A stretch of 64,000 nt of DNA, from the NCBI GenBank assembly GCA_963842085.1, contig CAWJET010000001.1:2016001-2080000 (forward strand). Direction: 5' to 3'. The notes under the pieces were generated by a model that saw only the letters and a program-made list of their open reading frames with translations, searched no databases and was not told the DNA's origin. Position numbers and translations under genes: made by a program. Source of the DNA: an uncultured delta proteobacterium (GTDB lineage Bacteria; Desulfobacterota; Binatia; Binatales; Binataceae). Positions 1 through 64,000 of this stretch are shown here, one piece after another (the stretch's first letter is position 1; each line of letters begins with the position of its first letter).

Positions 1-1179
1 GCTGAAGCTGTCGGGGTCGGCGAGGAAGCGAAGCGTGCGCGTCGGATCGATCGAGTAGGTCGGCGCGATCATCTCGAAGAACATCCGCGCGTCGGGAAAG
101 TACGGCCGGCGCATCAGGCGCCGCGTGCGGCGCGTCGGCGCGGCGAGGTTCTCGAAGGCCTCCATTATCAGGCGCATCTGCTCGGTGTCGCCGCGCGCGA
201 AGCCACGCGCACGAAGCGCGCCGAGCAGATCTGCGCGCGCGTCGCCGTCGTCGGCCCCGCCGCGGTCGGCCCCGCCGCGGGTGCGGCGATGCTGGTCGCG
301 ATAGAGGTCGAGCATCAGCGCGGCGAGCACGAGCGAATGCTCGGGAGCGAATCCGCTCGCGATGGCGCGGCCGAGCGCGGCCAGGTTGCGGACGGCGGGC
401 TGCTCGGCGAGCGTGGCGCCGCGCGATTTGAGATGCGCTGACAGAATCGGGATGACGTACTCGAGCAACCCCAGCTCTTCCATCAGGACGAGCGCATGCG
501 CGGCCTCGGGCTGGCCTAGCGTCTTGTAGGTTTCGTCGACCAGGCGCGGCACGGAGGACTTGGCGAGGTCGGCTCGATGACGCTCGATTGCAGCGCGGGT
601 GGCGGGCTCGATTTCGAAGCCGAGCTTGGCGGCGAAGCGCACCGCGCGCATCATGCGCACCGGATCCTCGCGCATCCGCAGCTCGGGGTCGCCGATAGTG
701 CGGATCAATCGAGCCTCGAGATCGCCGACTCCGCCGGGAAAATCGATCACCTGGAAATTTTGCGGATTGTAGAACAGCGCGTTGACAGTAAAGTCGCGGC
801 GAAACGCGTCTTCCTCGGGCGTGCCGAAAGTGTTGTCGAGGCGAATCAGCGGATCGTCGGTGTCGGCGACGGCCTCGGCCTGTTTGCGGAAGGTGGCGAC
901 CTCGACATTCTGGCGGCCGAAGAAAACGTGGACCAGGCGAAAGCGCCGGCCGATCAGGCGCGAGTTGCGGAACAGCTCGCGGACCTGCTGGGGATGGGCC
1001 GAAGTGGCGACGTCGAAATCCTTGGGCTTGCGCGCGAGCATCAGGTCACGCACGCCGCCGCCGACCAGGTAGGCCTGGTGGCCGGCGCCGGCCAGGCGAT
1101 AGAGGACCTTGAGGACGTTGGCGTCGATATCGCGCCGTGAGATGGGATGTTCGGCGCGCGCTAGTATGCGGGGTTCCAA
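1..1179 (-). CDS. pcnB: Poly(A) polymerase I (3' end outside window)
   Basis: Manual translation of the minus strand: LEPRILARAEHPISRRDIDANVLKVLYRL...AYLVGGGVRDLML...PKDFDVAT...RLIGRRFRLVHV. The LIGRRF motif distinguishes PAP from the CCA-adding enzyme. TTG start inferred. Confidence 0.9.
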   Translation of the reverse strand, partial: MEPRILARAEHPISRRDIDANVLKVLYRLAGAGHQAYLVGGGVRDLMLARKPKDFDVATSAHPQQVRELFRNSRLIGRRFRLVHVFFGRQNVEVATFRKQAEAVADTDDPLIRLDNTFGTPEEDAFRRDFTVNALFYNPQNFQVIDFPGGVGDLEARLIRTIGDPELRMREDPVRMMRAVRFAAKLGFEIEPATRAAIERHRADLAKSSVPRLVDETYKTLGQPEAAHALVLMEELGLLEYVIPILSAHLKSRGATLAEQPAVRNLAALGRAIASGFAPEHSLVLAALMLDLYRDQHRRTRGGADRGGADDGDARADLLGALRARGFARGDTEQMRLIMEAFENLAAPTRRTRRLMRRPYFPDARMFFEMIAPTYSIDPTRTLRFLADPDSFS

Positions 1180-1324
1180 TTGCCTTTGCCCGAATTCGTT
1201 CCAAAGCTAGCACGACGGCGCGCGGTCTTCATCGTCCCGGCACATGAGCTGGCGACCGGCGCGACGCTTTGCCCATAAAGCGCGAAAAGAGTTACGCTGG
1301 GGCGCCACCAAAGGAGACTTCCAC

Positions 1325-1855
1325 ATGGACAAATTTCTAACTGACGTTAAAAAGCTGCGCGACAACGCCCGCAAGAATATGGAAAAGGGCTCCGTTACCG
1401 AGGGCTACAAGGCGGACGTCAAGCAGGTGCTGAAAGTGCTCAACGACGTGCTGGCGACCGAACTGGTCTGCGTGTTGCGCTACAAGCGGCATTACTACAT
1501 GGCGCAGGGCATCAGCAGCGATTCGGTCAAGGCGGAATTTCTGCAGCACGCCAACGAAGAGCAGCAGCACGCCGACTGGGTCGCCGAGCGGATCACACAG
1601 CTCGGCGGCGACCCGGACTTCAGTCCCAGCACGCTCGCGGACCGCGCGCACTCGGAGTACGTCGAGGGCAAGACGCTGGTCGATATGATCAAGGAAGATC
1701 TGATCGCCGAGCGGATCGCAATCCAGAGCTATTCGGAGATCATCCGATGGCTGGGCGACGGCGATCCGACCACCAAGATCCTGATTGAGCAGATCAACAA
1801 GATGGAAGAAGAGCACGCCAACGACATGCTGGACCTGCTCGCCAAGATGGGCTGA
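1325..1855 (+). CDS. Bacterioferritin / ferritin-like protein
   Basis: Diiron ExxH motifs (EEQQH, EEEH) and LNDVLATE; AAGGAG RBS before ATG 1325. Confidence 0.85.
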   Translation: MDKFLTDVKKLRDNARKNMEKGSVTEGYKADVKQVLKVLNDVLATELVCVLRYKRHYYMAQGISSDSVKAEFLQHANEEQQHADWVAERITQLGGDPDFSPSTLADRAHSEYVEGKTLVDMIKEDLIAERIAIQSYSEIIRWLGDGDPTTKILIEQINKMEEEHANDMLDLLAKMG

Positions 1856-2015
1856 GGATCCCGCCTGCGAGGGGACGCGGCCGCGAACGCGATCGCGTCC
1901 GCTTCCCCGACTTGCGACTCGGGCGGATTGACATACTCACTGCGCTTGCACTATCAGGAATTCCACAGCGCGCGGAGCATCACGCTTCGCCATCGGGCCG
2001 CCGGAGAACGCCACG

Positions 2016-3320
2016 ATGAAGCCCGCACGCATCCTGTTCTTGATGCTCGTCGTCTCGGCGGCGGCGGTGGCCTCATTCAGTCTGGTTGAAGCGCAAGGAC
2101 CGGGTCCGCTCGCTGATCCCAAGTCCGAGAACCAGGCGGGCTTTCCGGCCACTCTGTATTCGGCGGTGATCCCGCCCGACAATCCGCAGACGCCGGCAAA
2201 GATTGCGCTCGGCAAGGCGCTGTTCTTCGAGGACGCCTTGTCGGCGGACGGCAAGATCTCGTGCGATCACTGTCACGCGCCCGCCAAGGGTTTCACCGAT
2301 CAGCTTCCGACCTCGATGGGCATCCACGCGCAGTTCGGGCAGCGCAATGCGCCGTCCGTCCTCAACGCGCTGTTCAATGTGACGCAGTTCTGGGATGGCC
2401 GCTCGCCCACGCTCGAGGCGCAGATCGAGGGCCCGGTGACCAATCCGGTCGAAATGGGAATGAAATCGACTGAGGACGCGGTGGCGGCCGTCAAGGCGAT
2501 TCCCGAGTACCAGAAGCAGTTCCAGGAAGTGTTCGGGCACGACGTCAACTTCGCCGATATCGAGCGCGCGATTGCGGCGTACGAGCGCACGCAGCTCGCG
2601 TTCGACTCGCCGTTCGACAAGTTTATCGCCGGCGACCAGAGCGCGATCAGCGATTCGGCCAAGCGCGGATGGGCGATTTTCAACGGCAAAGGCCGCTGCA
2701 TGTCGTGTCACGGATGGAATCCGACACAGCCGCTGTTTACCGATCAGAAGTTTCACAACATCGGCGTGTCGGCGCATAAGTCCGACTTCGTGCCGCTCGC
2801 GCGCAAGGCGCTCGACGTGCTCGGCACGAGCGGCGGCGGCTCGGAAGCGATCGACAAGCTGGCGATTGGCACCGACATGAGCGGGCTTGGACGATTCCTG
2901 GTGACCAAGCAGCCGCATGACATCGGCGCGTTTCGCACCATGAGTCTGCGCAACCTGCTGGTAACGCAGCCGTACTTTCACGACGGCTCGCAGGCGACGC
3001 TGTGGGACACGATCGATCATTACAACAAGGGCGGGGTGCAGAACCCGTACCTGGACGGCGGGATCGTTCCGCTCGGACTCAGCGAAGATGAGGAGGACGA
3101 CCTGGTCGCGTTTCTCGCGAGCCTGACCAGTCCCGAATACGCTGAAGCCGCCCAGCAGGAGTACGACCTGCAGTTCAAACGCTCGCGCACCGACAGGCCG
3201 CAGCGCGATACCGCCGCCGCCAACGGCGACAAGGGGCGCGGGCCGGGATTGGCGGGACCGTTCGGCGATATCGGACCGGCGCAGACCGAGGAGAATCCGG
3301 CACTGCTGGGCGGTGATTAA
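2016..3320 (+). CDS. Diheme cytochrome c peroxidase (bCcP/MauG superfamily)
   Basis: Signal peptide, two CxxCH motifs (CDHCH, CMSCH), QFWDGR, PYFHDGS. Confidence 0.9.
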   Translation: MKPARILFLMLVVSAAAVASFSLVEAQGPGPLADPKSENQAGFPATLYSAVIPPDNPQTPAKIALGKALFFEDALSADGKISCDHCHAPAKGFTDQLPTSMGIHAQFGQRNAPSVLNALFNVTQFWDGRSPTLEAQIEGPVTNPVEMGMKSTEDAVAAVKAIPEYQKQFQEVFGHDVNFADIERAIAAYERTQLAFDSPFDKFIAGDQSAISDSAKRGWAIFNGKGRCMSCHGWNPTQPLFTDQKFHNIGVSAHKSDFVPLARKALDVLGTSGGGSEAIDKLAIGTDMSGLGRFLVTKQPHDIGAFRTMSLRNLLVTQPYFHDGSQATLWDTIDHYNKGGVQNPYLDGGIVPLGLSEDEEDDLVAFLASLTSPEYAEAAQQEYDLQFKRSRTDRPQRDTAAANGDKGRGPGLAGPFGDIGPAQTEENPALLGGD

Positions 3321-3349
3321 CCTGATGAAAGAAAAAAGGCAGGCGCACG

Positions 3350-4498
3350 ATGGCTGCTCGGCATAAGAGCGTCGAAACCAAATACCTGGAAGAGCGCGAC
3401 GCGGTCCTGCGCGGACTGCGCGGTCTTGACCGGCGCACGTTTCTGAAGGTGCTGGCCGCGTCGGCCGGTGCGGTGATGGCGAAGAGCCTGATGCCGCCGC
3501 ATTCGTTCCAGCTCGTCCAGGTCGCCAACGCCGCGACCGACAAGGGTGCGGGTGCGACCGGCATGGCTGGCCAGCCGCCGTTCACCTTCGCGTACATCTC
3601 GGACACGCACCTTTATGAGCGCACTCTCAACCAGCGCTTTGTGCGGGCGGTGGTCAAAGCGGTCGATGACGTGAACGCGCTCGATCCGCAGCCGGACTTC
3701 GTGCTGTTCGGCGGGGATCTGGCGCAACTGGGGCGGCGCGAGGAGCTCGATCTCGGCAAGCAGATTCTCGACGAGGTGAAGGCGCCGGTGAAAATGATGA
3801 TCGGCGAGCACGACTGGTTCTACGACATGGGCGACGCGTGGCAGGAGATGTTCGGCCCGCCCAATTACTCATTCGACTGGAAAGGCGCGCACGTCGTGGT
3901 GCTGATGAGCGTGCACGAGAAGGATTTCTGGACGGCGCGCAAAATGACGCCGGCCGAGAGGATGCAAACGGTCGCGGGACTCGACAACGGCATCCAGTCG
4001 CGCTTCGAGGTCGGCGACGAGGAGCGCAAGTGGCTGTCCGACGACCTCGCCAAAGTGCCGCACACCACGCCGCTGCTGGTCTTCTCGCACTCGCCGCTCT
4101 ACAAATACTACCGCAACTGGAATTTCTGGACCGAAGACGCCGAGCAGGTGCAGGCGATTCTGAAGCCGTACAAGCACGTAACGGTGATTCACGGCCATAC
4201 GCATCAGATGCTGTTCAACCAGATCGGGAACATCAGCTTTTACGGGATGCTCTCGACGGCGTGGCCGTGGCCATACGCGCCGAGCGGGCTGCCACCGCTG
4301 ACGGTTCAGATGAACCGGGCGGATCCGTTCGATCAGTTCGACGGGCTGGGCGACGGCCAGATAAATGTTCGCGCCGACGGCTTAGTCGACAAGATTTATA
4401 ACCTGTGGGATCGCAACCCGGTCACGGTGAAGGCCGATTACCTGGTTTCGCACGGCAAGGTTGCGCGGCCGCCCGCGCCGCAGTTCGCGAGCTACTGA
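3350..4498 (+). CDS. Tat-exported calcineurin-like metallophosphoesterase
   Basis: DRRTFLK twin-arginine motif; DTH, GGDL, GEHD, HSP and GHTH metal motifs. Confidence 0.88.
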   Translation: MAARHKSVETKYLEERDAVLRGLRGLDRRTFLKVLAASAGAVMAKSLMPPHSFQLVQVANAATDKGAGATGMAGQPPFTFAYISDTHLYERTLNQRFVRAVVKAVDDVNALDPQPDFVLFGGDLAQLGRREELDLGKQILDEVKAPVKMMIGEHDWFYDMGDAWQEMFGPPNYSFDWKGAHVVVLMSVHEKDFWTARKMTPAERMQTVAGLDNGIQSRFEVGDEERKWLSDDLAKVPHTTPLLVFSHSPLYKYYRNWNFWTEDAEQVQAILKPYKHVTVIHGHTHQMLFNQIGNISFYGMLSTAWPWPYAPSGLPPLTVQMNRADPFDQFDGLGDGQINVRADGLVDKIYNLWDRNPVTVKADYLVSHGKVARPPAPQFASY

Positions 4499-4501
4499 AG
4501 T

Positions 4502-5257
4502 ATGCGCAGACGATTGATCGCAATGGCAAGCGCCGCGGGATGTGCGGCGATACTCGCGGGCGTCGCGTACGCGCCGCGTGCTCTTCGCGCGCAACAAGCC
4601 TCGATCAACAATTCGGCGCCGACACTGCCTATCCATCAAGTGCCGCAAGCGAAAGACGGCGGCGTGGTCGTGATGCTCTGCGACGGCAAGACCAGCATGG
4701 AAGTGAAGGGCCTGAAGACGGGCCAGTCGATGACTCATGCGCAGGCGGTCGAGGTAACGCGCGAGTTGATGGCTAAATGGCAGCGCGAGCATCCCAACGA
4801 GAAGTGGGAGATGGCGCAGAGCGAGCAGTCGCCGGCGCCGATGTCGTATGCAGCATCGGCCGCCGGCGGGAAGGCGAAGCCGGCATCCAAAGGAATGCAG
4901 CAGGGCGACACTTACGCCAGCTTCACCGAGCGTGACTACAAAATCTGGAAGAACGAGACCGACAACTTCGTCGCGGAAGGCAAACGGATTTTCCACAGCG
5001 ACAAGGAGCTCGGCGGCACGATCGGCGTGAGCTGCGACATGTGCCATCCGGACGCGTCGAACACGCATCCCGAGACCTATCCCAAATACCAGGTGCAGCT
5101 GCAAAAGGTGGCGCTGCTGCGCGATATGATCGATTGGTGCATCGAGAACCCGGTCAAGGGCAAGGCGCTCGATCCCAACGATCCGAAACTGCGCGCGCTC
5201 GAAGCCTACATCCTGGCCCAGCGCAAAGGCGTCGCGCTCGACTACGGCAAACATTGA
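4502..5257 (+). CDS. Monoheme c-type cytochrome (SoxA/TsdA-like with possible Cys ligand)
   Basis: Signal peptide, CDMCH, downstream IDWCIENP. Confidence 0.75.
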   Translation: MRRRLIAMASAAGCAAILAGVAYAPRALRAQQASINNSAPTLPIHQVPQAKDGGVVVMLCDGKTSMEVKGLKTGQSMTHAQAVEVTRELMAKWQREHPNEKWEMAQSEQSPAPMSYAASAAGGKAKPASKGMQQGDTYASFTERDYKIWKNETDNFVAEGKRIFHSDKELGGTIGVSCDMCHPDASNTHPETYPKYQVQLQKVALLRDMIDWCIENPVKGKALDPNDPKLRALEAYILAQRKGVALDYGKH

Positions 5258-5417
5258 GCGCGCGCGCTCGGTCAGCTCCTTTACAAAGCATCCTGCGACT
5301 GATGGCACCTAATTAGGGGATTGATATAGTTGACACACAAGGCCCAGCTCCGATATGGTGGTCATCGATGACGCGGATTCCTAGGCTTTCTGGCGAGGTT
5401 TGCGCTTCGCTCGTTCG

Positions 5418-6371
5418 TCAGCAAGAAGTTGTTTCACTTCGTCTTTGGGGACGGAGACGATGCGCCGGAGTGCCGTGCGCATCTTGGACAGTGGCAGTGA
5501 TTTTTTCTTCATAGGGAGATTCCTTCAATGACAGACGATAATCAGAATGCTGGCAATACGGGTGGCGCAGCGCAGGGAAATCAACAAGGACAAAATCCCG
5601 CGCCGGTAACACCTCCCGTCCCAGTGCCTCCTGCGACCACCACCAACCCTCGACAGACACTGAATACTGTGCAAGAGGAGGTGAGTCCGCGCGATACGCT
5701 GAACACGTCACAGCACAACAATCAGTCAGAGGCGCGGCGCTCGTTGAATATAATTCAGAAGGGCGGGAAGTGATCGACCGAACAAGCGTCATTGCGACGG
5801 CAGCCGCCAAAGTAATTGCCAAGAGCACGCCCGCGAGCGCGACTAGGATCTGAGCCATGATCATTTGATCAGCCTTGTGATTTGCGATCCGATGATTGTC
5901 CTGTAGAACTTGGTGCATGGCGCTTATGTAGAATCGCTTGAGTGAATCGGAGCCTTGTAATACTCGATCGCGCGGGAACCATGTTCCCTCACTTAGTTGG
6001 CTCCAATTCTGTGCACCGTGAAGTGCCATTAGAGAAAAGAGACACGCACTTCCTGCGGCCAAAGCCACGATCACGATTGCGATCAGCTCAAGCCACGAAT
6101 GCGTCCAAGTAGCACCGCGCATTAACAGAAGCGCCAGTATCGCACTACTATATCCAACAAGTGTCGTGGCCTTAGAATCTATGAGCCCGACACGCTCCTC
6201 GTTCGCCGTAAGCAACATCTGTCCGAAATCGAACAGTTCCGTTGTTACGTCTTCCGCCGAATATTTCGCGAGAAGTTCATCGACTTCGGCTCCGGGCAAT
6301 TCTATTGTCTTTGTCTTGCCCAAAACGGAATTTCGTAACCAGCGGCGCAATTCAGAAAAGTAGTTCTTCAT
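5418..6371 (-). CDS. IS passenger membrane protein (3 predicted TM helices, Pycsar-effector-like layout)
   Basis: ORF overlaps the transposase stop by 4 bp; DSKATTLV-TM, second TM, then NHKAD-TM. The C-terminal ~110 aa may be a non-conserved extension. Confidence 0.6.
   Translation of the reverse strand: MKNYFSELRRWLRNSVLGKTKTIELPGAEVDELLAKYSAEDVTTELFDFGQMLLTANEERVGLIDSKATTLVGYSSAILALLLMRGATWTHSWLELIAIVIVALAAGSACLFSLMALHGAQNWSQLSEGTWFPRDRVLQGSDSLKRFYISAMHQVLQDNHRIANHKADQMIMAQILVALAGVLLAITLAAAVAMTLVRSITSRPSELYSTSAAPLTDCCAVTCSAYRADSPPLAQYSVSVEGWWWSQEALGREVLPARDFVLVDFPALRHPYCQHSDYRLSLKESPYEEKITATVQDAHGTPAHRLRPQRRSETTSC
5528..5773 (+). CDS. Small Q/N/P-rich hypothetical protein inside the IS
   Basis: AGGGAG RBS before ATG; 81 aa low-complexity ORF antisense to the tail of the 317-aa ORF. 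Confidence 0.45.
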   Translation: MTDDNQNAGNTGGAAQGNQQGQNPAPVTPPVPVPPATTTNPRQTLNTVQEEVSPRDTLNTSQHNNQSEARRSLNIIQKGGK

Positions 6372-7288
6372 TGGGTCAATTCCTTGTAAGTAAGTCTTCT
6401 GCCATCGGCTTGAGCGAGCGCCAACGCAAAGCGATCCCCATCCCCGATTTTCCGTTGGTTGAATCGAAACGTCGCGTCGTCAAGGTAGCGATCAAGCTGC
6501 CACGGCATCACGAAATGATGCGTCCCATAAACCGTGCGCTTGAAGTTTGCCCAGAAACTCTCGATCCCGTTCGTATGGACCGCGCCACGCACATACTCCT
6601 CAGAATGGTTAATGACTTCGTGCGCGTAGTCTGCGTCTAGTCCGCGAAAGGCCGCTGCCTCATCGGTATAGAGGATCGCGCCTGATTCGACGTTACGACG
6701 AATCACACGTTGGAGCGTTTCCGCCCGTTCGTTAGGTACGGATTTAGCACGGATCTGCCCGTGCCTTGCGAGCAATCCGAAGACCACGGCTTTGCCAACG
6801 TTGCCCGTTCCACGATGCAAGCGTTTGCTGCGATGTTTGTTCTTCTCCAGTCCGCCGATGCCTGTAGTATCGCCTTCAACCGGCCCAGACATAGGCGTCT
6901 CGAAGCTGCCCGCCCTCAACGCGAGCCGGATTCGATGGAGCATGAACCATGCGGTCTTTTGTGTGACGCCTAGGGCCTTTGCCAGCCGGTGGGAGCTATA
7001 GCCCTTTGTCGAGCAAGTGAGCAGCCAGACGGCGGGGAGCCACTTATCGAGCGTAATCGGCGAATCTTCGAAGATGCTACCGACCTTCACCGAAAACTGT
7101 TTGCTGCATGATTTGGATTTGCAGCGCCAGATCGCCCGCGTTTGGATGAACCATACGTCTCTCGATCCGCAACCCCTTCGCGGGCATCTTACGCCGGTCG
7201 GCCAACGGCATTCGGCCAAATAGTTACGACAGATTTCTGGGTCTGCAAAGTATCGAATCGCTTCAATCAGTGTCCGTGGCGTCTTCAT
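6368..7288 (-). CDS. IS1595-family DDE transposase
   Basis: N-terminal Zn ribbon, SVKVGSIFEDS, TAWFMLHRIR, LYTDE, VHTNGIESFW, YLDDATFRFN. Confidence 0.95.
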   Translation of the reverse strand: MKTPRTLIEAIRYFADPEICRNYLAECRWPTGVRCPRRGCGSRDVWFIQTRAIWRCKSKSCSKQFSVKVGSIFEDSPITLDKWLPAVWLLTCSTKGYSSHRLAKALGVTQKTAWFMLHRIRLALRAGSFETPMSGPVEGDTTGIGGLEKNKHRSKRLHRGTGNVGKAVVFGLLARHGQIRAKSVPNERAETLQRVIRRNVESGAILYTDEAAAFRGLDADYAHEVINHSEEYVRGAVHTNGIESFWANFKRTVYGTHHFVMPWQLDRYLDDATFRFNQRKIGDGDRFALALAQADGRRLTYKELTQ

Positions 7289-7368
7289 AAGCTAGATACT
7301 ACACGCACAACGCTTGTGTGTCAAGTATATCAATCCCCTAATTAGGTGCTCGCTCATAGAGGTGCTGC

Positions 7369-7665
7369 GTGACCCGGATCAACATCGCGAAGGACATTCA
7401 GTCGCTTACGACCTTCAGGCGTAAGTCGGGCCAATTTCTCAAACAGATCAAGAAGACCAAACGTCCAATCGTGCTGACCGTGAACGGCAAGGCCCAGGCG
7501 GTCGTGCAAGACGCAGAAGCTTATCAACGACTGCTCGACATAGCCGCTCGCGCGGACGTTTACGAGGCTCTCCGGCAAAGCGAAGACGACATCGCTCATG
7601 GGCGGACGCGGCCCGCCCGCGAAGTTTTCAGCGAGATGCGGCGACGCTACGGCATACCTCGTTGA
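7369..7665 (+). CDS. Phd/YefM-family antitoxin
   Basis: DIQSLTTFRR...PIVLTVNGKAQAVVQDAEAYQ; GAGG RBS, GTG start. Confidence 0.9.
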   Translation: MTRINIAKDIQSLTTFRRKSGQFLKQIKKTKRPIVLTVNGKAQAVVQDAEAYQRLLDIAARADVYEALRQSEDDIAHGRTRPAREVFSEMRRRYGIPR

Positions 7666-7900
7666 GCTGACGCTTCGCGCTCGGAAAGACCTGGTCGACA
7701 TATACGAACGAATCTCGGCTGACGACTCTGTCGTCGCCGCTCGCTGGTTCAACGGACTCGAGGCGGCGATCGCCACACTCGAACAGTTTCCGCGCCGCGG
7801 ACCGTCAGCTCCCGAAAGCGAAAAGGCCAAGCGGCAATTGCGACATTGTTGGGCGCTCACGCGGTTTGAGGTGTGCGCTCGTGGTCAGCGCGCGCGGTAG
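7649..7900 (+). pseudogene. RelE/ParE-family toxin, probably inactivated
   Basis: (T)AYLVELTLRARKDLVDIYERI...AARWFNGLEAAIATLEQFPRRG. The expected start position reads ACG, and ParE-like character ends after RQLRH. Confidence 0.7.
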
Positions 7901-8412
7901 AACAGCCAGGCGCGTTCGGAGATCGCGGCGATGTAGAACAGTGCGATCAGCGGCGCGAGGTCGCGCACGAGCGTCCCGGGAAGCGCTGGCGGCGGCGCGA
8001 TCGCGAGCGCGATCACGAGTGCATAGTTGATGATGCCGCCCCAGTGGCCCAGCCGGCTTTTTATCGGGCCTGATTCGCGGGCGCCGATCACGAACGAATC
8101 GATCGCATACTGGCTGAACGAGAGCGCTATCAGGATCGGAATGTAGAACGGGATCGCACCGGCCGCCGCTTCGCAGAAAAGTGCCGCCAGCACGAACGTA
8201 ACGTCCGCGACTCCGTCGAGCCATCGACCGCTGCTGCTCGCGACGCCCAGCCGCCGAGCGATTCGTCCGTCGATGAAATCGCTGGCAGCGGCGACAATCG
8301 CGACGATCGCGAATGCCAGCCGGCCGTCGTGCCCATGCGATTCAAGCTCGACCCAGACCGCGGCCAGCGCGAGCCGGAGCGCGCTAAGCCCATTGGGTAT
8401 CTGCGCGAGCAT
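7885..8412 (-). CDS. CDP-alcohol phosphatidyltransferase
   Basis: IPNGLSALR; DFIDGRIARR...GRWLDGVAD signature. Confidence 0.9.
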   Translation of the reverse strand: MLAQIPNGLSALRLALAAVWVELESHGHDGRLAFAIVAIVAAASDFIDGRIARRLGVASSSGRWLDGVADVTFVLAALFCEAAAGAIPFYIPILIALSFSQYAIDSFVIGARESGPIKSRLGHWGGIINYALVIALAIAPPPALPGTLVRDLAPLIALFYIAAISERAWLFYRAR

Positions 8413-8475
8413 CGCGGCGCCGCGGCCGGCCGGCGTTTCGCTCGGTGGCGGCGAATGCTCTACAATCGTGCTCTT

Positions 8476-9459
8476 ATGCCCGGAAAAACTTCCCGCACGA
8501 TCCAGGTCGTCAGCCACGGCCCGTCATGCCTCGACGGCGTTATGGCGGCGGCGGCGGTGGCGCGCTTTTACGATGGTCATAAGGTCTTGACGACACTGGC
8601 CGGCAACAACGACGCCGACCGCGTGCTGCAGGCGCTCACGCTCAAGTCCGACGACGGCGGCAGCGAAAACGAAATCTGGATCACCGATTTGTCCTGGAAT
8701 TCACCCGCCACCGGCGCGCACCTGACGGAGTTGAGCGAGCGGGGCGCACGCATCTACTGGATCGATCATCATCGCACCGCAGTTTCCCGCGCCGACGCCC
8801 CGGAGTTCAAGGTGCCGTTCGCCGGCAAAGTTCTGAGCGAGCAATACTCGGCGGCGCGGTTGACGTTTAACTTTCTCAAGCGAATGGGGCGCGACCTTCC
8901 CGACCGCCAGCGCGCCGAGTTCGACGCCTTCCAGCCGTTCGTGATGATAGCCGACGATCACGATCGCTGGATTCACAGAATTGCAGAGTCGTCCGACTGG
9001 GCGCTCGCCGTGCAGACGCTCGGCGGCACGTCGTCGTATCGCGAAATCCTGAAACTGCGCGAGCCGCGGATGAGCCGCAAGCTGCGTGCGGCGTTCGAGT
9101 CGGGCCAGGATGCGATGCGCCGCAGCCTGGAACTGGCGCACGCGACTATGGTCGATCGCAAGCTCGACAACGGAATCACGGTGCGGACGGCGTGCTGCTT
9201 CGGCTACAGCAGCGAAGTTGCGGCGCACCTCTACAAGGGACAGACGCGGATGGTCGTCGCGCTGTTCGACTTGCGCAGCCAGGGCGTCAGCCTGCGGCGC
9301 AGCGCCGACTGCGAGGTGGATCTGTCGATCCTCGCGCAACATTACGGCGGCGGCGGTCATGCGGCAGCGTCCGGCTTCGCGATTGCCGATTTGCGCCGCC
9401 TGCCGGCCGAGCGGCTAGCGGAAATTCTGGGCGATCAGCTCGAAAAGCCGCCAGCCTGA
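8476..9459 (+). CDS. DHH/DHHA1 phosphoesterase (NrnB-like)
   Basis: CLDG, ITDL, IDHH, SLR and GGGGHAAASG motifs. Confidence 0.88.
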   Translation: MPGKTSRTIQVVSHGPSCLDGVMAAAAVARFYDGHKVLTTLAGNNDADRVLQALTLKSDDGGSENEIWITDLSWNSPATGAHLTELSERGARIYWIDHHRTAVSRADAPEFKVPFAGKVLSEQYSAARLTFNFLKRMGRDLPDRQRAEFDAFQPFVMIADDHDRWIHRIAESSDWALAVQTLGGTSSYREILKLREPRMSRKLRAAFESGQDAMRRSLELAHATMVDRKLDNGITVRTACCFGYSSEVAAHLYKGQTRMVVALFDLRSQGVSLRRSADCEVDLSILAQHYGGGGHAAASGFAIADLRRLPAERLAEILGDQLEKPPA

Positions 9460-9544
9460 GCCAACCCACAACGTCCGTCTGCCAGCGCCAGTCAGCATTT
9501 TGCGGGGCGGTACCATCCCTTGCGTCAAAGCTGGCAATTTGCCT

Positions 9545-9583
9545 AGACTGACCGTACGTTCATTTGACTGACTGTCCAGTTCA
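9545..9583 (+). promoter_or_regulatory. Probable TetR operator pair
   Basis: Imperfect tandem GACTGACCGTACGTTCA / GACTGACTGTCCAGTTCA immediately before the tetR ATG. Confidence 0.45.
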
Positions 9584-9585
9584 CT

Positions 9586-10191
9586 ATGACCAAAGAAGAA
9601 GTAATCAAGGAATACCGGGTGCGTGAAATCCTCGAAGCGGCACGCCGCGTGATGGCTCGATACGGTATGCAGGGCACCACGGTCGACCGCGTTGCCGAGG
9701 AAGCGAAGGTCGCCAAGGGCACTATCTACCTCTACTTTGACACCAAGGACGAGCTGGTCCACGCGGCGGTGCTCGAGGGTTTGCGCGAGATGGTGGCGGA
9801 TACGATCGCCTCGGACGACCCGTCGATGCCGCCGCTGGAGCGAATCCGCAACCTCATCCTGGCGCAGTTACGTATCCAGGCCTCGAACCAGGATTTTTTG
9901 AAGACGCTCATCATCGGCAACTCGCTCGATATCGAACTCGAATCGGAGGCCGGCCGCGAATACATGCGGGTCTACGCCGGGCACCTGGACTTCGTCGCGT
10001 CGGTGCTGCAGGACGCGATCGATCGGGGAGCGATTCGGCCGCTCGACCCGCAATTCGCGGCGTTCATGCTCGGCGAGATGCTGACCGGAACGCTGCGGCG
10101 ACGGCTACTCAAGCTGGCGTCGAGTCCGCTCGAATCCGATGCTGAAGCAGTGGTGGAACTTTTTCTCAAAGGAATTACGGCGATTCCATGA
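9586..10191 (+). CDS. TetR/AcrR transcriptional regulator
   Basis: VAEEAKVAKGTIYLYFDTKDEL helix-turn-helix. Confidence 0.93.
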   Translation: MTKEEVIKEYRVREILEAARRVMARYGMQGTTVDRVAEEAKVAKGTIYLYFDTKDELVHAAVLEGLREMVADTIASDDPSMPPLERIRNLILAQLRIQASNQDFLKTLIIGNSLDIELESEAGREYMRVYAGHLDFVASVLQDAIDRGAIRPLDPQFAAFMLGEMLTGTLRRRLLKLASSPLESDAEAVVELFLKGITAIP

Positions 10192-11288
10192 AGCCGTTTT
10201 TCAGGGTTCCGTCCCTCTTCCTGCTGGCTGCTGCGCTGGGCTCGCTGGCGTTGGCGGGATGCCATCAGCCGGCGGCGGCCGAAGTCGACAACAAGACGGG
10301 GCCGGCGCCGATTACGATCGCGGTTGCCGCGGCGCATCAACAGAGTCTCGATCGAACGGCCGAGGTGCAGGGCGCGCTCTTCCCGCGCGAGCATGCAGTG
10401 ATGTCGTCGGAAGTCGAGGGCACGGTGGCGGAGGTCGTCGCGGACTTCGGCGACAAGGTCACGGCCGGCCAGGTGATGTTGAAAATCAACCCGCGCGAAT
10501 ACCAGTTGCGGGTTGACACCGCGCAGGCGGCGCTCGACCAGGCGCGCGCCAAGCTGGCCAACTCGACGGCGCGCTACAATCGCGCCCGCACGCTAAAGGA
10601 AACCGGAACGATCTCGGCCGAGCAGTTCGATCAAATCGCGTCGCAGTTGCGCGTCGATCAGGCGGACACCGAATCGGCGCAAGAGGCGCTCGCGATGGCG
10701 CGCAAAAAACTTGGCGACACTCAAATCAAGGCGCCGTTCAGCGGATCGGTGCAAAAGCGGATGGTCTCGCTCGGCGAGTACGTCTCGCCCGGCAAAGAGA
10801 TTTATGAACTGATTGCGACTGACCCGATTAAGCTGCGGTGCCCGATGCCGGAGCGGTTCGTGCCGCTGGCGCGCGTCGGCATGCCGGTGAAGCTTGCGAT
10901 CGACGCGAATCCCAATGCGTCGTACACGGGGAAAATCACGCGCATCGCGCCGGCGCTCGATGAAAGCAGCCGCACGCTGCTGATAGAGGCCGAAGTCGCC
11001 AACCCCGACGGCGCGCTGAAGCCGGGATTCTTCGCCCACGTGGTCATGGATCTCGGGCACGACCGCGCGCTGTTCGTGCCGACCGCGGCGGTGCTGCGCT
11101 ACGCGGGCGTCGCGCGGGTGTTCGTCGTCGAGCAAGGGATAGTGCGCGCGCGCGAGGTGACGACGGGCAGCATCGTGGGTGACCAGACCGAAATCACCGG
11201 CGGGCTGAAGGAGGGCGAGCGCGTGGCAGTCAGCGCCGTCGATCGCCTGGCCGACGGCAGCGCGGTGATCGCGAAGGAGCAGTCGTGA
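10188..11288 (+). CDS. RND efflux periplasmic adaptor (MFP)
   Basis: Lipobox LAGC, IKAPFSG, LKPGFFA; coupled to the RND gene. Confidence 0.92.
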   Translation: MKPFFRVPSLFLLAAALGSLALAGCHQPAAAEVDNKTGPAPITIAVAAAHQQSLDRTAEVQGALFPREHAVMSSEVEGTVAEVVADFGDKVTAGQVMLKINPREYQLRVDTAQAALDQARAKLANSTARYNRARTLKETGTISAEQFDQIASQLRVDQADTESAQEALAMARKKLGDTQIKAPFSGSVQKRMVSLGEYVSPGKEIYELIATDPIKLRCPMPERFVPLARVGMPVKLAIDANPNASYTGKITRIAPALDESSRTLLIEAEVANPDGALKPGFFAHVVMDLGHDRALFVPTAAVLRYAGVARVFVVEQGIVRAREVTTGSIVGDQTEITGGLKEGERVAVSAVDRLADGSAVIAKEQS

Positions 11289-14200
11289 TTCTCGCCGACC
11301 TGTGCGTGCGCCGGCCGGTGTTCGCCACGATGTTCGTTGGCGTGCTGGTGGTGCTTGGCTGGTTTTCTTACATGCGGTTGGGGGTCGATCTGTTTCCGCG
11401 GGTCGATGTGCCGACCGTGATGGTCACGACGTTCCTGCCCGGCGCCGCGCCGGAGGAGACCGAGGCGCGCGTCACCAAGCCGATCGAGGAAGCGGTCAAC
11501 ACCGTCAGCGGCATCGACGAAATGCGCTCGAACACGCTCGAAGGCGTCTCCCGCGTGATCATCGAGTTCAAGCTCGAGCGCGACCTCGACGCCGCCGTGC
11601 AGGACGTGCGCGACAAGATTTCGACCGTGCTCGATCAACTGCCCGAAGGCACCAAGCCGCCGGAAGTGCAGAAGTTTGACCTCGACGCGGTGCCGGTCGT
11701 AACGATCACGGTCACCGGCTACCAGAGCCTGAAGGAGCTTACCGAGCTGGCGCGCCGGCGCCTCAAGGAACCGCTCGAATCGGTTGACGGCGTGGGTTCG
11801 ATCGATCTCGTCGGCGGACGCGAGCGCGAGATCCATGTCGCCGTCGACGCCGACAAGCTGCACGCAACGGGCGTGACGATTCAGCAGGTGGGGGCCGCGC
11901 TCTCGCGGCAAAACGTCGAGTACCCGGGCGGCCGCATGAAGCAGGGGATGTCGGAGGAGATGCTGCGCACGCTCGGCCGAATCACCGAGGTCCCCGATTT
12001 CGCCAGGATAATCGTCAGCGAAGTCGACGGCCGGCCGGTCACGGTCGGCGACGTCGCGTCGGTCGAGGATGCCGTCAAGGAGCCGCGCTCGCTGTCGCGC
12101 TGGGACAACAAGAACGCGGTATCGCTGGTGGTGCGCAAGCAGTCGGGCGAGAACACGATCGCGGTCGTCGATCGCGTCAGGGAGCGCTACGAGGCGATCA
12201 AGGGCACGCTGCCGCCCGGAGTGGAGGTGATCTTCACGCGCGACGCGTCCACGTTCATCCGCGAGGCGGTTCGCACCGTGCAGGAGCATCTCTGGCTTGG
12301 CGGGCTGTGCGCCGCGATCGTGGTGTTCTTTTTTCTCGGCTCGATTCGCTCGACGCTGATCGCCGCGGTCGCGATTCCGGTCTCGATCATCTCGACTTAC
12401 TCACTGATCCTGTGGATGGGTTTCACGCTGAATCGCATGACCCTGCTGGCGTTGACGCTCGCGGTCGGAATAGTAATCGACGACGCAATCGTGGTGCTCG
12501 AAAATATTTTCCGCTTCATCGAAGAAAAGAACATGGACCCGGTGTCCGCGGCGAAAGCGGCCACCGCCGAGGTCGGGCTGGCGGTCAGCGCGACCACGCT
12601 CTCGCTCGCGGTCATCTTCGTGCCGGTCGCGTTCATCCACGGCGTGATGGGCCGGTTCCTGAATTCGTTCGGCCTGACGATGGCGTTCGCGATCATGGTG
12701 TCGCTGCTGGTTTCGTTCACGCTGACCCCGATGCTGTGTTCGCGCTATCTGAAGCCCAAGGGCGCGGGCGGCGCGACCCACAACCGCAGCAAGGACTGGA
12801 AGGTTTTCCGGTGGATCGAGGACTGCTACGACCTGGCGCTGCGCTGGTCGCTGGACCATCGATGGGTGCTGGTGGCCGTGTCGCTCGCGCTGGTCATCTC
12901 GATTCCGTTCCTGGGCAAAATGGTCGGCGCGACTTTCATGCCCGACGACGATTCGAGCGAGTTCGCAGTCAACATCCGCACGCCGCCGGGATACTCGCTC
13001 GCGCATACCGACGAGATCGTCGCTCAGATCGAGGATCGCCTGCGCACCATCCCCGAAGTTCGCGATCTGTTCACCACCGTCGGCGACACCAACGGCGACG
13101 ATCGAGTGACGGTCGCTCAAGTCGACGCGAAGTTGTTCCCGCTCGATCAGCGCCGCCGCAGCCAGGAACTGGTGATGGCCGACGCGCGCAAGTTGATGGA
13201 CGCGTTTCCGGCGCTGCGCGTCAGCGTCGATGCGATCAAGCCGTGGGAACAGAGCGGCTATCGCGACGTCGCGGTCGAATACGACATGCGCGGTCCCGAC
13301 CTCGACACGCTCAGGACGTATGCGGACGGCCTGATGTTGCGGCTCCGAAAAATCCCGGGCATCGTCGATCTCGACTCGAGTTACGAGGGCGGGCTGCCGG
13401 AGCTTCAGGTCAATATCGATCGCGCCAAGTCGGCGGACCTGGGCGTGTCGGTGGACGATATCGCGCAGACGATGCGCACGATGGTGCAGGGCGACGTGGT
13501 CACGCGCTTTCGCGAAGGCCAGGATACCTACGACGTGCGCCTGCAGTTGGCGGAGAAGGATCGCGACAATCCGGTGGTGGTCGCAGGGCTGACGATTCCT
13601 TCAAGCAAGGTCGGGCAAGTGCGGCTGGATAACGTGGCGACGCTTACGCACGGGACCGGCCCGGTGCAGATCGACCGGCAGGACCGCCAGCGCAATATCT
13701 CGATCGTCTTCAACCTCGCGCCCGGATTCGCGATGAACAAGGTGATGGACGCGGTCACGCGCGAGGTCGACCAAATTCATCTGCCGCCGGGCTATATCAC
13801 GGCGTTCGGCGGCCAGAGCAAGATTTACGGCGAGATGGTCACCGGCTTCGTGATCGCCTTCCTGCTTTCGATCATCTTCATGTACATGGTGCTGGCGGCG
13901 CAGTTCGAGAGCTTCATCCATCCGATCACGATCATGTTGTCGCTGCCGCTGGCCGTCCCGTTCGCGCTGATCTCGCTGTTTGTGTTCCGCGAGCACCTGA
14001 TGCTGTTCTCGACGCTCGGCATCCTGCTGCTGTTCGGAATTGTGAAGAAGAACTCGATTCTGCAACTCGATCAAACGCTCAACCTGCTCCGTGCGGGGCT
14101 GCCACGACGCCAGGCAATCCTGACTGCGAATCGCGATCGGCTGCGGCCGATCCTGATGACCACGGCGGCGCTGGTCGCGGGCATGATTCCGGTCGCGATT

Positions 14201-14419
14201 GGGCAGGGCGCCGGTGACAGCTCGATTCGCGCAATCGCGCTGGTCGTGATCGGCGGTCAGACGCTGTGCCTGCTAATCACGCTGCTGATTACACCGGTCG
14301 CCTTCTCGCTGTTCGACGACCTGGAGAATTGGTTCCGCAGTTTCCGTAAGCCGCCGACGCGGCTCAAGCTGGTCGAGCCGCTGTACGACGACGAGTCCGA
14401 GCGCCACGCGATCGACTAG
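11285..14419 (+). CDS. RND efflux permease (AcrB/AcrD/AcrF family)
   Basis: RRPVFA, GIVIDDAIVVLEN, RLRPILMTT; 1044 aa. Confidence 0.95.
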   Translation: MILADLCVRRPVFATMFVGVLVVLGWFSYMRLGVDLFPRVDVPTVMVTTFLPGAAPEETEARVTKPIEEAVNTVSGIDEMRSNTLEGVSRVIIEFKLERDLDAAVQDVRDKISTVLDQLPEGTKPPEVQKFDLDAVPVVTITVTGYQSLKELTELARRRLKEPLESVDGVGSIDLVGGREREIHVAVDADKLHATGVTIQQVGAALSRQNVEYPGGRMKQGMSEEMLRTLGRITEVPDFARIIVSEVDGRPVTVGDVASVEDAVKEPRSLSRWDNKNAVSLVVRKQSGENTIAVVDRVRERYEAIKGTLPPGVEVIFTRDASTFIREAVRTVQEHLWLGGLCAAIVVFFFLGSIRSTLIAAVAIPVSIISTYSLILWMGFTLNRMTLLALTLAVGIVIDDAIVVLENIFRFIEEKNMDPVSAAKAATAEVGLAVSATTLSLAVIFVPVAFIHGVMGRFLNSFGLTMAFAIMVSLLVSFTLTPMLCSRYLKPKGAGGATHNRSKDWKVFRWIEDCYDLALRWSLDHRWVLVAVSLALVISIPFLGKMVGATFMPDDDSSEFAVNIRTPPGYSLAHTDEIVAQIEDRLRTIPEVRDLFTTVGDTNGDDRVTVAQVDAKLFPLDQRRRSQELVMADARKLMDAFPALRVSVDAIKPWEQSGYRDVAVEYDMRGPDLDTLRTYADGLMLRLRKIPGIVDLDSSYEGGLPELQVNIDRAKSADLGVSVDDIAQTMRTMVQGDVVTRFREGQDTYDVRLQLAEKDRDNPVVVAGLTIPSSKVGQVRLDNVATLTHGTGPVQIDRQDRQRNISIVFNLAPGFAMNKVMDAVTREVDQIHLPPGYITAFGGQSKIYGEMVTGFVIAFLLSIIFMYMVLAAQFESFIHPITIMLSLPLAVPFALISLFVFREHLMLFSTLGILLLFGIVKKNSILQLDQTLNLLRAGLPRRQAILTANRDRLRPILMTTAALVAGMIPVAIGQGAGDSSIRAIALVVIGGQTLCLLITLLITPVAFSLFDDLENWFRSFRKPPTRLKLVEPLYDDESERHAID

Positions 14420-14502
14420 CCACGCGCGCGCTTCCATCTTCAATCCCGTTGCCGCGTTCTGATACGCTCGCGCAATTGTTGAGCGCGGGAGACAAATCGA
14501 CA

Positions 14503-14862
14503 ATGGGCCAAATCTTGATCGTTCTGGCGCTGGGACTTGCCGCGGGCATTCTCGGCGGATTCGTCGGCGTCGGCGGCGGCGTCCTGATCGTTCCGGTGCT
14601 CGTGCTGGTGCTCGGTTTCGATCAGCATCTCGCGGTCGGCACGTCTTTGGGCGCGCTGCTGCCTCCGGTGGGAATTCTGGGTGCGTACGAGTACTACAAG
14701 CACGGCCACCTCAACGTCACCTACGCGCTGGTCATCGGACTGGGGCTGTTGCTCGGCGGTTATATCGGCTCAGTTTACGCAGTGAAGATGTCCGGCATCA
14801 CCCTTCGTCGCGTCTTCGCCGTCTTCCTGCTGATTATCGCGCTTCGGATGCTGTACAAATAG
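14503..14862 (+). CDS. TauE/SafE-family small membrane protein
   Basis: GFVGVGGGVLIVP...QHLAVGTSL. Confidence 0.85.
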   Translation: MGQILIVLALGLAAGILGGFVGVGGGVLIVPVLVLVLGFDQHLAVGTSLGALLPPVGILGAYEYYKHGHLNVTYALVIGLGLLLGGYIGSVYAVKMSGITLRRVFAVFLLIIALRMLYK

Positions 14863-14929
14863 TTCATCGCGTCATCGCGCTCGGCCTGATTTCCTTGCGA
14901 TCCCGGATTGCCCTTACTAAGTTCGCGCT

Positions 14930-15355
14930 ATGGACGCGGCGCTCGAACAAGCACTCAACCTTCTGCTCGAATCCGAGCGCGCTGGAGTGATTGCGCTCGA
15001 CAAGCTCATCGCGGACGTCAAGCAGGACGAGCTGAAGAAGTTCCTGTCCGGCTCGCGCGCCATGGAACAGCGCAACGCCGAGGAACTCGAGTCTCTGATT
15101 CGCGACAACGGCGGCAAACCGTCGAGTGGGGTCGGGCCGTTCGCCCGCAAGGTCGCCGCGCTCGATTCGATTCGCGACCGCCTGAACCTGATGTCGCGCG
15201 GGCAGGAATGGGCCGCGCGCAAAACCGAAGTCGCGCTCGCGCTCGCCCCCGAAAGCGGTCCCATTCACGACTACCTGAGGGCGATGGCCAACCGGCATCG
15301 CGCCGAAGTGGAATGGGGCCGTGCCGAAGCGATCCGCCTTATGTCAGCGAACTAG
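14930..15355 (+). CDS. Ferritin-like hypothetical (DUF6306-like)
   Basis: LNLLLESERAG...LNLMSRGQEWAAR...H; helical. Confidence 0.55.
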   Translation: MDAALEQALNLLLESERAGVIALDKLIADVKQDELKKFLSGSRAMEQRNAEELESLIRDNGGKPSSGVGPFARKVAALDSIRDRLNLMSRGQEWAARKTEVALALAPESGPIHDYLRAMANRHRAEVEWGRAEAIRLMSAN

Positions 15356-16064
15356 GACGCTTCGCAAGGAAGATTTCGCGCTTCCAGTCGTCGATCAACG
15401 TGCGCGGTTCGAAGCCCGCTTCGCGCAGCATGCGCATCCATTGGGCGCGCGGAAAAAGTCCTTCGACGTGGGAGTCGTGCACGACGCGCGTGTCGTCGCG
15501 ACGGTCGCGCAGCATGATCGCGAAGTCGGTTCGGTACGTCGTGTCGGTCGGATCGGGATCGACGGTCCACATCAGGTAGCGAAGGCTGCGCCCGTCGTCG
15601 CCGTCGTGTCCGCCATGCCTGGTTTCCGCAACGAAGGTTTCCCGCACGCAGTCCGGAACGAACAGCGCGACGCCGCCCGCGCGGCAGTGCCGGTACGCGG
15701 CGCGGATCGCGGCGTGCAGGTCATCCTCGCTCGTCATGTATGCAATCGCGTCATGGATAAAAACCGCATCGAGCGTGCGCCCGAGGTTCACCGTGCGCAT
15801 GTCGCCCTCGCGATGCTGGCACTCGGGATTGAGCGCGCGGCTGACGGCGAGCATCTGCGGCGACAGATCGACGAGTGTCATTTCGAATTTCGATTTGAGG
15901 TGAAACGCGTTGTTGCCGCCGCCCGATCCGAGCTCGAGCACCGTGCGCGGCGCGGGCTGGCACGCCTCGGTCAGCACGCGTGCGAAGAACGCCGCCTCCT
16001 CCGCATAGTCGGCGGGCGCGGAGAAGAGCGGCCACCACTCCGCCAGCTCGTCGTACAGCTTCAT
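15339..16064 (-). CDS. Class I SAM-dependent methyltransferase
   Basis: VLELGSGGG, VDLSPQML, GDMR. Confidence 0.9.
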   Translation of the reverse strand: MKLYDELAEWWPLFSAPADYAEEAAFFARVLTEACQPAPRTVLELGSGGGNNAFHLKSKFEMTLVDLSPQMLAVSRALNPECQHREGDMRTVNLGRTLDAVFIHDAIAYMTSEDDLHAAIRAAYRHCRAGGVALFVPDCVRETFVAETRHGGHDGDDGRSLRYLMWTVDPDPTDTTYRTDFAIMLRDRRDDTRVVHDSHVEGLFPRAQWMRMLREAGFEPRTLIDDWKREIFLAKRPSSLT

Positions 16065-16074
16065 CGCGCGCTGC

Positions 16075-16680
16075 TCACTTCCTGGGCGGCGGCGCAGGCA
16101 CTTCCGTCATGCGCGTGGTAGTATCCGCGTCATACTCGAGATGCAGCGCGCGGACGATCATGCCGTGCATCCGCCACAGCCCGATCACGTAAAACATCTC
16201 CATGATCTGCTCGTCGGTCAGATGACTTTTCAGCGCGGCGAAGGTTTCGTCTTCGACCAGGTTGCGCCCGACCAGCTCGTCAGTCGCCTGCATCACGGCG
16301 CGCTCGACGTCGGAGAACTTGCCGCTGGTCGCCCAGCCCTTGATCGCCGCCAGCTTGTCTTCGGCAACGCCCACCATTCGCGCGACCTTCAGATGCTGCG
16401 AGTACTCGAACCGCGACTCACCGACGATTCCGGTGCGGAGAATCGCGAGTTCGCGCAATTTCGCCGGCAGCTTCCGTCCTGGCTGCATCAACGCCATCAG
16501 CGAGTTGCGCGCCTGGAAGAGCAGGTCGGGAACCAGCGCGAACGTCGTCCAATAGTCACCGAGAGTACCGGTGGCGGTGCCTGGCTCGGCGACAGGATCG
16601 CGGTCGCCGAAGAATTGCTGGTAGAGTTCCCGAATTTCCGGCGTGGCTTCGGCCTTACTCACCTGGCGTAGTCGTCCCAT
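16075..16680 (-). CDS. Carboxymuconolactone decarboxylase/AhpD-family protein
   Basis: LRELAILRT...FEYSQH; AGGAG RBS. Confidence 0.82.
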   Translation of the reverse strand: MGRLRQVSKAEATPEIRELYQQFFGDRDPVAEPGTATGTLGDYWTTFALVPDLLFQARNSLMALMQPGRKLPAKLRELAILRTGIVGESRFEYSQHLKVARMVGVAEDKLAAIKGWATSGKFSDVERAVMQATDELVGRNLVEDETFAALKSHLTDEQIMEMFYVIGLWRMHGMIVRALHLEYDADTTTRMTEVPAPPPRK

Positions 16681-16785
16681 GATGTGCTCCTGGCGCTCGC
16701 GCGCGCGTTTCGACGACACCACTATCGCCGATGTGGCGTACTCTTGCGAGGTTGCGTGCGCGGCGCGATAATCCTCTGCTCCGGT

Positions 16786-16863
16786 GGACGCATAGCTCAG
16801 CCCGGTTAGAGCGCTTGCCTCACATGCAAGAGGTCCCTGGTTCGAGTCCAGGTGCGTCCACCA
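16786..16863 (+). tRNA. tRNA-Val(CAC)
   Basis: GGACGCA/TGCGTCC acceptor stem, anticodon arm CTTGC-CTCACAT-GCAAG, GGTTCGAGTCC T-arm, encoded CCA. Confidence 0.96.
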
Positions 16864-16875
16864 ATTAATTCAACT
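16819..16875 (+). repeat. att core, tRNA-side copy
   Basis: CTCACATGCAAG...CCACCAATTAATTCAACT, identical to 45088-45144. Confidence 0.95.
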
Positions 16876-18049
16876 AGTTAGGAAGATCTCGTTTTCCGAC
16901 CGCTGCAGATTGTGCCCAATTTTGTGCCCTGCTCGTTTGGTGGTCTTCCGCTCCAACGGCGGAAACCGCCTGATCGAGGGTCGCGATCGCGGCCTGTTTG
17001 GCGGAAATCCGAATGTGACTGTAACGTTCGAGCATCTTCCGGGAGACGTGCCCGGCTAGGGATCGAATCGTTTCTTCGCTGACGTTGGGGTTCTCAGCCA
17101 GGCGGGTGATGAACGTATGTCGGCAATCATGCCAGCGATATTGAACCTTGGCCCCCTTGCACGCGACCTTCCAAGCCTTTTTCCATTCACCGATTGGATG
17201 TGCGAGGTCGGCCCCATAGAACTTGGGGCGACGAGCGTTACCCTCTAAGCCGACCGAAAAGCGCGGAAATACATAACTGTCGGCTTCGGTTTCGAGAAAA
17301 CGCGACAACCACAGCGTCAGGACCGCACAGACTCTGGACGTGAGCGGTACGCTGCGTCCAGTGCCGGCTTCCGTCTTTGACTTGGGAACCGTGAGTGCGC
17401 CCTTCTCGATTACGCCGCTGCGCCACTCCAACATTAGATCGCGTCGGCGCAACGATCGTATCTCGGAAGCGCGCAGTCCACTGTCTAGGCTGACAATTAA
17501 CAAGGGGAGAAGGGCCGGCGAGCGGCTCTTCGCTGCTGCGTCTATGAGCTTCTTTTCATCTCCGCAACTAATCGCGCGCCCTACGTCGCGCCGCTCTCGA
17601 AGGCTCTTCACCTTGTCCGAAATGGCTCCCCACAGCCCGTGAGCCTTGAGGATTTGGCGCAATATGTTAATTTCGAAATTCACCGTACGCGCCGACTTCT
17701 GTTCCGCCAATCGCTTGCGTTGAAGAGCCGAGATGTCTTGGTCGTCGATGTCGCACACGAGCCGCTTTCCGAATTGTCCGGTGAGCGTCTCGACAAAATG
17801 CTCATATGCTTCGAGTGTATTTGCCGCGAGAGCCACTCGACTGGCCAACCATTCTTTCGCGGCAACCGAAAAGAGCGGCATCCGCTCGCGCTTTGGGATG
17901 CGATTAACCGCGAGCTCGATCTCGCGGCGACGAGCTCGTTCCGCTTCGCGGGCGACCGTCTTTGAGTTGGTCCTGGCCGATTCTCGAATGAGCTGCCCTT
18001 GGAACAGGAACTTGAACCAGTACGTCTCGCCCCGTTTGTAAACACTCAT
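16874..18049 (-). CDS. Tyrosine recombinase/integrase
   Basis: SGLRASE (R), KSKT (K), HDCRH (HxxR), LAGH, RYSH (Y). Confidence 0.95.
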   Translation of the reverse strand: MSVYKRGETYWFKFLFQGQLIRESARTNSKTVAREAERARRREIELAVNRIPKRERMPLFSVAAKEWLASRVALAANTLEAYEHFVETLTGQFGKRLVCDIDDQDISALQRKRLAEQKSARTVNFEINILRQILKAHGLWGAISDKVKSLRERRDVGRAISCGDEKKLIDAAAKSRSPALLPLLIVSLDSGLRASEIRSLRRRDLMLEWRSGVIEKGALTVPKSKTEAGTGRSVPLTSRVCAVLTLWLSRFLETEADSYVFPRFSVGLEGNARRPKFYGADLAHPIGEWKKAWKVACKGAKVQYRWHDCRHTFITRLAENPNVSEETIRSLAGHVSRKMLERYSHIRISAKQAAIATLDQAVSAVGAEDHQTSRAQNWAQSAAVGKRDLPN

Positions 18050-18072
18050 CGCGTTAGCTCCCTGCGCAATCT

Positions 18073-18321
18073 TCAGGCCGCGCGATCGCTCGCCTCGGCC
18101 AGGTAGCGACGAACTTCGGTATCCAGCACGACTACGCGCCGTCCGAGATGTGCCGCTTTGAGCCGTCCGCGCTTGACCTCCAGTCGGATGAACGGCACCG
18201 AGACGCTGAGGCTGCGGGCTAGCTCGTCCAGGGTCCAGCCGAGTTTGGGGGTACTCAGCCTCTCAGAATCTGCGCCTTGAGCTTGGGAACTGACTTGAAC
18301 TACTGACATGATAACAAACAC
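18073..18321 (-). CDS. Excisionase-like HTH protein
   Basis: WTLDELARSLSVS...GRLKAAHLGRRVVV; directly upstream of int. Confidence 0.8.
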   Translation of the reverse strand: MFVIMSVVQVSSQAQGADSERLSTPKLGWTLDELARSLSVSVPFIRLEVKRGRLKAAHLGRRVVVLDTEVRRYLAEASDRAA

Positions 18322-18366
18322 CTCGATCCATTGAGTGCGACGGTCATTTACCCATCGTCAAGCTGG

Positions 18367-18403
18367 ATCATAGACCAATTCTGATGGAATTGTCAAATTC
18401 CAT
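18367..18403 (-). promoter_or_regulatory. xis-int promoter with operator palindrome
   Basis: Minus-strand TTGACA (18396-18391), 18 bp spacer, TATGAT (18372-18367). ATGGAATT-N4-AATTCCAT palindrome at 18384-18403 overlaps the -35 box. Confidence 0.6.
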
Positions 18404-18427
18404 AATTCCGTTACGCATGGCCGGATT

Positions 18428-19099
18428 TCACGATTCGGTCAGCAGACCCAAACGCAGGAGCCGGACCCGTGCGGCCTGTTCGGAGACCTGGCAACCCCTC
18501 ATGATCCGTGTGATCACGGCACGGCCGGGCTTCGAATCGATGAACAGGGGGGACTTGCTCCCATCCCGCATCGCGATCTCACCGGCCATCGTGAGCACGT
18601 ACGACCGTGGCATCAGCAGCGCCCCGCTGATGTAAGCTGCCTGCCATTCCATCCAGTCGTTCTCGGGAGCGGTCACGATGGTGTCGCGTTCGCAGCGCCA
18701 TGAGCGCGCGGCGGGACGACGGTCAGAATCCCGCCCGGATTTTCTCCACAGCGGAGCGTGGAATCGCACGTGGCCATACTCATGGCCCAGAGTCATCCGG
18801 AGCCGGTTCTCATAGCGCGGCGAGGATAGGCGTTCAGAAATTTTCACCTTGGGATTACGGTCAGCAAAGTAGTCTGTGTATCCGTCTACGCTTTCAGGGA
18901 GGTCGGCATACAGGTCGAGGTCGTCGGCTTCGGCCTCGATCATGCGGATTATGTCGTCGGTGGGGATCGGAAGCCTGAAGCCGCCGGAGCGGTGGCCCAT
19001 AAACTCCGCGACGATTCGCTCGCATCGCTCGTCAAGCTCGTCGGCCTTGAAGTAAAGGCGATCGATCGGCCGTCCTAGCGGATCGCGAAGCACTTTCAT
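18428..19099 (-). CDS. ImmA/IrrE-family metallopeptidase
   Basis: RLRMTLGHEYGH (HExxH), EWQAAYISGALLMP, VSEQAARVRL. Confidence 0.9.
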   Translation of the reverse strand: MKVLRDPLGRPIDRLYFKADELDERCERIVAEFMGHRSGGFRLPIPTDDIIRMIEAEADDLDLYADLPESVDGYTDYFADRNPKVKISERLSSPRYENRLRMTLGHEYGHVRFHAPLWRKSGRDSDRRPAARSWRCERDTIVTAPENDWMEWQAAYISGALLMPRSYVLTMAGEIAMRDGSKSPLFIDSKPGRAVITRIMRGCQVSEQAARVRLLRLGLLTES

Positions 19100-19425
19100 T
19101 TTCGCTTGCCCGGTGGTCTTACCCCCAGTGCCTTTCGGAACGCGCGGTAGGCGGCTTCGAGCCGTTCCTGGTCCGCCTCGGTCTTTACGTCAGGCGGCTG
19201 GCGGTTTGCGTGAAAGTACAGCACATCAGGCGAGACGCCGACAATCTTTGCCATCTGCTCGATCAGGTAGTCCTCTGGCGGATAGCGGTGATCATGCTCG
19301 ACCGCATTAAGATACGGAGGGTCCACTGGACGCCCGTCCTCGCGCTTCAAGCGCGCGGCAAGCTCTCTCTGCGTAAGCCCGGCCTTTTTCCGAGCGTCCC
19401 TAAGCACCTGACCGAAACTCTTCAT
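19096..19425 (-). CDS. XRE-family HTH repressor (ImmR-like)
   Basis: FGQVLRDARKKAGLTQRELA; 4-bp overlap with the peptidase gene. Confidence 0.88.
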   Translation of the reverse strand: MKSFGQVLRDARKKAGLTQRELAARLKREDGRPVDPPYLNAVEHDHRYPPEDYLIEQMAKIVGVSPDVLYFHANRQPPDVKTEADQERLEAAYRAFRKALGVRPPGKRK

Positions 19426-19782
19426 TCAAGTTTATCAGCGCCAGCAACCGCCGCTCGCCGCCTCCTGCCGCTAAAGATTATCGGAATCTGCAAGAAAAGT
19501 CATCGAAAGCTACAATCTCAGAATTACAGAAATCCACAATGACAGACCAATCACGCCGGTATGATTACGTCCGCTTCCCCGCAGGGGCAGGACGCGCTTC
19601 TGTTCTTCGGGTAGCGCACCATTTTGAGGGCGCGCGCCCTTCACTCGAACCTGAGGGCGCGCGCTGGATTCCGAGTCGCGCGGAGCGAAACGCTGCATGG
19701 CGTGCCAAGCGAAGCGCCCGGCGTGAGCCGGTGGAACGCCGTGCCAGTGTAGCGAGCGTCACCGCTTTTGATTGCGAAGAGT

Positions 19783-22506
19783 CTACCTGCGAATGCCGTG
19801 CCCTCGACTGATACTCCGATGCTGTTCCGGCAAGATGGCAAAGCCGCGATTGGCAATAGAGGGACTCTCCAAAGCCATTGATTTCTCACGGCTTCGAGCT
19901 GCTGCCGGCGCAAGTCTGCTGCGGTCGTCCGTGAAGATCGCGACTGCGTGGCGGGCTCGGCTGATCGAGACATAGAACTGCTTGCGGTTGACCAGCTCGG
20001 GGGAGAGCCGGGTATCGATATCGACGATAACTCGATCGACCGTTGCGCCCTGCGCCGAGTGCGAAGTGGAGGCGTAGCCGTGGTCAATGTGGCGAAGACG
20101 ATCGAGCGCGGCGGTTATCTCCTTGCCGTTATCGAGCTGGATCACCGCACGCTGGGCATCGATGGATTTAATTGTGGCGAGTTCACCGTTCGCAACGCCG
20201 AGCGCCCGGTCGGGTGCCCGGAACTGTATGCGGTCGCCTCGTGCGATCGTGCGCTGCTCCTCGCGGAAGACTTCGACGCCGAAGAGTCTGGTGGGACTGT
20301 ACTCGATGCGATGGCCATCGGACCTCGTGACCGCGAGCATATTGGCATCGCGATCGACTGCTTCAACTCGCCCGTAGCTGCCCTTGGGAACCGCGAATTG
20401 TTTGCTTCCGCGCGTGAAGCGGATCACATCGCCTTCTTCGTAGTTGTAGGCCATCGCTCGTTGGGCGCCGGATAGCCCGCGATTTACGAGGATCGCATGC
20501 TCCTTCCCGACGAACGGTATATGGCCACGGACGATCAGCTCAGACCGAATCGCTTTGTTGAGTTCGCGACGCTCCTGGTTCGCCGGGCTGACGACCAGAA
20601 CGCGCTGTCCTGATTCATATGCGGCGGCGTATTCTCTGGCGATCTGCTTGCGTCTCTGTTCGACGTTCGCGACTTCGCGGATATCACCACGGCGGTCGAG
20701 GATCGCAAGGGACTCGGGGATCTCGCCTTTAGACGCTAGCGTAACGGCTATGCGGAGCTCGGGATCGCGCTGGCGGCGGATGGTATCGAGGCGGGTGACC
20801 AGCATGCCAGCCTCTTGCATTTGATAGATCGGTCGTCCGGCTTCGATCGCGTGATGCTGGCGCTGGTCGCCGACGAAGATGATCCGCTCGATGCCTTCGT
20901 CGCGTGCCTTGTGGAGGAGCCGGTTGACCTGCCGGGTCGGGAGTAGGCTCGACTCGTCAACAATCCATATCTTTTTCGTTTGCGCATCCGGTGATTGGCC
21001 TTCGAGGAGGCTGGCGACAGTTCTTGCGGAGACGCCTGCCTCGGAAAGCGACTTGACCGCACGCGTCGTTGGCGCGAACCCGTAGACCGCGTAGCCCTGC
21101 TCTTCCGCGAACTCGCGAATCGCTCCGACAGTGGTCGTTTTCGCAGCGCCCGCGCGGCCTTCGATTGAGGTGATCCAGTCGGTGGACTCAAGCGTGAGTC
21201 CGGCGGCGACAGTCTGATCAGGAAGCAAGTTGCGCTGGCTCGCCCATCGGCGGATCTCGGTTGAACTGCCGATAGTGGCGGCCCTGCCTTGGCCCGCACG
21301 CATCAGGTCGATGTTCCCGCGCTCAAGGGCGATCATCTCCGGCGTCGTGTAGGCGCCTCGCGGTGAGTTCACGGAGTCGCCGGCGACGATCAGCCGGCCG
21401 TTTCGCTGGAACCGCTCGCGCTCAGCGCGTATCGAATGAAGGTCCGCCTGCCCCATCGCATGCTGCAGTGCCTTCGCTTCAAGTGCGCGGCGATCAATGA
21501 CTGCCTCGCGCTCGCTGTTTTCGTCGATACTCTGGCGAATGGCTTCTTCCGCCGTCTCCGGATGTCGAAACTGGATGGGACCGCGTTCGCGCGATTGCGA
21601 CAACAGACGCTCGACTTCGATTCCATACTGCAGCGCGCGTGAGCGCCATTCCGCCTTGAGGCTTTCTTCATCGCGATGATCTTTCGACAGTCTGGTCCGA
21701 TGCGCGATGATCTGCGCCGCCTCGGCACCCGCCAGCCCCTCACGCGCAAGCGTCCGTTCGATGTCCTGGCGACGACGGGAGAAGGCCATCACCTGCTCGC
21801 GTGTGTAGCCGTCAACCTCCCATCGCCCGTCATGGCCCGCGACCCGGATTTCGTATCCGAGTTGTTGAACCTGTCGGGCTAGTTCAGAGCGGTAAACTGC
21901 CGTGGCAAAAGCTTGCGCGCGATAGATTTCAATGGGATCGAGGCCGCGCCACCGTCCGTCCGGGCGGCGGGTCATGTTGGCGATGACGACGTGCGTGTGA
22001 AGGTGAGGGTCGGGACCGTAGCCGTCTTTAACTCCGCTGGCGGGCCGAGCGGCAATGTGATCGAAGCGCGCGGCGACTATATTGCTGGCCGCGACCCATT
22101 CGCTGCCGCCTCGGCGTCGCGAGAGCGCGTATTGTTCGAGCTCCTCCAGTGCGCGACTGACTGCCTGACGGTGCGCCTCGATAAGGCGGTGATCGTCTCC
22201 GACCAGCCCCTGGATGCTGACCGACTTCGGCGCGTTGAAGGTCGCGTCCCAGCCAGCGCGCCGGTCGTCGTAGCCGTTGGCCTTATGAACGAGCACCTCG
22301 CCGGACGCGGGACGAAGCCCACGCAGTACGGCGTGGAAGTCCTCGGTCGCGACGTCGCCGGAGAGTCCCAGCTCCTCAGCGCCGCGGCCGAACCATTGCC
22401 CGACTACGCTCTGCTTCTCCGAGTAATAGTCGTCGTGCGAGTACTTCTCCTCGTAATAGGTCTCGGCCTGAGCGGCGGTGAGCGCGCCTTTGGACATTAC
22501 CAGCAT
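19783..22506 (-). CDS. MOBF (TrwC/TraI-type) relaxase-helicase
   Basis: YY...DDYY catalytic tyrosines, DATFNAPKSVS, DPHLHTH HUH motif, GRAGAAKTT, VDESSL, VGDQRQH, HGYASTSHSAQG. Confidence 0.95.
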   Translation of the reverse strand: MLVMSKGALTAAQAETYYEEKYSHDDYYSEKQSVVGQWFGRGAEELGLSGDVATEDFHAVLRGLRPASGEVLVHKANGYDDRRAGWDATFNAPKSVSIQGLVGDDHRLIEAHRQAVSRALEELEQYALSRRRGGSEWVAASNIVAARFDHIAARPASGVKDGYGPDPHLHTHVVIANMTRRPDGRWRGLDPIEIYRAQAFATAVYRSELARQVQQLGYEIRVAGHDGRWEVDGYTREQVMAFSRRRQDIERTLAREGLAGAEAAQIIAHRTRLSKDHRDEESLKAEWRSRALQYGIEVERLLSQSRERGPIQFRHPETAEEAIRQSIDENSEREAVIDRRALEAKALQHAMGQADLHSIRAERERFQRNGRLIVAGDSVNSPRGAYTTPEMIALERGNIDLMRAGQGRAATIGSSTEIRRWASQRNLLPDQTVAAGLTLESTDWITSIEGRAGAAKTTTVGAIREFAEEQGYAVYGFAPTTRAVKSLSEAGVSARTVASLLEGQSPDAQTKKIWIVDESSLLPTRQVNRLLHKARDEGIERIIFVGDQRQHHAIEAGRPIYQMQEAGMLVTRLDTIRRQRDPELRIAVTLASKGEIPESLAILDRRGDIREVANVEQRRKQIAREYAAAYESGQRVLVVSPANQERRELNKAIRSELIVRGHIPFVGKEHAILVNRGLSGAQRAMAYNYEEGDVIRFTRGSKQFAVPKGSYGRVEAVDRDANMLAVTRSDGHRIEYSPTRLFGVEVFREEQRTIARGDRIQFRAPDRALGVANGELATIKSIDAQRAVIQLDNGKEITAALDRLRHIDHGYASTSHSAQGATVDRVIVDIDTRLSPELVNRKQFYVSISRARHAVAIFTDDRSRLAPAAARSREKSMALESPSIANRGFAILPEQHRSISRGHGIRR

Positions 22507-24329
22507 CAGTCCTGAATCCTCACCGGGACGCCCGCGGTCCCGTTGGGAGGCGTCGGGCCGCGACTGATCGTCAGCGCCGCCAAATCGGCGCTGGGCTCAT
22601 CGCTGACCGGCCTCGGAAGAGCGCGCGGAATGAACTCGACCTGCCGCCGGCGCGGAAGGCACGGCTTCACTTTGACGCGGGCGCGATCGAGTCCGGCGAT
22701 GCAGAGATAGCCTTCCAGCTTCGGCAGCCGCTGGATCTCGGAGGCCATGACGACCGGCTCGGTCCGGCGCGTCGGATGGACGTTGAACCGATTGCCGTGC
22801 TCGGCGGTGCTCATTCCGATCTCCTCGCGCAGTGCCTCACGGTCGCCGATCTGCCGCGCGATGAAGGCGGCCGTCTCGGGCTCATCAACGCGCAACAGGA
22901 GCTTGGTCGAGGGCATCGAGGCGAGCACCGCTGCCTGCTCGTGGCCATAGATCCGGCGCAACTGAGCGATACTTTGGAAGCCGAGAACGGCGGCGAGTCC
23001 GCGCTTTCGGCCACGCGTGACCAGCGTCTCGAGCTTCGCCTGACGGCCAAGCACCGGCAGCTCGTCCACCATGATCCAGACCCTTCGGCGATCGCTGGCG
23101 GAGTTGAGCATGCGGCCTACAACGAGGTCGAGCCAGAGGTTCGCGAGCGGCAGCGCCGCCGAGCTGGACTCGTCGCGCATCGTCACGAACAGCCATCCTT
23201 CCGAATGCTCGGTCCATTCAAGCGCGCTCCACAGCGGTCGCCCGTCGGCGGGCGGCAGATAGAGGAATGGTCTGGTCGCGTTCGCAACGGTCGCAATGAT
23301 CCCTGCTCCCTGCTCGTGTGCTCCGGGGTCGATCAGACTGTATGCCGGCGTGCCGGAGAGCGCCTGCTTCAACTGATCGCGAGTGAGTTCGAGCAGCTTC
23401 GGGATGCTCTGCGGCTCTCGGGAGGCCGCGACCTGAAGCAGGCTTTCGAGCAGCGTCCGGCTGGATTGACGGAAGAAGTGATCGGACCCGCTTTCGTAGC
23501 CGCGCGGGGCTTCGGGAATGAGCGAAGCGGCGAGCGTCGCCGCGTCAGCCTGGTAGTATCGTTCGCTCAATTCCAGCCACGGTGACCAGTACGGACAGCG
23601 TTCATCGACCGGGTTCAGGATAAGGTCTCCGCGCACGGGTCGATAGAATTCCGAGACGTATTCGCACTCAGGATCGACCACGATCGCAAGCTCTCCGCGC
23701 ACCTGGATCTGGCGAAGGAGCGAGCGGATCGCCATCGACTTCCCGGCTCCCGTCGCGCCGGTGATGAGGAAGTGTTCGCACTCGGTCGAGCGCGGAATGC
23801 GAACCTGGGCGAGCTCGACTCCCGCCCGTTCGCTCCGCAATTCGGTGCGGCGAAGTTCTCGGGCGAGCCGGCGCGGCGGGATCAACGTGAGGCCTCGCAG
23901 ATGCTTCCCCTCTGAACGGTCCTCGGGATCACGGAAGAGGAGATAGCCGAGAGCGGCGAGAGTTATGGTTGCCGGGACCGCTCCCCATACGCTGTAAGAG
24001 GCGAACCACTGTCCGAATGAGCGCCCCAGATAGAAGCGCCAGTTGAGGTAGAGATACATGCTGCCGATCGTCGCACGTCCGCCTCGGTACGGGAGCGACA
24101 GAAAATAGAGCGGGACTTTCTGAGTGAAGAACCAGGCGAGAATCCAGCGGCCGAAGTATTGATGCGCGCCGGGTCCTGAGACGCGGCCGGTCCAGTACCA
24201 GACGAAGAAAAGGTCGGAAGCCGCCCAGATCAGAATCCAAAGCAGCAGGATTCGAAGATAGAGGCGCAGCAGCGTCGCGGCTGAACCGCAACTCAATTCG
24301 TATCTGATGGCGGTTCGTGACAAATTCAT
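22506..24329 (-). CDS. Type IV coupling protein (TrwB/TraD-like)
   Basis: N-terminal TM helices, GATGAGKS Walker A, VDEL Walker B, GRKRG, LGFQSIAQL. Confidence 0.92.
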   Translation of the reverse strand: MNLSRTAIRYELSCGSAATLLRLYLRILLLWILIWAASDLFFVWYWTGRVSGPGAHQYFGRWILAWFFTQKVPLYFLSLPYRGGRATIGSMYLYLNWRFYLGRSFGQWFASYSVWGAVPATITLAALGYLLFRDPEDRSEGKHLRGLTLIPPRRLARELRRTELRSERAGVELAQVRIPRSTECEHFLITGATGAGKSMAIRSLLRQIQVRGELAIVVDPECEYVSEFYRPVRGDLILNPVDERCPYWSPWLELSERYYQADAATLAASLIPEAPRGYESGSDHFFRQSSRTLLESLLQVAASREPQSIPKLLELTRDQLKQALSGTPAYSLIDPGAHEQGAGIIATVANATRPFLYLPPADGRPLWSALEWTEHSEGWLFVTMRDESSSAALPLANLWLDLVVGRMLNSASDRRRVWIMVDELPVLGRQAKLETLVTRGRKRGLAAVLGFQSIAQLRRIYGHEQAAVLASMPSTKLLLRVDEPETAAFIARQIGDREALREEIGMSTAEHGNRFNVHPTRRTEPVVMASEIQRLPKLEGYLCIAGLDRARVKVKPCLPRRRQVEFIPRALPRPVSDEPSADLAALTISRGPTPPNGTAGVPVRIQD

Positions 24330-24664
24330 ATAGCTCTTCTCCTGAGCCTGCGCATGTACTGCTCGGCTTCTTGTTGCGCAGTCTGGCGGATCTGATCGGT
24401 CGCCTCGGAGCCGACCTGGTGGTCAAGCAGATGCTGGAGCGTGAGGCGGGTGCGGGTGAGATCGAACAGAATCTGATCGAGGCTTGGGCGTTGGTTTGAT
24501 TCGTCGATCGGCCCGCCGAGGCGAGGGCGACCATCTCCACCGAAGTGCTCAGCGAGTACTGCGCGGATCAATTTGCGCGGCGCAATTCCTCTGTCCCGCG
24601 CGATTTTCTCAATCCGCTCCAACAGCTCCGGCGCCAGGCGGACGGTATATGGAATCTCCGGCAT
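24326..24664 (-). CDS. RHH relaxosome accessory protein (TrwA-like)
   Basis: YTVRL strand followed by two helices; first gene of a trwABC-like operon. Confidence 0.65.
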   Translation of the reverse strand: MPEIPYTVRLAPELLERIEKIARDRGIAPRKLIRAVLAEHFGGDGRPRLGGPIDESNQRPSLDQILFDLTRTRLTLQHLLDHQVGSEATDQIRQTAQQEAEQYMRRLRRRAI

Positions 24665-24689
24665 CGGACTACTCTTCTTTTTCCTTCAA

Positions 24690-24893
24690 AGCGTACACGC
24701 CGTACACGTCAATGAATCCGGGGCCTTAGGCTGACGTGCTTCGCACGGGTGGGCGCGCCGTACACGCTCTCGTGTACGAAAAGCGCCCGCGGTCACGCCA
24801 CTTTCCGATGGGCCGTGTACGCTCTGGTACACATCGTTCATCCAAAGGGATGAGTGACGTGTCAGTCGTAAACACGTGCGAAGCACGTCAGCC
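24690..24893. promoter_or_regulatory. Candidate oriT / relaxosome binding region
   Basis: Perfect 19-bp inverted repeat at 24729-24747 and 24875-24893, plus multiple GTACAC/GTGTAC motifs upstream of the RHH gene. Confidence 0.55.
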
Positions 24894-24912
24894 GGTACCT
24901 CGATGATGCAAG

Positions 24913-25185
24913 TCACGGTTGAGTCTCGGCGCTGCTGTTGGAAGAAGGCAGAGCGGGGACGCGGCGTGGCTGATTGTCAGCGGAGCGCGACCACGACTGG
25001 AACTCACGGTCTGCGTCGAGAAAGGCGCGGAGAATCTCGGCGATGAGCGAGCGAATATCCACCGACTCGCCGTGAACGTGCTCGTAATATTGGGCGTAAC
25101 GTTCGAGGGTTGCATTCAGGTCGCCGGCGAGCATGACGCGGACCTGAATGGAGCGAAGGGGTTTGATGATGCGTGCGAGTTTCAT
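24913..25185 (-). CDS. DUF2274-like protein
   Basis: LERYAQYYEHVHGE...LIAEILRAFLDADREF, resembling the small gene that ends trb operons. Confidence 0.75.
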   Translation of the reverse strand: MKLARIIKPLRSIQVRVMLAGDLNATLERYAQYYEHVHGESVDIRSLIAEILRAFLDADREFQSWSRSADNQPRRVPALPSSNSSAETQP

Positions 25186-25221
25186 AGTGACCTCCACAAA
25201 ATTGGTCTCTGGAATGATTCG

Positions 25222-25536
25222 TCAGAATGGAAAGAGATAAGACAGGAAGCGGACGGCGATGAGCGCAGCGGAACTCGCGAATCCGCCAACCAACAAACGT
25301 CCCGCGAATTGCCTGCTTCCAAGCGCGTACAGGATTGCCGAGCAGGCAAAGTTCAGGACGATCGCGGCGTGAGCCAACGGACCGGCGATGATGTCCTGCA
25401 GGGCAGTCAGCGTCTGGTCCCAAGGCAAAGCGCCGGCACTAGTCGCAGCAAAGCACGGGCTGCCCTGCACGAGGAGGGCGGTGATCATGCTGACGATCAG
25501 CAGAGTGAAAGTTGGACCCTCAAATGTTTTGTTCAT
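25222..25536 (-). CDS. TrbC/VirB2-family conjugative pilin
   Basis: Signal sequence, then LPWDQTLTALQDIIAGPLA and two hydrophobic helices. Confidence 0.8.
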   Translation of the reverse strand: MNKTFEGPTFTLLIVSMITALLVQGSPCFAATSAGALPWDQTLTALQDIIAGPLAHAAIVLNFACSAILYALGSRQFAGRLLVGGFASSAALIAVRFLSYLFPF

Positions 25537-25600
25537 TGGAACTCCCGGACTGCAAAAAAGCTGCCTGTCGAGCAACGTGTGTCTACATGGCTGTAAGAAG

Positions 25601-25629
25601 TAATTACGAAATTACGTAATTCATGTCAA
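25601..25629 (-). promoter_or_regulatory. Promoter for the pilin-DUF2274 unit with AATTACG repeats
   Basis: Minus-strand TTGACA, 17 bp spacer, TAATTA; AATTACGTAATT palindrome between the boxes. Confidence 0.45.
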
Positions 25630-25846
25630 GAGCGACGATCGGAGGACTATCGTCGGGCGCGCTCGCTCGATGCTAGCCGGTTGTTGCACCTTCATCGCTC
25701 GCGGGTGTCTTGCCTGTAGGGGTGCCGAGTCCTACGATTTCGTAGGTTGCTCGTCTTTGATGGCGGGGGAGTTCGCCTGCGCACTCCTGACTGGTCTGCG
25801 CCTTATCAATAAGCGAGCATTGGACAAGAAGGATGCGGGGCCGACC

Positions 25847-25875
25847 ATCCAGCGCCTCAGAGTCCACTTTGAAGC
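25847..25875 (+). repeat. Solitary degenerate CRISPR-repeat-like sequence upstream of cas3
   Basis: ATCCAGCGCCTCAGAGTCCACTTTGAAGC versus the array repeat; the last 14 nt match at 12 of 14 positions. Confidence 0.5.
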
Positions 25876-25926
25876 GCTGCGATACACGCCGAACCCCATA
25901 AGACCGCTCGACCAGTGGAGATCGTC

Positions 25927-28755
25927 ATGACGCCCGAAGAATCACCGCCGATGCCTCCTTCGACATTGCAGGCTCGCCGCGGGTGGCTCCGGGATGCGCT
26001 GGGTCTAATGGGAAACGATGCTCCCTTCCCGTGGCAGGAAGAGCTGTTGCGTTGCTTCATGCAGGGGGAAATTCCCCCAGCGCTCGACATTCCGACAGGT
26101 CTCGGGAAGACGGCCGTCATGGCGATATGGCTTGTCGCTCGGGCGTCCGGCGCGAGGCTGCCGCGGCGGCTCGTCTACGTAGTGGATAGGCGTGCCGTGG
26201 TGGATCAGGCCACGGAGGAGGCCGTGAAGCTCCGCGAGTTTGTCGATCAGGTTACGGACTTTAGGCATCGGCTCGACCTCAAGGAAGGGCGCTCGCTTCC
26301 AATCTCCACGCTCCGCGGTCAACACGTCGATAACAAGGAATGGCTCGAAGATCCGGTGTCATCCGCGATCATCGTCGGAACTGTGGACATGGTCGGATCG
26401 CGGCTGCTGTTTGAGGGCTATCGGGTCTCGCGAAAGATGCGGCCGTACCATGCCGGCCTTCTTGGAGCTGACGCCCTGATCGTGCTCGACGAGGCTCACC
26501 TCGTCCCGCCGTTTGAGGAGCTTCTGCGAGCGGTCGCCGAGGATGTGGCGTTCCGCCCCGGGGACCTGGAGTTGCGAAAGGTCGTTCCTGCGTTCAAGCT
26601 TCTGCCGCTGTCGGCCACGGGACGTACCGTCGATGCCGGGGTCTTTGGCCTCACACCCAAGGATTTGGAGAACAAGATCGTGAAGAAGAGGCTGGACGCG
26701 AAGAAGCACCTCGGCATCGTGCCGCTCAAGCACGATGCGAAGCTGGAAGAGGAGCTCGCGCAGCGAGCTTGGGATTTGTCGTGCGACGGGCAAAGCACGA
26801 TGCGGTGCATCGTGTTTTGCAACGAGCGTCGGGTCCTTGAGAAGGCGAAAGGGGCCGTCGAGAAGCTGGCAAAGGGTGACAAGAAAGCGGGGAAGGCCGC
26901 TACGGAAATCGACACCGAGCTACTTGTCGGGGGCCGGAGGGTGTTCGAGCGCGAGCAAGCCAGGGAGCGACTGAACGAGCTCGGCTTTGTAGCCAGCAGC
27001 AAGGCGGAGCGAAATCGGCCAGCATTCCTCTTCGCGACGTCGGCTGGGGAGGTGGGCATTGACCTCAATGCCGACCACATGTCGTGCGACCTCGTAGCTT
27101 GGGAGCGAATGGTGCAGAGATTCGGCCGTGTAAACAGACGCGGTACTGGCGAGGCGCGTGTGGTCGTGCTGGTCGAGCCAGAACCGCGGCCCAACAAGAA
27201 AGAGGCAGAAGCACTCAAGAAGCAGAAGGATGGCGAAGAGCTGGACGAGAAAATGCAAAAGTTGGTCGCGGCCTACGAGACAAGAATCAAAACCTGGCGG
27301 GCCGTTCAAGCACCGCTCAAAGAGCTTCCGAAGAACAGTGAGTTCCTGAATGCGAGTCCTGGCGCGTTGCGGGATCTGAGGACGCGCGCGCAGACCGACC
27401 CGAAGCTGCGAGAGATTCTGGATGCGGCAACTAGCCCAGCACCGTTGCGACCGACGCTTTCACGGGCGTTGGCCGACGCTTGGTCGATGACTTCGCTCAA
27501 GGAACACACGGGCCGTCCTGCGATTAACCCTTGGCTACGGGGATGGATTGAGGACGAGCCTCCACAGACGGCGATTGTGTGGCGGACGCATCTACCCCTG
27601 CGCGTAGGGGGAGCCCCACCAACGTGCAGCGAGATCGAGACGTTTTTCGAGGCCGCGCCGCCACACACGAGCGAGATATTGGAGACTGAGACCTTTCGCG
27701 TCGTCGAGTGGCTGGAGAAGCGGGCCGAAGCTCTACTCTCGTCATCATCAGTAATAGCGCAGGAAGGTGATGCGCGAATGCCGGCGGTGTCGAGAGATTC
27801 GGTTGTGGCTTTTATGCTCGCGCCAGACGGCGATCTGCGCGGGACGCGGAGACTCGGAGATCTAATCGTTTCGAAGGACAAGAACGGCAAGAAGGCTCTT
27901 CAGGATACTCTCGCGGGGGCGACGCTACTGCTTGATGCGCGCTTAGCAGGCTTGAAGGACGGACTTCTGAACGACGAGGAAGGCGCAACTCCCAAGACCG
28001 CTGACGACGGTGACGAATGGCTCGGGCAGGGGGTGGTTCGATTTCGTGTGCGGAGTGCCGACGCGGGCGCAACTCCAAGCAGCGGCGGGCAATGGTACGA
28101 GCGGCTGCGGTTCGCAACCGACATTTCCGAAGACGGCGAGCCGCAACGCTGGCTAGTCGTCGATAAAATGCGTCACGACGCCGCGACCGAAGAAGATCGT
28201 TCGGCGGGACATCCACAGTTGCTCGACGAGCATCAGTCTTGGGCCGAGGGTAAAGCCCGTGCGCTCGCAAAGGCTCTCGGCCTCGATGACTATGGTGAGA
28301 TGCTCGCCGTCTCCGCGCGGTTCCACGACGAAGGCAAGCGCGCTAAGCGGTGGCAGCGATCCTTCAACGCCCCGACTGATGGCGTTTACGCGAAAACTGA
28401 GGGCCCGATTAACTACTCCCTTCTGGACGGGTATCGACATGAGTTAGGCTCGCTGCCCTCTGTGGAGAAGAATGAGCGTTTCCTCGCCTTACCTCCTGAC
28501 CAACGCGAGCTAACGCTTCATTTGATCGCCGCGCACCATGGCTTTGCTCGCGCGGTGATTGGAACGGATGGATGCGAGGATGTGCCACCTTCGAAATTGC
28601 AAGAACGAGCCCGCGAAATCGCGTTGCGCTTTGCGCGACTGCAGCACCGTTGGGGGCCATGGGGGCTGGCGTGGTGGGAATCGCTGTTGCGCGCGGCCGA
28701 TCAGCAGGCTTCACGCGATAACAATGCCAAGATCCCGAGGAAGTATAGAGGCTGA
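25927..28755 (+). CDS. cas3: Type I-G Cas3 (helicase with C-terminal HD nuclease)
   Basis: PTGLGKT, YVVDRR, DEAH, SAT, QRFGRVNR; C-terminal FHDEGK, HELGS, AAHHG, RAADQQAS. Confidence 0.95.
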   Translation: MTPEESPPMPPSTLQARRGWLRDALGLMGNDAPFPWQEELLRCFMQGEIPPALDIPTGLGKTAVMAIWLVARASGARLPRRLVYVVDRRAVVDQATEEAVKLREFVDQVTDFRHRLDLKEGRSLPISTLRGQHVDNKEWLEDPVSSAIIVGTVDMVGSRLLFEGYRVSRKMRPYHAGLLGADALIVLDEAHLVPPFEELLRAVAEDVAFRPGDLELRKVVPAFKLLPLSATGRTVDAGVFGLTPKDLENKIVKKRLDAKKHLGIVPLKHDAKLEEELAQRAWDLSCDGQSTMRCIVFCNERRVLEKAKGAVEKLAKGDKKAGKAATEIDTELLVGGRRVFEREQARERLNELGFVASSKAERNRPAFLFATSAGEVGIDLNADHMSCDLVAWERMVQRFGRVNRRGTGEARVVVLVEPEPRPNKKEAEALKKQKDGEELDEKMQKLVAAYETRIKTWRAVQAPLKELPKNSEFLNASPGALRDLRTRAQTDPKLREILDAATSPAPLRPTLSRALADAWSMTSLKEHTGRPAINPWLRGWIEDEPPQTAIVWRTHLPLRVGGAPPTCSEIETFFEAAPPHTSEILETETFRVVEWLEKRAEALLSSSSVIAQEGDARMPAVSRDSVVAFMLAPDGDLRGTRRLGDLIVSKDKNGKKALQDTLAGATLLLDARLAGLKDGLLNDEEGATPKTADDGDEWLGQGVVRFRVRSADAGATPSSGGQWYERLRFATDISEDGEPQRWLVVDKMRHDAATEEDRSAGHPQLLDEHQSWAEGKARALAKALGLDDYGEMLAVSARFHDEGKRAKRWQRSFNAPTDGVYAKTEGPINYSLLDGYRHELGSLPSVEKNERFLALPPDQRELTLHLIAAHHGFARAVIGTDGCEDVPPSKLQERAREIALRFARLQHRWGPWGLAWWESLLRAADQQASRDNNAKIPRKYRG

Positions 28756-28758
28756 CCG

Positions 28759-29715
28759 ATGGCGTCGATACCAGTTGACCTCTTCAACCCCGGCCAGGTA
28801 TTCGCGTGCGTGGGCTTCCTTGAGGCGGCGGAGGTTCTTCTTGGTGATGCGATAGGAGGGTTCGACTGGCGATACGAAGAACACGTGCGATTCGAGCTTA
28901 GCTCACGTGGCGAAAGAAATCCTTTCGACGTTGTGCTTGGTTTCCTTGCGGAAGCCGACATCTGCTGCCGCGTGCCCGTCGGGTACGCCAATTCGCTACC
29001 CGTGTCCAAGCGCCGTAAAGGGCGCAAGGACGACGGCGAATCGCAGGAAGAAGACGACAGCGACCTGTTCGATCGAGTCGAGGCTGAGGACACGTTTCCG
29101 GGTCCTAAAGGCGATCCGATGGCTTTACCCATACGCTTGGTCGCACCGATTGACGGACGAACCCGAACACTTTGCATCGGGCATTGGGCCGACGCTTCGA
29201 GCCGGAACGACTTCAAGTTGTACGCCGGTAACCGTTCCGCTGCGACGATTGCACGCGCGATGCTTCGCGGCACTCGCGAGAAACCGAAGAAGGGGGAAAT
29301 GAAAGGGGCCGTAAGGACGCGGGGCATCGATTCACTGTGGAATTCACGCGAGGAGTTGGTTGCAAACCCGTTCGATGTACTCACGCCCATGGGCGGGAGT
29401 TTTAACTTCGATCCTCGTGGTGCCTGGATCGCGATCGATGCAGGATATTCTCCAAACGACCATAAGCATGTGGTGTCAGCGTCCCCGGTCGTAGAGATAC
29501 TCGCAGCGGTGGGTATGGAGCACGCGCGCCCGGATGAGTACGAGACGCGGCGCGTTCGCTATGGTGCCTGGGGCGGTCTCGTACCCCCCATTCTTGCGCG
29601 AGCAGCCTTGGGCTGCGCTCGTATCGGAATCCCCCTTCGGACATTCCAGTTCATGCTCGATCTATCGGGCAAGAACAAGGTCGTAACGATCGCTAAAGAG
29701 GAGATAAGCGGATGA
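28759..29715 (+). CDS. Type I-G short large subunit (Cas8u2/Csb3-like)
   Basis: PVDLFNPGQVFAC-G-LE N-terminus, FDPRGAW, SPVVEILAAVG; lies between cas3 and cas7. Confidence 0.8.
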   Translation: MASIPVDLFNPGQVFACVGFLEAAEVLLGDAIGGFDWRYEEHVRFELSSRGERNPFDVVLGFLAEADICCRVPVGYANSLPVSKRRKGRKDDGESQEEDDSDLFDRVEAEDTFPGPKGDPMALPIRLVAPIDGRTRTLCIGHWADASSRNDFKLYAGNRSAATIARAMLRGTREKPKKGEMKGAVRTRGIDSLWNSREELVANPFDVLTPMGGSFNFDPRGAWIAIDAGYSPNDHKHVVSASPVVEILAAVGMEHARPDEYETRRVRYGAWGGLVPPILARAALGCARIGIPLRTFQFMLDLSGKNKVVTIAKEEISG

Positions 29716-30983
29716 CCACCGAGTTGGAGATCGTGAGCGCGGAGGTTCTGGACAGATGGGCGATTGAGATGAAGGGGCCGGTGGCGCTGCATCTCAAGCA
29801 GAAGCTTCTTCCGGTCGAAGTCGACGGTAGCATCATCTTCCCCCCGACATATGCCGACATTGGTTACAACATCGATGCATTATCGGACGGAACGCGCATC
29901 GCCACGATAGACAGTGTTGGATCGCAGGCCAATCGGCTGGAGCCGATCTTCAAGGCGACGGCGGGAACAAAACGCGACGAGTGGCTGGTGCCGCAGATCG
30001 AGATCGTCCTGCGCACAGAAGAGTGCGGTGAATGCGATGCATGCAAAACCGCCAAGGCGGAAAACGACCAGAACGCAAAAAAGAAGAAGGGCCAGTGCGC
30101 AAGCCCGCATAAAGTAACGCGATCGATCCTTGACCTGGCGCACCGGGGGGCCGATGCGGTCGTTCAGTCTTGCCCCGGACTGGCATCGCTGGTCGGAGAG
30201 GCGTTTCAGAAGCTCCGCAGCGCCGGAGACGCGGGTCTTCTTTGCGAGATCGTTCCGACGTCGCTCGTGTTCGGAGTGTGGGACTCTCGTGGCGGGAGCG
30301 GTGAGAAGCGTCCGCGGCTCGTGCGCTCTATCATCCGCGCGTGGGACGTGGACCCTCTCCACGCGGCGGCGCAGTTCAACTCCATCTCGAAAGCTCTCGA
30401 CCAAAATCAGCGCGAGGAGTTGGAGAAGGAAGCAAAGGCTAAGAAGGTCGAATTATCGGCGAAAGGCTTCAACGATGCCCCTGCGACTTTTCGCAAGGTA
30501 GGCACAAACGCCGCAAAGTACATGCAGGAGTTCCGGGATGGATCTCCAAATCCGGAGCGCCGCGTGCTTGGTGGCGTGGTCGCGAGGGGCCCGATCGAAC
30601 GCCAAGTTACCGTGAATCTCGTGGCGTTGCGGGGCTTGCGCGGCAGGGACAACACTGAAACCGAGCACATCCGGAAATACCTCCTCGGCTTGTCGCTCGT
30701 TGCCGCCACTGCGGACATTGACCTGTTCCTCCGCGAGGGCTGCCATCTGAGATATGCGAGCGAAGATGAATGGTACAACATACCGCGACGCGGAGAGCCG
30801 GTTGCATTCAAAATAAAAGACTCGGCAAGAGAGTACGCAAAGGCGGCGACGAATCACTTTCGAGAAGCGTGGCAAAAGAGGTGGCCGAAAGACGAGAACA
30901 TAGAGTACCGCTTCGATCTCAACGAGGCGAAGAAGCTTCTCGCTAAGAAGACAGAGGAGGAAAAAACGCCCGAAGAACCTTGA
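29712..30983 (+). CDS. csb1: Type I-G Cas7 (Csb1)
   Basis: IFPPTYA, IDSVGSQANRLE, HRGADA, PTSLVFGVWDSR, LREGCHL. Confidence 0.93.
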   Translation: MTTELEIVSAEVLDRWAIEMKGPVALHLKQKLLPVEVDGSIIFPPTYADIGYNIDALSDGTRIATIDSVGSQANRLEPIFKATAGTKRDEWLVPQIEIVLRTEECGECDACKTAKAENDQNAKKKKGQCASPHKVTRSILDLAHRGADAVVQSCPGLASLVGEAFQKLRSAGDAGLLCEIVPTSLVFGVWDSRGGSGEKRPRLVRSIIRAWDVDPLHAAAQFNSISKALDQNQREELEKEAKAKKVELSAKGFNDAPATFRKVGTNAAKYMQEFRDGSPNPERRVLGGVVARGPIERQVTVNLVALRGLRGRDNTETEHIRKYLLGLSLVAATADIDLFLREGCHLRYASEDEWYNIPRRGEPVAFKIKDSAREYAKAATNHFREAWQKRWPKDENIEYRFDLNEAKKLLAKKTEEEKTPEEP

Positions 30984-30986
30984 GAC

Positions 30987-33200
30987 ATGTCTACCGCGAT
31001 CCTCATAAGTGTACGGCTCCACGACGGACGTTATTATGGCGTGCCAGATTGGCCGCCAGCGCCGGCGCGGCTGTTCCAGGCGCTTTTGGCCGGTGCGGGC
31101 TTGAGCGGGCCGTCCGGAAAGGCGGAGTTAGAAGCGCTGCTTTGGCTGGAGAATAAGTGCGAGAATGAAGCGCCCATTATTGGTGCTCCAGCAGCTTGGC
31201 GCGGCCAGCAAGTAATGTTCTACATGCCGAACAACGATCTCGACCGGGTCGGAGGTGATCCGCATCGGCTGGCCGAAGTGCGCACTGCGAAGAAATTCTT
31301 CAGGCCCTGCATTTTCGATGCGGAAGTTCCGTTCCTATACGTTTGGCCCATTTTCGAAAGCGAAGAACGCGGGCCGCATGTGCGCGTAATCTGCGCGCTC
31401 TCCGAGCGGCTATATCAACTAGGTCGCGGCGTTGACATGGCTTGGGCCTGGGCCGAGTTGCTCGATGCTTCTAGACTCGAAGAGGTTTTGTCGAACTATC
31501 GAGGCCGCATCTACCGACCGTCAAATAGAGGGAGCCAACGTACGCTCGCGTGTCCCACCGCAGGCTCTCTCGATAGTCTTGCAGCGCGCTATCGGGCCTA
31601 TAGCCGGCGTTTCGAGTCAGTGGCCGAGGACAAGAAGATCAACCGGGTCTTCACAAAGGCACCGAGGCCGAGATTTCGGCCAGTAGCATATGAGAGCCCG
31701 CCGTCTAGGCGCGTTTACGAACTTCGCGGGCCGTCCGGCTCTGCACCGTTCGTCCCATGGTCGTTAGTCCGCGCGTCAGAACTTATCGAGCATGTGCGGG
31801 ACCGCGCGCTCGAACGCCTCCAGCGGGCACTCCCGTCGAGAACGGAGGAAATTGCTCGCGTGCTCGTGGGCCGCAAGCCCGACGGCTCTAGCGACGGACC
31901 GATCGATGCGCGAGTGCGACTTGTCCCCTTGCCTTCGGTTGGGCACCATCATGCCGATCGCGGCATCAGGCGCGTTTTGGTGCAGGTCCCAGCAGATTGC
32001 TCTCTTGACGCCGGCGACGTGCATTGGGCTTTCTCAGGCCTTGATCTCGTGGACCACGACACCGGGGAAGTACTGGCAATCCTAACCCCTGCGGCGGACG
32101 ACGCGATACTCGATCATTACGGCATCGCCGACGGACCATCTCTGCGCACCTGGCGAAGCGTGACCCCCATCGTCTTGCCGCAGGCCGCAGCGCGGCGCCG
32201 GATTGAGCCCTTACGAAAAGTCGAAGAGGCAAAAGAGGGCCGTGAGCGTTTCGCGGAGCAAGCTCGCGCGGCGACTTCGGTTAGGCAAGCTTTGCGCCAC
32301 GCCGGCGTCCGGCAGCGGCCGGAGGCAATCCGATTACAGCGGGAACCGTTCGAATCGAACGGCGCACGCGTCGAGGCCTTCGCAGACGGGACGAGGTTCG
32401 CCAAAGAGCGCTTCTGGCACGTCGAGATCGCCTTCGGGGCGCCGGTGCTAGGGCCGCTGATAATTGGAGACGGGCGGTTCCTTGGTTTGGGCGTGATGGC
32501 GCCGGCTGGCAGGACAGAAGGGATCCATGCCTTCGCCGTCAACTCAGGGCTCATCGAGAAAGCAGGTCCCACCGAGATTGCTCATGCAGCTCGCAGGGCA
32601 GTGATGGCGAGGGTTCAAGATGTCCTCGGTTTTTGGGTTGCCTTGCCGGCATTCTTCTCCGGCCATGAACGGGACGGAGCGCCAGCAGGCACCTCGCACC
32701 TTGCGTTCGCCTTCGATCCGCGAACACCACGCCTGCTCATTGTTGCTCCTCACATCCTTGATCGGAGGAAACCGACGGGAGAGGAAAAGCGTCACCTTAC
32801 GACCTTGGAGAAGGCACTAGAGAGTTTCGAGGAATTGCGAGCCGGTTCGGCGGGCCACTTGGCGCTCCGTCAGACGTCGGTCGATACAGATAGCGATTCT
32901 CTCATGGCTCCTTCGCGCGTTTGGCAAAGCGTGACGCCGTATCTGGTTACTCGCCATGCGAAATCCGGAGGTGCCGACGAAGCCTTGGTTATGGACCTGC
33001 GCGCGGATTGTCGCCGCCGGGGCCTGCCAGAGCCACTTGAGGTGAAACCGCTGGAGTCACGGGGGCTGCAGAACGTCGGATTGCTGGGTCGCGCCAGGCT
33101 GACTTTCGCAGTAGCCGTGAAAGGGCCGATTCTCCTCGGGAAGAGCCGCTATCGAGGAGGGGGGCTTTTTGCTCCTATAGGCGGAAGCCCAGAGAGGTAG
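30987..33200 (+). CDS. csb2: Type I-G Csb2 (Cas5-Cas6 fusion), long form
   Basis: DWPPAPARLFQAL, YMPNND, LGRG; WxSVTP plus G-rich loop present twice. Confidence 0.92.
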   Translation: MSTAILISVRLHDGRYYGVPDWPPAPARLFQALLAGAGLSGPSGKAELEALLWLENKCENEAPIIGAPAAWRGQQVMFYMPNNDLDRVGGDPHRLAEVRTAKKFFRPCIFDAEVPFLYVWPIFESEERGPHVRVICALSERLYQLGRGVDMAWAWAELLDASRLEEVLSNYRGRIYRPSNRGSQRTLACPTAGSLDSLAARYRAYSRRFESVAEDKKINRVFTKAPRPRFRPVAYESPPSRRVYELRGPSGSAPFVPWSLVRASELIEHVRDRALERLQRALPSRTEEIARVLVGRKPDGSSDGPIDARVRLVPLPSVGHHHADRGIRRVLVQVPADCSLDAGDVHWAFSGLDLVDHDTGEVLAILTPAADDAILDHYGIADGPSLRTWRSVTPIVLPQAAARRRIEPLRKVEEAKEGRERFAEQARAATSVRQALRHAGVRQRPEAIRLQREPFESNGARVEAFADGTRFAKERFWHVEIAFGAPVLGPLIIGDGRFLGLGVMAPAGRTEGIHAFAVNSGLIEKAGPTEIAHAARRAVMARVQDVLGFWVALPAFFSGHERDGAPAGTSHLAFAFDPRTPRLLIVAPHILDRRKPTGEEKRHLTTLEKALESFEELRAGSAGHLALRQTSVDTDSDSLMAPSRVWQSVTPYLVTRHAKSGGADEALVMDLRADCRRRGLPEPLEVKPLESRGLQNVGLLGRARLTFAVAVKGPILLGKSRYRGGGLFAPIGGSPER

Positions 33201-33208
33201 AGAAGTCC

Positions 33209-33538
33209 ATGCGCAATACGTATCTGGTCTGCTACGACATCTGCGATGACAAGCGGCTGCGGCAAGTTTTCAAGACGATGCGAGATTTCGGCGATCACCT
33301 CCAGTACTCCATCTTCGAGTGCCAATTCACTCCCGCTGACCTAGTGCGATGCCGTCACGCGCTGAGCGAGATTGTCGACCATCGGGATGATCAGGTCCTC
33401 TTCGTCGATCTGGGACCGGTGGAGGGCCGCGGCGATCGCGTAATCACGGCGTTGGGCAAGGCATATTCGCCGATCGACAGTCCCTGCATCGTCGTCGATG
33501 GCGAGAGTGATTCGCCATCGAAAGAGGAACGCTTCTGA
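33209..33538 (+). CDS. cas2: Cas2
   Basis: YLVCYDICDDKRL...GDHLQYSIFEC. Confidence 0.96.
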   Translation: MRNTYLVCYDICDDKRLRQVFKTMRDFGDHLQYSIFECQFTPADLVRCRHALSEIVDHRDDQVLFVDLGPVEGRGDRVITALGKAYSPIDSPCIVVDGESDSPSKEERF

Positions 33539-33549
33539 GCGCGAGCCAG

Positions 33550-35376
33550 ATGTCGGATCAACCTCAATCGAAGCCAGTCGCAGTTCCAGCAGCCAACTCA
33601 CAACTAAAAACAAAAACGGATCGACCACCTCGCGTTGAGGTCGAACTTCCCGACTATCTGCCGGCGCGGATGCTGAACGAATTTGTCTACTGCCCGCGCC
33701 TTTTCTTTTACGAATGGGTGGAGGGGATCTTCGCCCACAGCGCAGACACGATTGAGGGCGAACTCCGCCACGAGAAGCTCGAGACGAAATCCGATCCGCT
33801 CCCACCGCCGGATCAAGAAGCGCAGATCCATTCGCGCTCGGTAAGTCTGAGCAGCGAGACGCATCGTCTCATTGCGAAAATGGATTTGGTGGAGGGCGAG
33901 GGCGGAACCGTCGTGCCAGTGGACTACAAGAAAGGAAGTCCACGAGATGGCGATGAAGGGCCGCAAGCCTGGCCTGCCGATCGGGTTCAACTTTGCTCCC
34001 AAGCCCTTATCCTTCGGGATAACGGCTACAAGTGCGACGAAGCCATCGCGTACTACCATGCGACGCGGCAGCGCGTGCGCGTCGCGATTGACGAGACGCT
34101 GATCTCGGAAACGCTCGCAGCTGTAGAGGGAGCGAGGGCGCTGGCGCTGCGTGGCCGAATTCCTAAACCGCTGGTGGACAGCCCGAAATGCCCTCGATGC
34201 TCGCTGGTCGGCATATGTCTTCCTGATGAGACGGGGCTCGTTGAGTCGTTGCCGGAGTTTACTCCAACTCCGCAGCTTTCCTTGTTCGATGGCGATGAGC
34301 CCGCGAACGGCGTGCCAGCGAAGTCCGACGATACGGTCCGCCGCCTTGTTCCGGCTCGTGACGATCTGCGCCCGCTCTACGTCACGGGTCACGGGCTGAT
34401 TATTGGCAAGAGCGGCGATGTTCTTCAGATTAAGGAACGCAAGAAATCTGTTCAGGAAGTCCGCGTCGGCGAGATCTCTCAGGTAAACGTGTTCGGAAAT
34501 GTGCAATTCAGCGCAGCGGCCCTTCAGGGGCTGTGCTGGGCGGAGAAGCCAGTCGCGCATTTCTCCTATGGCGGATGGTTCTACGGGCTGACGCAGGGTC
34601 TCGGTTTGAAGAACGTGTTCCTTCGGAAGCGGCAGTTCGCCCTGTCCGAAGATGCGTTCTTCTGCCTGAGCGTTGCGCGCGAGTTTGTTGCCGCGAAGAT
34701 TCGCAATCAACGAACGCTGCTTCGCCGTAACCACATCGAGCCGCCCGCAATCGCGGTCGCACAACTCAAGCGCTACGCCGGAGCCGCGATGAACGCCGAG
34801 GAACTCGATGAACTGCTCGGGATCGAGGGCAATGCGGCTCGCATTTACTTCGCCAACTTCACTGGCCTGGTGAAGGCGGACAACGAGGGCGGCGTTGCGC
34901 CCTTTACGTTCGAGTTCACTCGCCGGAATCGGCGCCCGCCGGTCGATCCGGTTAACGCGCTGCTCTCGTTCGCCTACAGCATGTTGGCGAAAGACCTGAC
35001 AATCATCTGTCACAGCGTCGGCCTTGATCCGTTTATCGGCTTCTTCCATCAACCTCGGTTCGGCCGTCCGGCACTGGCGCTGGACCTGATGGAGGAATTC
35101 AGGCCGCTGATCGCGGACTCTGTTGTTATCAGTGCGATTAACACCGGAATGGTAACGACCGGTGACTTCATTCGCGTCGGTCCAGCCGTCGCTCTCACGC
35201 CGAGCGGGCGAAAGGGTTTTCTGCGTGCGTACGAACAGCGCATGGATGCGCTCGTGACGCATCCACTGTTTGGATACCGAGTGAACTACCGGAGGGTTCT
35301 GGAGATTCAGACGAGACTGCTCGGTAGATTGCTCACCGGCGAAGCCCAGCGATATGTCGGTTTCGAAACGCGCTGA
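33550..35376 (+). CDS. cas1: Cas4-Cas1 fusion
   Basis: Cas4: YCPR, VDYKKG, KCPRCSLVGIC. Cas1: GIEGNAARIYF, RRPPVDPVNALLS, LALDLMEEFRP. Confidence 0.96.
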   Translation: MSDQPQSKPVAVPAANSQLKTKTDRPPRVEVELPDYLPARMLNEFVYCPRLFFYEWVEGIFAHSADTIEGELRHEKLETKSDPLPPPDQEAQIHSRSVSLSSETHRLIAKMDLVEGEGGTVVPVDYKKGSPRDGDEGPQAWPADRVQLCSQALILRDNGYKCDEAIAYYHATRQRVRVAIDETLISETLAAVEGARALALRGRIPKPLVDSPKCPRCSLVGICLPDETGLVESLPEFTPTPQLSLFDGDEPANGVPAKSDDTVRRLVPARDDLRPLYVTGHGLIIGKSGDVLQIKERKKSVQEVRVGEISQVNVFGNVQFSAAALQGLCWAEKPVAHFSYGGWFYGLTQGLGLKNVFLRKRQFALSEDAFFCLSVAREFVAAKIRNQRTLLRRNHIEPPAIAVAQLKRYAGAAMNAEELDELLGIEGNAARIYFANFTGLVKADNEGGVAPFTFEFTRRNRRPPVDPVNALLSFAYSMLAKDLTIICHSVGLDPFIGFFHQPRFGRPALALDLMEEFRPLIADSVVISAINTGMVTTGDFIRVGPAVALTPSGRKGFLRAYEQRMDALVTHPLFGYRVNYRRVLEIQTRLLGRLLTGEAQRYVGFETR

Positions 35377-35556
35377 TCGAAGCGAGCGGCGAGGTGACCA
35401 TGAAAACCCGGCATCCGCTCGCGAACGGAAAAGCCTTGCCAATGCTATGGTTTAGGACTATCGGACTGGAGAGACTGCCGAGAGCGGCGTTGGGACCGGC
35501 GACCACTCGCAAAACGGCCCAAAGCTCTTTGAAAATTGAAGGCTTGAGAAGGACGC
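35377..35556 (+). promoter_or_regulatory. CRISPR leader
   Basis: Between cas1 and repeat 1; GCGAGCGG (35382-35389) / CCGCTCGC (35415-35422) inverted pair. The only mutated repeat is at the opposite end of the array. Confidence 0.75.
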
Positions 35557-38500
35557 ATTTCCGCGCTCCTCGGAGCGCGGCCACATTGAAGCGACTGGGA
35601 CGCTGGCGATTTCCGCGCTCCTCGGAGCGCGGCCACATTGAAGCGAACACGGCGGCATAGTGCCGTCAGCCGCGGGGGGCAATTTCCGCGCTCCTCGGAG
35701 CGCGGCCACATTGAAGCTGTTGCTTTCGAGGATACCAAATACCGGCAGCGAAATTTCCGCGCTCCTCGGAGCGCGGCCACATTGAAGCCCGTCGCGTCCC
35801 TATTCGAGCGGCTGAACATTCCGAATTTCCGCGCTCCTCGGAGCGCGGCCACATTGAAGCTATCTGCTGCATGACGGGAAGATTCTTGATTTCGCCGAAT
35901 TTCCGCGCTCCTCGGAGCGCGGCCACATTGAAGCCCGACCGGCATCGTCAACACGGGCGGTTGGTACGACGTCATTTCCGCGCTCCTCGGAGCGCGGCCA
36001 CATTGAAGCAAAAACTCGCGTACCTTTTCGATCGGCGTTCCCGCCAACATTTCCGCGCTCCTCGGAGCGCGGCCACATTGAAGCTTCGTCCCTGTGCATC
36101 ATCCAGTCGGGGCTGTATTTCATTTCCGCGCTCCTCGGAGCGCGGCCACATTGAAGCCGATGCCACTGGAACCCGGTAGACGCAGCGCGCCGTATTTCCG
36201 CGCTCCTCGGAGCGCGGCCACATTGAAGCTTTTCCAGCTTCGCGACTGCCGCCAGGTAGGCCTGGTCATTTCCGCGCTCCTCGGAGCGCGGCCACATTGA
36301 AGCGCTACCAGCCAGATTGCCATCGCCGTTTTCCTCCAATTTCCGCGCTCCTCGGAGCGCGGCCACATTGAAGCCTGAAGGCCGTGGCCAAGGGAGAACT
36401 GACGCTGGGCTTATTTCCGCGCTCCTCGGAGCGCGGCCACATTGAAGCCCGCCGACCGATATCTCCACCTGGGGCTGACCCGCATTTCCGCGCTCCTCGG
36501 AGCGCGGCCACATTGAAGCGAACACGAAGCTAAAGGAACTCGACGACAAAATCAATTTCCGCGCTCCTCGGAGCGCGGCCACATTGAAGCAGTATAAACT
36601 CGGCGCCTGGGCGGTCGCGCAACAAATTTCCGCGCTCCTCGGAGCGCGGCCACATTGAAGCAAGGTCATCGGGCCGCAGCAGCAATCCTTGCAATAGAGA
36701 TTTCCGCGCTCCTCGGAGCGCGGCCACATTGAAGCGATCCAGTAACCAGCTTCCTGTGCGGTCGAGACGAGACACATTTCCGCGCTCCTCGGAGCGCGGC
36801 CACATTGAAGCTATATGAACAACGGATCCGTCACCATAACAATTCTGATTTCCGCGCTCCTCGGAGCGCGGCCACATTGAAGCACGCTTCATTGTGAGAG
36901 TCTGATACTTGCTCTGCAAATTTCCGCGCTCCTCGGAGCGCGGCCACATTGAAGCTGAGATCATAGGCGCGACGGCCCAGTGAAATGAAGACATTTCCGC
37001 GCTCCTCGGAGCGCGGCCACATTGAAGCCCTACTCCTTCGAGGACTAGCAGCCTAATGAGGCGCAATTTCCGCGCTCCTCGGAGCGCGGCCACATTGAAG
37101 CGGAACCATGCAGTGTCAGTCCGCGAGGGCAGCAGCGCATTTCCGCGCTCCTCGGAGCGCGGCCACATTGAAGCCACCAAGACCCTTTAACAACCCGAAT
37201 AGCATCCCCCATTTCCGCGCTCCTCGGAGCGCGGCCACATTGAAGCACAATCTCCCATACATAGGATGTAAGAAAATGCTACACAATTTCCGCGCTCCTC
37301 GGAGCGCGGCCACATTGAAGCGGGCATGGGCGCGTCCCCTCATTCTGGTGAATGCAGATTTCCGCGCTCCTCGGAGCGCGGCCACATTGAAGCTTGGGAG
37401 CCAGGTTGGGATACGGGAGCGGCAGCATATTTCCGCGCTCCTCGGAGCGCGGCCACATTGAAGCGAGGAACTCTATGATGTCCTGTTCGCCGGGGAACAC
37501 CGATTTCCGCGCTCCTCGGAGCGCGGCCACATTGAAGCCTTGCTCAGCACGTCCTTCCCGCCGGGCGGCTTTCCATTTCCGCGCTCCTCGGAGCGCGGCC
37601 ACATTGAAGCAGCATCGAACCTCTGGTGTGCATCGCAAAAGATATCATTTCCGCGCTCCTCGGAGCGCGGCCACATTGAAGCCCTGTACATTTCATTGCC
37701 ATTTACGTTGCCTCCCGGATTTCCGCGCTCCTCGGAGCGCGGCCACATTGAAGCCAGGCGCTCAAGCGCATCTTCAGCGCGCGAAATTCGATTTCCGCGC
37801 TCCTCGGAGCGCGGCCACATTGAAGCGACGCCGCTGCGGCCTCAGTCAACCGCTGGCAGGCAGATTTCCGCGCTCCTCGGAGCGCGGCCACATTGAAGCG
37901 GGTCCAGCGTTAGCGGCAGCGACCCGACTGTCCATATTTCCGCGCTCCTCGGAGCGCGGCCACATTGAAGCTTGCTATGCGAGCTCGCTCACCTGGGGTA
38001 AGCGCGGATTTCCGCGCTCCTCGGAGCGCGGCCACATTGAAGCGACCGTATATCCGCGGTTCCGGCTCTCCCGCTCCGCATTTCCGCGCTCCTCGGAGCG
38101 CGGCCACATTGAAGCTTAGTCACCGTCACCGTGTTAGTATTCGATACGGTATTTCCGCGCTCCTCGGAGCGCGGCCACATTGAAGCAGTATCGTCAGGGC
38201 GCAAGACCAGCGGTTTGATCTTATTTCCGCGCTCCTCGGAGCGCGGCCACATTGAAGCACGACGACCGGCGGGATGCTCTCGCCTTTGACGGACATTTCC
38301 GCGCTCCTCGGAGCGCGGCCACATTGAAGCATGAAAAATGTTTGAACCAGCCCGACCGCATCCCCATATTTCCGCGCTCCTCGGAGCGCGGCCACATTGA
38401 AGCGATCTGATCATGGCGTGCGAGACTGCCGAGGCCGGCCATTTCCGCGCTCCTCGGAGCGCGGCCACATTGAAGCTTGACTAAAGCTTCTGGCGCCAGC

Positions 38501-41479
38501 ACTTCGGCAACGTTATTTCCGCGCTCCTCGGAGCGCGGCCACATTGAAGCCAGAATCCGGCACTCGTGCGCCTTTTGTAGACACAAATTTCCGCGCTCCT
38601 CGGAGCGCGGCCACATTGAAGCCGTTGCCCACGGCGCGCTAAAAGGCCGTTAGACCTGCATTTCCGCGCTCCTCGGAGCGCGGCCACATTGAAGCGCGCG
38701 CCATTCCGCGATCAGCTTGTCGATAAAGTCGGATTTCCGCGCTCCTCGGAGCGCGGCCACATTGAAGCTCGGATGCGGCATCGGTGCTCACCTCCTTGCG
38801 CACTATTTCCGCGCTCCTCGGAGCGCGGCCACATTGAAGCCCGCAGCCGCATGGCATCGATCTCCAAAACTTCGCAGATTTCCGCGCTCCTCGGAGCGCG
38901 GCCACATTGAAGCAAGACCCTCGGGATCCTGAACCGCCGCCGGCACGATAATTTCCGCGCTCCTCGGAGCGCGGCCACATTGAAGCTGGATCTCGAGCCG
39001 ATGCGGCGCGGCGGGCTGCGGGATATTTCCGCGCTCCTCGGAGCGCGGCCACATTGAAGCTACTTAGAGCGGCGTGGGCCGAAGGTGCGTAACAAATTTC
39101 CGCGCTCCTCGGAGCGCGGCCACATTGAAGCCGCAGCGTCCAGGATCTCCTCTACGCGTTCTTCGGTGATTTCCGCGCTCCTCGGAGCGCGGCCACATTG
39201 AAGCGGCGGCGTGGCCGAGATGCGTTTCGGGCGTGACGTTGCGATTTCCGCGCTCCTCGGAGCGCGGCCACATTGAAGCGAGAGTCGTTCCCCCAATTCC
39301 TTGAGGTCTTCCCGCGATTTCCGCGCTCCTCGGAGCGCGGCCACATTGAAGCGGTTCCATCCGCTGGTGACCCAAGGCATGCGCCTGCTGATTTCCGCGC
39401 TCCTCGGAGCGCGGCCACATTGAAGCCGCACCTACGGTGTCTCGCCGCCGGTGCAGTACGTCTCATTTCCGCGCTCCTCGGAGCGCGGCCACATTGAAGC
39501 GGCCTCGACACAATCATCACCCGCGCCTATCTGCGATTTCCGCGCTCCTCGGAGCGCGGCCACATTGAAGCTGGATGAGAAACTGCGGACCTTCCATTAC
39601 CGTCTTCTCTGATTTCCGCGCTCCTCGGAGCGCGGCCACATTGAAGCGGGAATGCGAGAGTTGACCGAGCAGGAACGGGGACTCGGATTTCCGCGCTCCT
39701 CGGAGCGCGGCCACATTGAAGCTCATCGCCGCGCGCAACTCCAGCCCTTCGAGCAACGCATTTCCGCGCTCCTCGGAGCGCGGCCACATTGAAGCATAAC
39801 CATGCCGCGCTGCAAGGTCTGCGGCTTTCTTTTCATTTCCGCGCTCCTCGGAGCGCGGCCACATTGAAGCTATATTGCCTATGCCTTGCGACGTTGCGCA
39901 ATACTTTATTTCCGCGCTCCTCGGAGCGCGGCCACATTGAAGCTATATTGCCTATGCCTTGCGACGTTGCGCAATACTTTATTTCCGCGCTCCTCGGAGC
40001 GCGGCCACATTGAAGCAGTCAAGACCCCAATAACCCGTTGTTGTGTTTGCGTATTTCCGCGCTCCTCGGAGCGCGGCCACATTGAAGCCCAGGACACCAG
40101 CTCACCTGGTCCGTCGCTCCTGGCGGCATTTCCGCGCTCCTCGGAGCGCGGCCACATTGAAGCGAAGCTCGCCGGGCTCGGCCAGCCGTCGGCCATCGGC
40201 TGATTTCCGCGCTCCTCGGAGCGCGGCCACATTGAAGCCAGGCGACCGCCTACAACCCGCAGGGTACGGGGTATATGTATTTCCGCGCTCCTCGGAGCGC
40301 GGCCACATTGAAGCAGCTTCAACCCCGGCGCGCTGCTCCCAACGGCGCCGAATTTCCGCGCTCCTCGGAGCGCGGCCACATTGAAGCCGCAGGAAGCTCC
40401 GCGCTCTCGGACGGTACAAAATGCTGTATTTCCGCGCTCCTCGGAGCGCGGCCACATTGAAGCCAAAAATTGAAGTGGTATTACTTCCTAAAGGTTGATT
40501 AATTTCCGCGCTCCTCGGAGCGCGGCCACATTGAAGCGTGGATCGCGCGGACGAACTCGGTGGTCGAACCAAATTTCCGCGCTCCTCGGAGCGCGGCCAC
40601 ATTGAAGCCGATCGCAACGTTGAGGCTCTTAAGCAGGATGACTCATTTCCGCGCTCCTCGGAGCGCGGCCACATTGAAGCTGGCGATCCGCGCGGAAGCG
40701 CAGCGGCTCGGAATCAATTTCCGCGCTCCTCGGAGCGCGGCCACATTGAAGCTTATTTGATGATGGCGTAACGCTTTGGTCGCTTGGAAAATTTCCGCGC
40801 TCCTCGGAGCGCGGCCACATTGAAGCCAGACGGCGCACGCGAAGAACATGGCCGCACGGCTATTTCCGCGCTCCTCGGAGCGCGGCCACATTGAAGCAAA
40901 CCGCGGCACCTGCTTTGAGGGACTTAGAGGCAAATTTCCGCGCTCCTCGGAGCGCGGCCACATTGAAGCTAGACCACCGCGACGACATTGGTGCCGTCGC
41001 ATCGGAGTATTTCCGCGCTCCTCGGAGCGCGGCCACATTGAAGCGGGAATTCCATCCTTTCCTCGTTTCGGTATGGCGACATTTCCGCGCTCCTCGGAGC
41101 GCGGCCACATTGAAGCGCGAGCGAGCACTTTAAGAGCGCGGTCGCGGTCAGAATTTCCGCGCTCCTCGGAGCGCGGCCACATTGAAGCGAGGATCGCGGG
41201 GCGATGCTTGTTGGGCAATCCCGCATATTTCCGCGCTCCTCGGAGCGCGGCCACATTGAAGCCACAGTTCATCGGCCAACCACCATCACGGAGCCGCATT
41301 TCCGCGCTCCTCGGAGCGCGGCCACATTGAAGCCAGACCCAGATCGCCGACGGGATGCAGTCGCTCACTGAAATTTCCGCGCTCCTCGGAGCGCGGCCAC
41401 ATTGAAGCTATTAGGGGAGGAACTATGGCATCAGCACTCGGAAATTTCCGCGCTCCTCGGAGCGCGGCCACGTTGAAGC
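35557..41479 (+). CRISPR. CRISPR array, 82 repeats / 81 spacers (manual count)
   Basis: 36-bp repeat ATTTCCGCGCTCCTCGGAGCGCGGCCACATTGAAGC with CCGCGCTCC/GGAGCGCGG hairpin and ATTGAAGC 3' handle. Spacers mostly 35-40 nt. The terminal repeat has one A>G change. Confidence 0.99.
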
Positions 41480-41504
41480 CGATGCGCTCTTGCTGCCCCC
41501 GATG

Positions 41505-41819
41505 CTACTCCAGATCCGGACGAGGTCCTTTCGTGGTTTTTCTCGCGTTCGTGATCTTGGCGGGGTCGATGTCAACCCAACCCCCTGCTCTGGCAGCTTC
41601 CAGCTCCTTAAGCGCCCTGGCAACGAGTGCCTCCGCGCCGTCGCGGCGATTGTGCTTGATAACGTAGGAGAGTGCGACTATCTCACCGTCCCGAACCAGC
41701 CGACAAGCATAGTCGGAAATCAGACTCAGGCCGGTGATGTTGGCTATCTCAGCGATGGAGATCGGATATTTCCATGTTTCCTCTCCGTTCGGGACGAGTT
41801 CTATGATGACACGCAACAT
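41505..41819 (-). CDS. Hypothetical protein (104 aa)
   Basis: ORF with AGGA RBS, co-oriented downstream of the nuclease gene. Confidence 0.6.
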   Translation of the reverse strand: MLRVIIELVPNGEETWKYPISIAEIANITGLSLISDYACRLVRDGEIVALSYVIKHNRRDGAEALVARALKELEAARAGGWVDIDPAKITNARKTTKGPRPDLE

Positions 41820-41851
41820 CGATCGTCCGTCCTGATTTTAGGGATCAGAAG

Positions 41852-42265
41852 TCAGAGTTTGCCTTCATTCGCCAGAGCAACAAAGGCTTCCAGCGAAAGC
41901 ACCGTCACCGCCTCGGTGCCGACAAGGTGCTTCTGGATCTTCTCGACGTAATATTCCCTGAGCGTCCAGCCGGGTCCGCCAAGGACCACGTAGCCGCGTT
42001 TGTAGCTCGGAGCCTCCCTGATGGCTTCGGCGAGGCAAATGATCTCGAAAGGCACCTTCTGTTCGGCAGTGCCCGAACTCTGCTGCCACTTCATCGAGAT
42101 TAGGAACTCTTCGCCCGCTTTTTCGGCGGCCAGATCCACTTTGTGCCGTCCGCCGCCCGGACGCGAACCGACAAGCACCTGCTTGCGATATGAGTAGCCG
42201 CCACGTTTCAGAGCGGGCAGGACCATGCTCTCAAGGACGGCTCCAGTATTTGTGTTCCGCCCCAC
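41852..42265 (-). CDS. PD-(D/E)XK nuclease, putative restriction endonuclease
   Basis: HKVDL...ISMKWQQSSGTAEQKVPFE; starts 3 bp after the methylase. Confidence 0.75.
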   Translation of the reverse strand: MGRNTNTGAVLESMVLPALKRGGYSYRKQVLVGSRPGGGRHKVDLAAEKAGEEFLISMKWQQSSGTAEQKVPFEIICLAEAIREAPSYKRGYVVLGGPGWTLREYYVEKIQKHLVGTEAVTVLSLEAFVALANEGKL

Positions 42266-42268
42266 CCT

Positions 42269-43087
42269 TTAATCGAGACCGCGGGTCGCGAGGACTTCCT
42301 TGGCGGGCGATCGGTCTCCGGTGCAGTTGATCATGCGCGGCGCATCAACCAGAAACAGCGTAAACCCGAGTTTCTTGTACAGTCGAAGAATCCGATCCGT
42401 GGCTTGATTTGACAGGACCGTCGGGCCCCGATGCTTTGCCAACCATTCCCCCAACCGAACTTGGTCGTCCCAGCTGAACCCTTCTTTTGAGTAGGACCGG
42501 AACTCCACGTCATACGGCGGGTCGGCGTAAACGAAGTCGCCGACCTCGACCGGGACCTGCTCGAAGTCGCCGATCGAGAATTCCCACTCACTCAAAATGC
42601 GACGATAGTCCCTGAAATCGCGCTTGTAGTTGATCCGTTTGTATCGGCCAAACGGGACGTTGAACTGTCCGCTTGAATTGAAGCGGCAAAGGCCGTTGTA
42701 GCAGGTGCGGTTCAGATAGTAGAAGAGTGCAGCCGCCTCCGCCGTTTCGGCTCCGCCATCCGAGATCAATTCGTTGAACCGCGCTCGATGCGCGTAATAG
42801 AGGGTCTCGCTGTTGGCAAATCGCAACCGGTCATCGACTCTAAGACCACGCTTGAGCCATGAATAAAAATGAACTGCGTGCGGGTTGATGTCGTTCAACA
42901 GCGCGTGCTTCGGGCGCAGGCTGAGGGTGACGGCGAGCCCACCGCAGAACGGCTCAACCAGGCGCCGGCTTTCGTGCAATTTCCACAATTCGGCAAGATG
43001 CGGAACAAGCCACCGTTTTCCGCCGGCCCACTTGAGAGGAGGTCGAACTGGTACTACCTGCACCTGAAGAACCGCAACCGCCGCCAT
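42269..43087 (-). CDS. Dam/D12-family DNA adenine methyltransferase
   Basis: LKWAGGK, EPFCGG, NDIN, YNGLCRFNSSGQFNVPFG, DPPY. Confidence 0.93.
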   Translation of the reverse strand: MAAVAVLQVQVVPVRPPLKWAGGKRWLVPHLAELWKLHESRRLVEPFCGGLAVTLSLRPKHALLNDINPHAVHFYSWLKRGLRVDDRLRFANSETLYYAHRARFNELISDGGAETAEAAALFYYLNRTCYNGLCRFNSSGQFNVPFGRYKRINYKRDFRDYRRILSEWEFSIGDFEQVPVEVGDFVYADPPYDVEFRSYSKEGFSWDDQVRLGEWLAKHRGPTVLSNQATDRILRLYKKLGFTLFLVDAPRMINCTGDRSPAKEVLATRGLD

Positions 43088-43344
43088 CGCGCTTTCACCT
43101 TTACTCGATGGCGTGGCCGGAGGCGAGAGCGGACATCTGGTTTTCCTGAGATGCGCACTTTGGTTGTAGACAGGTCCGCTTGAAATCTTAAACCTTCTCC
43201 CGAAGAGCGGCTTCGTCGATCGAAGCGTGAAGCCGCGCTGCTGCGTTTCGCAAAATCCGCCATTTCACGTCACGTGGAACAAATCTTTCTGTGAAACGCT
43301 TTTGGAACGTGACTTAGCCGTCGAACGGGGGGAAAAAAAGTGCT

Positions 43345-43388
43345 TTGATGTCATGAAAAAGTCAAGTATAATTTGACTTATGCATGAC
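43345..43388 (+). promoter_or_regulatory. abiE promoter with autoregulatory inverted repeat
   Basis: TTGATG, 16 bp spacer, TATAAT (43367-43372), nested in the GTCATG..AAGTCAA / TTGACTT..CATGAC palindrome. ATG is 7 nt after the -10 box, so the mRNA is probably leaderless. Confidence 0.65.
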
Positions 43389-44003
43389 ACAGACTCGCGC
43401 CGCAACTCACCTCTGCGCGCACGCCTTTTTGAAATTGCCTCCGAACAGGGCGGATACTTCACCGCGCCTCAGGCGCGGACATGCGGCTACAGCAGAGCGC
43501 TGCTTGCTCATCATGCCAAGTCGGGCCGTCTCATTCGAGTCCGTCAGGGGCTTTATCGCTTTCGAGAGTACCCGAGTTCCCCTCGGGAAGACGTGATCGC
43601 CGCATGGCTTGCGGCCGGCAGAGAGACGGCCGTGGTATCCCATGAGAGCGCGCTGGACATTCTGGGTCTTTCCGACGTGGTACCAGACATTGTCCATCTT
43701 ACGGTCCCGAGATCAAAGCGCTACCGTACTGCCACTGTCGGCGCAGCGGTCCACACGACGACTCGGCGGATTGGCAAATCAGACGTGGTCGTACGCGAAG
43801 GAATCCGAGTAACAGGGCCTGTGCGGTCTATCGTGGATTCTGCCGAAGCCGGGACCGCCCCAGAACAGATAATGGCTGCTGTAGGTCAAGCACTGGATCG
43901 GGGCATTGCAACACGGTCAAAACTCCTCGGTGCGGCGAGGGCGCGCGGCGGCAGAGTCGAGCGCCTTGTTCGACAGGCTCTCGAGGAGCGTCGGCAAACA
44001 TGA
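43380..44003 (+). CDS. AbiEi-family type IV antitoxin
   Basis: ASEQGGYFT, LIRVRQGLY, VVSHESAL, GIRVTGPVRSIVD. Confidence 0.88.
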   Translation: MHDTDSRRNSPLRARLFEIASEQGGYFTAPQARTCGYSRALLAHHAKSGRLIRVRQGLYRFREYPSSPREDVIAAWLAAGRETAVVSHESALDILGLSDVVPDIVHLTVPRSKRYRTATVGAAVHTTTRRIGKSDVVVREGIRVTGPVRSIVDSAEAGTAPEQIMAAVGQALDRGIATRSKLLGAARARGGRVERLVRQALEERRQT

Positions 44004-44881
44004 AGTACAAAAGCGGTGCTGCGTTTCGTCAGGCGCTGGAACAGCGTCTGCTCGGCCGTTCGCGAGAGACCGGCACTTCTCTCGTTCGCCTGCGCAAAGG
44101 GGTTGTCTTCGATCGCCTTCTGGCGCGCCTTACGGTCGCTGCTCGAGGACGGTGGGTCCTCAAGGGCGCCCTCGCTCTGGACTTCCGACTCGGAGGGCGA
44201 ACGCGGACGACAAAAGACATGGACCTGATTCGCAACGATAGCGAAGAGGCAGCTACCGCTGACCTGATAGCCGCTCAAGCTGTCGAACTCGGTGACTTCG
44301 TCACCTTCGATATCGAGAAGGTGGGCGCGCCTGGCGAAGAGCTCGAAGGCGCTGCAATGAGATACCGCGTAAGAGCGGAACTGGGCGGCAGGCGCTTCGA
44401 GGATGTAATCGTCGATATCGCTTTCTCTGATCCGCTGAAATGGGCGCCCGAGAAAATCGCCGGTACAGATCTTCTGGAATTCGCCGGAATCGAACCGATC
44501 GAGGTTCCGGTCCTACCGCTCGAACAACACATCGCAGAAAAAGTTCACGCCTACACGAGAATTTACTCAAGCGGTCGCACAAGTAGTCGAGCCAAGGATC
44601 TGGTGGATATCGTCCTCGTGAAGCAATTCATGGTGCTGGATGCCGCTCGCCTTCGCACTGCGCTCGTGGGAGTCTTCGAGGGAAGGCGTCAGCATGGTCT
44701 TCCGGATCGGTTCCCGCCACCGCCACCCGAATGGGCGGTCCCGTACCGGAAGCTGGCCAACGAAGTTGGTCTCGATCCGGACCTGCGTCAGGGCCATGCG
44801 CAAGCTGCGGCGCTGCTCGATCCCGTTCTGGCCGGTCGAGCCGCGGGCCACTGGGATCCGGAGCGGGGTTCATGGACGTGA
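44000..44881 (+). CDS. AbiEii/AbiGii nucleotidyltransferase toxin
   Basis: WVLKGALAL...RTTKDMDL, IAEKVHA, RAKDLVD. Confidence 0.9.
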   Translation: MKYKSGAAFRQALEQRLLGRSRETGTSLVRLRKGVVFDRLLARLTVAARGRWVLKGALALDFRLGGRTRTTKDMDLIRNDSEEAATADLIAAQAVELGDFVTFDIEKVGAPGEELEGAAMRYRVRAELGGRRFEDVIVDIAFSDPLKWAPEKIAGTDLLEFAGIEPIEVPVLPLEQHIAEKVHAYTRIYSSGRTSSRAKDLVDIVLVKQFMVLDAARLRTALVGVFEGRRQHGLPDRFPPPPPEWAVPYRKLANEVGLDPDLRQGHAQAAALLDPVLAGRAAGHWDPERGSWT

Positions 44882-44901
44882 CGCGTGGGCATCTGATTTA
44901 C

Positions 44902-44941
44902 TGTGCCCAATTTTGTGCCCGGTGTGCCCGATTCTGTGCCC
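44902..44941 (+). repeat. Probable integrase arm-type sites (TGTGCCC x4; x2 at 16911-16929)
   Basis: TGTGCCCAATTTTGTGCCC is present inside both ends of the element. Confidence 0.7.
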
Positions 44942-45087
44942 CAACCGGAGATCAATCGAAAGTACTCGGTAACTGAGGGTCGCACTTCAGTCGTGCGCAG
45001 AAAACCCTTCTGCCACAGCGCTTTTACTGCTCTCTAGCGCTACCGAGCGATACCAGACTATTCTGGCGTTTGAGCACGGTTGCACAA

Positions 45088-45144
45088 CTCACATGCAAGA
45101 GGTCCCTGGTTCGAGTCCAGGTGCGTCCACCAATTAATTCAACT
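45088..45144 (+). repeat. att core, distal copy (3' half of tRNA-Val)
   Basis: Identical to 16819-16875. Confidence 0.95.
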
Positions 45145-45258
45145 TGTTACGAAGCTCTGGTTTGGCGACGGCGGCGGATTGCAGTACGTTGGAGCAGGCG
45201 ATGTTGTGAAATCGCCAATCGTCGACGTATTTTTGCATGGCTGATGCGAGGTCAGGAA

Positions 45259-45507
45259 ATGTTTGAAGACGAAACCATAGACATTGCGTGCCCGAAGTGC
45301 GGCTTCAAGAACTCGGTCCTCGTGCGGGAATTCGAACGGGCCAGTGAGATTCATATCGTCTGCCAGGGCTGCCAAGTTGGTGTGAAAGTAGAGGCCGCGG
45401 AGTTTCAGCATCGGCTCAATGAGATCAACGACGAGGTCGAGACGATGGAGGTCCAGGCCCGGCAAGCGAAGAGCCCCAAGCCACGCAAAGGTGATTTTCA
45501 GATCTGA
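45259..45507 (+). CDS. Small Zn-ribbon protein
   Basis: CPKCG and CQGC pairs; AGGA RBS. Confidence 0.6.
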   Translation: MFEDETIDIACPKCGFKNSVLVREFERASEIHIVCQGCQVGVKVEAAEFQHRLNEINDEVETMEVQARQAKSPKPRKGDFQI

Positions 45508-45653
45508 AGCCTCAGTAGCCTCGCTCTCAATCAAGATCGGTCGCGAAAAATCGGCGCCCGCGCTCCGCCGCTGCGAGCCGTTTCTTCCCGCCACCGCCGA
45601 AAAGATACGCTGTTGTGACAAGTGATTCCGGTGTGGCATCAATAAGACTCACC

Positions 45654-45983
45654 ATGGGATCGCTCAAGAAGTTCTTGCGCCTGAGCGTCAGCCTGATCGC
45701 GGCGACAATTCTACTCTCGCAGTTCGCCAGCGCGCCGGCCGCTGCCGACATGGACGGCGTGATGATGAGCGGCGGAAAAATGATGATGATGAAAGCGGGT
45801 CAGCCGGCGATGGCGATGGACCACGAAGTCACGATGTCGGACGGCACCATCGTCAGCGTCGACGGCACCGTCAAGCCGAAGAACGGCCCGGAATTTCATC
45901 TGCAAAACGGTGAAATGATTATGATGGACGGGCATCTAATGAAAGGCGGCAAGGCGACCCCGATGAGCCATCAGGAACTTTGA
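45654..45983 (+). CDS. Secreted methionine-rich protein (DUF6799-like)
   Basis: Signal peptide, then DGVMMSGGKMMMMK...MSDGTIVSVDG...EMIMMDG. Confidence 0.7.
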   Translation: MGSLKKFLRLSVSLIAATILLSQFASAPAAADMDGVMMSGGKMMMMKAGQPAMAMDHEVTMSDGTIVSVDGTVKPKNGPEFHLQNGEMIMMDGHLMKGGKATPMSHQEL

Positions 45984-46010
45984 AGATCGCGGAACGGTTG
46001 AATACTCACG

Positions 46011-46679
46011 ATGGACGCGCATGCAGAAACCAGAAACAAGGGACGACGCGCACAACCCGCAGCGATTCGGCTGGCGCATTGGATCAACATTCCACTGCTC
46101 GTCATCATGGCCGGCAGCGGCTTACAGATTTTTGCCGCTTACCCGGCGCTCGGGCCGCGCGGCGCGCAATATGGCTGGTATCCGTTTCAGGACGACGCGC
46201 CGCCGTCGTGGCTGCGCTTGGGCGGATGGCTGGCGGGCGCGCGCCATTGGCACTTCGCGATCGCCTGGTTCCTCATCCTCAACGGCGTGATCTACCTCAT
46301 CTATATGATCGCGAGCGGTGAATGGCGCCGGCGCGTCTTCATCCCCACGCGCGATACCTCGAATGCGATCGCGATGTTCGCTTACTACTTGCGCATTCGT
46401 AAGACTCCGCCGCCCGAGGACTTCTACAACGGCCTGCAGCGCATGGCGTACACCTCCGCGATTCTGTTTGGCGTCGTCGTAGTTCTGTCGGGACTGGCGA
46501 TTTACAAACCGGTGCAGTTGTACTGGATAACCGCGGCATTTGGCGGATACGACGTCGCGCGCGTCGTGCATTTGAGCTGCCTGATTCTGCTCGCACTGTT
46601 CACGGCGATGCACCTGGTGCTGGTCGCGCAGCATCCGCGGACGATAGTCACGATGGTGACCGGAGGGCAGCGTGGCTAG
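46011..46679 (+). CDS. Cytochrome b/b6-type membrane subunit
   Basis: RLAHWIN, RHWHF, YNGLQRMAY, RVVH, MHL. Confidence 0.88.
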   Translation: MDAHAETRNKGRRAQPAAIRLAHWINIPLLVIMAGSGLQIFAAYPALGPRGAQYGWYPFQDDAPPSWLRLGGWLAGARHWHFAIAWFLILNGVIYLIYMIASGEWRRRVFIPTRDTSNAIAMFAYYLRIRKTPPPEDFYNGLQRMAYTSAILFGVVVVLSGLAIYKPVQLYWITAAFGGYDVARVVHLSCLILLALFTAMHLVLVAQHPRTIVTMVTGGQRG

Positions 46680-47364
46680 CCTGATCACGCGGCGAAAACT
46701 TCTGCTCGGTCTCGCCGCGAGCACAGCGCTCGCCGGGTGCGACAGCCGTGCCGCGTCGATGTTCCTGGCCGGGATGGGACGCTGGAACGAGCGCGTCGAT
46801 CGGCTGTTGTTTTCGGAGAATCGCCTCGCGCCCGAACCGCCTGCGTCCGAGCTCACGCCCGAGGCCGATTTCCCAATCTACTTTATTTCGGACACAATGC
46901 CGTTCACGCCGGCGGACTGGGCGCTCAAGGTTGGCGGCCTGGTCGCGCGGCCGGCCGTCTTCTCGCTCGAACAGCTCAAGCGAATGCCGCAAACGAGCAT
47001 GCGAATTCGCCACCATTGCGTCGAGGGCTGGTCGGCGGTGGCCGAGTGGCAGGGCGTACAACTCCGCGAGATCGCGCGGATGGCCGGCGCCAGCCGCGAC
47101 GCGCAGTACGTCGAGTTCCGTTCATTCGACGCCGGCTACTATTCGACGTGGGATATCGAGAGCTCGCTCCATCCGCAAACGATTCTCGCCTATGGCATGA
47201 ACGGACGCCTGCTGTATCCCGATCACGGCGCGCCGCTGCGCCTCTATTCGCCGGTCAAACTCGGCTACAAGAATGTGAAGTATCTGACCGAGGTAAATTT
47301 TCTTCCGCACCGTGCCGGCGGGTATTGGGAAGATCAAGGTTACGACTGGTACGGCGGCGTTTAG
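46672..47364 (+). CDS. Molybdopterin oxidoreductase (MsrP/YedY-like)
   Basis: Tat motif TRRKLL, HHCVEGWS, HGAPLRL, GYKNVKYL, GGYWEDQGY. Confidence 0.9.
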   Translation: MASLITRRKLLLGLAASTALAGCDSRAASMFLAGMGRWNERVDRLLFSENRLAPEPPASELTPEADFPIYFISDTMPFTPADWALKVGGLVARPAVFSLEQLKRMPQTSMRIRHHCVEGWSAVAEWQGVQLREIARMAGASRDAQYVEFRSFDAGYYSTWDIESSLHPQTILAYGMNGRLLYPDHGAPLRLYSPVKLGYKNVKYLTEVNFLPHRAGGYWEDQGYDWYGGV

Positions 47365-48587
47365 TCGATCGCGAGGCTCGCGAACGACACCGCCGACTCG
47401 CTCTGCGGTTCCATCGCGATTCCATATTTGAGCAGGCGTCCGCGGCGGCCGCGCAGCAGCTCGAGCTGCGTGTACATTGGTGACAGCCCGCATATTCGCC
47501 GCGCGTCACGATCCTTCACGATGTCGGCGAAGAAGCCCTCGGGGTCGCCGCGCTTGATATGTTCGATGAGGCTGAGGTCCTCGCGCTGCACGCGCTCTGC
47601 GACTTCGCGATCGGCGGCGAACTCGTCGCCGAATTTCCTGCCGACGTGCGCGAAATCGACGCCCGAAAGAATCAGCACGCGGCGATGCTCCGCGTCGAGC
47701 TCGGCTCGCAGCGCCGCGATGAACGATCCAACCCGGGAATCGCGCGCCGGCACGACTGCGCTCGCGACGATTTCATGAAACGAGCTGACCAGGATCGGCA
47801 CGACCTGGTAGCCGCGCACTCCGAGCGCATAGGCGAGAAACAGCGCCTGAAATTCGATCGAGTGCTCGCCGCGATGCAGCAGCTCGTCGGCGAAGAGATC
47901 GCCGGTGTAGCGCGCCGCGAGCTGATCGATAAACGCACCGTCGGTTTCGACCGCGCCAAACGGCGTCGCATAGTTCTTGCGCGTCGCGCTGAACAGTTCG
48001 GGGCCGGCGCCGTAGTGCGAGGTTCCCAGGATCACCACCAACTCCGGCGGCTCGTGCGCCATCAGCTCGTGATACGCGTGCGCGTAGGCGGCAGCGCCTC
48101 GGCGCGGATCGATATGCGGCGCGATCAGGCCCGCGAGCGACGCCGATTTTTTCACCGTGGGAACGCGGCCGGGTCCTTCCGGCGGGTCGAAGAACGCCGC
48201 CAGCTCGAGGCGCAGCCTCGCCGGATCTCTCTCATAGCAGAGGCCTGCCAGCGCCGCCGGACGGTCGGCACTCGCGAGAAATTCCTCGCGCACGCGCCGC
48301 TCGCGCTCGTGAAATGCGGGCGAGTCGAGAAAGTACGCGCTGTCCAGCGCCGCGATCAACTCGTCGAGCGTCTCGAGCGGAATCATCTCGCCGAAGCGCT
48401 TCGCAAACGCGGCCTGGATATCCTTCAACGACATCCGGCCGTCGAACAGAGTCACGATGAAGTACGCGCCCATCCCGAGCATGACCGGCTCGGGCGCCAG
48501 CCCGCTTGGATCGCGCAAACAGATCAGCGTCTGATCCTGCTGCTCGACGGGGAAAGCCTCGACGGCGCGAATCTTTGGATTTTCCAT
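47361..48587 (-). CDS. AmmeMemoRadiSam system protein B (MEMO1 family)
   Basis: IAPHID, LGTSH, EHSIEFQ, DFAHVG, ICG. Confidence 0.9.
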   Translation of the reverse strand: MENPKIRAVEAFPVEQQDQTLICLRDPSGLAPEPVMLGMGAYFIVTLFDGRMSLKDIQAAFAKRFGEMIPLETLDELIAALDSAYFLDSPAFHERERRVREEFLASADRPAALAGLCYERDPARLRLELAAFFDPPEGPGRVPTVKKSASLAGLIAPHIDPRRGAAAYAHAYHELMAHEPPELVVILGTSHYGAGPELFSATRKNYATPFGAVETDGAFIDQLAARYTGDLFADELLHRGEHSIEFQALFLAYALGVRGYQVVPILVSSFHEIVASAVVPARDSRVGSFIAALRAELDAEHRRVLILSGVDFAHVGRKFGDEFAADREVAERVQREDLSLIEHIKRGDPEGFFADIVKDRDARRICGLSPMYTQLELLRGRRGRLLKYGIAMEPQSESAVSFASLAID

Positions 48588-48710
48588 GGCGAAATCTAAT
48601 CTTGGAGACAGTCGACGGTGCAGCGCACCGCGTTTACAGATGCTATGGGCTTTGACAAAATCCGGCAAGCCGACCGGAACTCCGCGCGCAAAAATCCGCC
48701 AATCTATAGA

Positions 48711-49142
48711 ATGTCCGACCAACATCGACGCCGCGCCGCTCTGACTCGATCTCATCCGCGACGCAGGGACGCGCCCGCGCGTGCCCGCTACCGAGTTTCG
48801 CGCACCGACTCGCTCGCACCCGGCGAGTCGCTGAAGTTCATGCTGCCGATTCGCGGCGCCGACGAGGAATGCTTTCTCATCAACTTCGGCGGCGAGTTCC
48901 ACGCCTACGTCAATCGATGCCGGCATGTGCCGATGGCGATGGACTGGGTGGACAATCAATTTTTCGCGGAGGAGGGGCGCTACCTGATGTGCCAGACGCA
49001 CAACGCCTACTACGAACCGGCGAGCGGCGAATGTATCGCGGGACCGCCGACTGCATGCGGAAAATATCTTTACCGGGTGCCGACCGAAATCGAAGACGGA
49101 GTCATCTACGCGCGTCCGCCGCTGGAAGAATTCGAAGACTGA
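48711..49142 (+). CDS. Rieske [2Fe-2S] protein
   Basis: NRCRH and CQTH motifs. Confidence 0.88.
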   Translation: MSDQHRRRAALTRSHPRRRDAPARARYRVSRTDSLAPGESLKFMLPIRGADEECFLINFGGEFHAYVNRCRHVPMAMDWVDNQFFAEEGRYLMCQTHNAYYEPASGECIAGPPTACGKYLYRVPTEIEDGVIYARPPLEEFED

Positions 49143-49161
49143 GAGAGAGGACGATTACGGC

Positions 49162-49461
49162 TTATTCGTACTCGTCGCCGAAGTGGGCGCGCACGATTCG
49201 CGCCTTGAGGTACTCGAGGGTGCCGAGATCCTCGACGATGTCGCCGCCGGTGTCGTAGAAGAACAGCTCGCCATTCTTCGTGCGGCCGACCGCGATAATC
49301 CATTCGAGGTCGTCCCGGTCCTCAAGCAAATAGTTGATTGTCTGCGCCACCCCGCGGCCCGGGATAATCGTAATCTTCGGCCTCGGGAGCTTTTCCTTTT
49401 CCTGCTTGGGCATCTCTTTGATCAACCCTCTGGCGGGAGGATGCGGGAACCGATCACTCAA
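49162..49461 (-). CDS. Hypothetical protein
   Basis: Intergenic ORF with host-like codon usage; start uncertain. Confidence 0.6.
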   Translation of the reverse strand: MSDRFPHPPARGLIKEMPKQEKEKLPRPKITIIPGRGVAQTINYLLEDRDDLEWIIAVGRTKNGELFFYDTGGDIVEDLGTLEYLKARIVRAHFGDEYE

Positions 49462-49484
49462 TTACATTAAGAATGCCCAGCGAT

Positions 49485-50735
49485 CTAAGTCAATAGCGCG
49501 TGCACGGCGATCTCAACATGATGCGTGTTGGGGAAAAAATCGAACGCGCGCACGCGATTGATTTTGTATCCCGCCCCCGCCAGCATCCGCAGGTCGCGCG
49601 CCAGCGTCGTAACGTCGCACGATACGTAGATCACAGCTGGTGCGCGCAGCTTGATGATCGGTTCCATCAGACCGGGCGCGCCGGTGCGCGGCGGATCGAG
49701 GACTATGACCTGGGGGCGATAGCGCGCGCGATGGAGAAACTCCGCCGTCGCCGACGCCTTCATCGCGACGAACTGCGCCTCGCGAAACTTCAAGCGCGCG
49801 GCGTTGCGCGACGCCGCGGCGATCGCGCCCGCGTCGGCATCGACACCCGTCACTCGCGCACCGCGCCGCGCCGCGGGCAGACTGAAGTTGCCCGCACCGC
49901 AAAAGAGATCGAGCACCACTTGTGATTCGTGGATTGCTGCCATTTCCATCACGCTTGCGATCAGCTTCTGATTCTGCGCGCGATTCACCTGACTGAAGAG
50001 ATCGGCGTCAGCTTCGATCGAGAGTCCGTCCTCGAGCTCGATCGCAATTGCGGTAGCGCCAACAGTCGCGCGATGCGCGCCCGCTCGCAGCACGATGCCG
50101 GCAATCTCGCTGTCCGATTCGAGCACGTTGCGCGCGCGCCTGAGGTCCTCTTCGTTTGCCGGCTTCTTTAGATACGCGACCTGCACTTCGCGCGCGCCGT
50201 CGCGCACCGCCTCGATCTCTTCGACGCGCTTCCCGAGCGAGCGCGCAAGATGCAGCGGCATCCGGATACCTGACTCGGCGACCAGGCAGGAATCGATTTC
50301 GACGATCGCGTTGCTGCCTGCCGAATAGAACCCGAGCACGCCCTTGGCGCCGACCCTGAGCCGGATTCTCGACCGATAACCGAACTCGGCAGGCGCCGGC
50401 TCGACCAGTCCCGCCGGGTCGATCGCGACTCCCAGCGCGTGGCCCAGTTCGCGCGCGACGACTTCGCCCTTGAAACGCACCTGCGCGCCGTAGTCGATGT
50501 GCTGCCAGTCGCATCCGCCGCATCGCGGCAGATACGGACACGGTGCGGCGCGACGGTCGGCGCTGGCGTGGATGATTTCGCGAATTTTCGCGACCGCGTA
50601 GTCGCGGCGCTCTGAAACTATCTCGACGTCGAGGCGGTCTCCCACCAGCGCACCGGGAACCATCACGGCCTTGCCGTCCTGGCGGCCGACGCCAAACGGC
50701 CCGAACGTCATCGCGCTGATCTCGATCTCCGGCAT
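49485..50735 (-). CDS. rlmD: TRAM-domain 23S rRNA m5U methyltransferase (RlmD-like)
   Basis: CPYLPRCGGC Fe-S motif, FSQVN, LDLFCGAG, LDPPRTG, YVSC, FFPNTHHVE. Confidence 0.88.
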   Translation of the reverse strand: MPEIEISAMTFGPFGVGRQDGKAVMVPGALVGDRLDVEIVSERRDYAVAKIREIIHASADRRAAPCPYLPRCGGCDWQHIDYGAQVRFKGEVVARELGHALGVAIDPAGLVEPAPAEFGYRSRIRLRVGAKGVLGFYSAGSNAIVEIDSCLVAESGIRMPLHLARSLGKRVEEIEAVRDGAREVQVAYLKKPANEEDLRRARNVLESDSEIAGIVLRAGAHRATVGATAIAIELEDGLSIEADADLFSQVNRAQNQKLIASVMEMAAIHESQVVLDLFCGAGNFSLPAARRGARVTGVDADAGAIAAASRNAARLKFREAQFVAMKASATAEFLHRARYRPQVIVLDPPRTGAPGLMEPIIKLRAPAVIYVSCDVTTLARDLRMLAGAGYKINRVRAFDFFPNTHHVEIAVHALLT

Positions 50736-50829
50736 GCGCACCCGAGTTTATCCCCACTACGCAATTTGCGCGACGCAACTTATAATGAGGCGCGCGCGAG
50801 CGGTCGCGCCATTTCTACGCTCTTACCGG

Positions 50830-53800
50830 GTGACGCCCTTGGCGATCGAGACCGAACTCCGCGACCTAATCGACAGGAATCTACCCGCTGATTCCGCGCC
50901 CCGCGTATACGCTTTCGCCGAGCGGCTGTTCGCGCGCGACTCCGCCGACAATCGCGAGCGCGTCCCGGCCAAGCGGCGGCTTGCTCTCGTGCAGTCAGCG
51001 TTCGAATTCTTTTCGGTCCGCACCGAGCCCGCGATCGCGCGAGTCGCATCGGTTGCGGGAGACGACAACGACACCCTCGCCGTCGTCGAAACGGTGACCA
51101 CCGATTGCCCGTTCATCGTCGACAGCCTGCTCGAATATTTCCATCACCTGGGCGCCACCGTTCGCACGATGCTGCACCCGGTGTTCAAGGTTGCTCGCGA
51201 CAAACAAGGAAGGATCGCATCGTTCGAGCAGTTGCTCTCCGCCGAGCGCGGAGAGTCATTCGTTCACGCGGAACTCGAGCTCACGCCGACGCCGGAACAA
51301 GCGCGCGAAATCGAGCGCGAAGTCATCTCAATTCTCAGCGAGGTCCATGACGCGACCGGCGACTTCGAACAGATGACCGGCCGCGCGCTGCAAATCTGCG
51401 AAGAAACCGCGTCGAACCGCGAACTGATTGAGGTCCGCGACCTCCTGCGCTGGCTCATCCACGGCGGCTTCGTGTTCCTGGGCTATCGCCGCTATCTGGT
51501 GAGTGGCGAGGACGGCACCGCCAGATTCGTGCTCGATCCGGGCACCGAGCTCGGCGTCATGCGCGAGCACGACGAGTCGCGATTTCGCAGTTCGGTCATG
51601 CTCGAGGAACTCTCAGCCGCGCGCCGCAAGCTCTTCTTCGAAGGACCGCCGGTGGTGATCGGCAAGACTCGCGCCGAGTCGCACGTCCATCGCCGCCGTC
51701 CCATGGACAGCGTCTCTATTCGCCGCACCGACGCGTCGGGCCAGGTGGTCGCGTTCGACAATTTCATCGGGCTGTTCACCTCCAAGGCCCACGCCGAGGA
51801 AGCGCAGCACATTCCGGTTTTGCGTGCGAAGCTGCGCGAAGTGCTGGAGTACGAGGGCGCAGCTCCGGGCTCGCATGATTACAAGGAGATCGTCTCCGCC
51901 TTCAACAGCTTCCCCAAGGACGAACTCTTTCGCGCGCCCGTTGCCGAATTGCGCGCGCAGTTGCGCCTCATCCTGGACGTGAAGAGCTCGGCCGCGGTGC
52001 GGCTCTTTGTCGCCCCCGACCTGCGTCATGGCAACGTGATCGCGCTGGTCGTGATGCCGCGCGAAGCCGGCTCCGCCGAGCTTGGCCGGCGCATCCAGGA
52101 TACTCTGGCAGCCGCGCTTCACGGCACCCTGGTCTATTTCCACCTCGCACTCGGCGAGGGTTACACTGCGCGCCTCCATTTCTGTTTCGTGGCCGATCCC
52201 CCGAAGACTTCTTTGATCCGCAGTCTCGAGACGACCATCGCCAACCTCGCCAGGCGATGGGACGATCGGCTGCAGGAGCGGCTGATCGAAAAGTTCGGAC
52301 CCCGGCGTGGACGCGAGCTCGCCGAGCGATGGGCCGGTGCATTCAGCGCTGACTATCAGGCTGCGATCGACATAGCGCGCGCGGTCGCGGACATCGAAGA
52401 CGTCGAGAAGCTAATCGCCGGTGGCCGCGATTTCATGGTCGAGGCCGAACTTCACGCGTCCAGCCACCACGCCGGCGACGGACGGAGCGACATACGTATT
52501 GTCGGGCTCGGCGACGCTCCGATGCTCTCCGACCTGATGCCTACTTTGCAGAACTTCGCGATCCGGGTGCTGTCCGAGGACGCTCACGAACTGCGCCCGC
52601 GCACGGAGGGCAAAGTGACGCGCGCGTACCTGCAGGTCTTTTCCGTGGAGGGACCCGACTCGCAGCCATTCGCAAAATTTCCCGGCGCTGCGCTGATCGC
52701 CGATGCGATCGGCGCGGTGCGCGACGGCCTTACCACGGACGATTCTCTCAACGCGCTCACGCTCACCGCGGGCCTCGCCTGGCGCGAGGTCGCTCTGCTG
52801 CGCACGTATCTGGTCGCCGCGTTCCAGATGCGCCTGGCGCCCTCCCGTCTCAGCCTGCAGCGCGTTCTGACGCTGTATCCCGACCTCGCCAGGCTGCTGT
52901 TCGAACTGTTTACCGCACGCCTCTCGTTCGACAGCCCGGCCGCGCCTGAAAAAATCGCGGAGTTGCGCGAAGCGTATCTCGCGCGTCTCGCTGCAATCGA
53001 AAATATTGTTGACGATCGGATCGCGCGCGGGCTGCTCTCGCTGGTGGAGGCGACCGTGCGCACCAATTTTTTCTGTGCGGTGCCGTCGCCCGACCCGTAC
53101 ATCGCGCTCAAGTTCGAAAGCGCGCGCATCGCCAGGCTGCCCGACACCGCGCCGCTCTACGAAATTCACGTCAACAGTCCGCGCATGGAAGGATGCCATC
53201 TACGCCACGGGCGCGTCGCACGCGGCGGAATTCGCTACAGTGACCGGCCCGACGACTACCGCACCGAGATCCTTGACCTGATGAAGACCCAGACCGTTAA
53301 AAACGCGATCATCGTCCCGCGCGGCGCCAAGGGCGGCTTCATCGTCAAGCCGCGGCCGCGCCAACCGCCGAACCCAACCGATGGCGTCGAGGCTTACAAG
53401 ACGCTGATGAACGCGATGCTCGACCTCACCGACAACCTCACCGACGACGGCCCGGTGCATCCCGCGCGCGTCCGGGTGCTCGACAACGACGGACCTTATC
53501 TCGCCGTCGCGGCCGACAAAGGCACGGCGAGCTTCTCCGACGTCGCCAATCAGATCGCAATCGAGCGCGGTTTCTGGCTCGGCGACGCTTTCGCGTCCGG
53601 CGGCGAACACGGCTACGACCACAAGAAGCTGGGGATCACGGCGCGCGGTGCATGGGAGTCTGCGCGCCGGCATCTGCGCGAGATGGGCCGCGACCCCGAC
53701 CGCGGCGCGCCGATCACGATGATCGGCATCGGCGACATGTCCGGCGACGTGTTCGGCAACGGCCTCCTGCGCTCGCGCAACTTGAAGCTCGTCGCCGCCT

Positions 53801-55617
53801 TCGACCATCGCCACATCTTCATCGATCCCGACCCCGACCCCGCGACGAGCTTCGATGAACGCAAGCGCCTGTTCGAGCTGCCGCGCTCGACTTGGGCTGA
53901 CTACACTCCGTCTCTCATCAGTCGCGGCGGGAGCGTGTTCCGCCGCGGCCAGAAACGAATCGAGCTGAGTGCGCATGCGCGCGCCGCGCTGGCCTGCGAT
54001 TCCGACGCGCTCGACGGCGAGTCGTTGATTCAATGCATTCTGCGCGCGCCGGTCGATCTATTCTACAACGGCGGCATCGGCACCTACGTTCGCGCCAGCA
54101 GCGAGACCGACGCCGAAGTCGCCGACCACGCCAACGACGCTTGCCGAATCACCGCGCCGGAACTTCGCGCCAAAATAGTCGTCGAGGGCGGCAACCTCGG
54201 CTTCACCCAAAAAGCGCGCATCGAGTACGCCCTCAACGGCGGACGGATCAACACCGACGCGATCGACAACTCGGCCGGCGTCGACATGTCGGATCACGAA
54301 GTCAATCTGAAGATTCTGCTCGAGCCGGCCGTGGCCCGCGGCGAGCTGACTTTCGACGCGCGCAACCGCGCGCTCGCCGCATGCGCGGACGAAATTGCCG
54401 ACCGGGTGATCGCGGATAATCGCGACCAGGTGCTGTCGCTCAGCCTCGAACAGCTTCGCAGCCGCACGCACCTGAACGAGTTTCACGACCATCTCCAGGC
54501 CATCGAAGATCGCGGCATCTTGACCGGGATGGAGCCTGTGATGCTCTCGCGCGAGGCGCTGCACAATCGCCATGCGCGCTACCCCGGCCTCACCCGCCCC
54601 GAGCTTGCGCTGGCCGCCGCCTACACCAAGATCGATCTCATCCAGCGGCTGGAAGCCACCGTGCTGGTTGACGATTCGTATCTCGTCGGACGTTTCCTGC
54701 GGCCATACTTCCCGCCGTCGCTCGCGGAGCATTTCAGCGGCGACGTCGGCGCGCATCGCCTCCGCCACGAGCTGATCGCCACTGGCGCCGTCAATGAACT
54801 CGTCGATCTGGTTGGCGCGACTTTCGTCTTCAGCCACGTGCGCGATCGCGGCGTCGCGGCCGAGGACGTGGTCCGGGCATGGGTGATCGCGACCGACGTG
54901 CTTTCAATTCACGAACGCGCCGGCGAGCTGAGGCGAAACTCCGCCACGATCGCGGCCGAATCGGAACTGGGCGCGTTTCTGGCCCTCGAGCGCGCCTGCC
55001 GCAGCGCTACGGGATGGGCGCTCGGCGAACTGGAACCCGCCACTTCGATCGGCGCCGCGGTGACCCGCTTCAGGCCCGCATTCGAAATGTTATGCGGCGA
55101 GTTCCAGACGATGCTCGCGGGCGGCGAGCGCGACCGCTTCGAGCGCCTCTATCGCGAGCTGCGCAATGACATGCTGGACGGCGAACTGGCGCACGGGCTC
55201 GCGCGGCTGGCTTTCGCCGATCACATTCTGAGTGTGCTGAGCCTGAGTTTCGCCCGCGGAATCGAGCCCGCCAAAACGGCTCAATCCTACTTCCGCCTGA
55301 GCGCGCAACTCAACTTCGCAATGCTCGAGGAAGCGCTCCAATCGATCGGCGCCGACGACCGCTGGGAGCGGCGCGCCGCCAACGAACTCGCCGCCGAACT
55401 TCGCGCCGCGCGCATCGCGCTGTGCTGCGCGGTGCTCGACGCAATCGCCGACGATCCCGATATGACTGTCGATGAATCGATCGAGCAGTTGAAGCGGGTC
55501 CGGGCCAATCGATTCGCGGAGGTCGCGCGGCTGTTCGACGAGCTGAAAACGCTTGCGTCGCCGAGCCTGCCTGCTATTCAGGTCACGATTCGCGCGCTCT
55601 CACGCCTGGCTGCTTGA
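50830..55617 (+). CDS. gdhB: Large NAD-specific glutamate dehydrogenase
   Basis: ARGGIRYSDR, KNAIIVPRGAKGGF, VAADKGTA, GIGDMSGDVFGNG, NSAGVDMSDHEVN; start approximate. Confidence 0.95.
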   Translation: MTPLAIETELRDLIDRNLPADSAPRVYAFAERLFARDSADNRERVPAKRRLALVQSAFEFFSVRTEPAIARVASVAGDDNDTLAVVETVTTDCPFIVDSLLEYFHHLGATVRTMLHPVFKVARDKQGRIASFEQLLSAERGESFVHAELELTPTPEQAREIEREVISILSEVHDATGDFEQMTGRALQICEETASNRELIEVRDLLRWLIHGGFVFLGYRRYLVSGEDGTARFVLDPGTELGVMREHDESRFRSSVMLEELSAARRKLFFEGPPVVIGKTRAESHVHRRRPMDSVSIRRTDASGQVVAFDNFIGLFTSKAHAEEAQHIPVLRAKLREVLEYEGAAPGSHDYKEIVSAFNSFPKDELFRAPVAELRAQLRLILDVKSSAAVRLFVAPDLRHGNVIALVVMPREAGSAELGRRIQDTLAAALHGTLVYFHLALGEGYTARLHFCFVADPPKTSLIRSLETTIANLARRWDDRLQERLIEKFGPRRGRELAERWAGAFSADYQAAIDIARAVADIEDVEKLIAGGRDFMVEAELHASSHHAGDGRSDIRIVGLGDAPMLSDLMPTLQNFAIRVLSEDAHELRPRTEGKVTRAYLQVFSVEGPDSQPFAKFPGAALIADAIGAVRDGLTTDDSLNALTLTAGLAWREVALLRTYLVAAFQMRLAPSRLSLQRVLTLYPDLARLLFELFTARLSFDSPAAPEKIAELREAYLARLAAIENIVDDRIARGLLSLVEATVRTNFFCAVPSPDPYIALKFESARIARLPDTAPLYEIHVNSPRMEGCHLRHGRVARGGIRYSDRPDDYRTEILDLMKTQTVKNAIIVPRGAKGGFIVKPRPRQPPNPTDGVEAYKTLMNAMLDLTDNLTDDGPVHPARVRVLDNDGPYLAVAADKGTASFSDVANQIAIERGFWLGDAFASGGEHGYDHKKLGITARGAWESARRHLREMGRDPDRGAPITMIGIGDMSGDVFGNGLLRSRNLKLVAAFDHRHIFIDPDPDPATSFDERKRLFELPRSTWADYTPSLISRGGSVFRRGQKRIELSAHARAALACDSDALDGESLIQCILRAPVDLFYNGGIGTYVRASSETDAEVADHANDACRITAPELRAKIVVEGGNLGFTQKARIEYALNGGRINTDAIDNSAGVDMSDHEVNLKILLEPAVARGELTFDARNRALAACADEIADRVIADNRDQVLSLSLEQLRSRTHLNEFHDHLQAIEDRGILTGMEPVMLSREALHNRHARYPGLTRPELALAAAYTKIDLIQRLEATVLVDDSYLVGRFLRPYFPPSLAEHFSGDVGAHRLRHELIATGAVNELVDLVGATFVFSHVRDRGVAAEDVVRAWVIATDVLSIHERAGELRRNSATIAAESELGAFLALERACRSATGWALGELEPATSIGAAVTRFRPAFEMLCGEFQTMLAGGERDRFERLYRELRNDMLDGELAHGLARLAFADHILSVLSLSFARGIEPAKTAQSYFRLSAQLNFAMLEEALQSIGADDRWERRAANELAAELRAARIALCCAVLDAIADDPDMTVDESIEQLKRVRANRFAEVARLFDELKTLASPSLPAIQVTIRALSRLAA

Positions 55618-56721
55618 TCACAGCGCAGCGCTTGGCAGTTGCGCCGTCGGCTGCATCGCGGACTGCGCGGCAGAATCGAGCCGCTCAGCCAGCTGGCGTT
55701 CTCTCAAATCCTGATAGAGTCGCAGACCCGCCGCGACCAGGAACGCGGTGGTCGCAAAGTTGACGCTGATCTCGGCCAGATCGACCAGAAAGATCGTTGT
55801 GCCGAGAAAGCCCGTCACCACTCCGACCGGCCCGAACAGCAGGCTCACCACCACGAACGCTCCCGCTGCCCACGAGTTGAATCCCGACCAGACCGCGAGA
55901 AAGACGACGATCCGCGTCGCGACTTTGAAGAAGCGTTTGCGCATGAGGTCGCGGCTGAACAGCAGCGCATGCCAGCTATGCTTGTCGTCGAAGATCAGCG
56001 CGTACTGCGCGAAGTACAACCACGCGTACACGATCGCGCCAAGCATGATCATCAAGACCAGCGCGATATATGCCCACACCCCGATCGATCCGGGCATAAA
56101 ACTCGACGCCTCCTGGAACAGGAACAACCCAAGGCCCGGCGCCAGCAGTTGCAGAATCGTCACCCAGATGAACGCCGGCCCCAACAGAATCGATTGCCGG
56201 TAAACTTCGATCGCTTCGCCAATAACAGCAGGCTCGCGAATTCCCGCCTGGATCCGCTTGAGTGAGCACAACGTAACCAGCGTCACCAGCAGCGTGAGCA
56301 GCCCGAAAAGTAGATGTAACGCCGTCGTGACCCACGGCCCGAACGGCTGCGGCTCCTGCAGGGGCGCGGGCTTGCTCGGCGTGTCGACGCTATCCACCTG
56401 CGTATAACTGATATTTTGCGAGCCCGGCTCGAAGTTCGTCGCGAGGCGATGCTGCAGATTCAACGCGTCAGGCAGGAGGCACAGCGCCGCCGCCAGCAGC
56501 AACGGCGCCAGCACGATAGCCAGCACCGACCAGTTGCCGCGCAGATCGTTTACCGCGTTGGCGAGATATATGAAGCTGCTTTTGAGGCGAACGGGATTCA
56601 CGGCGCGCGTAAGAGGTTGGCATCCTCGCATGATCGAGACAAGTCCGCCGCATTTCCGATGGTCACTTCTCGCCTCAGTGTTATATGATGGTTGATGATC
56701 GCCCCCACACGGAGAATGCAC
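55618..56721 (-). CDS. Hypothetical multi-pass membrane protein
   Basis: Several hydrophobic segments; the true start is probably near 56600. Confidence 0.7.
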   Translation of the reverse strand: MHSPCGGDHQPSYNTEARSDHRKCGGLVSIMRGCQPLTRAVNPVRLKSSFIYLANAVNDLRGNWSVLAIVLAPLLLAAALCLLPDALNLQHRLATNFEPGSQNISYTQVDSVDTPSKPAPLQEPQPFGPWVTTALHLLFGLLTLLVTLVTLCSLKRIQAGIREPAVIGEAIEVYRQSILLGPAFIWVTILQLLAPGLGLFLFQEASSFMPGSIGVWAYIALVLMIMLGAIVYAWLYFAQYALIFDDKHSWHALLFSRDLMRKRFFKVATRIVVFLAVWSGFNSWAAGAFVVVSLLFGPVGVVTGFLGTTIFLVDLAEISVNFATTAFLVAAGLRLYQDLRERQLAERLDSAAQSAMQPTAQLPSAAL

Positions 56722-56975
56722 TCATGGCCGACGACGACCGCGCATCGAAAATCGAACATGAGAATAAAATGATCCGCCGCCTGCGCTTCCTGGTCGAACT
56801 GACCTTCGCCACCATCGCGCAGGACCATGACATGACGCTCGAACAGGGATGGGAACACGTGCTCGCGCTCAAGGGCGCCGCGGTTGCGATGTTCCCCGGC
56901 AAGGAAGAAACCTTCGACCTCGTCTACCTGCCGCGCTTCTCGCGCCTGCTCGCAGAGCGATTCGGCGCGAATTGA
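56688..56975 (+). CDS. Small hypothetical protein
   Basis: IRRLRFLVELT...FPGKEETFDLVYLPRF; coupled to nagA. Confidence 0.7.
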   Translation: MVDDRPHTENALMADDDRASKIEHENKMIRRLRFLVELTFATIAQDHDMTLEQGWEHVLALKGAAVAMFPGKEETFDLVYLPRFSRLLAERFGAN

Positions 56976-58081
56976 AGCTGTCAGGCCTTATCGCCGGGCC
57001 CGACGGCTCGCTTACTCGCGGGCGACTCACGTTCACTGATCGGATCACCGCGGTCGAGCCGGAATCTGTCGACGGCGACTACATCCTGCCCGGCTTCGTC
57101 GATCTTCAAGTAAACGGCTCGCACGGCATCGACGTGATGAACGCGCCGGCCGACGCACTCGCCACTTTAAGCCGCCATCTTGCGCGCGAAGGCGTTACCG
57201 CATGGATGCCGACCGCGGTCACCGCCCCCATCGAAAAGATCGCGCAGGTTCACCAGTCGATCGCTCACGCACTCGAAAATTCGCAGCGCGATAACTCCGC
57301 TGGCGCGGCCGCCATTCTCGGCATGCATCTGGAAGGTCCGTTCATTTCGCCGCTCCGCCTCGGCGCGCATCCTGCGCTCAACCTCGAGCCGTGCGGCGAC
57401 ACTTTCGAACGTGTGCTCGCGATGAACGCGCTTCGCTTGCTCACGCTCGCGCCCGAGTTGCCTGGCGGACTCGACGCGATTCGGCGCCTCGCAGCGCGCG
57501 GCGTGGTCGTCTCCATCGGCCATACCAACGCGACGCTCGACGAGGCCAACGCCGCCGTCGCCGCCGGCGCCCGGATGTTCACGCATTTGTTCAACGCGAT
57601 GCGCCCGCTGAACCATCGCGATCCCGGCGTAGTCGCCGCTGCGCTTGCGCCGTCGCCCGCATTCGCCGCGCTCATCCCCGACGGGGTCCACGTGCATCCC
57701 GCGATCCTCCGCCTTGCGTTCGGCGCTCGCGGCAGGGACGGAATGATCCTTGTCACTGACAAAGTCGCGCTGGCACAAACCTACGGCGCTGAGCAGAGTG
57801 TCGGCCGCGCTCGCGCGACGATTCGCGACGGCGTCGCGCGCCTCGACGACGGTACGCTCGCCGGCAGCATCATCTCGATGCTCGACGGCGTCCGCGTCAT
57901 GGTCGAAAAAGCCGGCGTCAGCCTTGGTGACGCGGCCGTGATGGCCGCGACCAATCCCGCTAACCTCGTCGGCGCGGGCGATCGCGGCCGCATTCAGGCC
58001 GGCGCGCGCGCCGATTTAATCGTGCTCAGCCGGGCGCTAGAGTTGAAGTCCGTGTTCATCGGTGGTCGCGAGATAAGCTAG
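56972..58081 (+). CDS. nagA: N-acetylglucosamine-6-phosphate deacetylase
   Basis: PGFVDLQVNG, HLEGPF, THLFNAM, DGVHVHP, LAGS. Confidence 0.93.
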   Translation: MKLSGLIAGPDGSLTRGRLTFTDRITAVEPESVDGDYILPGFVDLQVNGSHGIDVMNAPADALATLSRHLAREGVTAWMPTAVTAPIEKIAQVHQSIAHALENSQRDNSAGAAAILGMHLEGPFISPLRLGAHPALNLEPCGDTFERVLAMNALRLLTLAPELPGGLDAIRRLAARGVVVSIGHTNATLDEANAAVAAGARMFTHLFNAMRPLNHRDPGVVAAALAPSPAFAALIPDGVHVHPAILRLAFGARGRDGMILVTDKVALAQTYGAEQSVGRARATIRDGVARLDDGTLAGSIISMLDGVRVMVEKAGVSLGDAAVMAATNPANLVGAGDRGRIQAGARADLIVLSRALELKSVFIGGREIS

Positions 58082-58408
58082 TCGCCGAAACGCTGAAAAA
58101 TCGGGAACTGGTTCAATTTCGATGAAGGGGCTTGGGGCTGAACTTTTCGGCCTGACCCCCGGCGGACTTTCTGTGCTACTCGTACGGTATGCATCATCAT
58201 GCCCCATACTCCCCAAGCCCACCTGAAAACCGCCGAAGCCCGAAGCCCACTTGCGCAAAAACATTTTCTGACGGAACGAAGCTACCGATGGTAGAGCAGC
58301 CGTCCCAAACCCACCACATATGGTATAAACGAAACATCCCTGCTTCCGCTCTTGATCCGCGCGCGACAACGGAGCGCCGCCTTAATACTTAAAAAACGGA
58401 GTCAATCG

Positions 58409-59263
58409 ATGCCGCTGAACAAAGCCTGCGTGGGCCGCGAATTTCCTCCCGTCACGACCAGCGCCACCCTCGACGCGATCCAGAACTATGCGCGCGCGTA
58501 CAACGACGACAACCCCGCGTTCTTCGACGCGAGCCGCCCGGGCGGCATCGTCGCGCCACCGATGTTCGGCGTCACCGTCAGTTGGGACGCCGTGATGAAA
58601 GCCGTGATGGATCCCGACTTGCACGCCGACCTGCTCCGCCTCGTTCACGGCGAGCAGGACATGGAATTTCCAAACCCAATTCGCCCCGGCGACGTTATCA
58701 GCGCGACGGGTAAAATCATTTCGATCGAAACCAAGGCCACCGGCGAGACCATGACCGTCGAGCTGAACGCCGCCAACCAGAAGGGGCAGCCGGTCCAGAA
58801 AACGCTCTTCATCGCTTTTATTCGAGGCGCTCGCAACCGCGACGCCGCGGCCGCGGAACCGCGCGCCGCCGAGCCCGATCGCGATGCGCCAATCTTCTCG
58901 GTCGCGCAGACCATCGACCAGGATCAGACCTACCGCTACGCCGAGGCCTCCGGCGATCGCAACCCGATCCACGTCGATGAAAACATCGCGAAGATGGCGG
59001 GCCTGCCGGGCATCATCGTGCACGGCCTCTGCACGATGGCGTTTACGTCCAAGGTTGTGATCGACAAACTATGTGCCGGCGACCCGACCCGGCTCAAGCG
59101 CTTGCGCGTGCGCTTCTCCCGCCCCGTGCTGCCCGGCCAGACCATCACTACCAAAGTCTGGGCCGATGGCGAGCGCGACGGCCGCAAAGTTTTCGCCTAC
59201 GAGACTTTCAATCCTGACGGCCAGGCCGTTATCAAGGGCGGCATCGCGGAAGTCGCGCCCTGA
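58409..59263 (+). CDS. MaoC-type double hotdog dehydratase
   Basis: LVHGEQ; YAEASGDRNPIH; VHGLCT. Confidence 0.9.
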   Translation: MPLNKACVGREFPPVTTSATLDAIQNYARAYNDDNPAFFDASRPGGIVAPPMFGVTVSWDAVMKAVMDPDLHADLLRLVHGEQDMEFPNPIRPGDVISATGKIISIETKATGETMTVELNAANQKGQPVQKTLFIAFIRGARNRDAAAAEPRAAEPDRDAPIFSVAQTIDQDQTYRYAEASGDRNPIHVDENIAKMAGLPGIIVHGLCTMAFTSKVVIDKLCAGDPTRLKRLRVRFSRPVLPGQTITTKVWADGERDGRKVFAYETFNPDGQAVIKGGIAEVAP

Positions 59264-59267
59264 CTTT

Positions 59268-60545
59268 GTGAAAATCACCATCGGCCTCTCGCTCTCTCTC
59301 ACCGGCGAATATTCTCCGATGGGCCGGCAAGCCGAAACCGCGATCCGTCTGTTCATCGCCGACGCGAACGCCAGCAGCGCGCTGCGCGTCGCCGGCGAGC
59401 GATGTGAATTCGCCCTCGAATGCCGCGACGACGCCAGCGATCCGGTGCGATGCGCCGAAATCTATCGCTCGCTATGCGCAGATCGCCGCGCCGGCATAAT
59501 CTTTGGCCCATACTCCAATCGCCTCGCGCGCGTCGCCGCGAACATCGCCGAACAATTCGGGCGCGTTTTCGTCAACCACGGTGGCGCCGGCGACGAACTT
59601 TACGATCGCGGCTACAAGATGATCGTAGGAGTACTCAGTCCCGCGAGTGACTACTTGCGCGGTTTCGTTCGCCTGCTGACCCAGCTCAAGCTATGGCGCA
59701 AGCGCGTCGCAATCGTCGCGTCGAAGACGCCGTTCGCACGCGCGGTTGCGTCGGGCTTCGAGCGCGCCGCCGACGAACGCGCCGCTCGCCGCCGCGGAGT
59801 CCGCCTGCGTGTGAAGTGGAACGGCGCGTTCGACCCCGACTCGACGCCCGCGCGCCTTTTCCCCGCGTTGGTGCGCAACCGCGTCAATGCGCTTGCCAGC
59901 GCCGGCAGCTATGAACACGATGTCGCCGTGATGCGCGCGGTCGCAGCTTCACGTCTCAACATTCCGGTGCTCGGATGCGTGGCAGCGGGCGTGCATCGCT
60001 TCGCGTCGGACCTGGGCGAACTGGCGGAAGGAATCGTCGGCCCTTCGCAATGGGAGGATTCCCTTGAGTTCGAGCCTGCGCTCGGCCCGACGCCCGCCGA
60101 GTTTGCGCGTCGAATGCGCACGGCAGGCGCCAACCAAACCGATTCTCCCGACTATCCTGCGGCGCAGATCTACGCTGCCGGCCTGCTCACCGCCGCCGCG
60201 CTGGCTGCGGCGGGTGGTCCGGACGACGCGATGCTTCGTGCTGCATTCTCCGACTTGCGCACCACCACGATGTTCGGCGACTTCTCGATCGATCGCGTCA
60301 GCGGACGCCAGCTCGGTCACCAGATGCTGCTCGTGCAATGGCACCGCGGGCGCAAGGTCATCATCGAGCCGCAATCGCACGACGATTCGGGCGCGCTCGA
60401 TCTTCCCTCTGGCCTGCGCCTGCTCCTTGCGGGAATCGAGATGCTTCGCTTAAGTCGTCCTGACGATTCGCGCGAATCGCTCGGCGACGACGACAGCGAA
60501 TCTGACGATCCGGACCTGGATGAAGATGAGCGCAATCACGATTAG
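59268..60545 (+). CDS. Periplasmic-binding-protein type 1 fold (LivJ/LivK-like)
   Basis: IGLSLSLTG, DDASDP, IFGPYS, LLVQW. Confidence 0.8.
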   Translation: MKITIGLSLSLTGEYSPMGRQAETAIRLFIADANASSALRVAGERCEFALECRDDASDPVRCAEIYRSLCADRRAGIIFGPYSNRLARVAANIAEQFGRVFVNHGGAGDELYDRGYKMIVGVLSPASDYLRGFVRLLTQLKLWRKRVAIVASKTPFARAVASGFERAADERAARRRGVRLRVKWNGAFDPDSTPARLFPALVRNRVNALASAGSYEHDVAVMRAVAASRLNIPVLGCVAAGVHRFASDLGELAEGIVGPSQWEDSLEFEPALGPTPAEFARRMRTAGANQTDSPDYPAAQIYAAGLLTAAALAAAGGPDDAMLRAAFSDLRTTTMFGDFSIDRVSGRQLGHQMLLVQWHRGRKVIIEPQSHDDSGALDLPSGLRLLLAGIEMLRLSRPDDSRESLGDDDSESDDPDLDEDERNHD

Positions 60546-61734
60546 ACTCGAAGGCCGCAAGGTTCTCGCCATCGGCCTGATGTCCGGGACTTCGCACGAC
60601 GGCGTGAGCGCGGCTCTCGTTGAGCTCGACGAGCGCGCCCGTCCGCCCGCGCGCGTGCTCGCGTTTCAAACTTTTCCGTACCGGGCGCGCTTTCGCAAAG
60701 AACTGCTCGCCGCCTCAGCCAACGAGAAAATCGGCGCGGCGGCGATTTCGACGCTCAACTTCGCACTGGGACGCGAGCTGGGACGCGCCGCCATCGAGAT
60801 CGCCCGGCGCGCTGGTGTCGCGCTTTCCGACGTCGCCTTCATCGGATCGCACGGCCATACATTTTTTCATCTGCCGCCGCGCCGCGTTGCCCGCGGACAG
60901 GTCGCCTCCACGATGCAACTCGGCGAGCCCGCCGTTGTCGCCGCAGCCACCGGCGTTCCCGTCGTTGCCGACTTCCGCGCGATGGACCTTGCGCTCGGTG
61001 GCGAGGGCGCGCCGCTCGCCCCGCTCGCCCAACTCTGGCTGTTCGCCGACTCCATGCACGGCCGCGTCGTGCAGAACATCGGCGGCATCGGCAACGCAAC
61101 TTACATTCCGCCCCGCGCGCGCCTGGGCGACGCCGACCTCATCGCATTCGATACCGGCCCGGGTAACATGATGCTCGACGCGCTCGCTTCACGAATCTCT
61201 GGCGGCCGCCTGCGGATGGATCGCGACGGACGCATCGCGGCGCGCGGGCAGGTCAACCAGCCGCTGCTGGCCAGGCTGATGCGCAATCCCTACTTCGGAC
61301 GACGCCCGCCAAAATCGACAGGCCGCGAGGAATTCGGGACCCATCTGCTCGATCGCATCGTCGCCGACGCCCGCCGCATGAAAATCGTTGACTACGATCT
61401 GGTCGCGACCGTTACCGCCCTCACCGCGCGATCGATCGCGGATGCATGCCGCCGCTTCATCCTTCCCCGCGGTCCCGTCGATCAGTTGATCGTCACCGGC
61501 GGCGGCGCAAAAAATTCCACCTTGATGCGCATGCTCGCGGCCGAACTTCCCGAGGTCGAAGTGATCACCGCCGCAGAACTCGGCGTTGACGGCGACGCGC
61601 TCGAGGCCGTCGCATTTGCCATCCTCGGCTACCAGATGCTGCGCGGCCGCCAGGGTAATATCCCCAGTGTCACCGGTGCGCGAGCGCCCGCCATCCTCGG
61701 CAAACTAACGCTGCCCCCGCGTCCACTAGCATGA
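60526..61734 (+). CDS. anmK: Anhydro-N-acetylmuramic acid kinase
   Basis: IGLMSGTSHDG, GSHGHT, GGEGAPLAP, NIGGIGN, DTGPGN, KSTGRE. Confidence 0.95.
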   Translation: MSAITIRLEGRKVLAIGLMSGTSHDGVSAALVELDERARPPARVLAFQTFPYRARFRKELLAASANEKIGAAAISTLNFALGRELGRAAIEIARRAGVALSDVAFIGSHGHTFFHLPPRRVARGQVASTMQLGEPAVVAAATGVPVVADFRAMDLALGGEGAPLAPLAQLWLFADSMHGRVVQNIGGIGNATYIPPRARLGDADLIAFDTGPGNMMLDALASRISGGRLRMDRDGRIAARGQVNQPLLARLMRNPYFGRRPPKSTGREEFGTHLLDRIVADARRMKIVDYDLVATVTALTARSIADACRRFILPRGPVDQLIVTGGGAKNSTLMRMLAAELPEVEVITAAELGVDGDALEAVAFAILGYQMLRGRQGNIPSVTGARAPAILGKLTLPPRPLA

Positions 61735-61754
61735 TCGCGTTCGAGCGCAGCCTT

Positions 61755-61800
61755 TGTCATCCTGACCAAGCGAGCGCGAGCGGCAGGAAAGATCTCGGAC
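61755..61800 (+). repeat. REP-like intergenic element (GTCATCCTGA...GATCTC type)
   Basis: TGTCATCCTGACCAAGCGAGCGCGAGCGGCAGGAAAGATCTC between convergent genes; only one copy seen. Confidence 0.35.
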
Positions 61801-61855
61801 AGCTTCGCGCCAGCGAAGCCGGCTCCGGTTTTGAAATCGCGAAGCGGTCCTTGGA

Positions 61856-63139
61856 TCACGCGCTCCTTTTATCTTCCGGCGCCGGCACTCCCGCCTTCGC
61901 CGCCGACTCGAGTACTGCGGATCGAAAGATACCGTGCGCCATCGTCGATTCCTCGCGCTCGGCGCGCGCCGCATAGATTCTCATCCGCGCTTCATGCGCC
62001 GATTTGTCGTCCGGCGCCGCCGCCACTGCCCAGTCGGCCAGATGACACGCGAGCACGATTTCACCCGCCGCAAGTTTCTCATTCGCGCGCGCGATGATCG
62101 GCGCCACGCCGCCCGCCAGCGCCGCGATCTCCCGCGCGCGTTCGCCGTCGGTCGCGGGTTTCAGATTCGACGGCGTGCCGTCGTACCATCCGCCCTCCAG
62201 CCGCCAGATATTGCGGACGATAAACTGGGGCTCGTCGTACACGGCCTGCAGCCAGGGCTTCTCCGCAAGATTCGGCGGCGGTTTCACCGTGTGAATTATC
62301 TCGTCCAGGGATGAGCCCGCGTTCATCATCGCAACGGTCTGATCGTATAAACTTTGCAGGTAGTTCGCCGTGTCGTTCAGCACCTGGCGCACTCGAATCG
62401 CGCCGAACACCGGGTAGCCATGCCCCGGCACGAGCACTTCCGCCCCCAGCCGCGCCATCGCGCGCAGCGCCTCGGCCCATTCGCGCGCGTAGCGCTGCGC
62501 CTTCTGCGGATTGCCGGCATTGGGGGCGGCCCAGATGATCAAGTCTCCGGTGCACAGCACCTTGCGCTGCGGCATAAACACCCAGCAATGGTCGTCGGTC
62601 TCGCCGCGCGCATGATGGCATTCGAACTTGTCGTCGCCCGCAACTACATTCAACTGACTATCGAAGTAGGTATCCGGATATACATACTCAGTCGGCCACG
62701 CCGCGGGCCGGTTGAACTGCCGCGTATTGACTACTGTGTTATAGCCAGTCGTGCGCTTGTAGCGATCGAATCGCGCCGCGACCGCGCGATGCCCCACCAC
62801 ACGCGGCCGCGCGACCTTGTTCTTCTGCGCATCCGCGACGATCGCCGGCATCCCGCACGCGTGGTCGACGTGCCCGTGCGTGTAAATGGCGGTGTTCACC
62901 CGCTCCGGCGAGAACTGCCGAATCAGTTTCACCGTCGCATCCTGGTTGAAGTAGCCGCCCGTGTCGATCAACACCAGGCCCTCGCGCGTTTTGGCGGCCG
63001 TCACGTTCGCGAACCATCGGTAGAACATCACGCCGTCCGCAATTTCCTCGTACTCTCCGGTCGGCAGGAGCGGATGGCACTGGCGGGTCGTAATCGCGCC
63101 GGTGAAAATCTTTTCCGACTGGTCTCTGATAATGCCCAT
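61856..63139 (-). CDS. MBL-fold alkyl sulfatase-like hydrolase
   Basis: THGHVDH, GETDD, PNAGNP, VPGHG, GWYDGTP. Confidence 0.88.
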   Translation of the reverse strand: MGIIRDQSEKIFTGAITTRQCHPLLPTGEYEEIADGVMFYRWFANVTAAKTREGLVLIDTGGYFNQDATVKLIRQFSPERVNTAIYTHGHVDHACGMPAIVADAQKNKVARPRVVGHRAVAARFDRYKRTTGYNTVVNTRQFNRPAAWPTEYVYPDTYFDSQLNVVAGDDKFECHHARGETDDHCWVFMPQRKVLCTGDLIIWAAPNAGNPQKAQRYAREWAEALRAMARLGAEVLVPGHGYPVFGAIRVRQVLNDTANYLQSLYDQTVAMMNAGSSLDEIIHTVKPPPNLAEKPWLQAVYDEPQFIVRNIWRLEGGWYDGTPSNLKPATDGERAREIAALAGGVAPIIARANEKLAAGEIVLACHLADWAVAAAPDDKSAHEARMRIYAARAEREESTMAHGIFRSAVLESAAKAGVPAPEDKRSA

Positions 63140-63160
63140 CGCTGAATCTTCCTCGGCGAC

Positions 63161-63859
63161 TCAATCGATTCGATGCAGCTCCCCGATGTGCCGAATCTTC
63201 TCATGCTCGACCCAGGTGTAGCGCTCGTGCTGATCGACGAGCCGTGCTTCGATGCCCGCCGCGCGCGCGCCCTCGACGTCGATCGAATAGATGTCTCCGG
63301 CAAATTTCACTTCGCCGGGAGCGGCGCCCAGGCGCTCGAGCGCGATTCGAAAAATCCGCGGGTCGGGCTTGGCGACGCCGACAATGTGCGAGTCGATTAT
63401 CACGTCGAAGTAATCCGCCAGCCTGAATCGTCTGGCATCCGCCTCGACCTGCCCCTCCGCATTGGACACGATCGCGAGCTTGTAGCCGGCGGACTTGAAT
63501 GCCTCCAGCGCCTCGAACGTGCCCGGCCGCACGACGCGCCAGAGCGTGGCCTCGCGATGTATCGCGCTGAACCTCGCCGCGCATTCGCGGAATTCCTCTT
63601 CTGGAATTCCCGCCGCCGCCATCCAGCCGCGAAAAAAATGCTCGTAAGCCGCACTGGTGGCTTGCCTGTTCCCCTCGCTCATCAGGTGTCGATCGATCGC
63701 CGCGCGCCCCGCGTATTCGGCATGTTCGAGCGCGAGCGCGTCGAGCTTGCGCCCTTCGCGCGAGAATTCGCGCGCGAGCAATTCGAAGTCCAGGAACGCC
63801 AGCGTGCCGCCAAAGTCGAAGAGCAGCGCCTTGAGGTTTTCCCTCTTCTTCGGGCTCAT
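63161..63859 (-). CDS. HAD-superfamily hydrolase
   Basis: FDFGGTL, VSN, KPDPRIF, GDIYSID. Confidence 0.9.
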   Translation of the reverse strand: MSPKKRENLKALLFDFGGTLAFLDFELLAREFSREGRKLDALALEHAEYAGRAAIDRHLMSEGNRQATSAAYEHFFRGWMAAAGIPEEEFRECAARFSAIHREATLWRVVRPGTFEALEAFKSAGYKLAIVSNAEGQVEADARRFRLADYFDVIIDSHIVGVAKPDPRIFRIALERLGAAPGEVKFAGDIYSIDVEGARAAGIEARLVDQHERYTWVEHEKIRHIGELHRID

Positions 63860-63927
63860 TCCGCTAAAGCTTAGCAGGAACCGTCGCCACCGGCGCGGGC
63901 TATCACACGAGTAACGATGGATTGTGG

Positions 63928-64000
63928 TCAGCCGGTGTAGGTCGCGATGTACCAGATGTTGCCGAAGGAGTCCTTCACGCCGGCGGCGCGCTCCTGGTAG
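63928..64000 (-). CDS. VOC/glyoxalase-family protein, C-terminal fragment
   Basis: Manual translation YQERAAGVKDSFGNIWYIATYTG*. Confidence 0.7.
   Translation of the reverse strand, partial: YQERAAGVKDSFGNIWYIATYTG

Follow-up and report, generated by a model that had tools for sequence, protein, structure and literature searches.

The region at 16819-45144 of the window (the whole 64,000-nt stretch of DNA analyzed here) is an integrative mobilizable element (IME) of approximately 28.3 kb, inserted at the 3' end of a tRNA-Val(CAC) gene. Its anatomy, its chimerism, the polymorphism of its insertion and the distribution of its lineage, all demonstrated below, are very probably explained together by an IME with type I-G CRISPR-Cas cargo, a chimeric cas locus, CRISPR carriage across its lineage and helper-dependent transfer.

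Insertion site and site occupancy

The complete tRNA-Val(CAC) gene (16786-16863, plus strand) is the only tRNA gene that ARAGORN identified in the window, and its 3' 45 nt fall within attL. The element is bounded by direct repeats on the plus strand, attL (16819-16875), which was aligned with empty sites, and attR (45088-45144), directly followed by native flank. The two copies are identical at 57 of 57 bp and the left one lies inside the tRNA gene, which bears out the preliminary description of perfect att repeats at tRNA-Val. Weaker attR-side similarity extends to 16912, and 16819-16912 and 45088-45181 are 90% alike over 94 nt. A 25-nt att core is present in exactly two copies in the window (0 expected from 100 shuffles). 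As in an IME, the att repeats mark a specific target and are accompanied by a site-specific recombinase.

Presence/absence polymorphism at the target, a further property of IMEs, is evident from related genomes. The tRNA-Val site is empty in four congeners (G007, G003, G020 and G011), where the flank found 3' of attR here (the homologue of 45145 onward) is joined straight to the tRNA gene, and also in G005 and G014, with a variant flank. The cas-array block is wholly absent from the empty-site genomes. Other islands of 1.3-41 kb with the same att core fill the site in G002, G004, G008, G009 and G016. The search for the same backbone with different cargo at tRNA-Val, suggested as a check by the preliminary description, succeeded in G006, G051 and G059; identity to these siblings is 86-92% over the left arm (16866-25713) and 79% over the right arm (43344-45133), and their cargo comprises an FRG protein, an APH-like kinase, TetR, a sulfatase, BacA and redoxins. 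Only 25714-43343 (17.6 kb) forms a variable slot, between arms conserved in the siblings. Because sites are empty in some genomes and the same backbone carries other cargo elsewhere, the region represents an insertion and not a fixed relic.

Related backbones in other genera lie beside tRNA-Pro (G069) or 1.7 kb from tRNA-Ala (G175). In an independent soil metagenome from another study (run X3), contigs match 16846-19180, 25063-26506 and 26478-29999 with 0-1 differences, and the contig over 25063-26506 bridges the junction between backbone and cas3. A fixed, syntenic, domesticated relic was rejected on the basis of the empty sites, the cargo-swapped siblings, the other tRNA targets and these contigs. 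Within the genus, divergence of the backbone (84-90% identity) is similar to that of the chromosomal flanks (82-90%), which would fit long residence as well as frequent transfer. Between genera the element (78-87%) is only moderately more similar than the flanks (70-79%).

Integration, regulation and mobilization genes

All backbone ORFs are full length with their motifs present, and those of the left arm are on the minus strand. The tyrosine integrase (16874-18049, 391 aa; Pfam Phage_integrase, E 1.3e-15) is 95-96% identical at the amino acid level to those of G006, G051 and G059. Next to it is an excisionase-like HTH_17 protein (18073-18321, 82 aa; Pfam HTH_17, 28.6 bits), which scores 25.4 bits against the NCBIfam excisionase domain, under the cutoff of 28.8. 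The xis-int genes are preceded, in the same orientation, by a regulatory pair consisting of an M78/IrrE metallopeptidase (18428-19099; Pfam, HEYGH motif) and an XRE-type, repressor-like HTH protein (19096-19425; Pfam). ImmR/ImmA of ICEBs1 and CapH/CapP of CBASS are HTH repressor and M78 peptidase switches with a similar arrangement, an XRE-type HTH gene next to one for a HEXXH M78/IrrE peptidase, here beside int/xis. In contrast to CapH/CapP themselves, the present pair gives only weak PADLOC profile matches (capP 31 bits, capH 25 bits), and cleavage and an inducing signal are predicted by analogy.

The relaxase gene (19783-22506, 907 aa) encodes a TrwC-type relaxase domain (Pfam TrwC, 287 bits, residues 11-292) fused to an SF1B helicase (AAA_30, 157 bits; UvrD_C_2), and its NCBIfam MobF score of 262 bits (cutoff 100) agrees with assignment to the MOBF class. 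It is accompanied by a TrwB/TraD-like type IV coupling protein (22506-24329, 607 aa; Pfam TrwB_AAD_bind, 304 bits; Walker A). Thus the int/xis genes, HTH/M78 switch, MOBF relaxase and coupling protein of the preliminary description are all found, with a sub-cutoff profile score for xis. Its RHH gene is retained at 24326-24664 as a weak RHH-like match whose scores (E 1e-3 to 7e-3) fall short of the cutoffs. Beyond this lie orf76 (24686-24916), a small conserved backbone gene, and two genes missed previously, a DUF2274 gene (24913-25197; Pfam) and a VirB2/TrbC pilin-like gene (25222-25575; 27.8 bits, just under its 27.9 cutoff). The four small genes at 24326-25575 are conserved in the siblings and in paralogues within the genome. 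The end of the conserved left arm (25576-25713, no strand assigned) is 92% identical in G006, G051 and G059, homology to which ends at 25713, and may be a promoter/operator or oriT. No oriT was identified in the element, where a conserved 10/10-nt inverted repeat at 25602-25621 is the sole candidate seen.

The Dtr module of plasmid R388, trwA-trwB-trwC (MOBF), encodes a small RHH protein, a coupling protein and a TrwC-family relaxase-helicase, in the same gene order as here. Unlike R388, the present element is integrated and has no adjacent T4SS, and its relaxase is at most 41% identical to any plasmid relaxase in PLSDB; the closest, that of pACPOL1 (41%), lies behind a full VirB3-VirB11 operon.

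A type I-G CRISPR-Cas system with a chimeric cas locus

The cargo slot contains, all on the plus strand, cas3g (25915-28755; NCBIfam 575 bits, cutoff 400), cas8g2 (28759-29715; 162 bits, cutoff 125), cas7g/csb1 (29712-30983; above the NCBIfam cutoff), csb2 (cas5-cas6; 30987-33200; 339 bits, cutoff 45), cas2 (33209-33538; above cutoff) and a cas4g/cas1g fusion (33550-35376; 746 bits, cutoff 560). With all six signature genes over their NCBIfam cutoffs, an array, and PADLOC names in agreement (including those for cas7g/csb1 and cas2), the locus is of type I-G. A leader (35377-35556, plus strand) separates cas1 from the first repeat and matches G045:C587 at 82%; a degenerate repeat is found at the opposite end of the array. 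The array itself (35557-41479, plus strand) has 82 repeats, each of 36 nt, and 81 spacers; the first spacer measures 16 nt and the other 80 are 35-40 nt long. The cas ORFs run to full length, and the Walker A, DEAH and HD motifs can be recognized in them. Consistent with the complete I-G system and 81-spacer array originally described, the locus is complete without visible defect, and crRNA processing, interference and adaptation are predicted. It shares with type I-G systems (formerly I-U; GSU0051-0054 type) the six signature genes, HD at the Cas3 C-terminus and the Cas4-Cas1 fusion. It differs from them in having cas2 before cas4/cas1, about 230 extra C-terminal residues in Csb2, and effector and adaptation modules of different ancestry.

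This last difference emerges from comparison with 164 genomes of the family. The effector cassette cas3g-cas8g2-cas7g/csb1-csb2 (25915-33200, plus strand) is without a close relative in the family, with none above 57%, the identity of the best Cas3g match; among 78 loci outside the family the best Cas3g identity is 62%. The adaptation module of cas2 and cas4g/cas1g (33209-35376, plus strand) is of a family-common type, 78-87% identical to family systems and 80-90% at the amino acid level to those of G056, G174, G175 and G069, and DNA homology to these four genomes starts at 33207. These identities indicate a chimeric cas locus, in which a foreign effector cassette has been joined to a family-type adaptation module, leader and array, and place the junction exactly at the csb2/cas2 boundary.

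The spacers give no indication of what the system targets. The proposal that it may act against competing mobile elements found no support, with no credible protospacer in searches with any of the 81 spacers. Nor did the idea that the element delivers pre-loaded immunity, as not one spacer is shared between any of the six related arrays compared (81, 31, 71, 40, 19 and 47 spacers). By this comparison, spacer content is wholly turned over between relatives.

Methylase/nuclease pair and AbiE

The remaining cargo, on the minus strand, consists of orf104 (41505-41819), a PDDEXK_11 nuclease-fold protein (41852-42265; Pfam) and a Dam-family N6-adenine methyltransferase (42269-43087; Pfam, NCBIfam; DPPY motif). 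The latter two genes are adjacent in all 19 other loci, and the proteins are 97% (PDDEXK_11) and 83% (Dam) identical to those of G067. The top PADLOC model for the methyltransferase is 'orphan MTase' (247 bits, versus 200 for MTase_II); the PDDEXK_11 protein matches nothing in PADLOC or the PDB, and none of the 120 homologues listed carries a functional name. The pair is best described as a conserved two-gene methylase/nuclease module, with a putative cognate endonuclease role.

Adjacent genes for an HTH antitoxin and a nucleotidyltransferase, AbiEi (43380-44003; Pfam AbiEi_4; PADLOC 209 bits) and AbiEii (44000-44881; Pfam AbiEii; PADLOC 292 bits), overlap by 4 nt on the plus strand and make up AbiE. 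They are followed by about 200 bp to attR, and this right arm (43344-45087, plus strand) has 79% DNA identity to G059 and G006 and 87% to G067. AbiE was rejected as variable cargo since both genes sit in the conserved arm beside attR. Of the cargo listed in the preliminary description, the I-G system and the methylase/nuclease pair therefore stand, whereas AbiE belongs to the backbone. Defence genes span approximately 18.3 of the 28.3 kb, in keeping with its estimate of two thirds.

CRISPR carriage and decay in related elements

G174, G175 and G069 encode relaxases 80-84% identical to that of the element, and in each genome Cas4g/Cas1g and an array follow at a distance of 11-13 kb. The G067 copy has the tRNA-Val att, AbiE, Dam, PDDEXK, an array and cas4/cas1, and in G045 the backbone is followed by the 3' end of cas1 and the leader. 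Backbones with I-G systems thus occur in three or four other genera, and most have some broken gene: cas4/cas1 has two stops in G067 and is fragmented in G069, the relaxase has three stops in G175, and in G174 cas3 has one TGA and the coupling-protein match is in two pieces 2.5 kb apart. Among the CRISPR-bearing copies examined, only that at 16819-45144 has no defect found. The cargo-swapped siblings G059 and G006 retain two single CRISPR repeats (sites A and B), each matching the G067 repeat at 35 of 36 positions, that look like array relics. These lie at both edges of the cargo slot. One is directly next to a tRNA-Leu att-like fragment of 76 nt, the arrangement expected if a second island had entered the former array. 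These comparisons show that CRISPR carriage recurs in the IME lineage across genera, and related islands in other soil bacteria carry the same cargo, have exchanged part of it or have lost it.

A bolder extension, which we offer tentatively and think rather doubtful, is that the long-lived lineage is a dedicated I-G shuttle, spanning four or more genera within a single family of soil bacteria, in which effector cassettes, integrases and tRNA targets are exchanged and solo repeats are possibly functional. The lineage would keep the adaptation module, leader and repeat stem and swap effectors at the csb2/cas2 boundary; if true, effector exchange could help evade anti-CRISPRs or repeat-mimic RNAs. 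The sibling solo repeats could act as RNA decoys or cargo-exchange sites. They resemble the solitary repeat units and RNA anti-CRISPRs (Racrs) of mobile elements, as outlined in Camara-Wilpert et al. (2023, PMC10651486), in being single repeats outside arrays. In contrast to the Racrs outlined there, they correspond to the repeat found in their closest relative with CRISPR, sit at slot edges and are known from sequence alone.

Mobility and alternative explanations

Pfam and NCBIfam searches of all ORFs in the element found the VirB2-like gene as the only T4SS gene, in agreement with the absence of a full T4SS noted previously; like an IME, the element is without mating-pair formation genes of its own apart from this one. 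An integrative conjugative element (ICE) was rejected because a complete T4SS is not encoded. Genome-wide searches for the VirB4 and VirB10 families gave matches only at C1:~7-18 kb, within the sole T4SS cluster of the genome (C1:~5-20 kb). A working helper may be absent from this genome, given the rearrangement of that cluster and a truncated VirB11/TrbB frame of only 196 codons (profile positions 144-279 of 370); the borrowing of a helper T4SS proposed earlier finds no support in this genome.

Knowledge of the protein families suggests how the element would move. The HTH repressor and M78 peptidase would form a derepression switch, co-directional with xis and int; Int and Xis would recombine the 57-bp att repeats to yield a circle; the MobF relaxase would nick the putative oriT; and the relaxase, with the element's own coupling protein, would pass the strand to the mating pore of another conjugative element. 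AbiEi/AbiEii more likely stabilizes the element as a toxin-antitoxin, with or without abortive infection. We infer that the element excises, is transferred with the aid of a helper and is active in interference; neither an attB nor an attP joint, and hence no excision product, was seen in the metagenome runs, which consisted of contigs.

The element could instead be a decaying ICE remnant that lost its mating-pore genes and is now immobile in this host, which we regard as unlikely. The VirB2-like and DUF2274 genes lie where the nearest plasmid relative has its VirB operon, and the truncated VirB11/TrbB, the pseudogenes in relatives and a backbone about as diverged as the flanks within the genus would all suit such a remnant. 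However, the layout without a T4SS recurs in four copies in this genome (the three further, compact copies have two intact relaxases and one broken, and none has T4SS genes) and in 10 or more other genomes from several genera, which marks a stable design and not sporadic decay. Full-length backbone ORFs with their motifs, att repeats perfect across 57 bp and polymorphic site occupancy also speak against a remnant. We give very little weight to an ordinary chromosomal CRISPR-Cas locus beside an old integrase and relaxase, with att repeats that mark another, smaller or larger unit. Cas4g/Cas1g of this type is present in 20 of 164 other family genomes, mostly unlinked to the relaxase on the same contig, and the G056 I-G locus does not have this backbone. 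Here, however, the cas-array block is inside the att repeats, between arms conserved in siblings, and is missing as a whole at empty sites; the same linkage is seen in G174, G175, G069 and G067, and the att core occurs only twice in the window.

Relation to known elements

It is established that plasmids, phages and self-transmissible ICEs can carry CRISPR-Cas. The pKLC102-like ICEs of Pseudomonas aeruginosa, as presented in part of van Belkum et al. (2015, PMC4669384), carry type I-C CRISPR-Cas, exceed 100 kb, are self-transmissible and use tRNA-Lys. Like our element, they place complete type I CRISPR-Cas cargo on a tRNA-integrating, conjugation-related element in several lineages; unlike it (28 kb, without a mating pore, I-G, tRNA-Val), they have their own conjugation machinery. 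The iMOB 'hitchers' described in sections of Ares-Arroyo et al. (2024, PMC11389934) are likewise integrated, with a relaxase and without mating-pair formation genes, and the present element differs in also having a VirB2-like gene and a coupling protein of its own. In those sections, defence systems come up in connection with phage satellites and with hitchers generally, not IMEs specifically, and CRISPR-Cas for plasmids only; they do not state that an IME carries it.

A small helper-dependent island with a full type I system and a long, independently turned-over array would mean that adaptive immunity can travel on 'hitcher' elements too. The exact effector/adaptation junction offers a concrete case on the interchangeability of I-G modules and repeats. 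Overall, the related copies form a natural series (intact, module-swapped, pseudogenised, leader only and solo repeats only), which allows direct comparison of CRISPR-Cas gain, exchange and loss on one backbone.

Integration site and gene content of the element

The region at window positions 16819-45144 is a real integrative mobilizable element (IME) with a complete type I-G CRISPR-Cas system. It is integrated in tRNA-Val(CAC), the sole tRNA gene in the window (16786-16863). A 57-nt sequence (16819-16875), comprising the last 45 nt of the tRNA gene and 12 nt downstream, has a perfect second copy at 45088-45144; a weaker likeness continues past it, giving 90% identity over 94 nt, and the 25-nt att core occurs twice in the window versus never in 100 shuffles. 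The G+C content is 0.58-0.62 in the element versus 0.63-0.65 in the flanks. From attL, Pfam, NCBIfam and PADLOC searches identified on the minus strand an integrase, an HTH_17 excisionase-like protein, an M78/IrrE peptidase (HEYGH) and an XRE HTH protein, next a MobF/TrwC relaxase-helicase and a TrwB/TraD coupling protein, and then a weakly RHH-like protein, orf76, DUF2274 and a VirB2/TrbC-like protein. The plus strand carries cas3g, cas8g2, cas7g/csb1, csb2, cas2 and cas4g/cas1g, every one of which exceeds its NCBIfam cutoff. On the 3' side of the array the minus strand encodes orf104, a PDDEXK_11 protein and a Dam-family methylase, and plus-strand AbiEi/AbiEii then lead to attR. Besides the VirB2-like gene, no T4SS genes were found inside the element. 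These gene and repeat calls uphold the preliminary description of att repeats, backbone genes, I-G cas genes, an array and the lack of a full T4SS. The element appears intact; its mobility, its use of a helper and CRISPR interference are predicted. CRISPR-Cas on mobile elements is already known, with ICEs described (van Belkum 2015, PMC4669384), and no title or abstract in the literature found describes an IME with type I-G.

The element is an insertion at a hot spot. We searched for both flanks in 40 relatives and aligned the sites, and unoccupied sites were indeed found: in four relatives (G007, G003, G020 and G011) a complete tRNA-Val is joined directly to the homologue of window 45145 onwards, and two more (G005 and G014) are also empty and are without window 15349-16740 and 45145-46038. 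Different islands separate the tRNA from a second att core in G002 and on contig C1 of G004 (41 kb each), in G009 (39 kb), on contig C10 of G004 (13 kb), in G008 (8 kb) and in G016 (1.3 kb). In the site alignment, the 37-nt stretch on the right-hand side of the attL core resembles the native flank downstream of the tRNA, and the attP of the element therefore carries host-like sequence past the tRNA end. The neighbourhood of the site is variable beyond the element itself; the left segment 15349-16740 is also absent beside the flank in G008, and several other relatives break at the same places. In G002 (C23:159805-174799; loci L017-L019) the tRNA-Val is flanked on both sides, upstream by a related relaxase/coupling-protein backbone that is oppositely oriented, with a partial copy of the tRNA 5' region 15 kb off, and downstream by the 41-kb island with an att core at its end.

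The attL stretch is present in soil-metagenome runs of several studies, two of which runs may be the source. The contig comparison left out runs with small shares, RNA runs included. Assembled contigs of run X3, from another study, matched with 0-1 differences over 16846-19180, 25063-26506 (bridging the backbone and cas3) and 26478-29999; X7 gave an integrase contig with 4 differences, and X10 and X11, seemingly one data set, an integrase contig at 96%. No attB or attP joint was seen in the contigs of the compared runs. Three loose ends 3' of the tRNA in X3 were considered as joints to the attR flank and rejected, their sequence being unlike that flank and probably from other organisms. Contig depth in X3 was about twice as high in the flanks (17.8-21.1) as in the element (7.5-9.2), which, as depth is not a share of cells, is at most a hint that some cells there lack the element.

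A conserved backbone with a variable cargo slot

DNA from 16864-36000 has matches in 19 of the 46 other genomes of the genus. Three siblings (G006, G051 and G059) align over 16866-19764 at 89-90% and over 19790-25713 at 84-87%, and the right arm (43344-45133) shows 79% DNA identity in G059 and G006. At the protein level, identity of the siblings to the element is 95-96% for the integrase and 77-82% for AbiEi/AbiEii. The att core adjoins the integrase in all three, with a second core past AbiEii in G059 and G006. The genes between the arms are unrelated in the siblings (an FRG-domain protein, an APH-like kinase, TetR, a sulfatase, BacA, redoxins and glyoxalases), which defines 25714-43343 as a variable slot. 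The same backbone with other cargo thus exists in relatives. Since AbiEi/AbiEii lie outside the slot, within arms common to the siblings, AbiE belongs to the backbone and is not the defence cargo it was first taken for.

The genome of the window, G000, holds three further compact paralogues on contig C1 at about 1.25, 1.30 and 3.02 Mb (1248-1257, 1299-1309 and 3013-3023 kb; loci L004-L009), each with an integrase, a MobF relaxase (62% amino-acid identity), a coupling protein, DUF2274, a VirB2-like gene and the M78/HTH pair, and none with T4SS genes. In one of them the relaxase is broken and the coupling-protein gene contains an IS. The cargo of these paralogues includes a sulfatase, OmpA and DUF2092.

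Two readings of the spread of the element can be set against the divergence figures. Between genera the element is 78-87% identical versus 70-79% for the chromosomal flanks, which supports spread between genera, though not recent spread. Within the genus the backbone (84-90%) is about as similar as the flanks (82-90%), and long residence within lineages would be equally compatible with the figures. Among plasmid relaxases in PLSDB, identity to that of the element is at most 41%. The best match there is from Acidisarcina pACPOL1, in which VirB3-VirB11 immediately precede a small gene, the coupling protein and MobF. The backbone of the IME resembles this operon, and we infer that the pore genes may have been removed from it.

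The preliminary description had the element borrow a helper T4SS. Whole-genome family searches of G000 found one VirB4 (C1:7437-9959) and one TrbI/VirB10, no F-type TraC and no AAA_10 match above cutoff. The sole T4SS cluster of this genome (C1:~5-20 kb; L010) is of Trb/VirB type and includes TraG, TraF and TraD; the genes are in a rearranged order, and HNH, HipA and IS genes adjoin it. Its TrbL, in a 257-codon frame, matches profile positions 3-190 of 215, and its VirB11/TrbB frame is truncated to 196 codons (positions 144-279 of 370). The rearrangement and the truncated VirB11/TrbB make a functional resident helper in G000 doubtful.

The PDDEXK_11 protein has homologues in 38 of the 164 other family genomes. 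A Dam homologue neighbours it in every one of the 19 loci fetched, two of which come from the unpublished genomes G173 and G178. Dam/PDDEXK_11 is a conserved two-gene module and plausibly an R-M system. The methylase carries DPPY, and its best PADLOC model is 'orphan MTase'; the nuclease-fold PDDEXK_11 protein matched nothing in PADLOC or in a PDB sequence search, and none of its 120 homologues listed has an informative name.

The CRISPR array and its spacers

The array has 82 repeats of 36 nt, identical save one change in the last, and a leader of 180 nt. Of its 81 spacers 80 are 35-40 nt long, and the leader-proximal first is 16 nt (35593-35608). Spacers 60 and 61 (39871-39907 and 39944-39980) are identical neighbours, the only adjacent duplicate in the array; in the array of G056, a congener, adjacent duplication occurs 4 times.

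As to the targeting of rival elements that was first proposed, no credible protospacer was found in the own genome, phage and plasmid collections or related genomes. In blastn-short of the 81 spacers against G000, alignments outside the array did not exceed 27 nt, and no self-target was found. The phage collection yielded no spacer match by megablast or blastn (E<=1), nor did the plasmid collection by megablast. Blastn of the latter gave 8 records, the best being 33/35 nt in three Sinorhizobium medicae megaplasmids (E 0.01); this match lies inside a branched-chain amino-acid permease gene and was judged to be chance. Across 46 congeners and 164 family genomes long matches were to other arrays, the mapped subset of short matches overlaps a repeat, and no match confined to a whole spacer was seen, the short matches having been mapped in part. 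Seven congeners (G002, G005, G016, G021, G042, G047 and G056) each have, at one site, a 29-35-nt match of 89-93% to window 40661-40707, which spans the end of a repeat and the beginning of spacer 71; the E-values are no better than 1e-4 to 4e-3, and the match may reflect chance likeness to conserved chromosomal sequence or a repeat-like element.

No spacer is common to any two of six related arrays (81, 31, 71, 40, 19 and 47 spacers), which argues for independent, ongoing acquisition. At this species-level sampling the result does not bear out delivery of pre-loaded immunity.

Possible remnants of arrays in related elements

The cargo-swapped siblings G059 and G006 each hold two solitary CRISPR repeats in array orientation, at C4:1565505-1565542 and 1552935-1552976 in G059 and at C1:19564-19601 and C2:185898-185939 in G006 (loci L016, L015, L011 and L024). 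These match the repeat of G067, a genome of another genus, at 35/36 positions. The first lies 27 nt past the left arm and has on its 3' side a 20-31-nt piece like the anticodon and variable arm of tRNA-Leu. The second is situated about 440 nt short of the right arm and directly adjoins a 76-nt fragment from the 3' portion of tRNA-Leu(UAA), which runs on the other strand. The arrangement suggests recombination of another island into a former array in these siblings. We considered whether the two repeats had flanked one spacer hit by a tRNA-Leu island; this is doubtful, as the rebuilt 'spacer' would be 48-49 nt versus the usual 35-40, and its 31-mer had no other occurrence in the 5 genomes searched.

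In G000, ARAGORN calls a second tRNA-Leu(UAA) at C1:462898-462983, of which positions 11-86 match the genuine C2 gene and the first 10 nt differ; these matching 76 nt recur in the sibling IME of G059. The second copy probably represents an att scar left by an island that integrates at tRNA-Leu. The second replicon of G000 also has a solitary repeat-like sequence (C2:1262816-1262849; L109:7817-7850, minus strand), with the same stem, loop GATC and 2 mismatches to the relaxed repeat pattern, between MazE-like and PIN-domain genes.

Recurrence and module exchange of the I-G cargo

Among 47 genomes of the genus, only G000 has the exact repeat (<=3 mismatches); searching with a relaxed pattern adds G056, with 49 repeats, and G059 and G006, with 2 apiece. 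The genus has one other I-G locus (G056:C21:444800-462000; L021, L022), which is 87% identical to that of the window in cas2 and 82% in cas4/cas1, but 34-39% in cas3. Ahead of it lie a 457-aa integrase, an ArdC-like protein and an SSB, so the locus may be on a different mobile element.

We surveyed 164 other family genomes from 30 genera. The relaxase was found in 48 (E<=1e-150) and Cas4g/Cas1g in 20 (E<=1e-60), with most full-length matches 69-82% identical and those of G167 48-49%. In three genomes (G174, G175 and G069) the relaxase and Cas4g/Cas1g share a contig, separated by 11-13 kb. G174 has int, xis, M78, HTH, relaxase (80%), coupling protein and RHH, then cas genes and 72 repeats. G175 has a tRNA-Ala 1.7 kb before the M78 gene, with no integrase match there, followed by the backbone, cas2, cas4/cas1 and 41 repeats. 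In G069, a tRNA-Pro and an integrase only 58% identical precede the backbone, cas2, cas4/cas1, 20 repeats and AbiEi/AbiEii. Parts of such elements are seen at contig ends: G067 has the tRNA-Val att core, AbiEii, AbiEi, Dam (83%), PDDEXK (97%), orf104, 32 repeats and cas4/cas1; in G045, about 865 bp separate the backbone from the 3' end of cas1 and the leader. Four of these copies each show a defect, with 2 stops in cas4/cas1 (G067), 3 stops in the relaxase (G175), one TGA in cas3 and a coupling-protein match in two pieces 2.5 kb apart (G174), and a fragmented cas4/cas1 (G069); no defect was seen in the window copy.

The Cas3g of the window is 57% identical to its best relative in the 164 family genomes, with all others at <=46%, and <=62% identical to any of 78 loci from many phyla, none of which (0/78) has a backbone gene within 10 kb. 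The cas2 and cas4/cas1 of the window are 78-90% identical to the family systems, and DNA homology to G174, G175 and G069 begins at 33207, between the end of csb2 (33200) and the start of cas2 (33209). The distant Cas3g, the close cas2-cas4/cas1 and the start of homology at this point indicate that the I-G locus of the window is, by its sequence, chimeric. The stem and 3' handle of the repeat are conserved among the compared arrays, and the loop is CTCG in the window, ACGT in G067 and G056, and ATCG in G174, G175 and G069. Overall, in this IME lineage the I-G cargo recurs, undergoes module exchange and decays.
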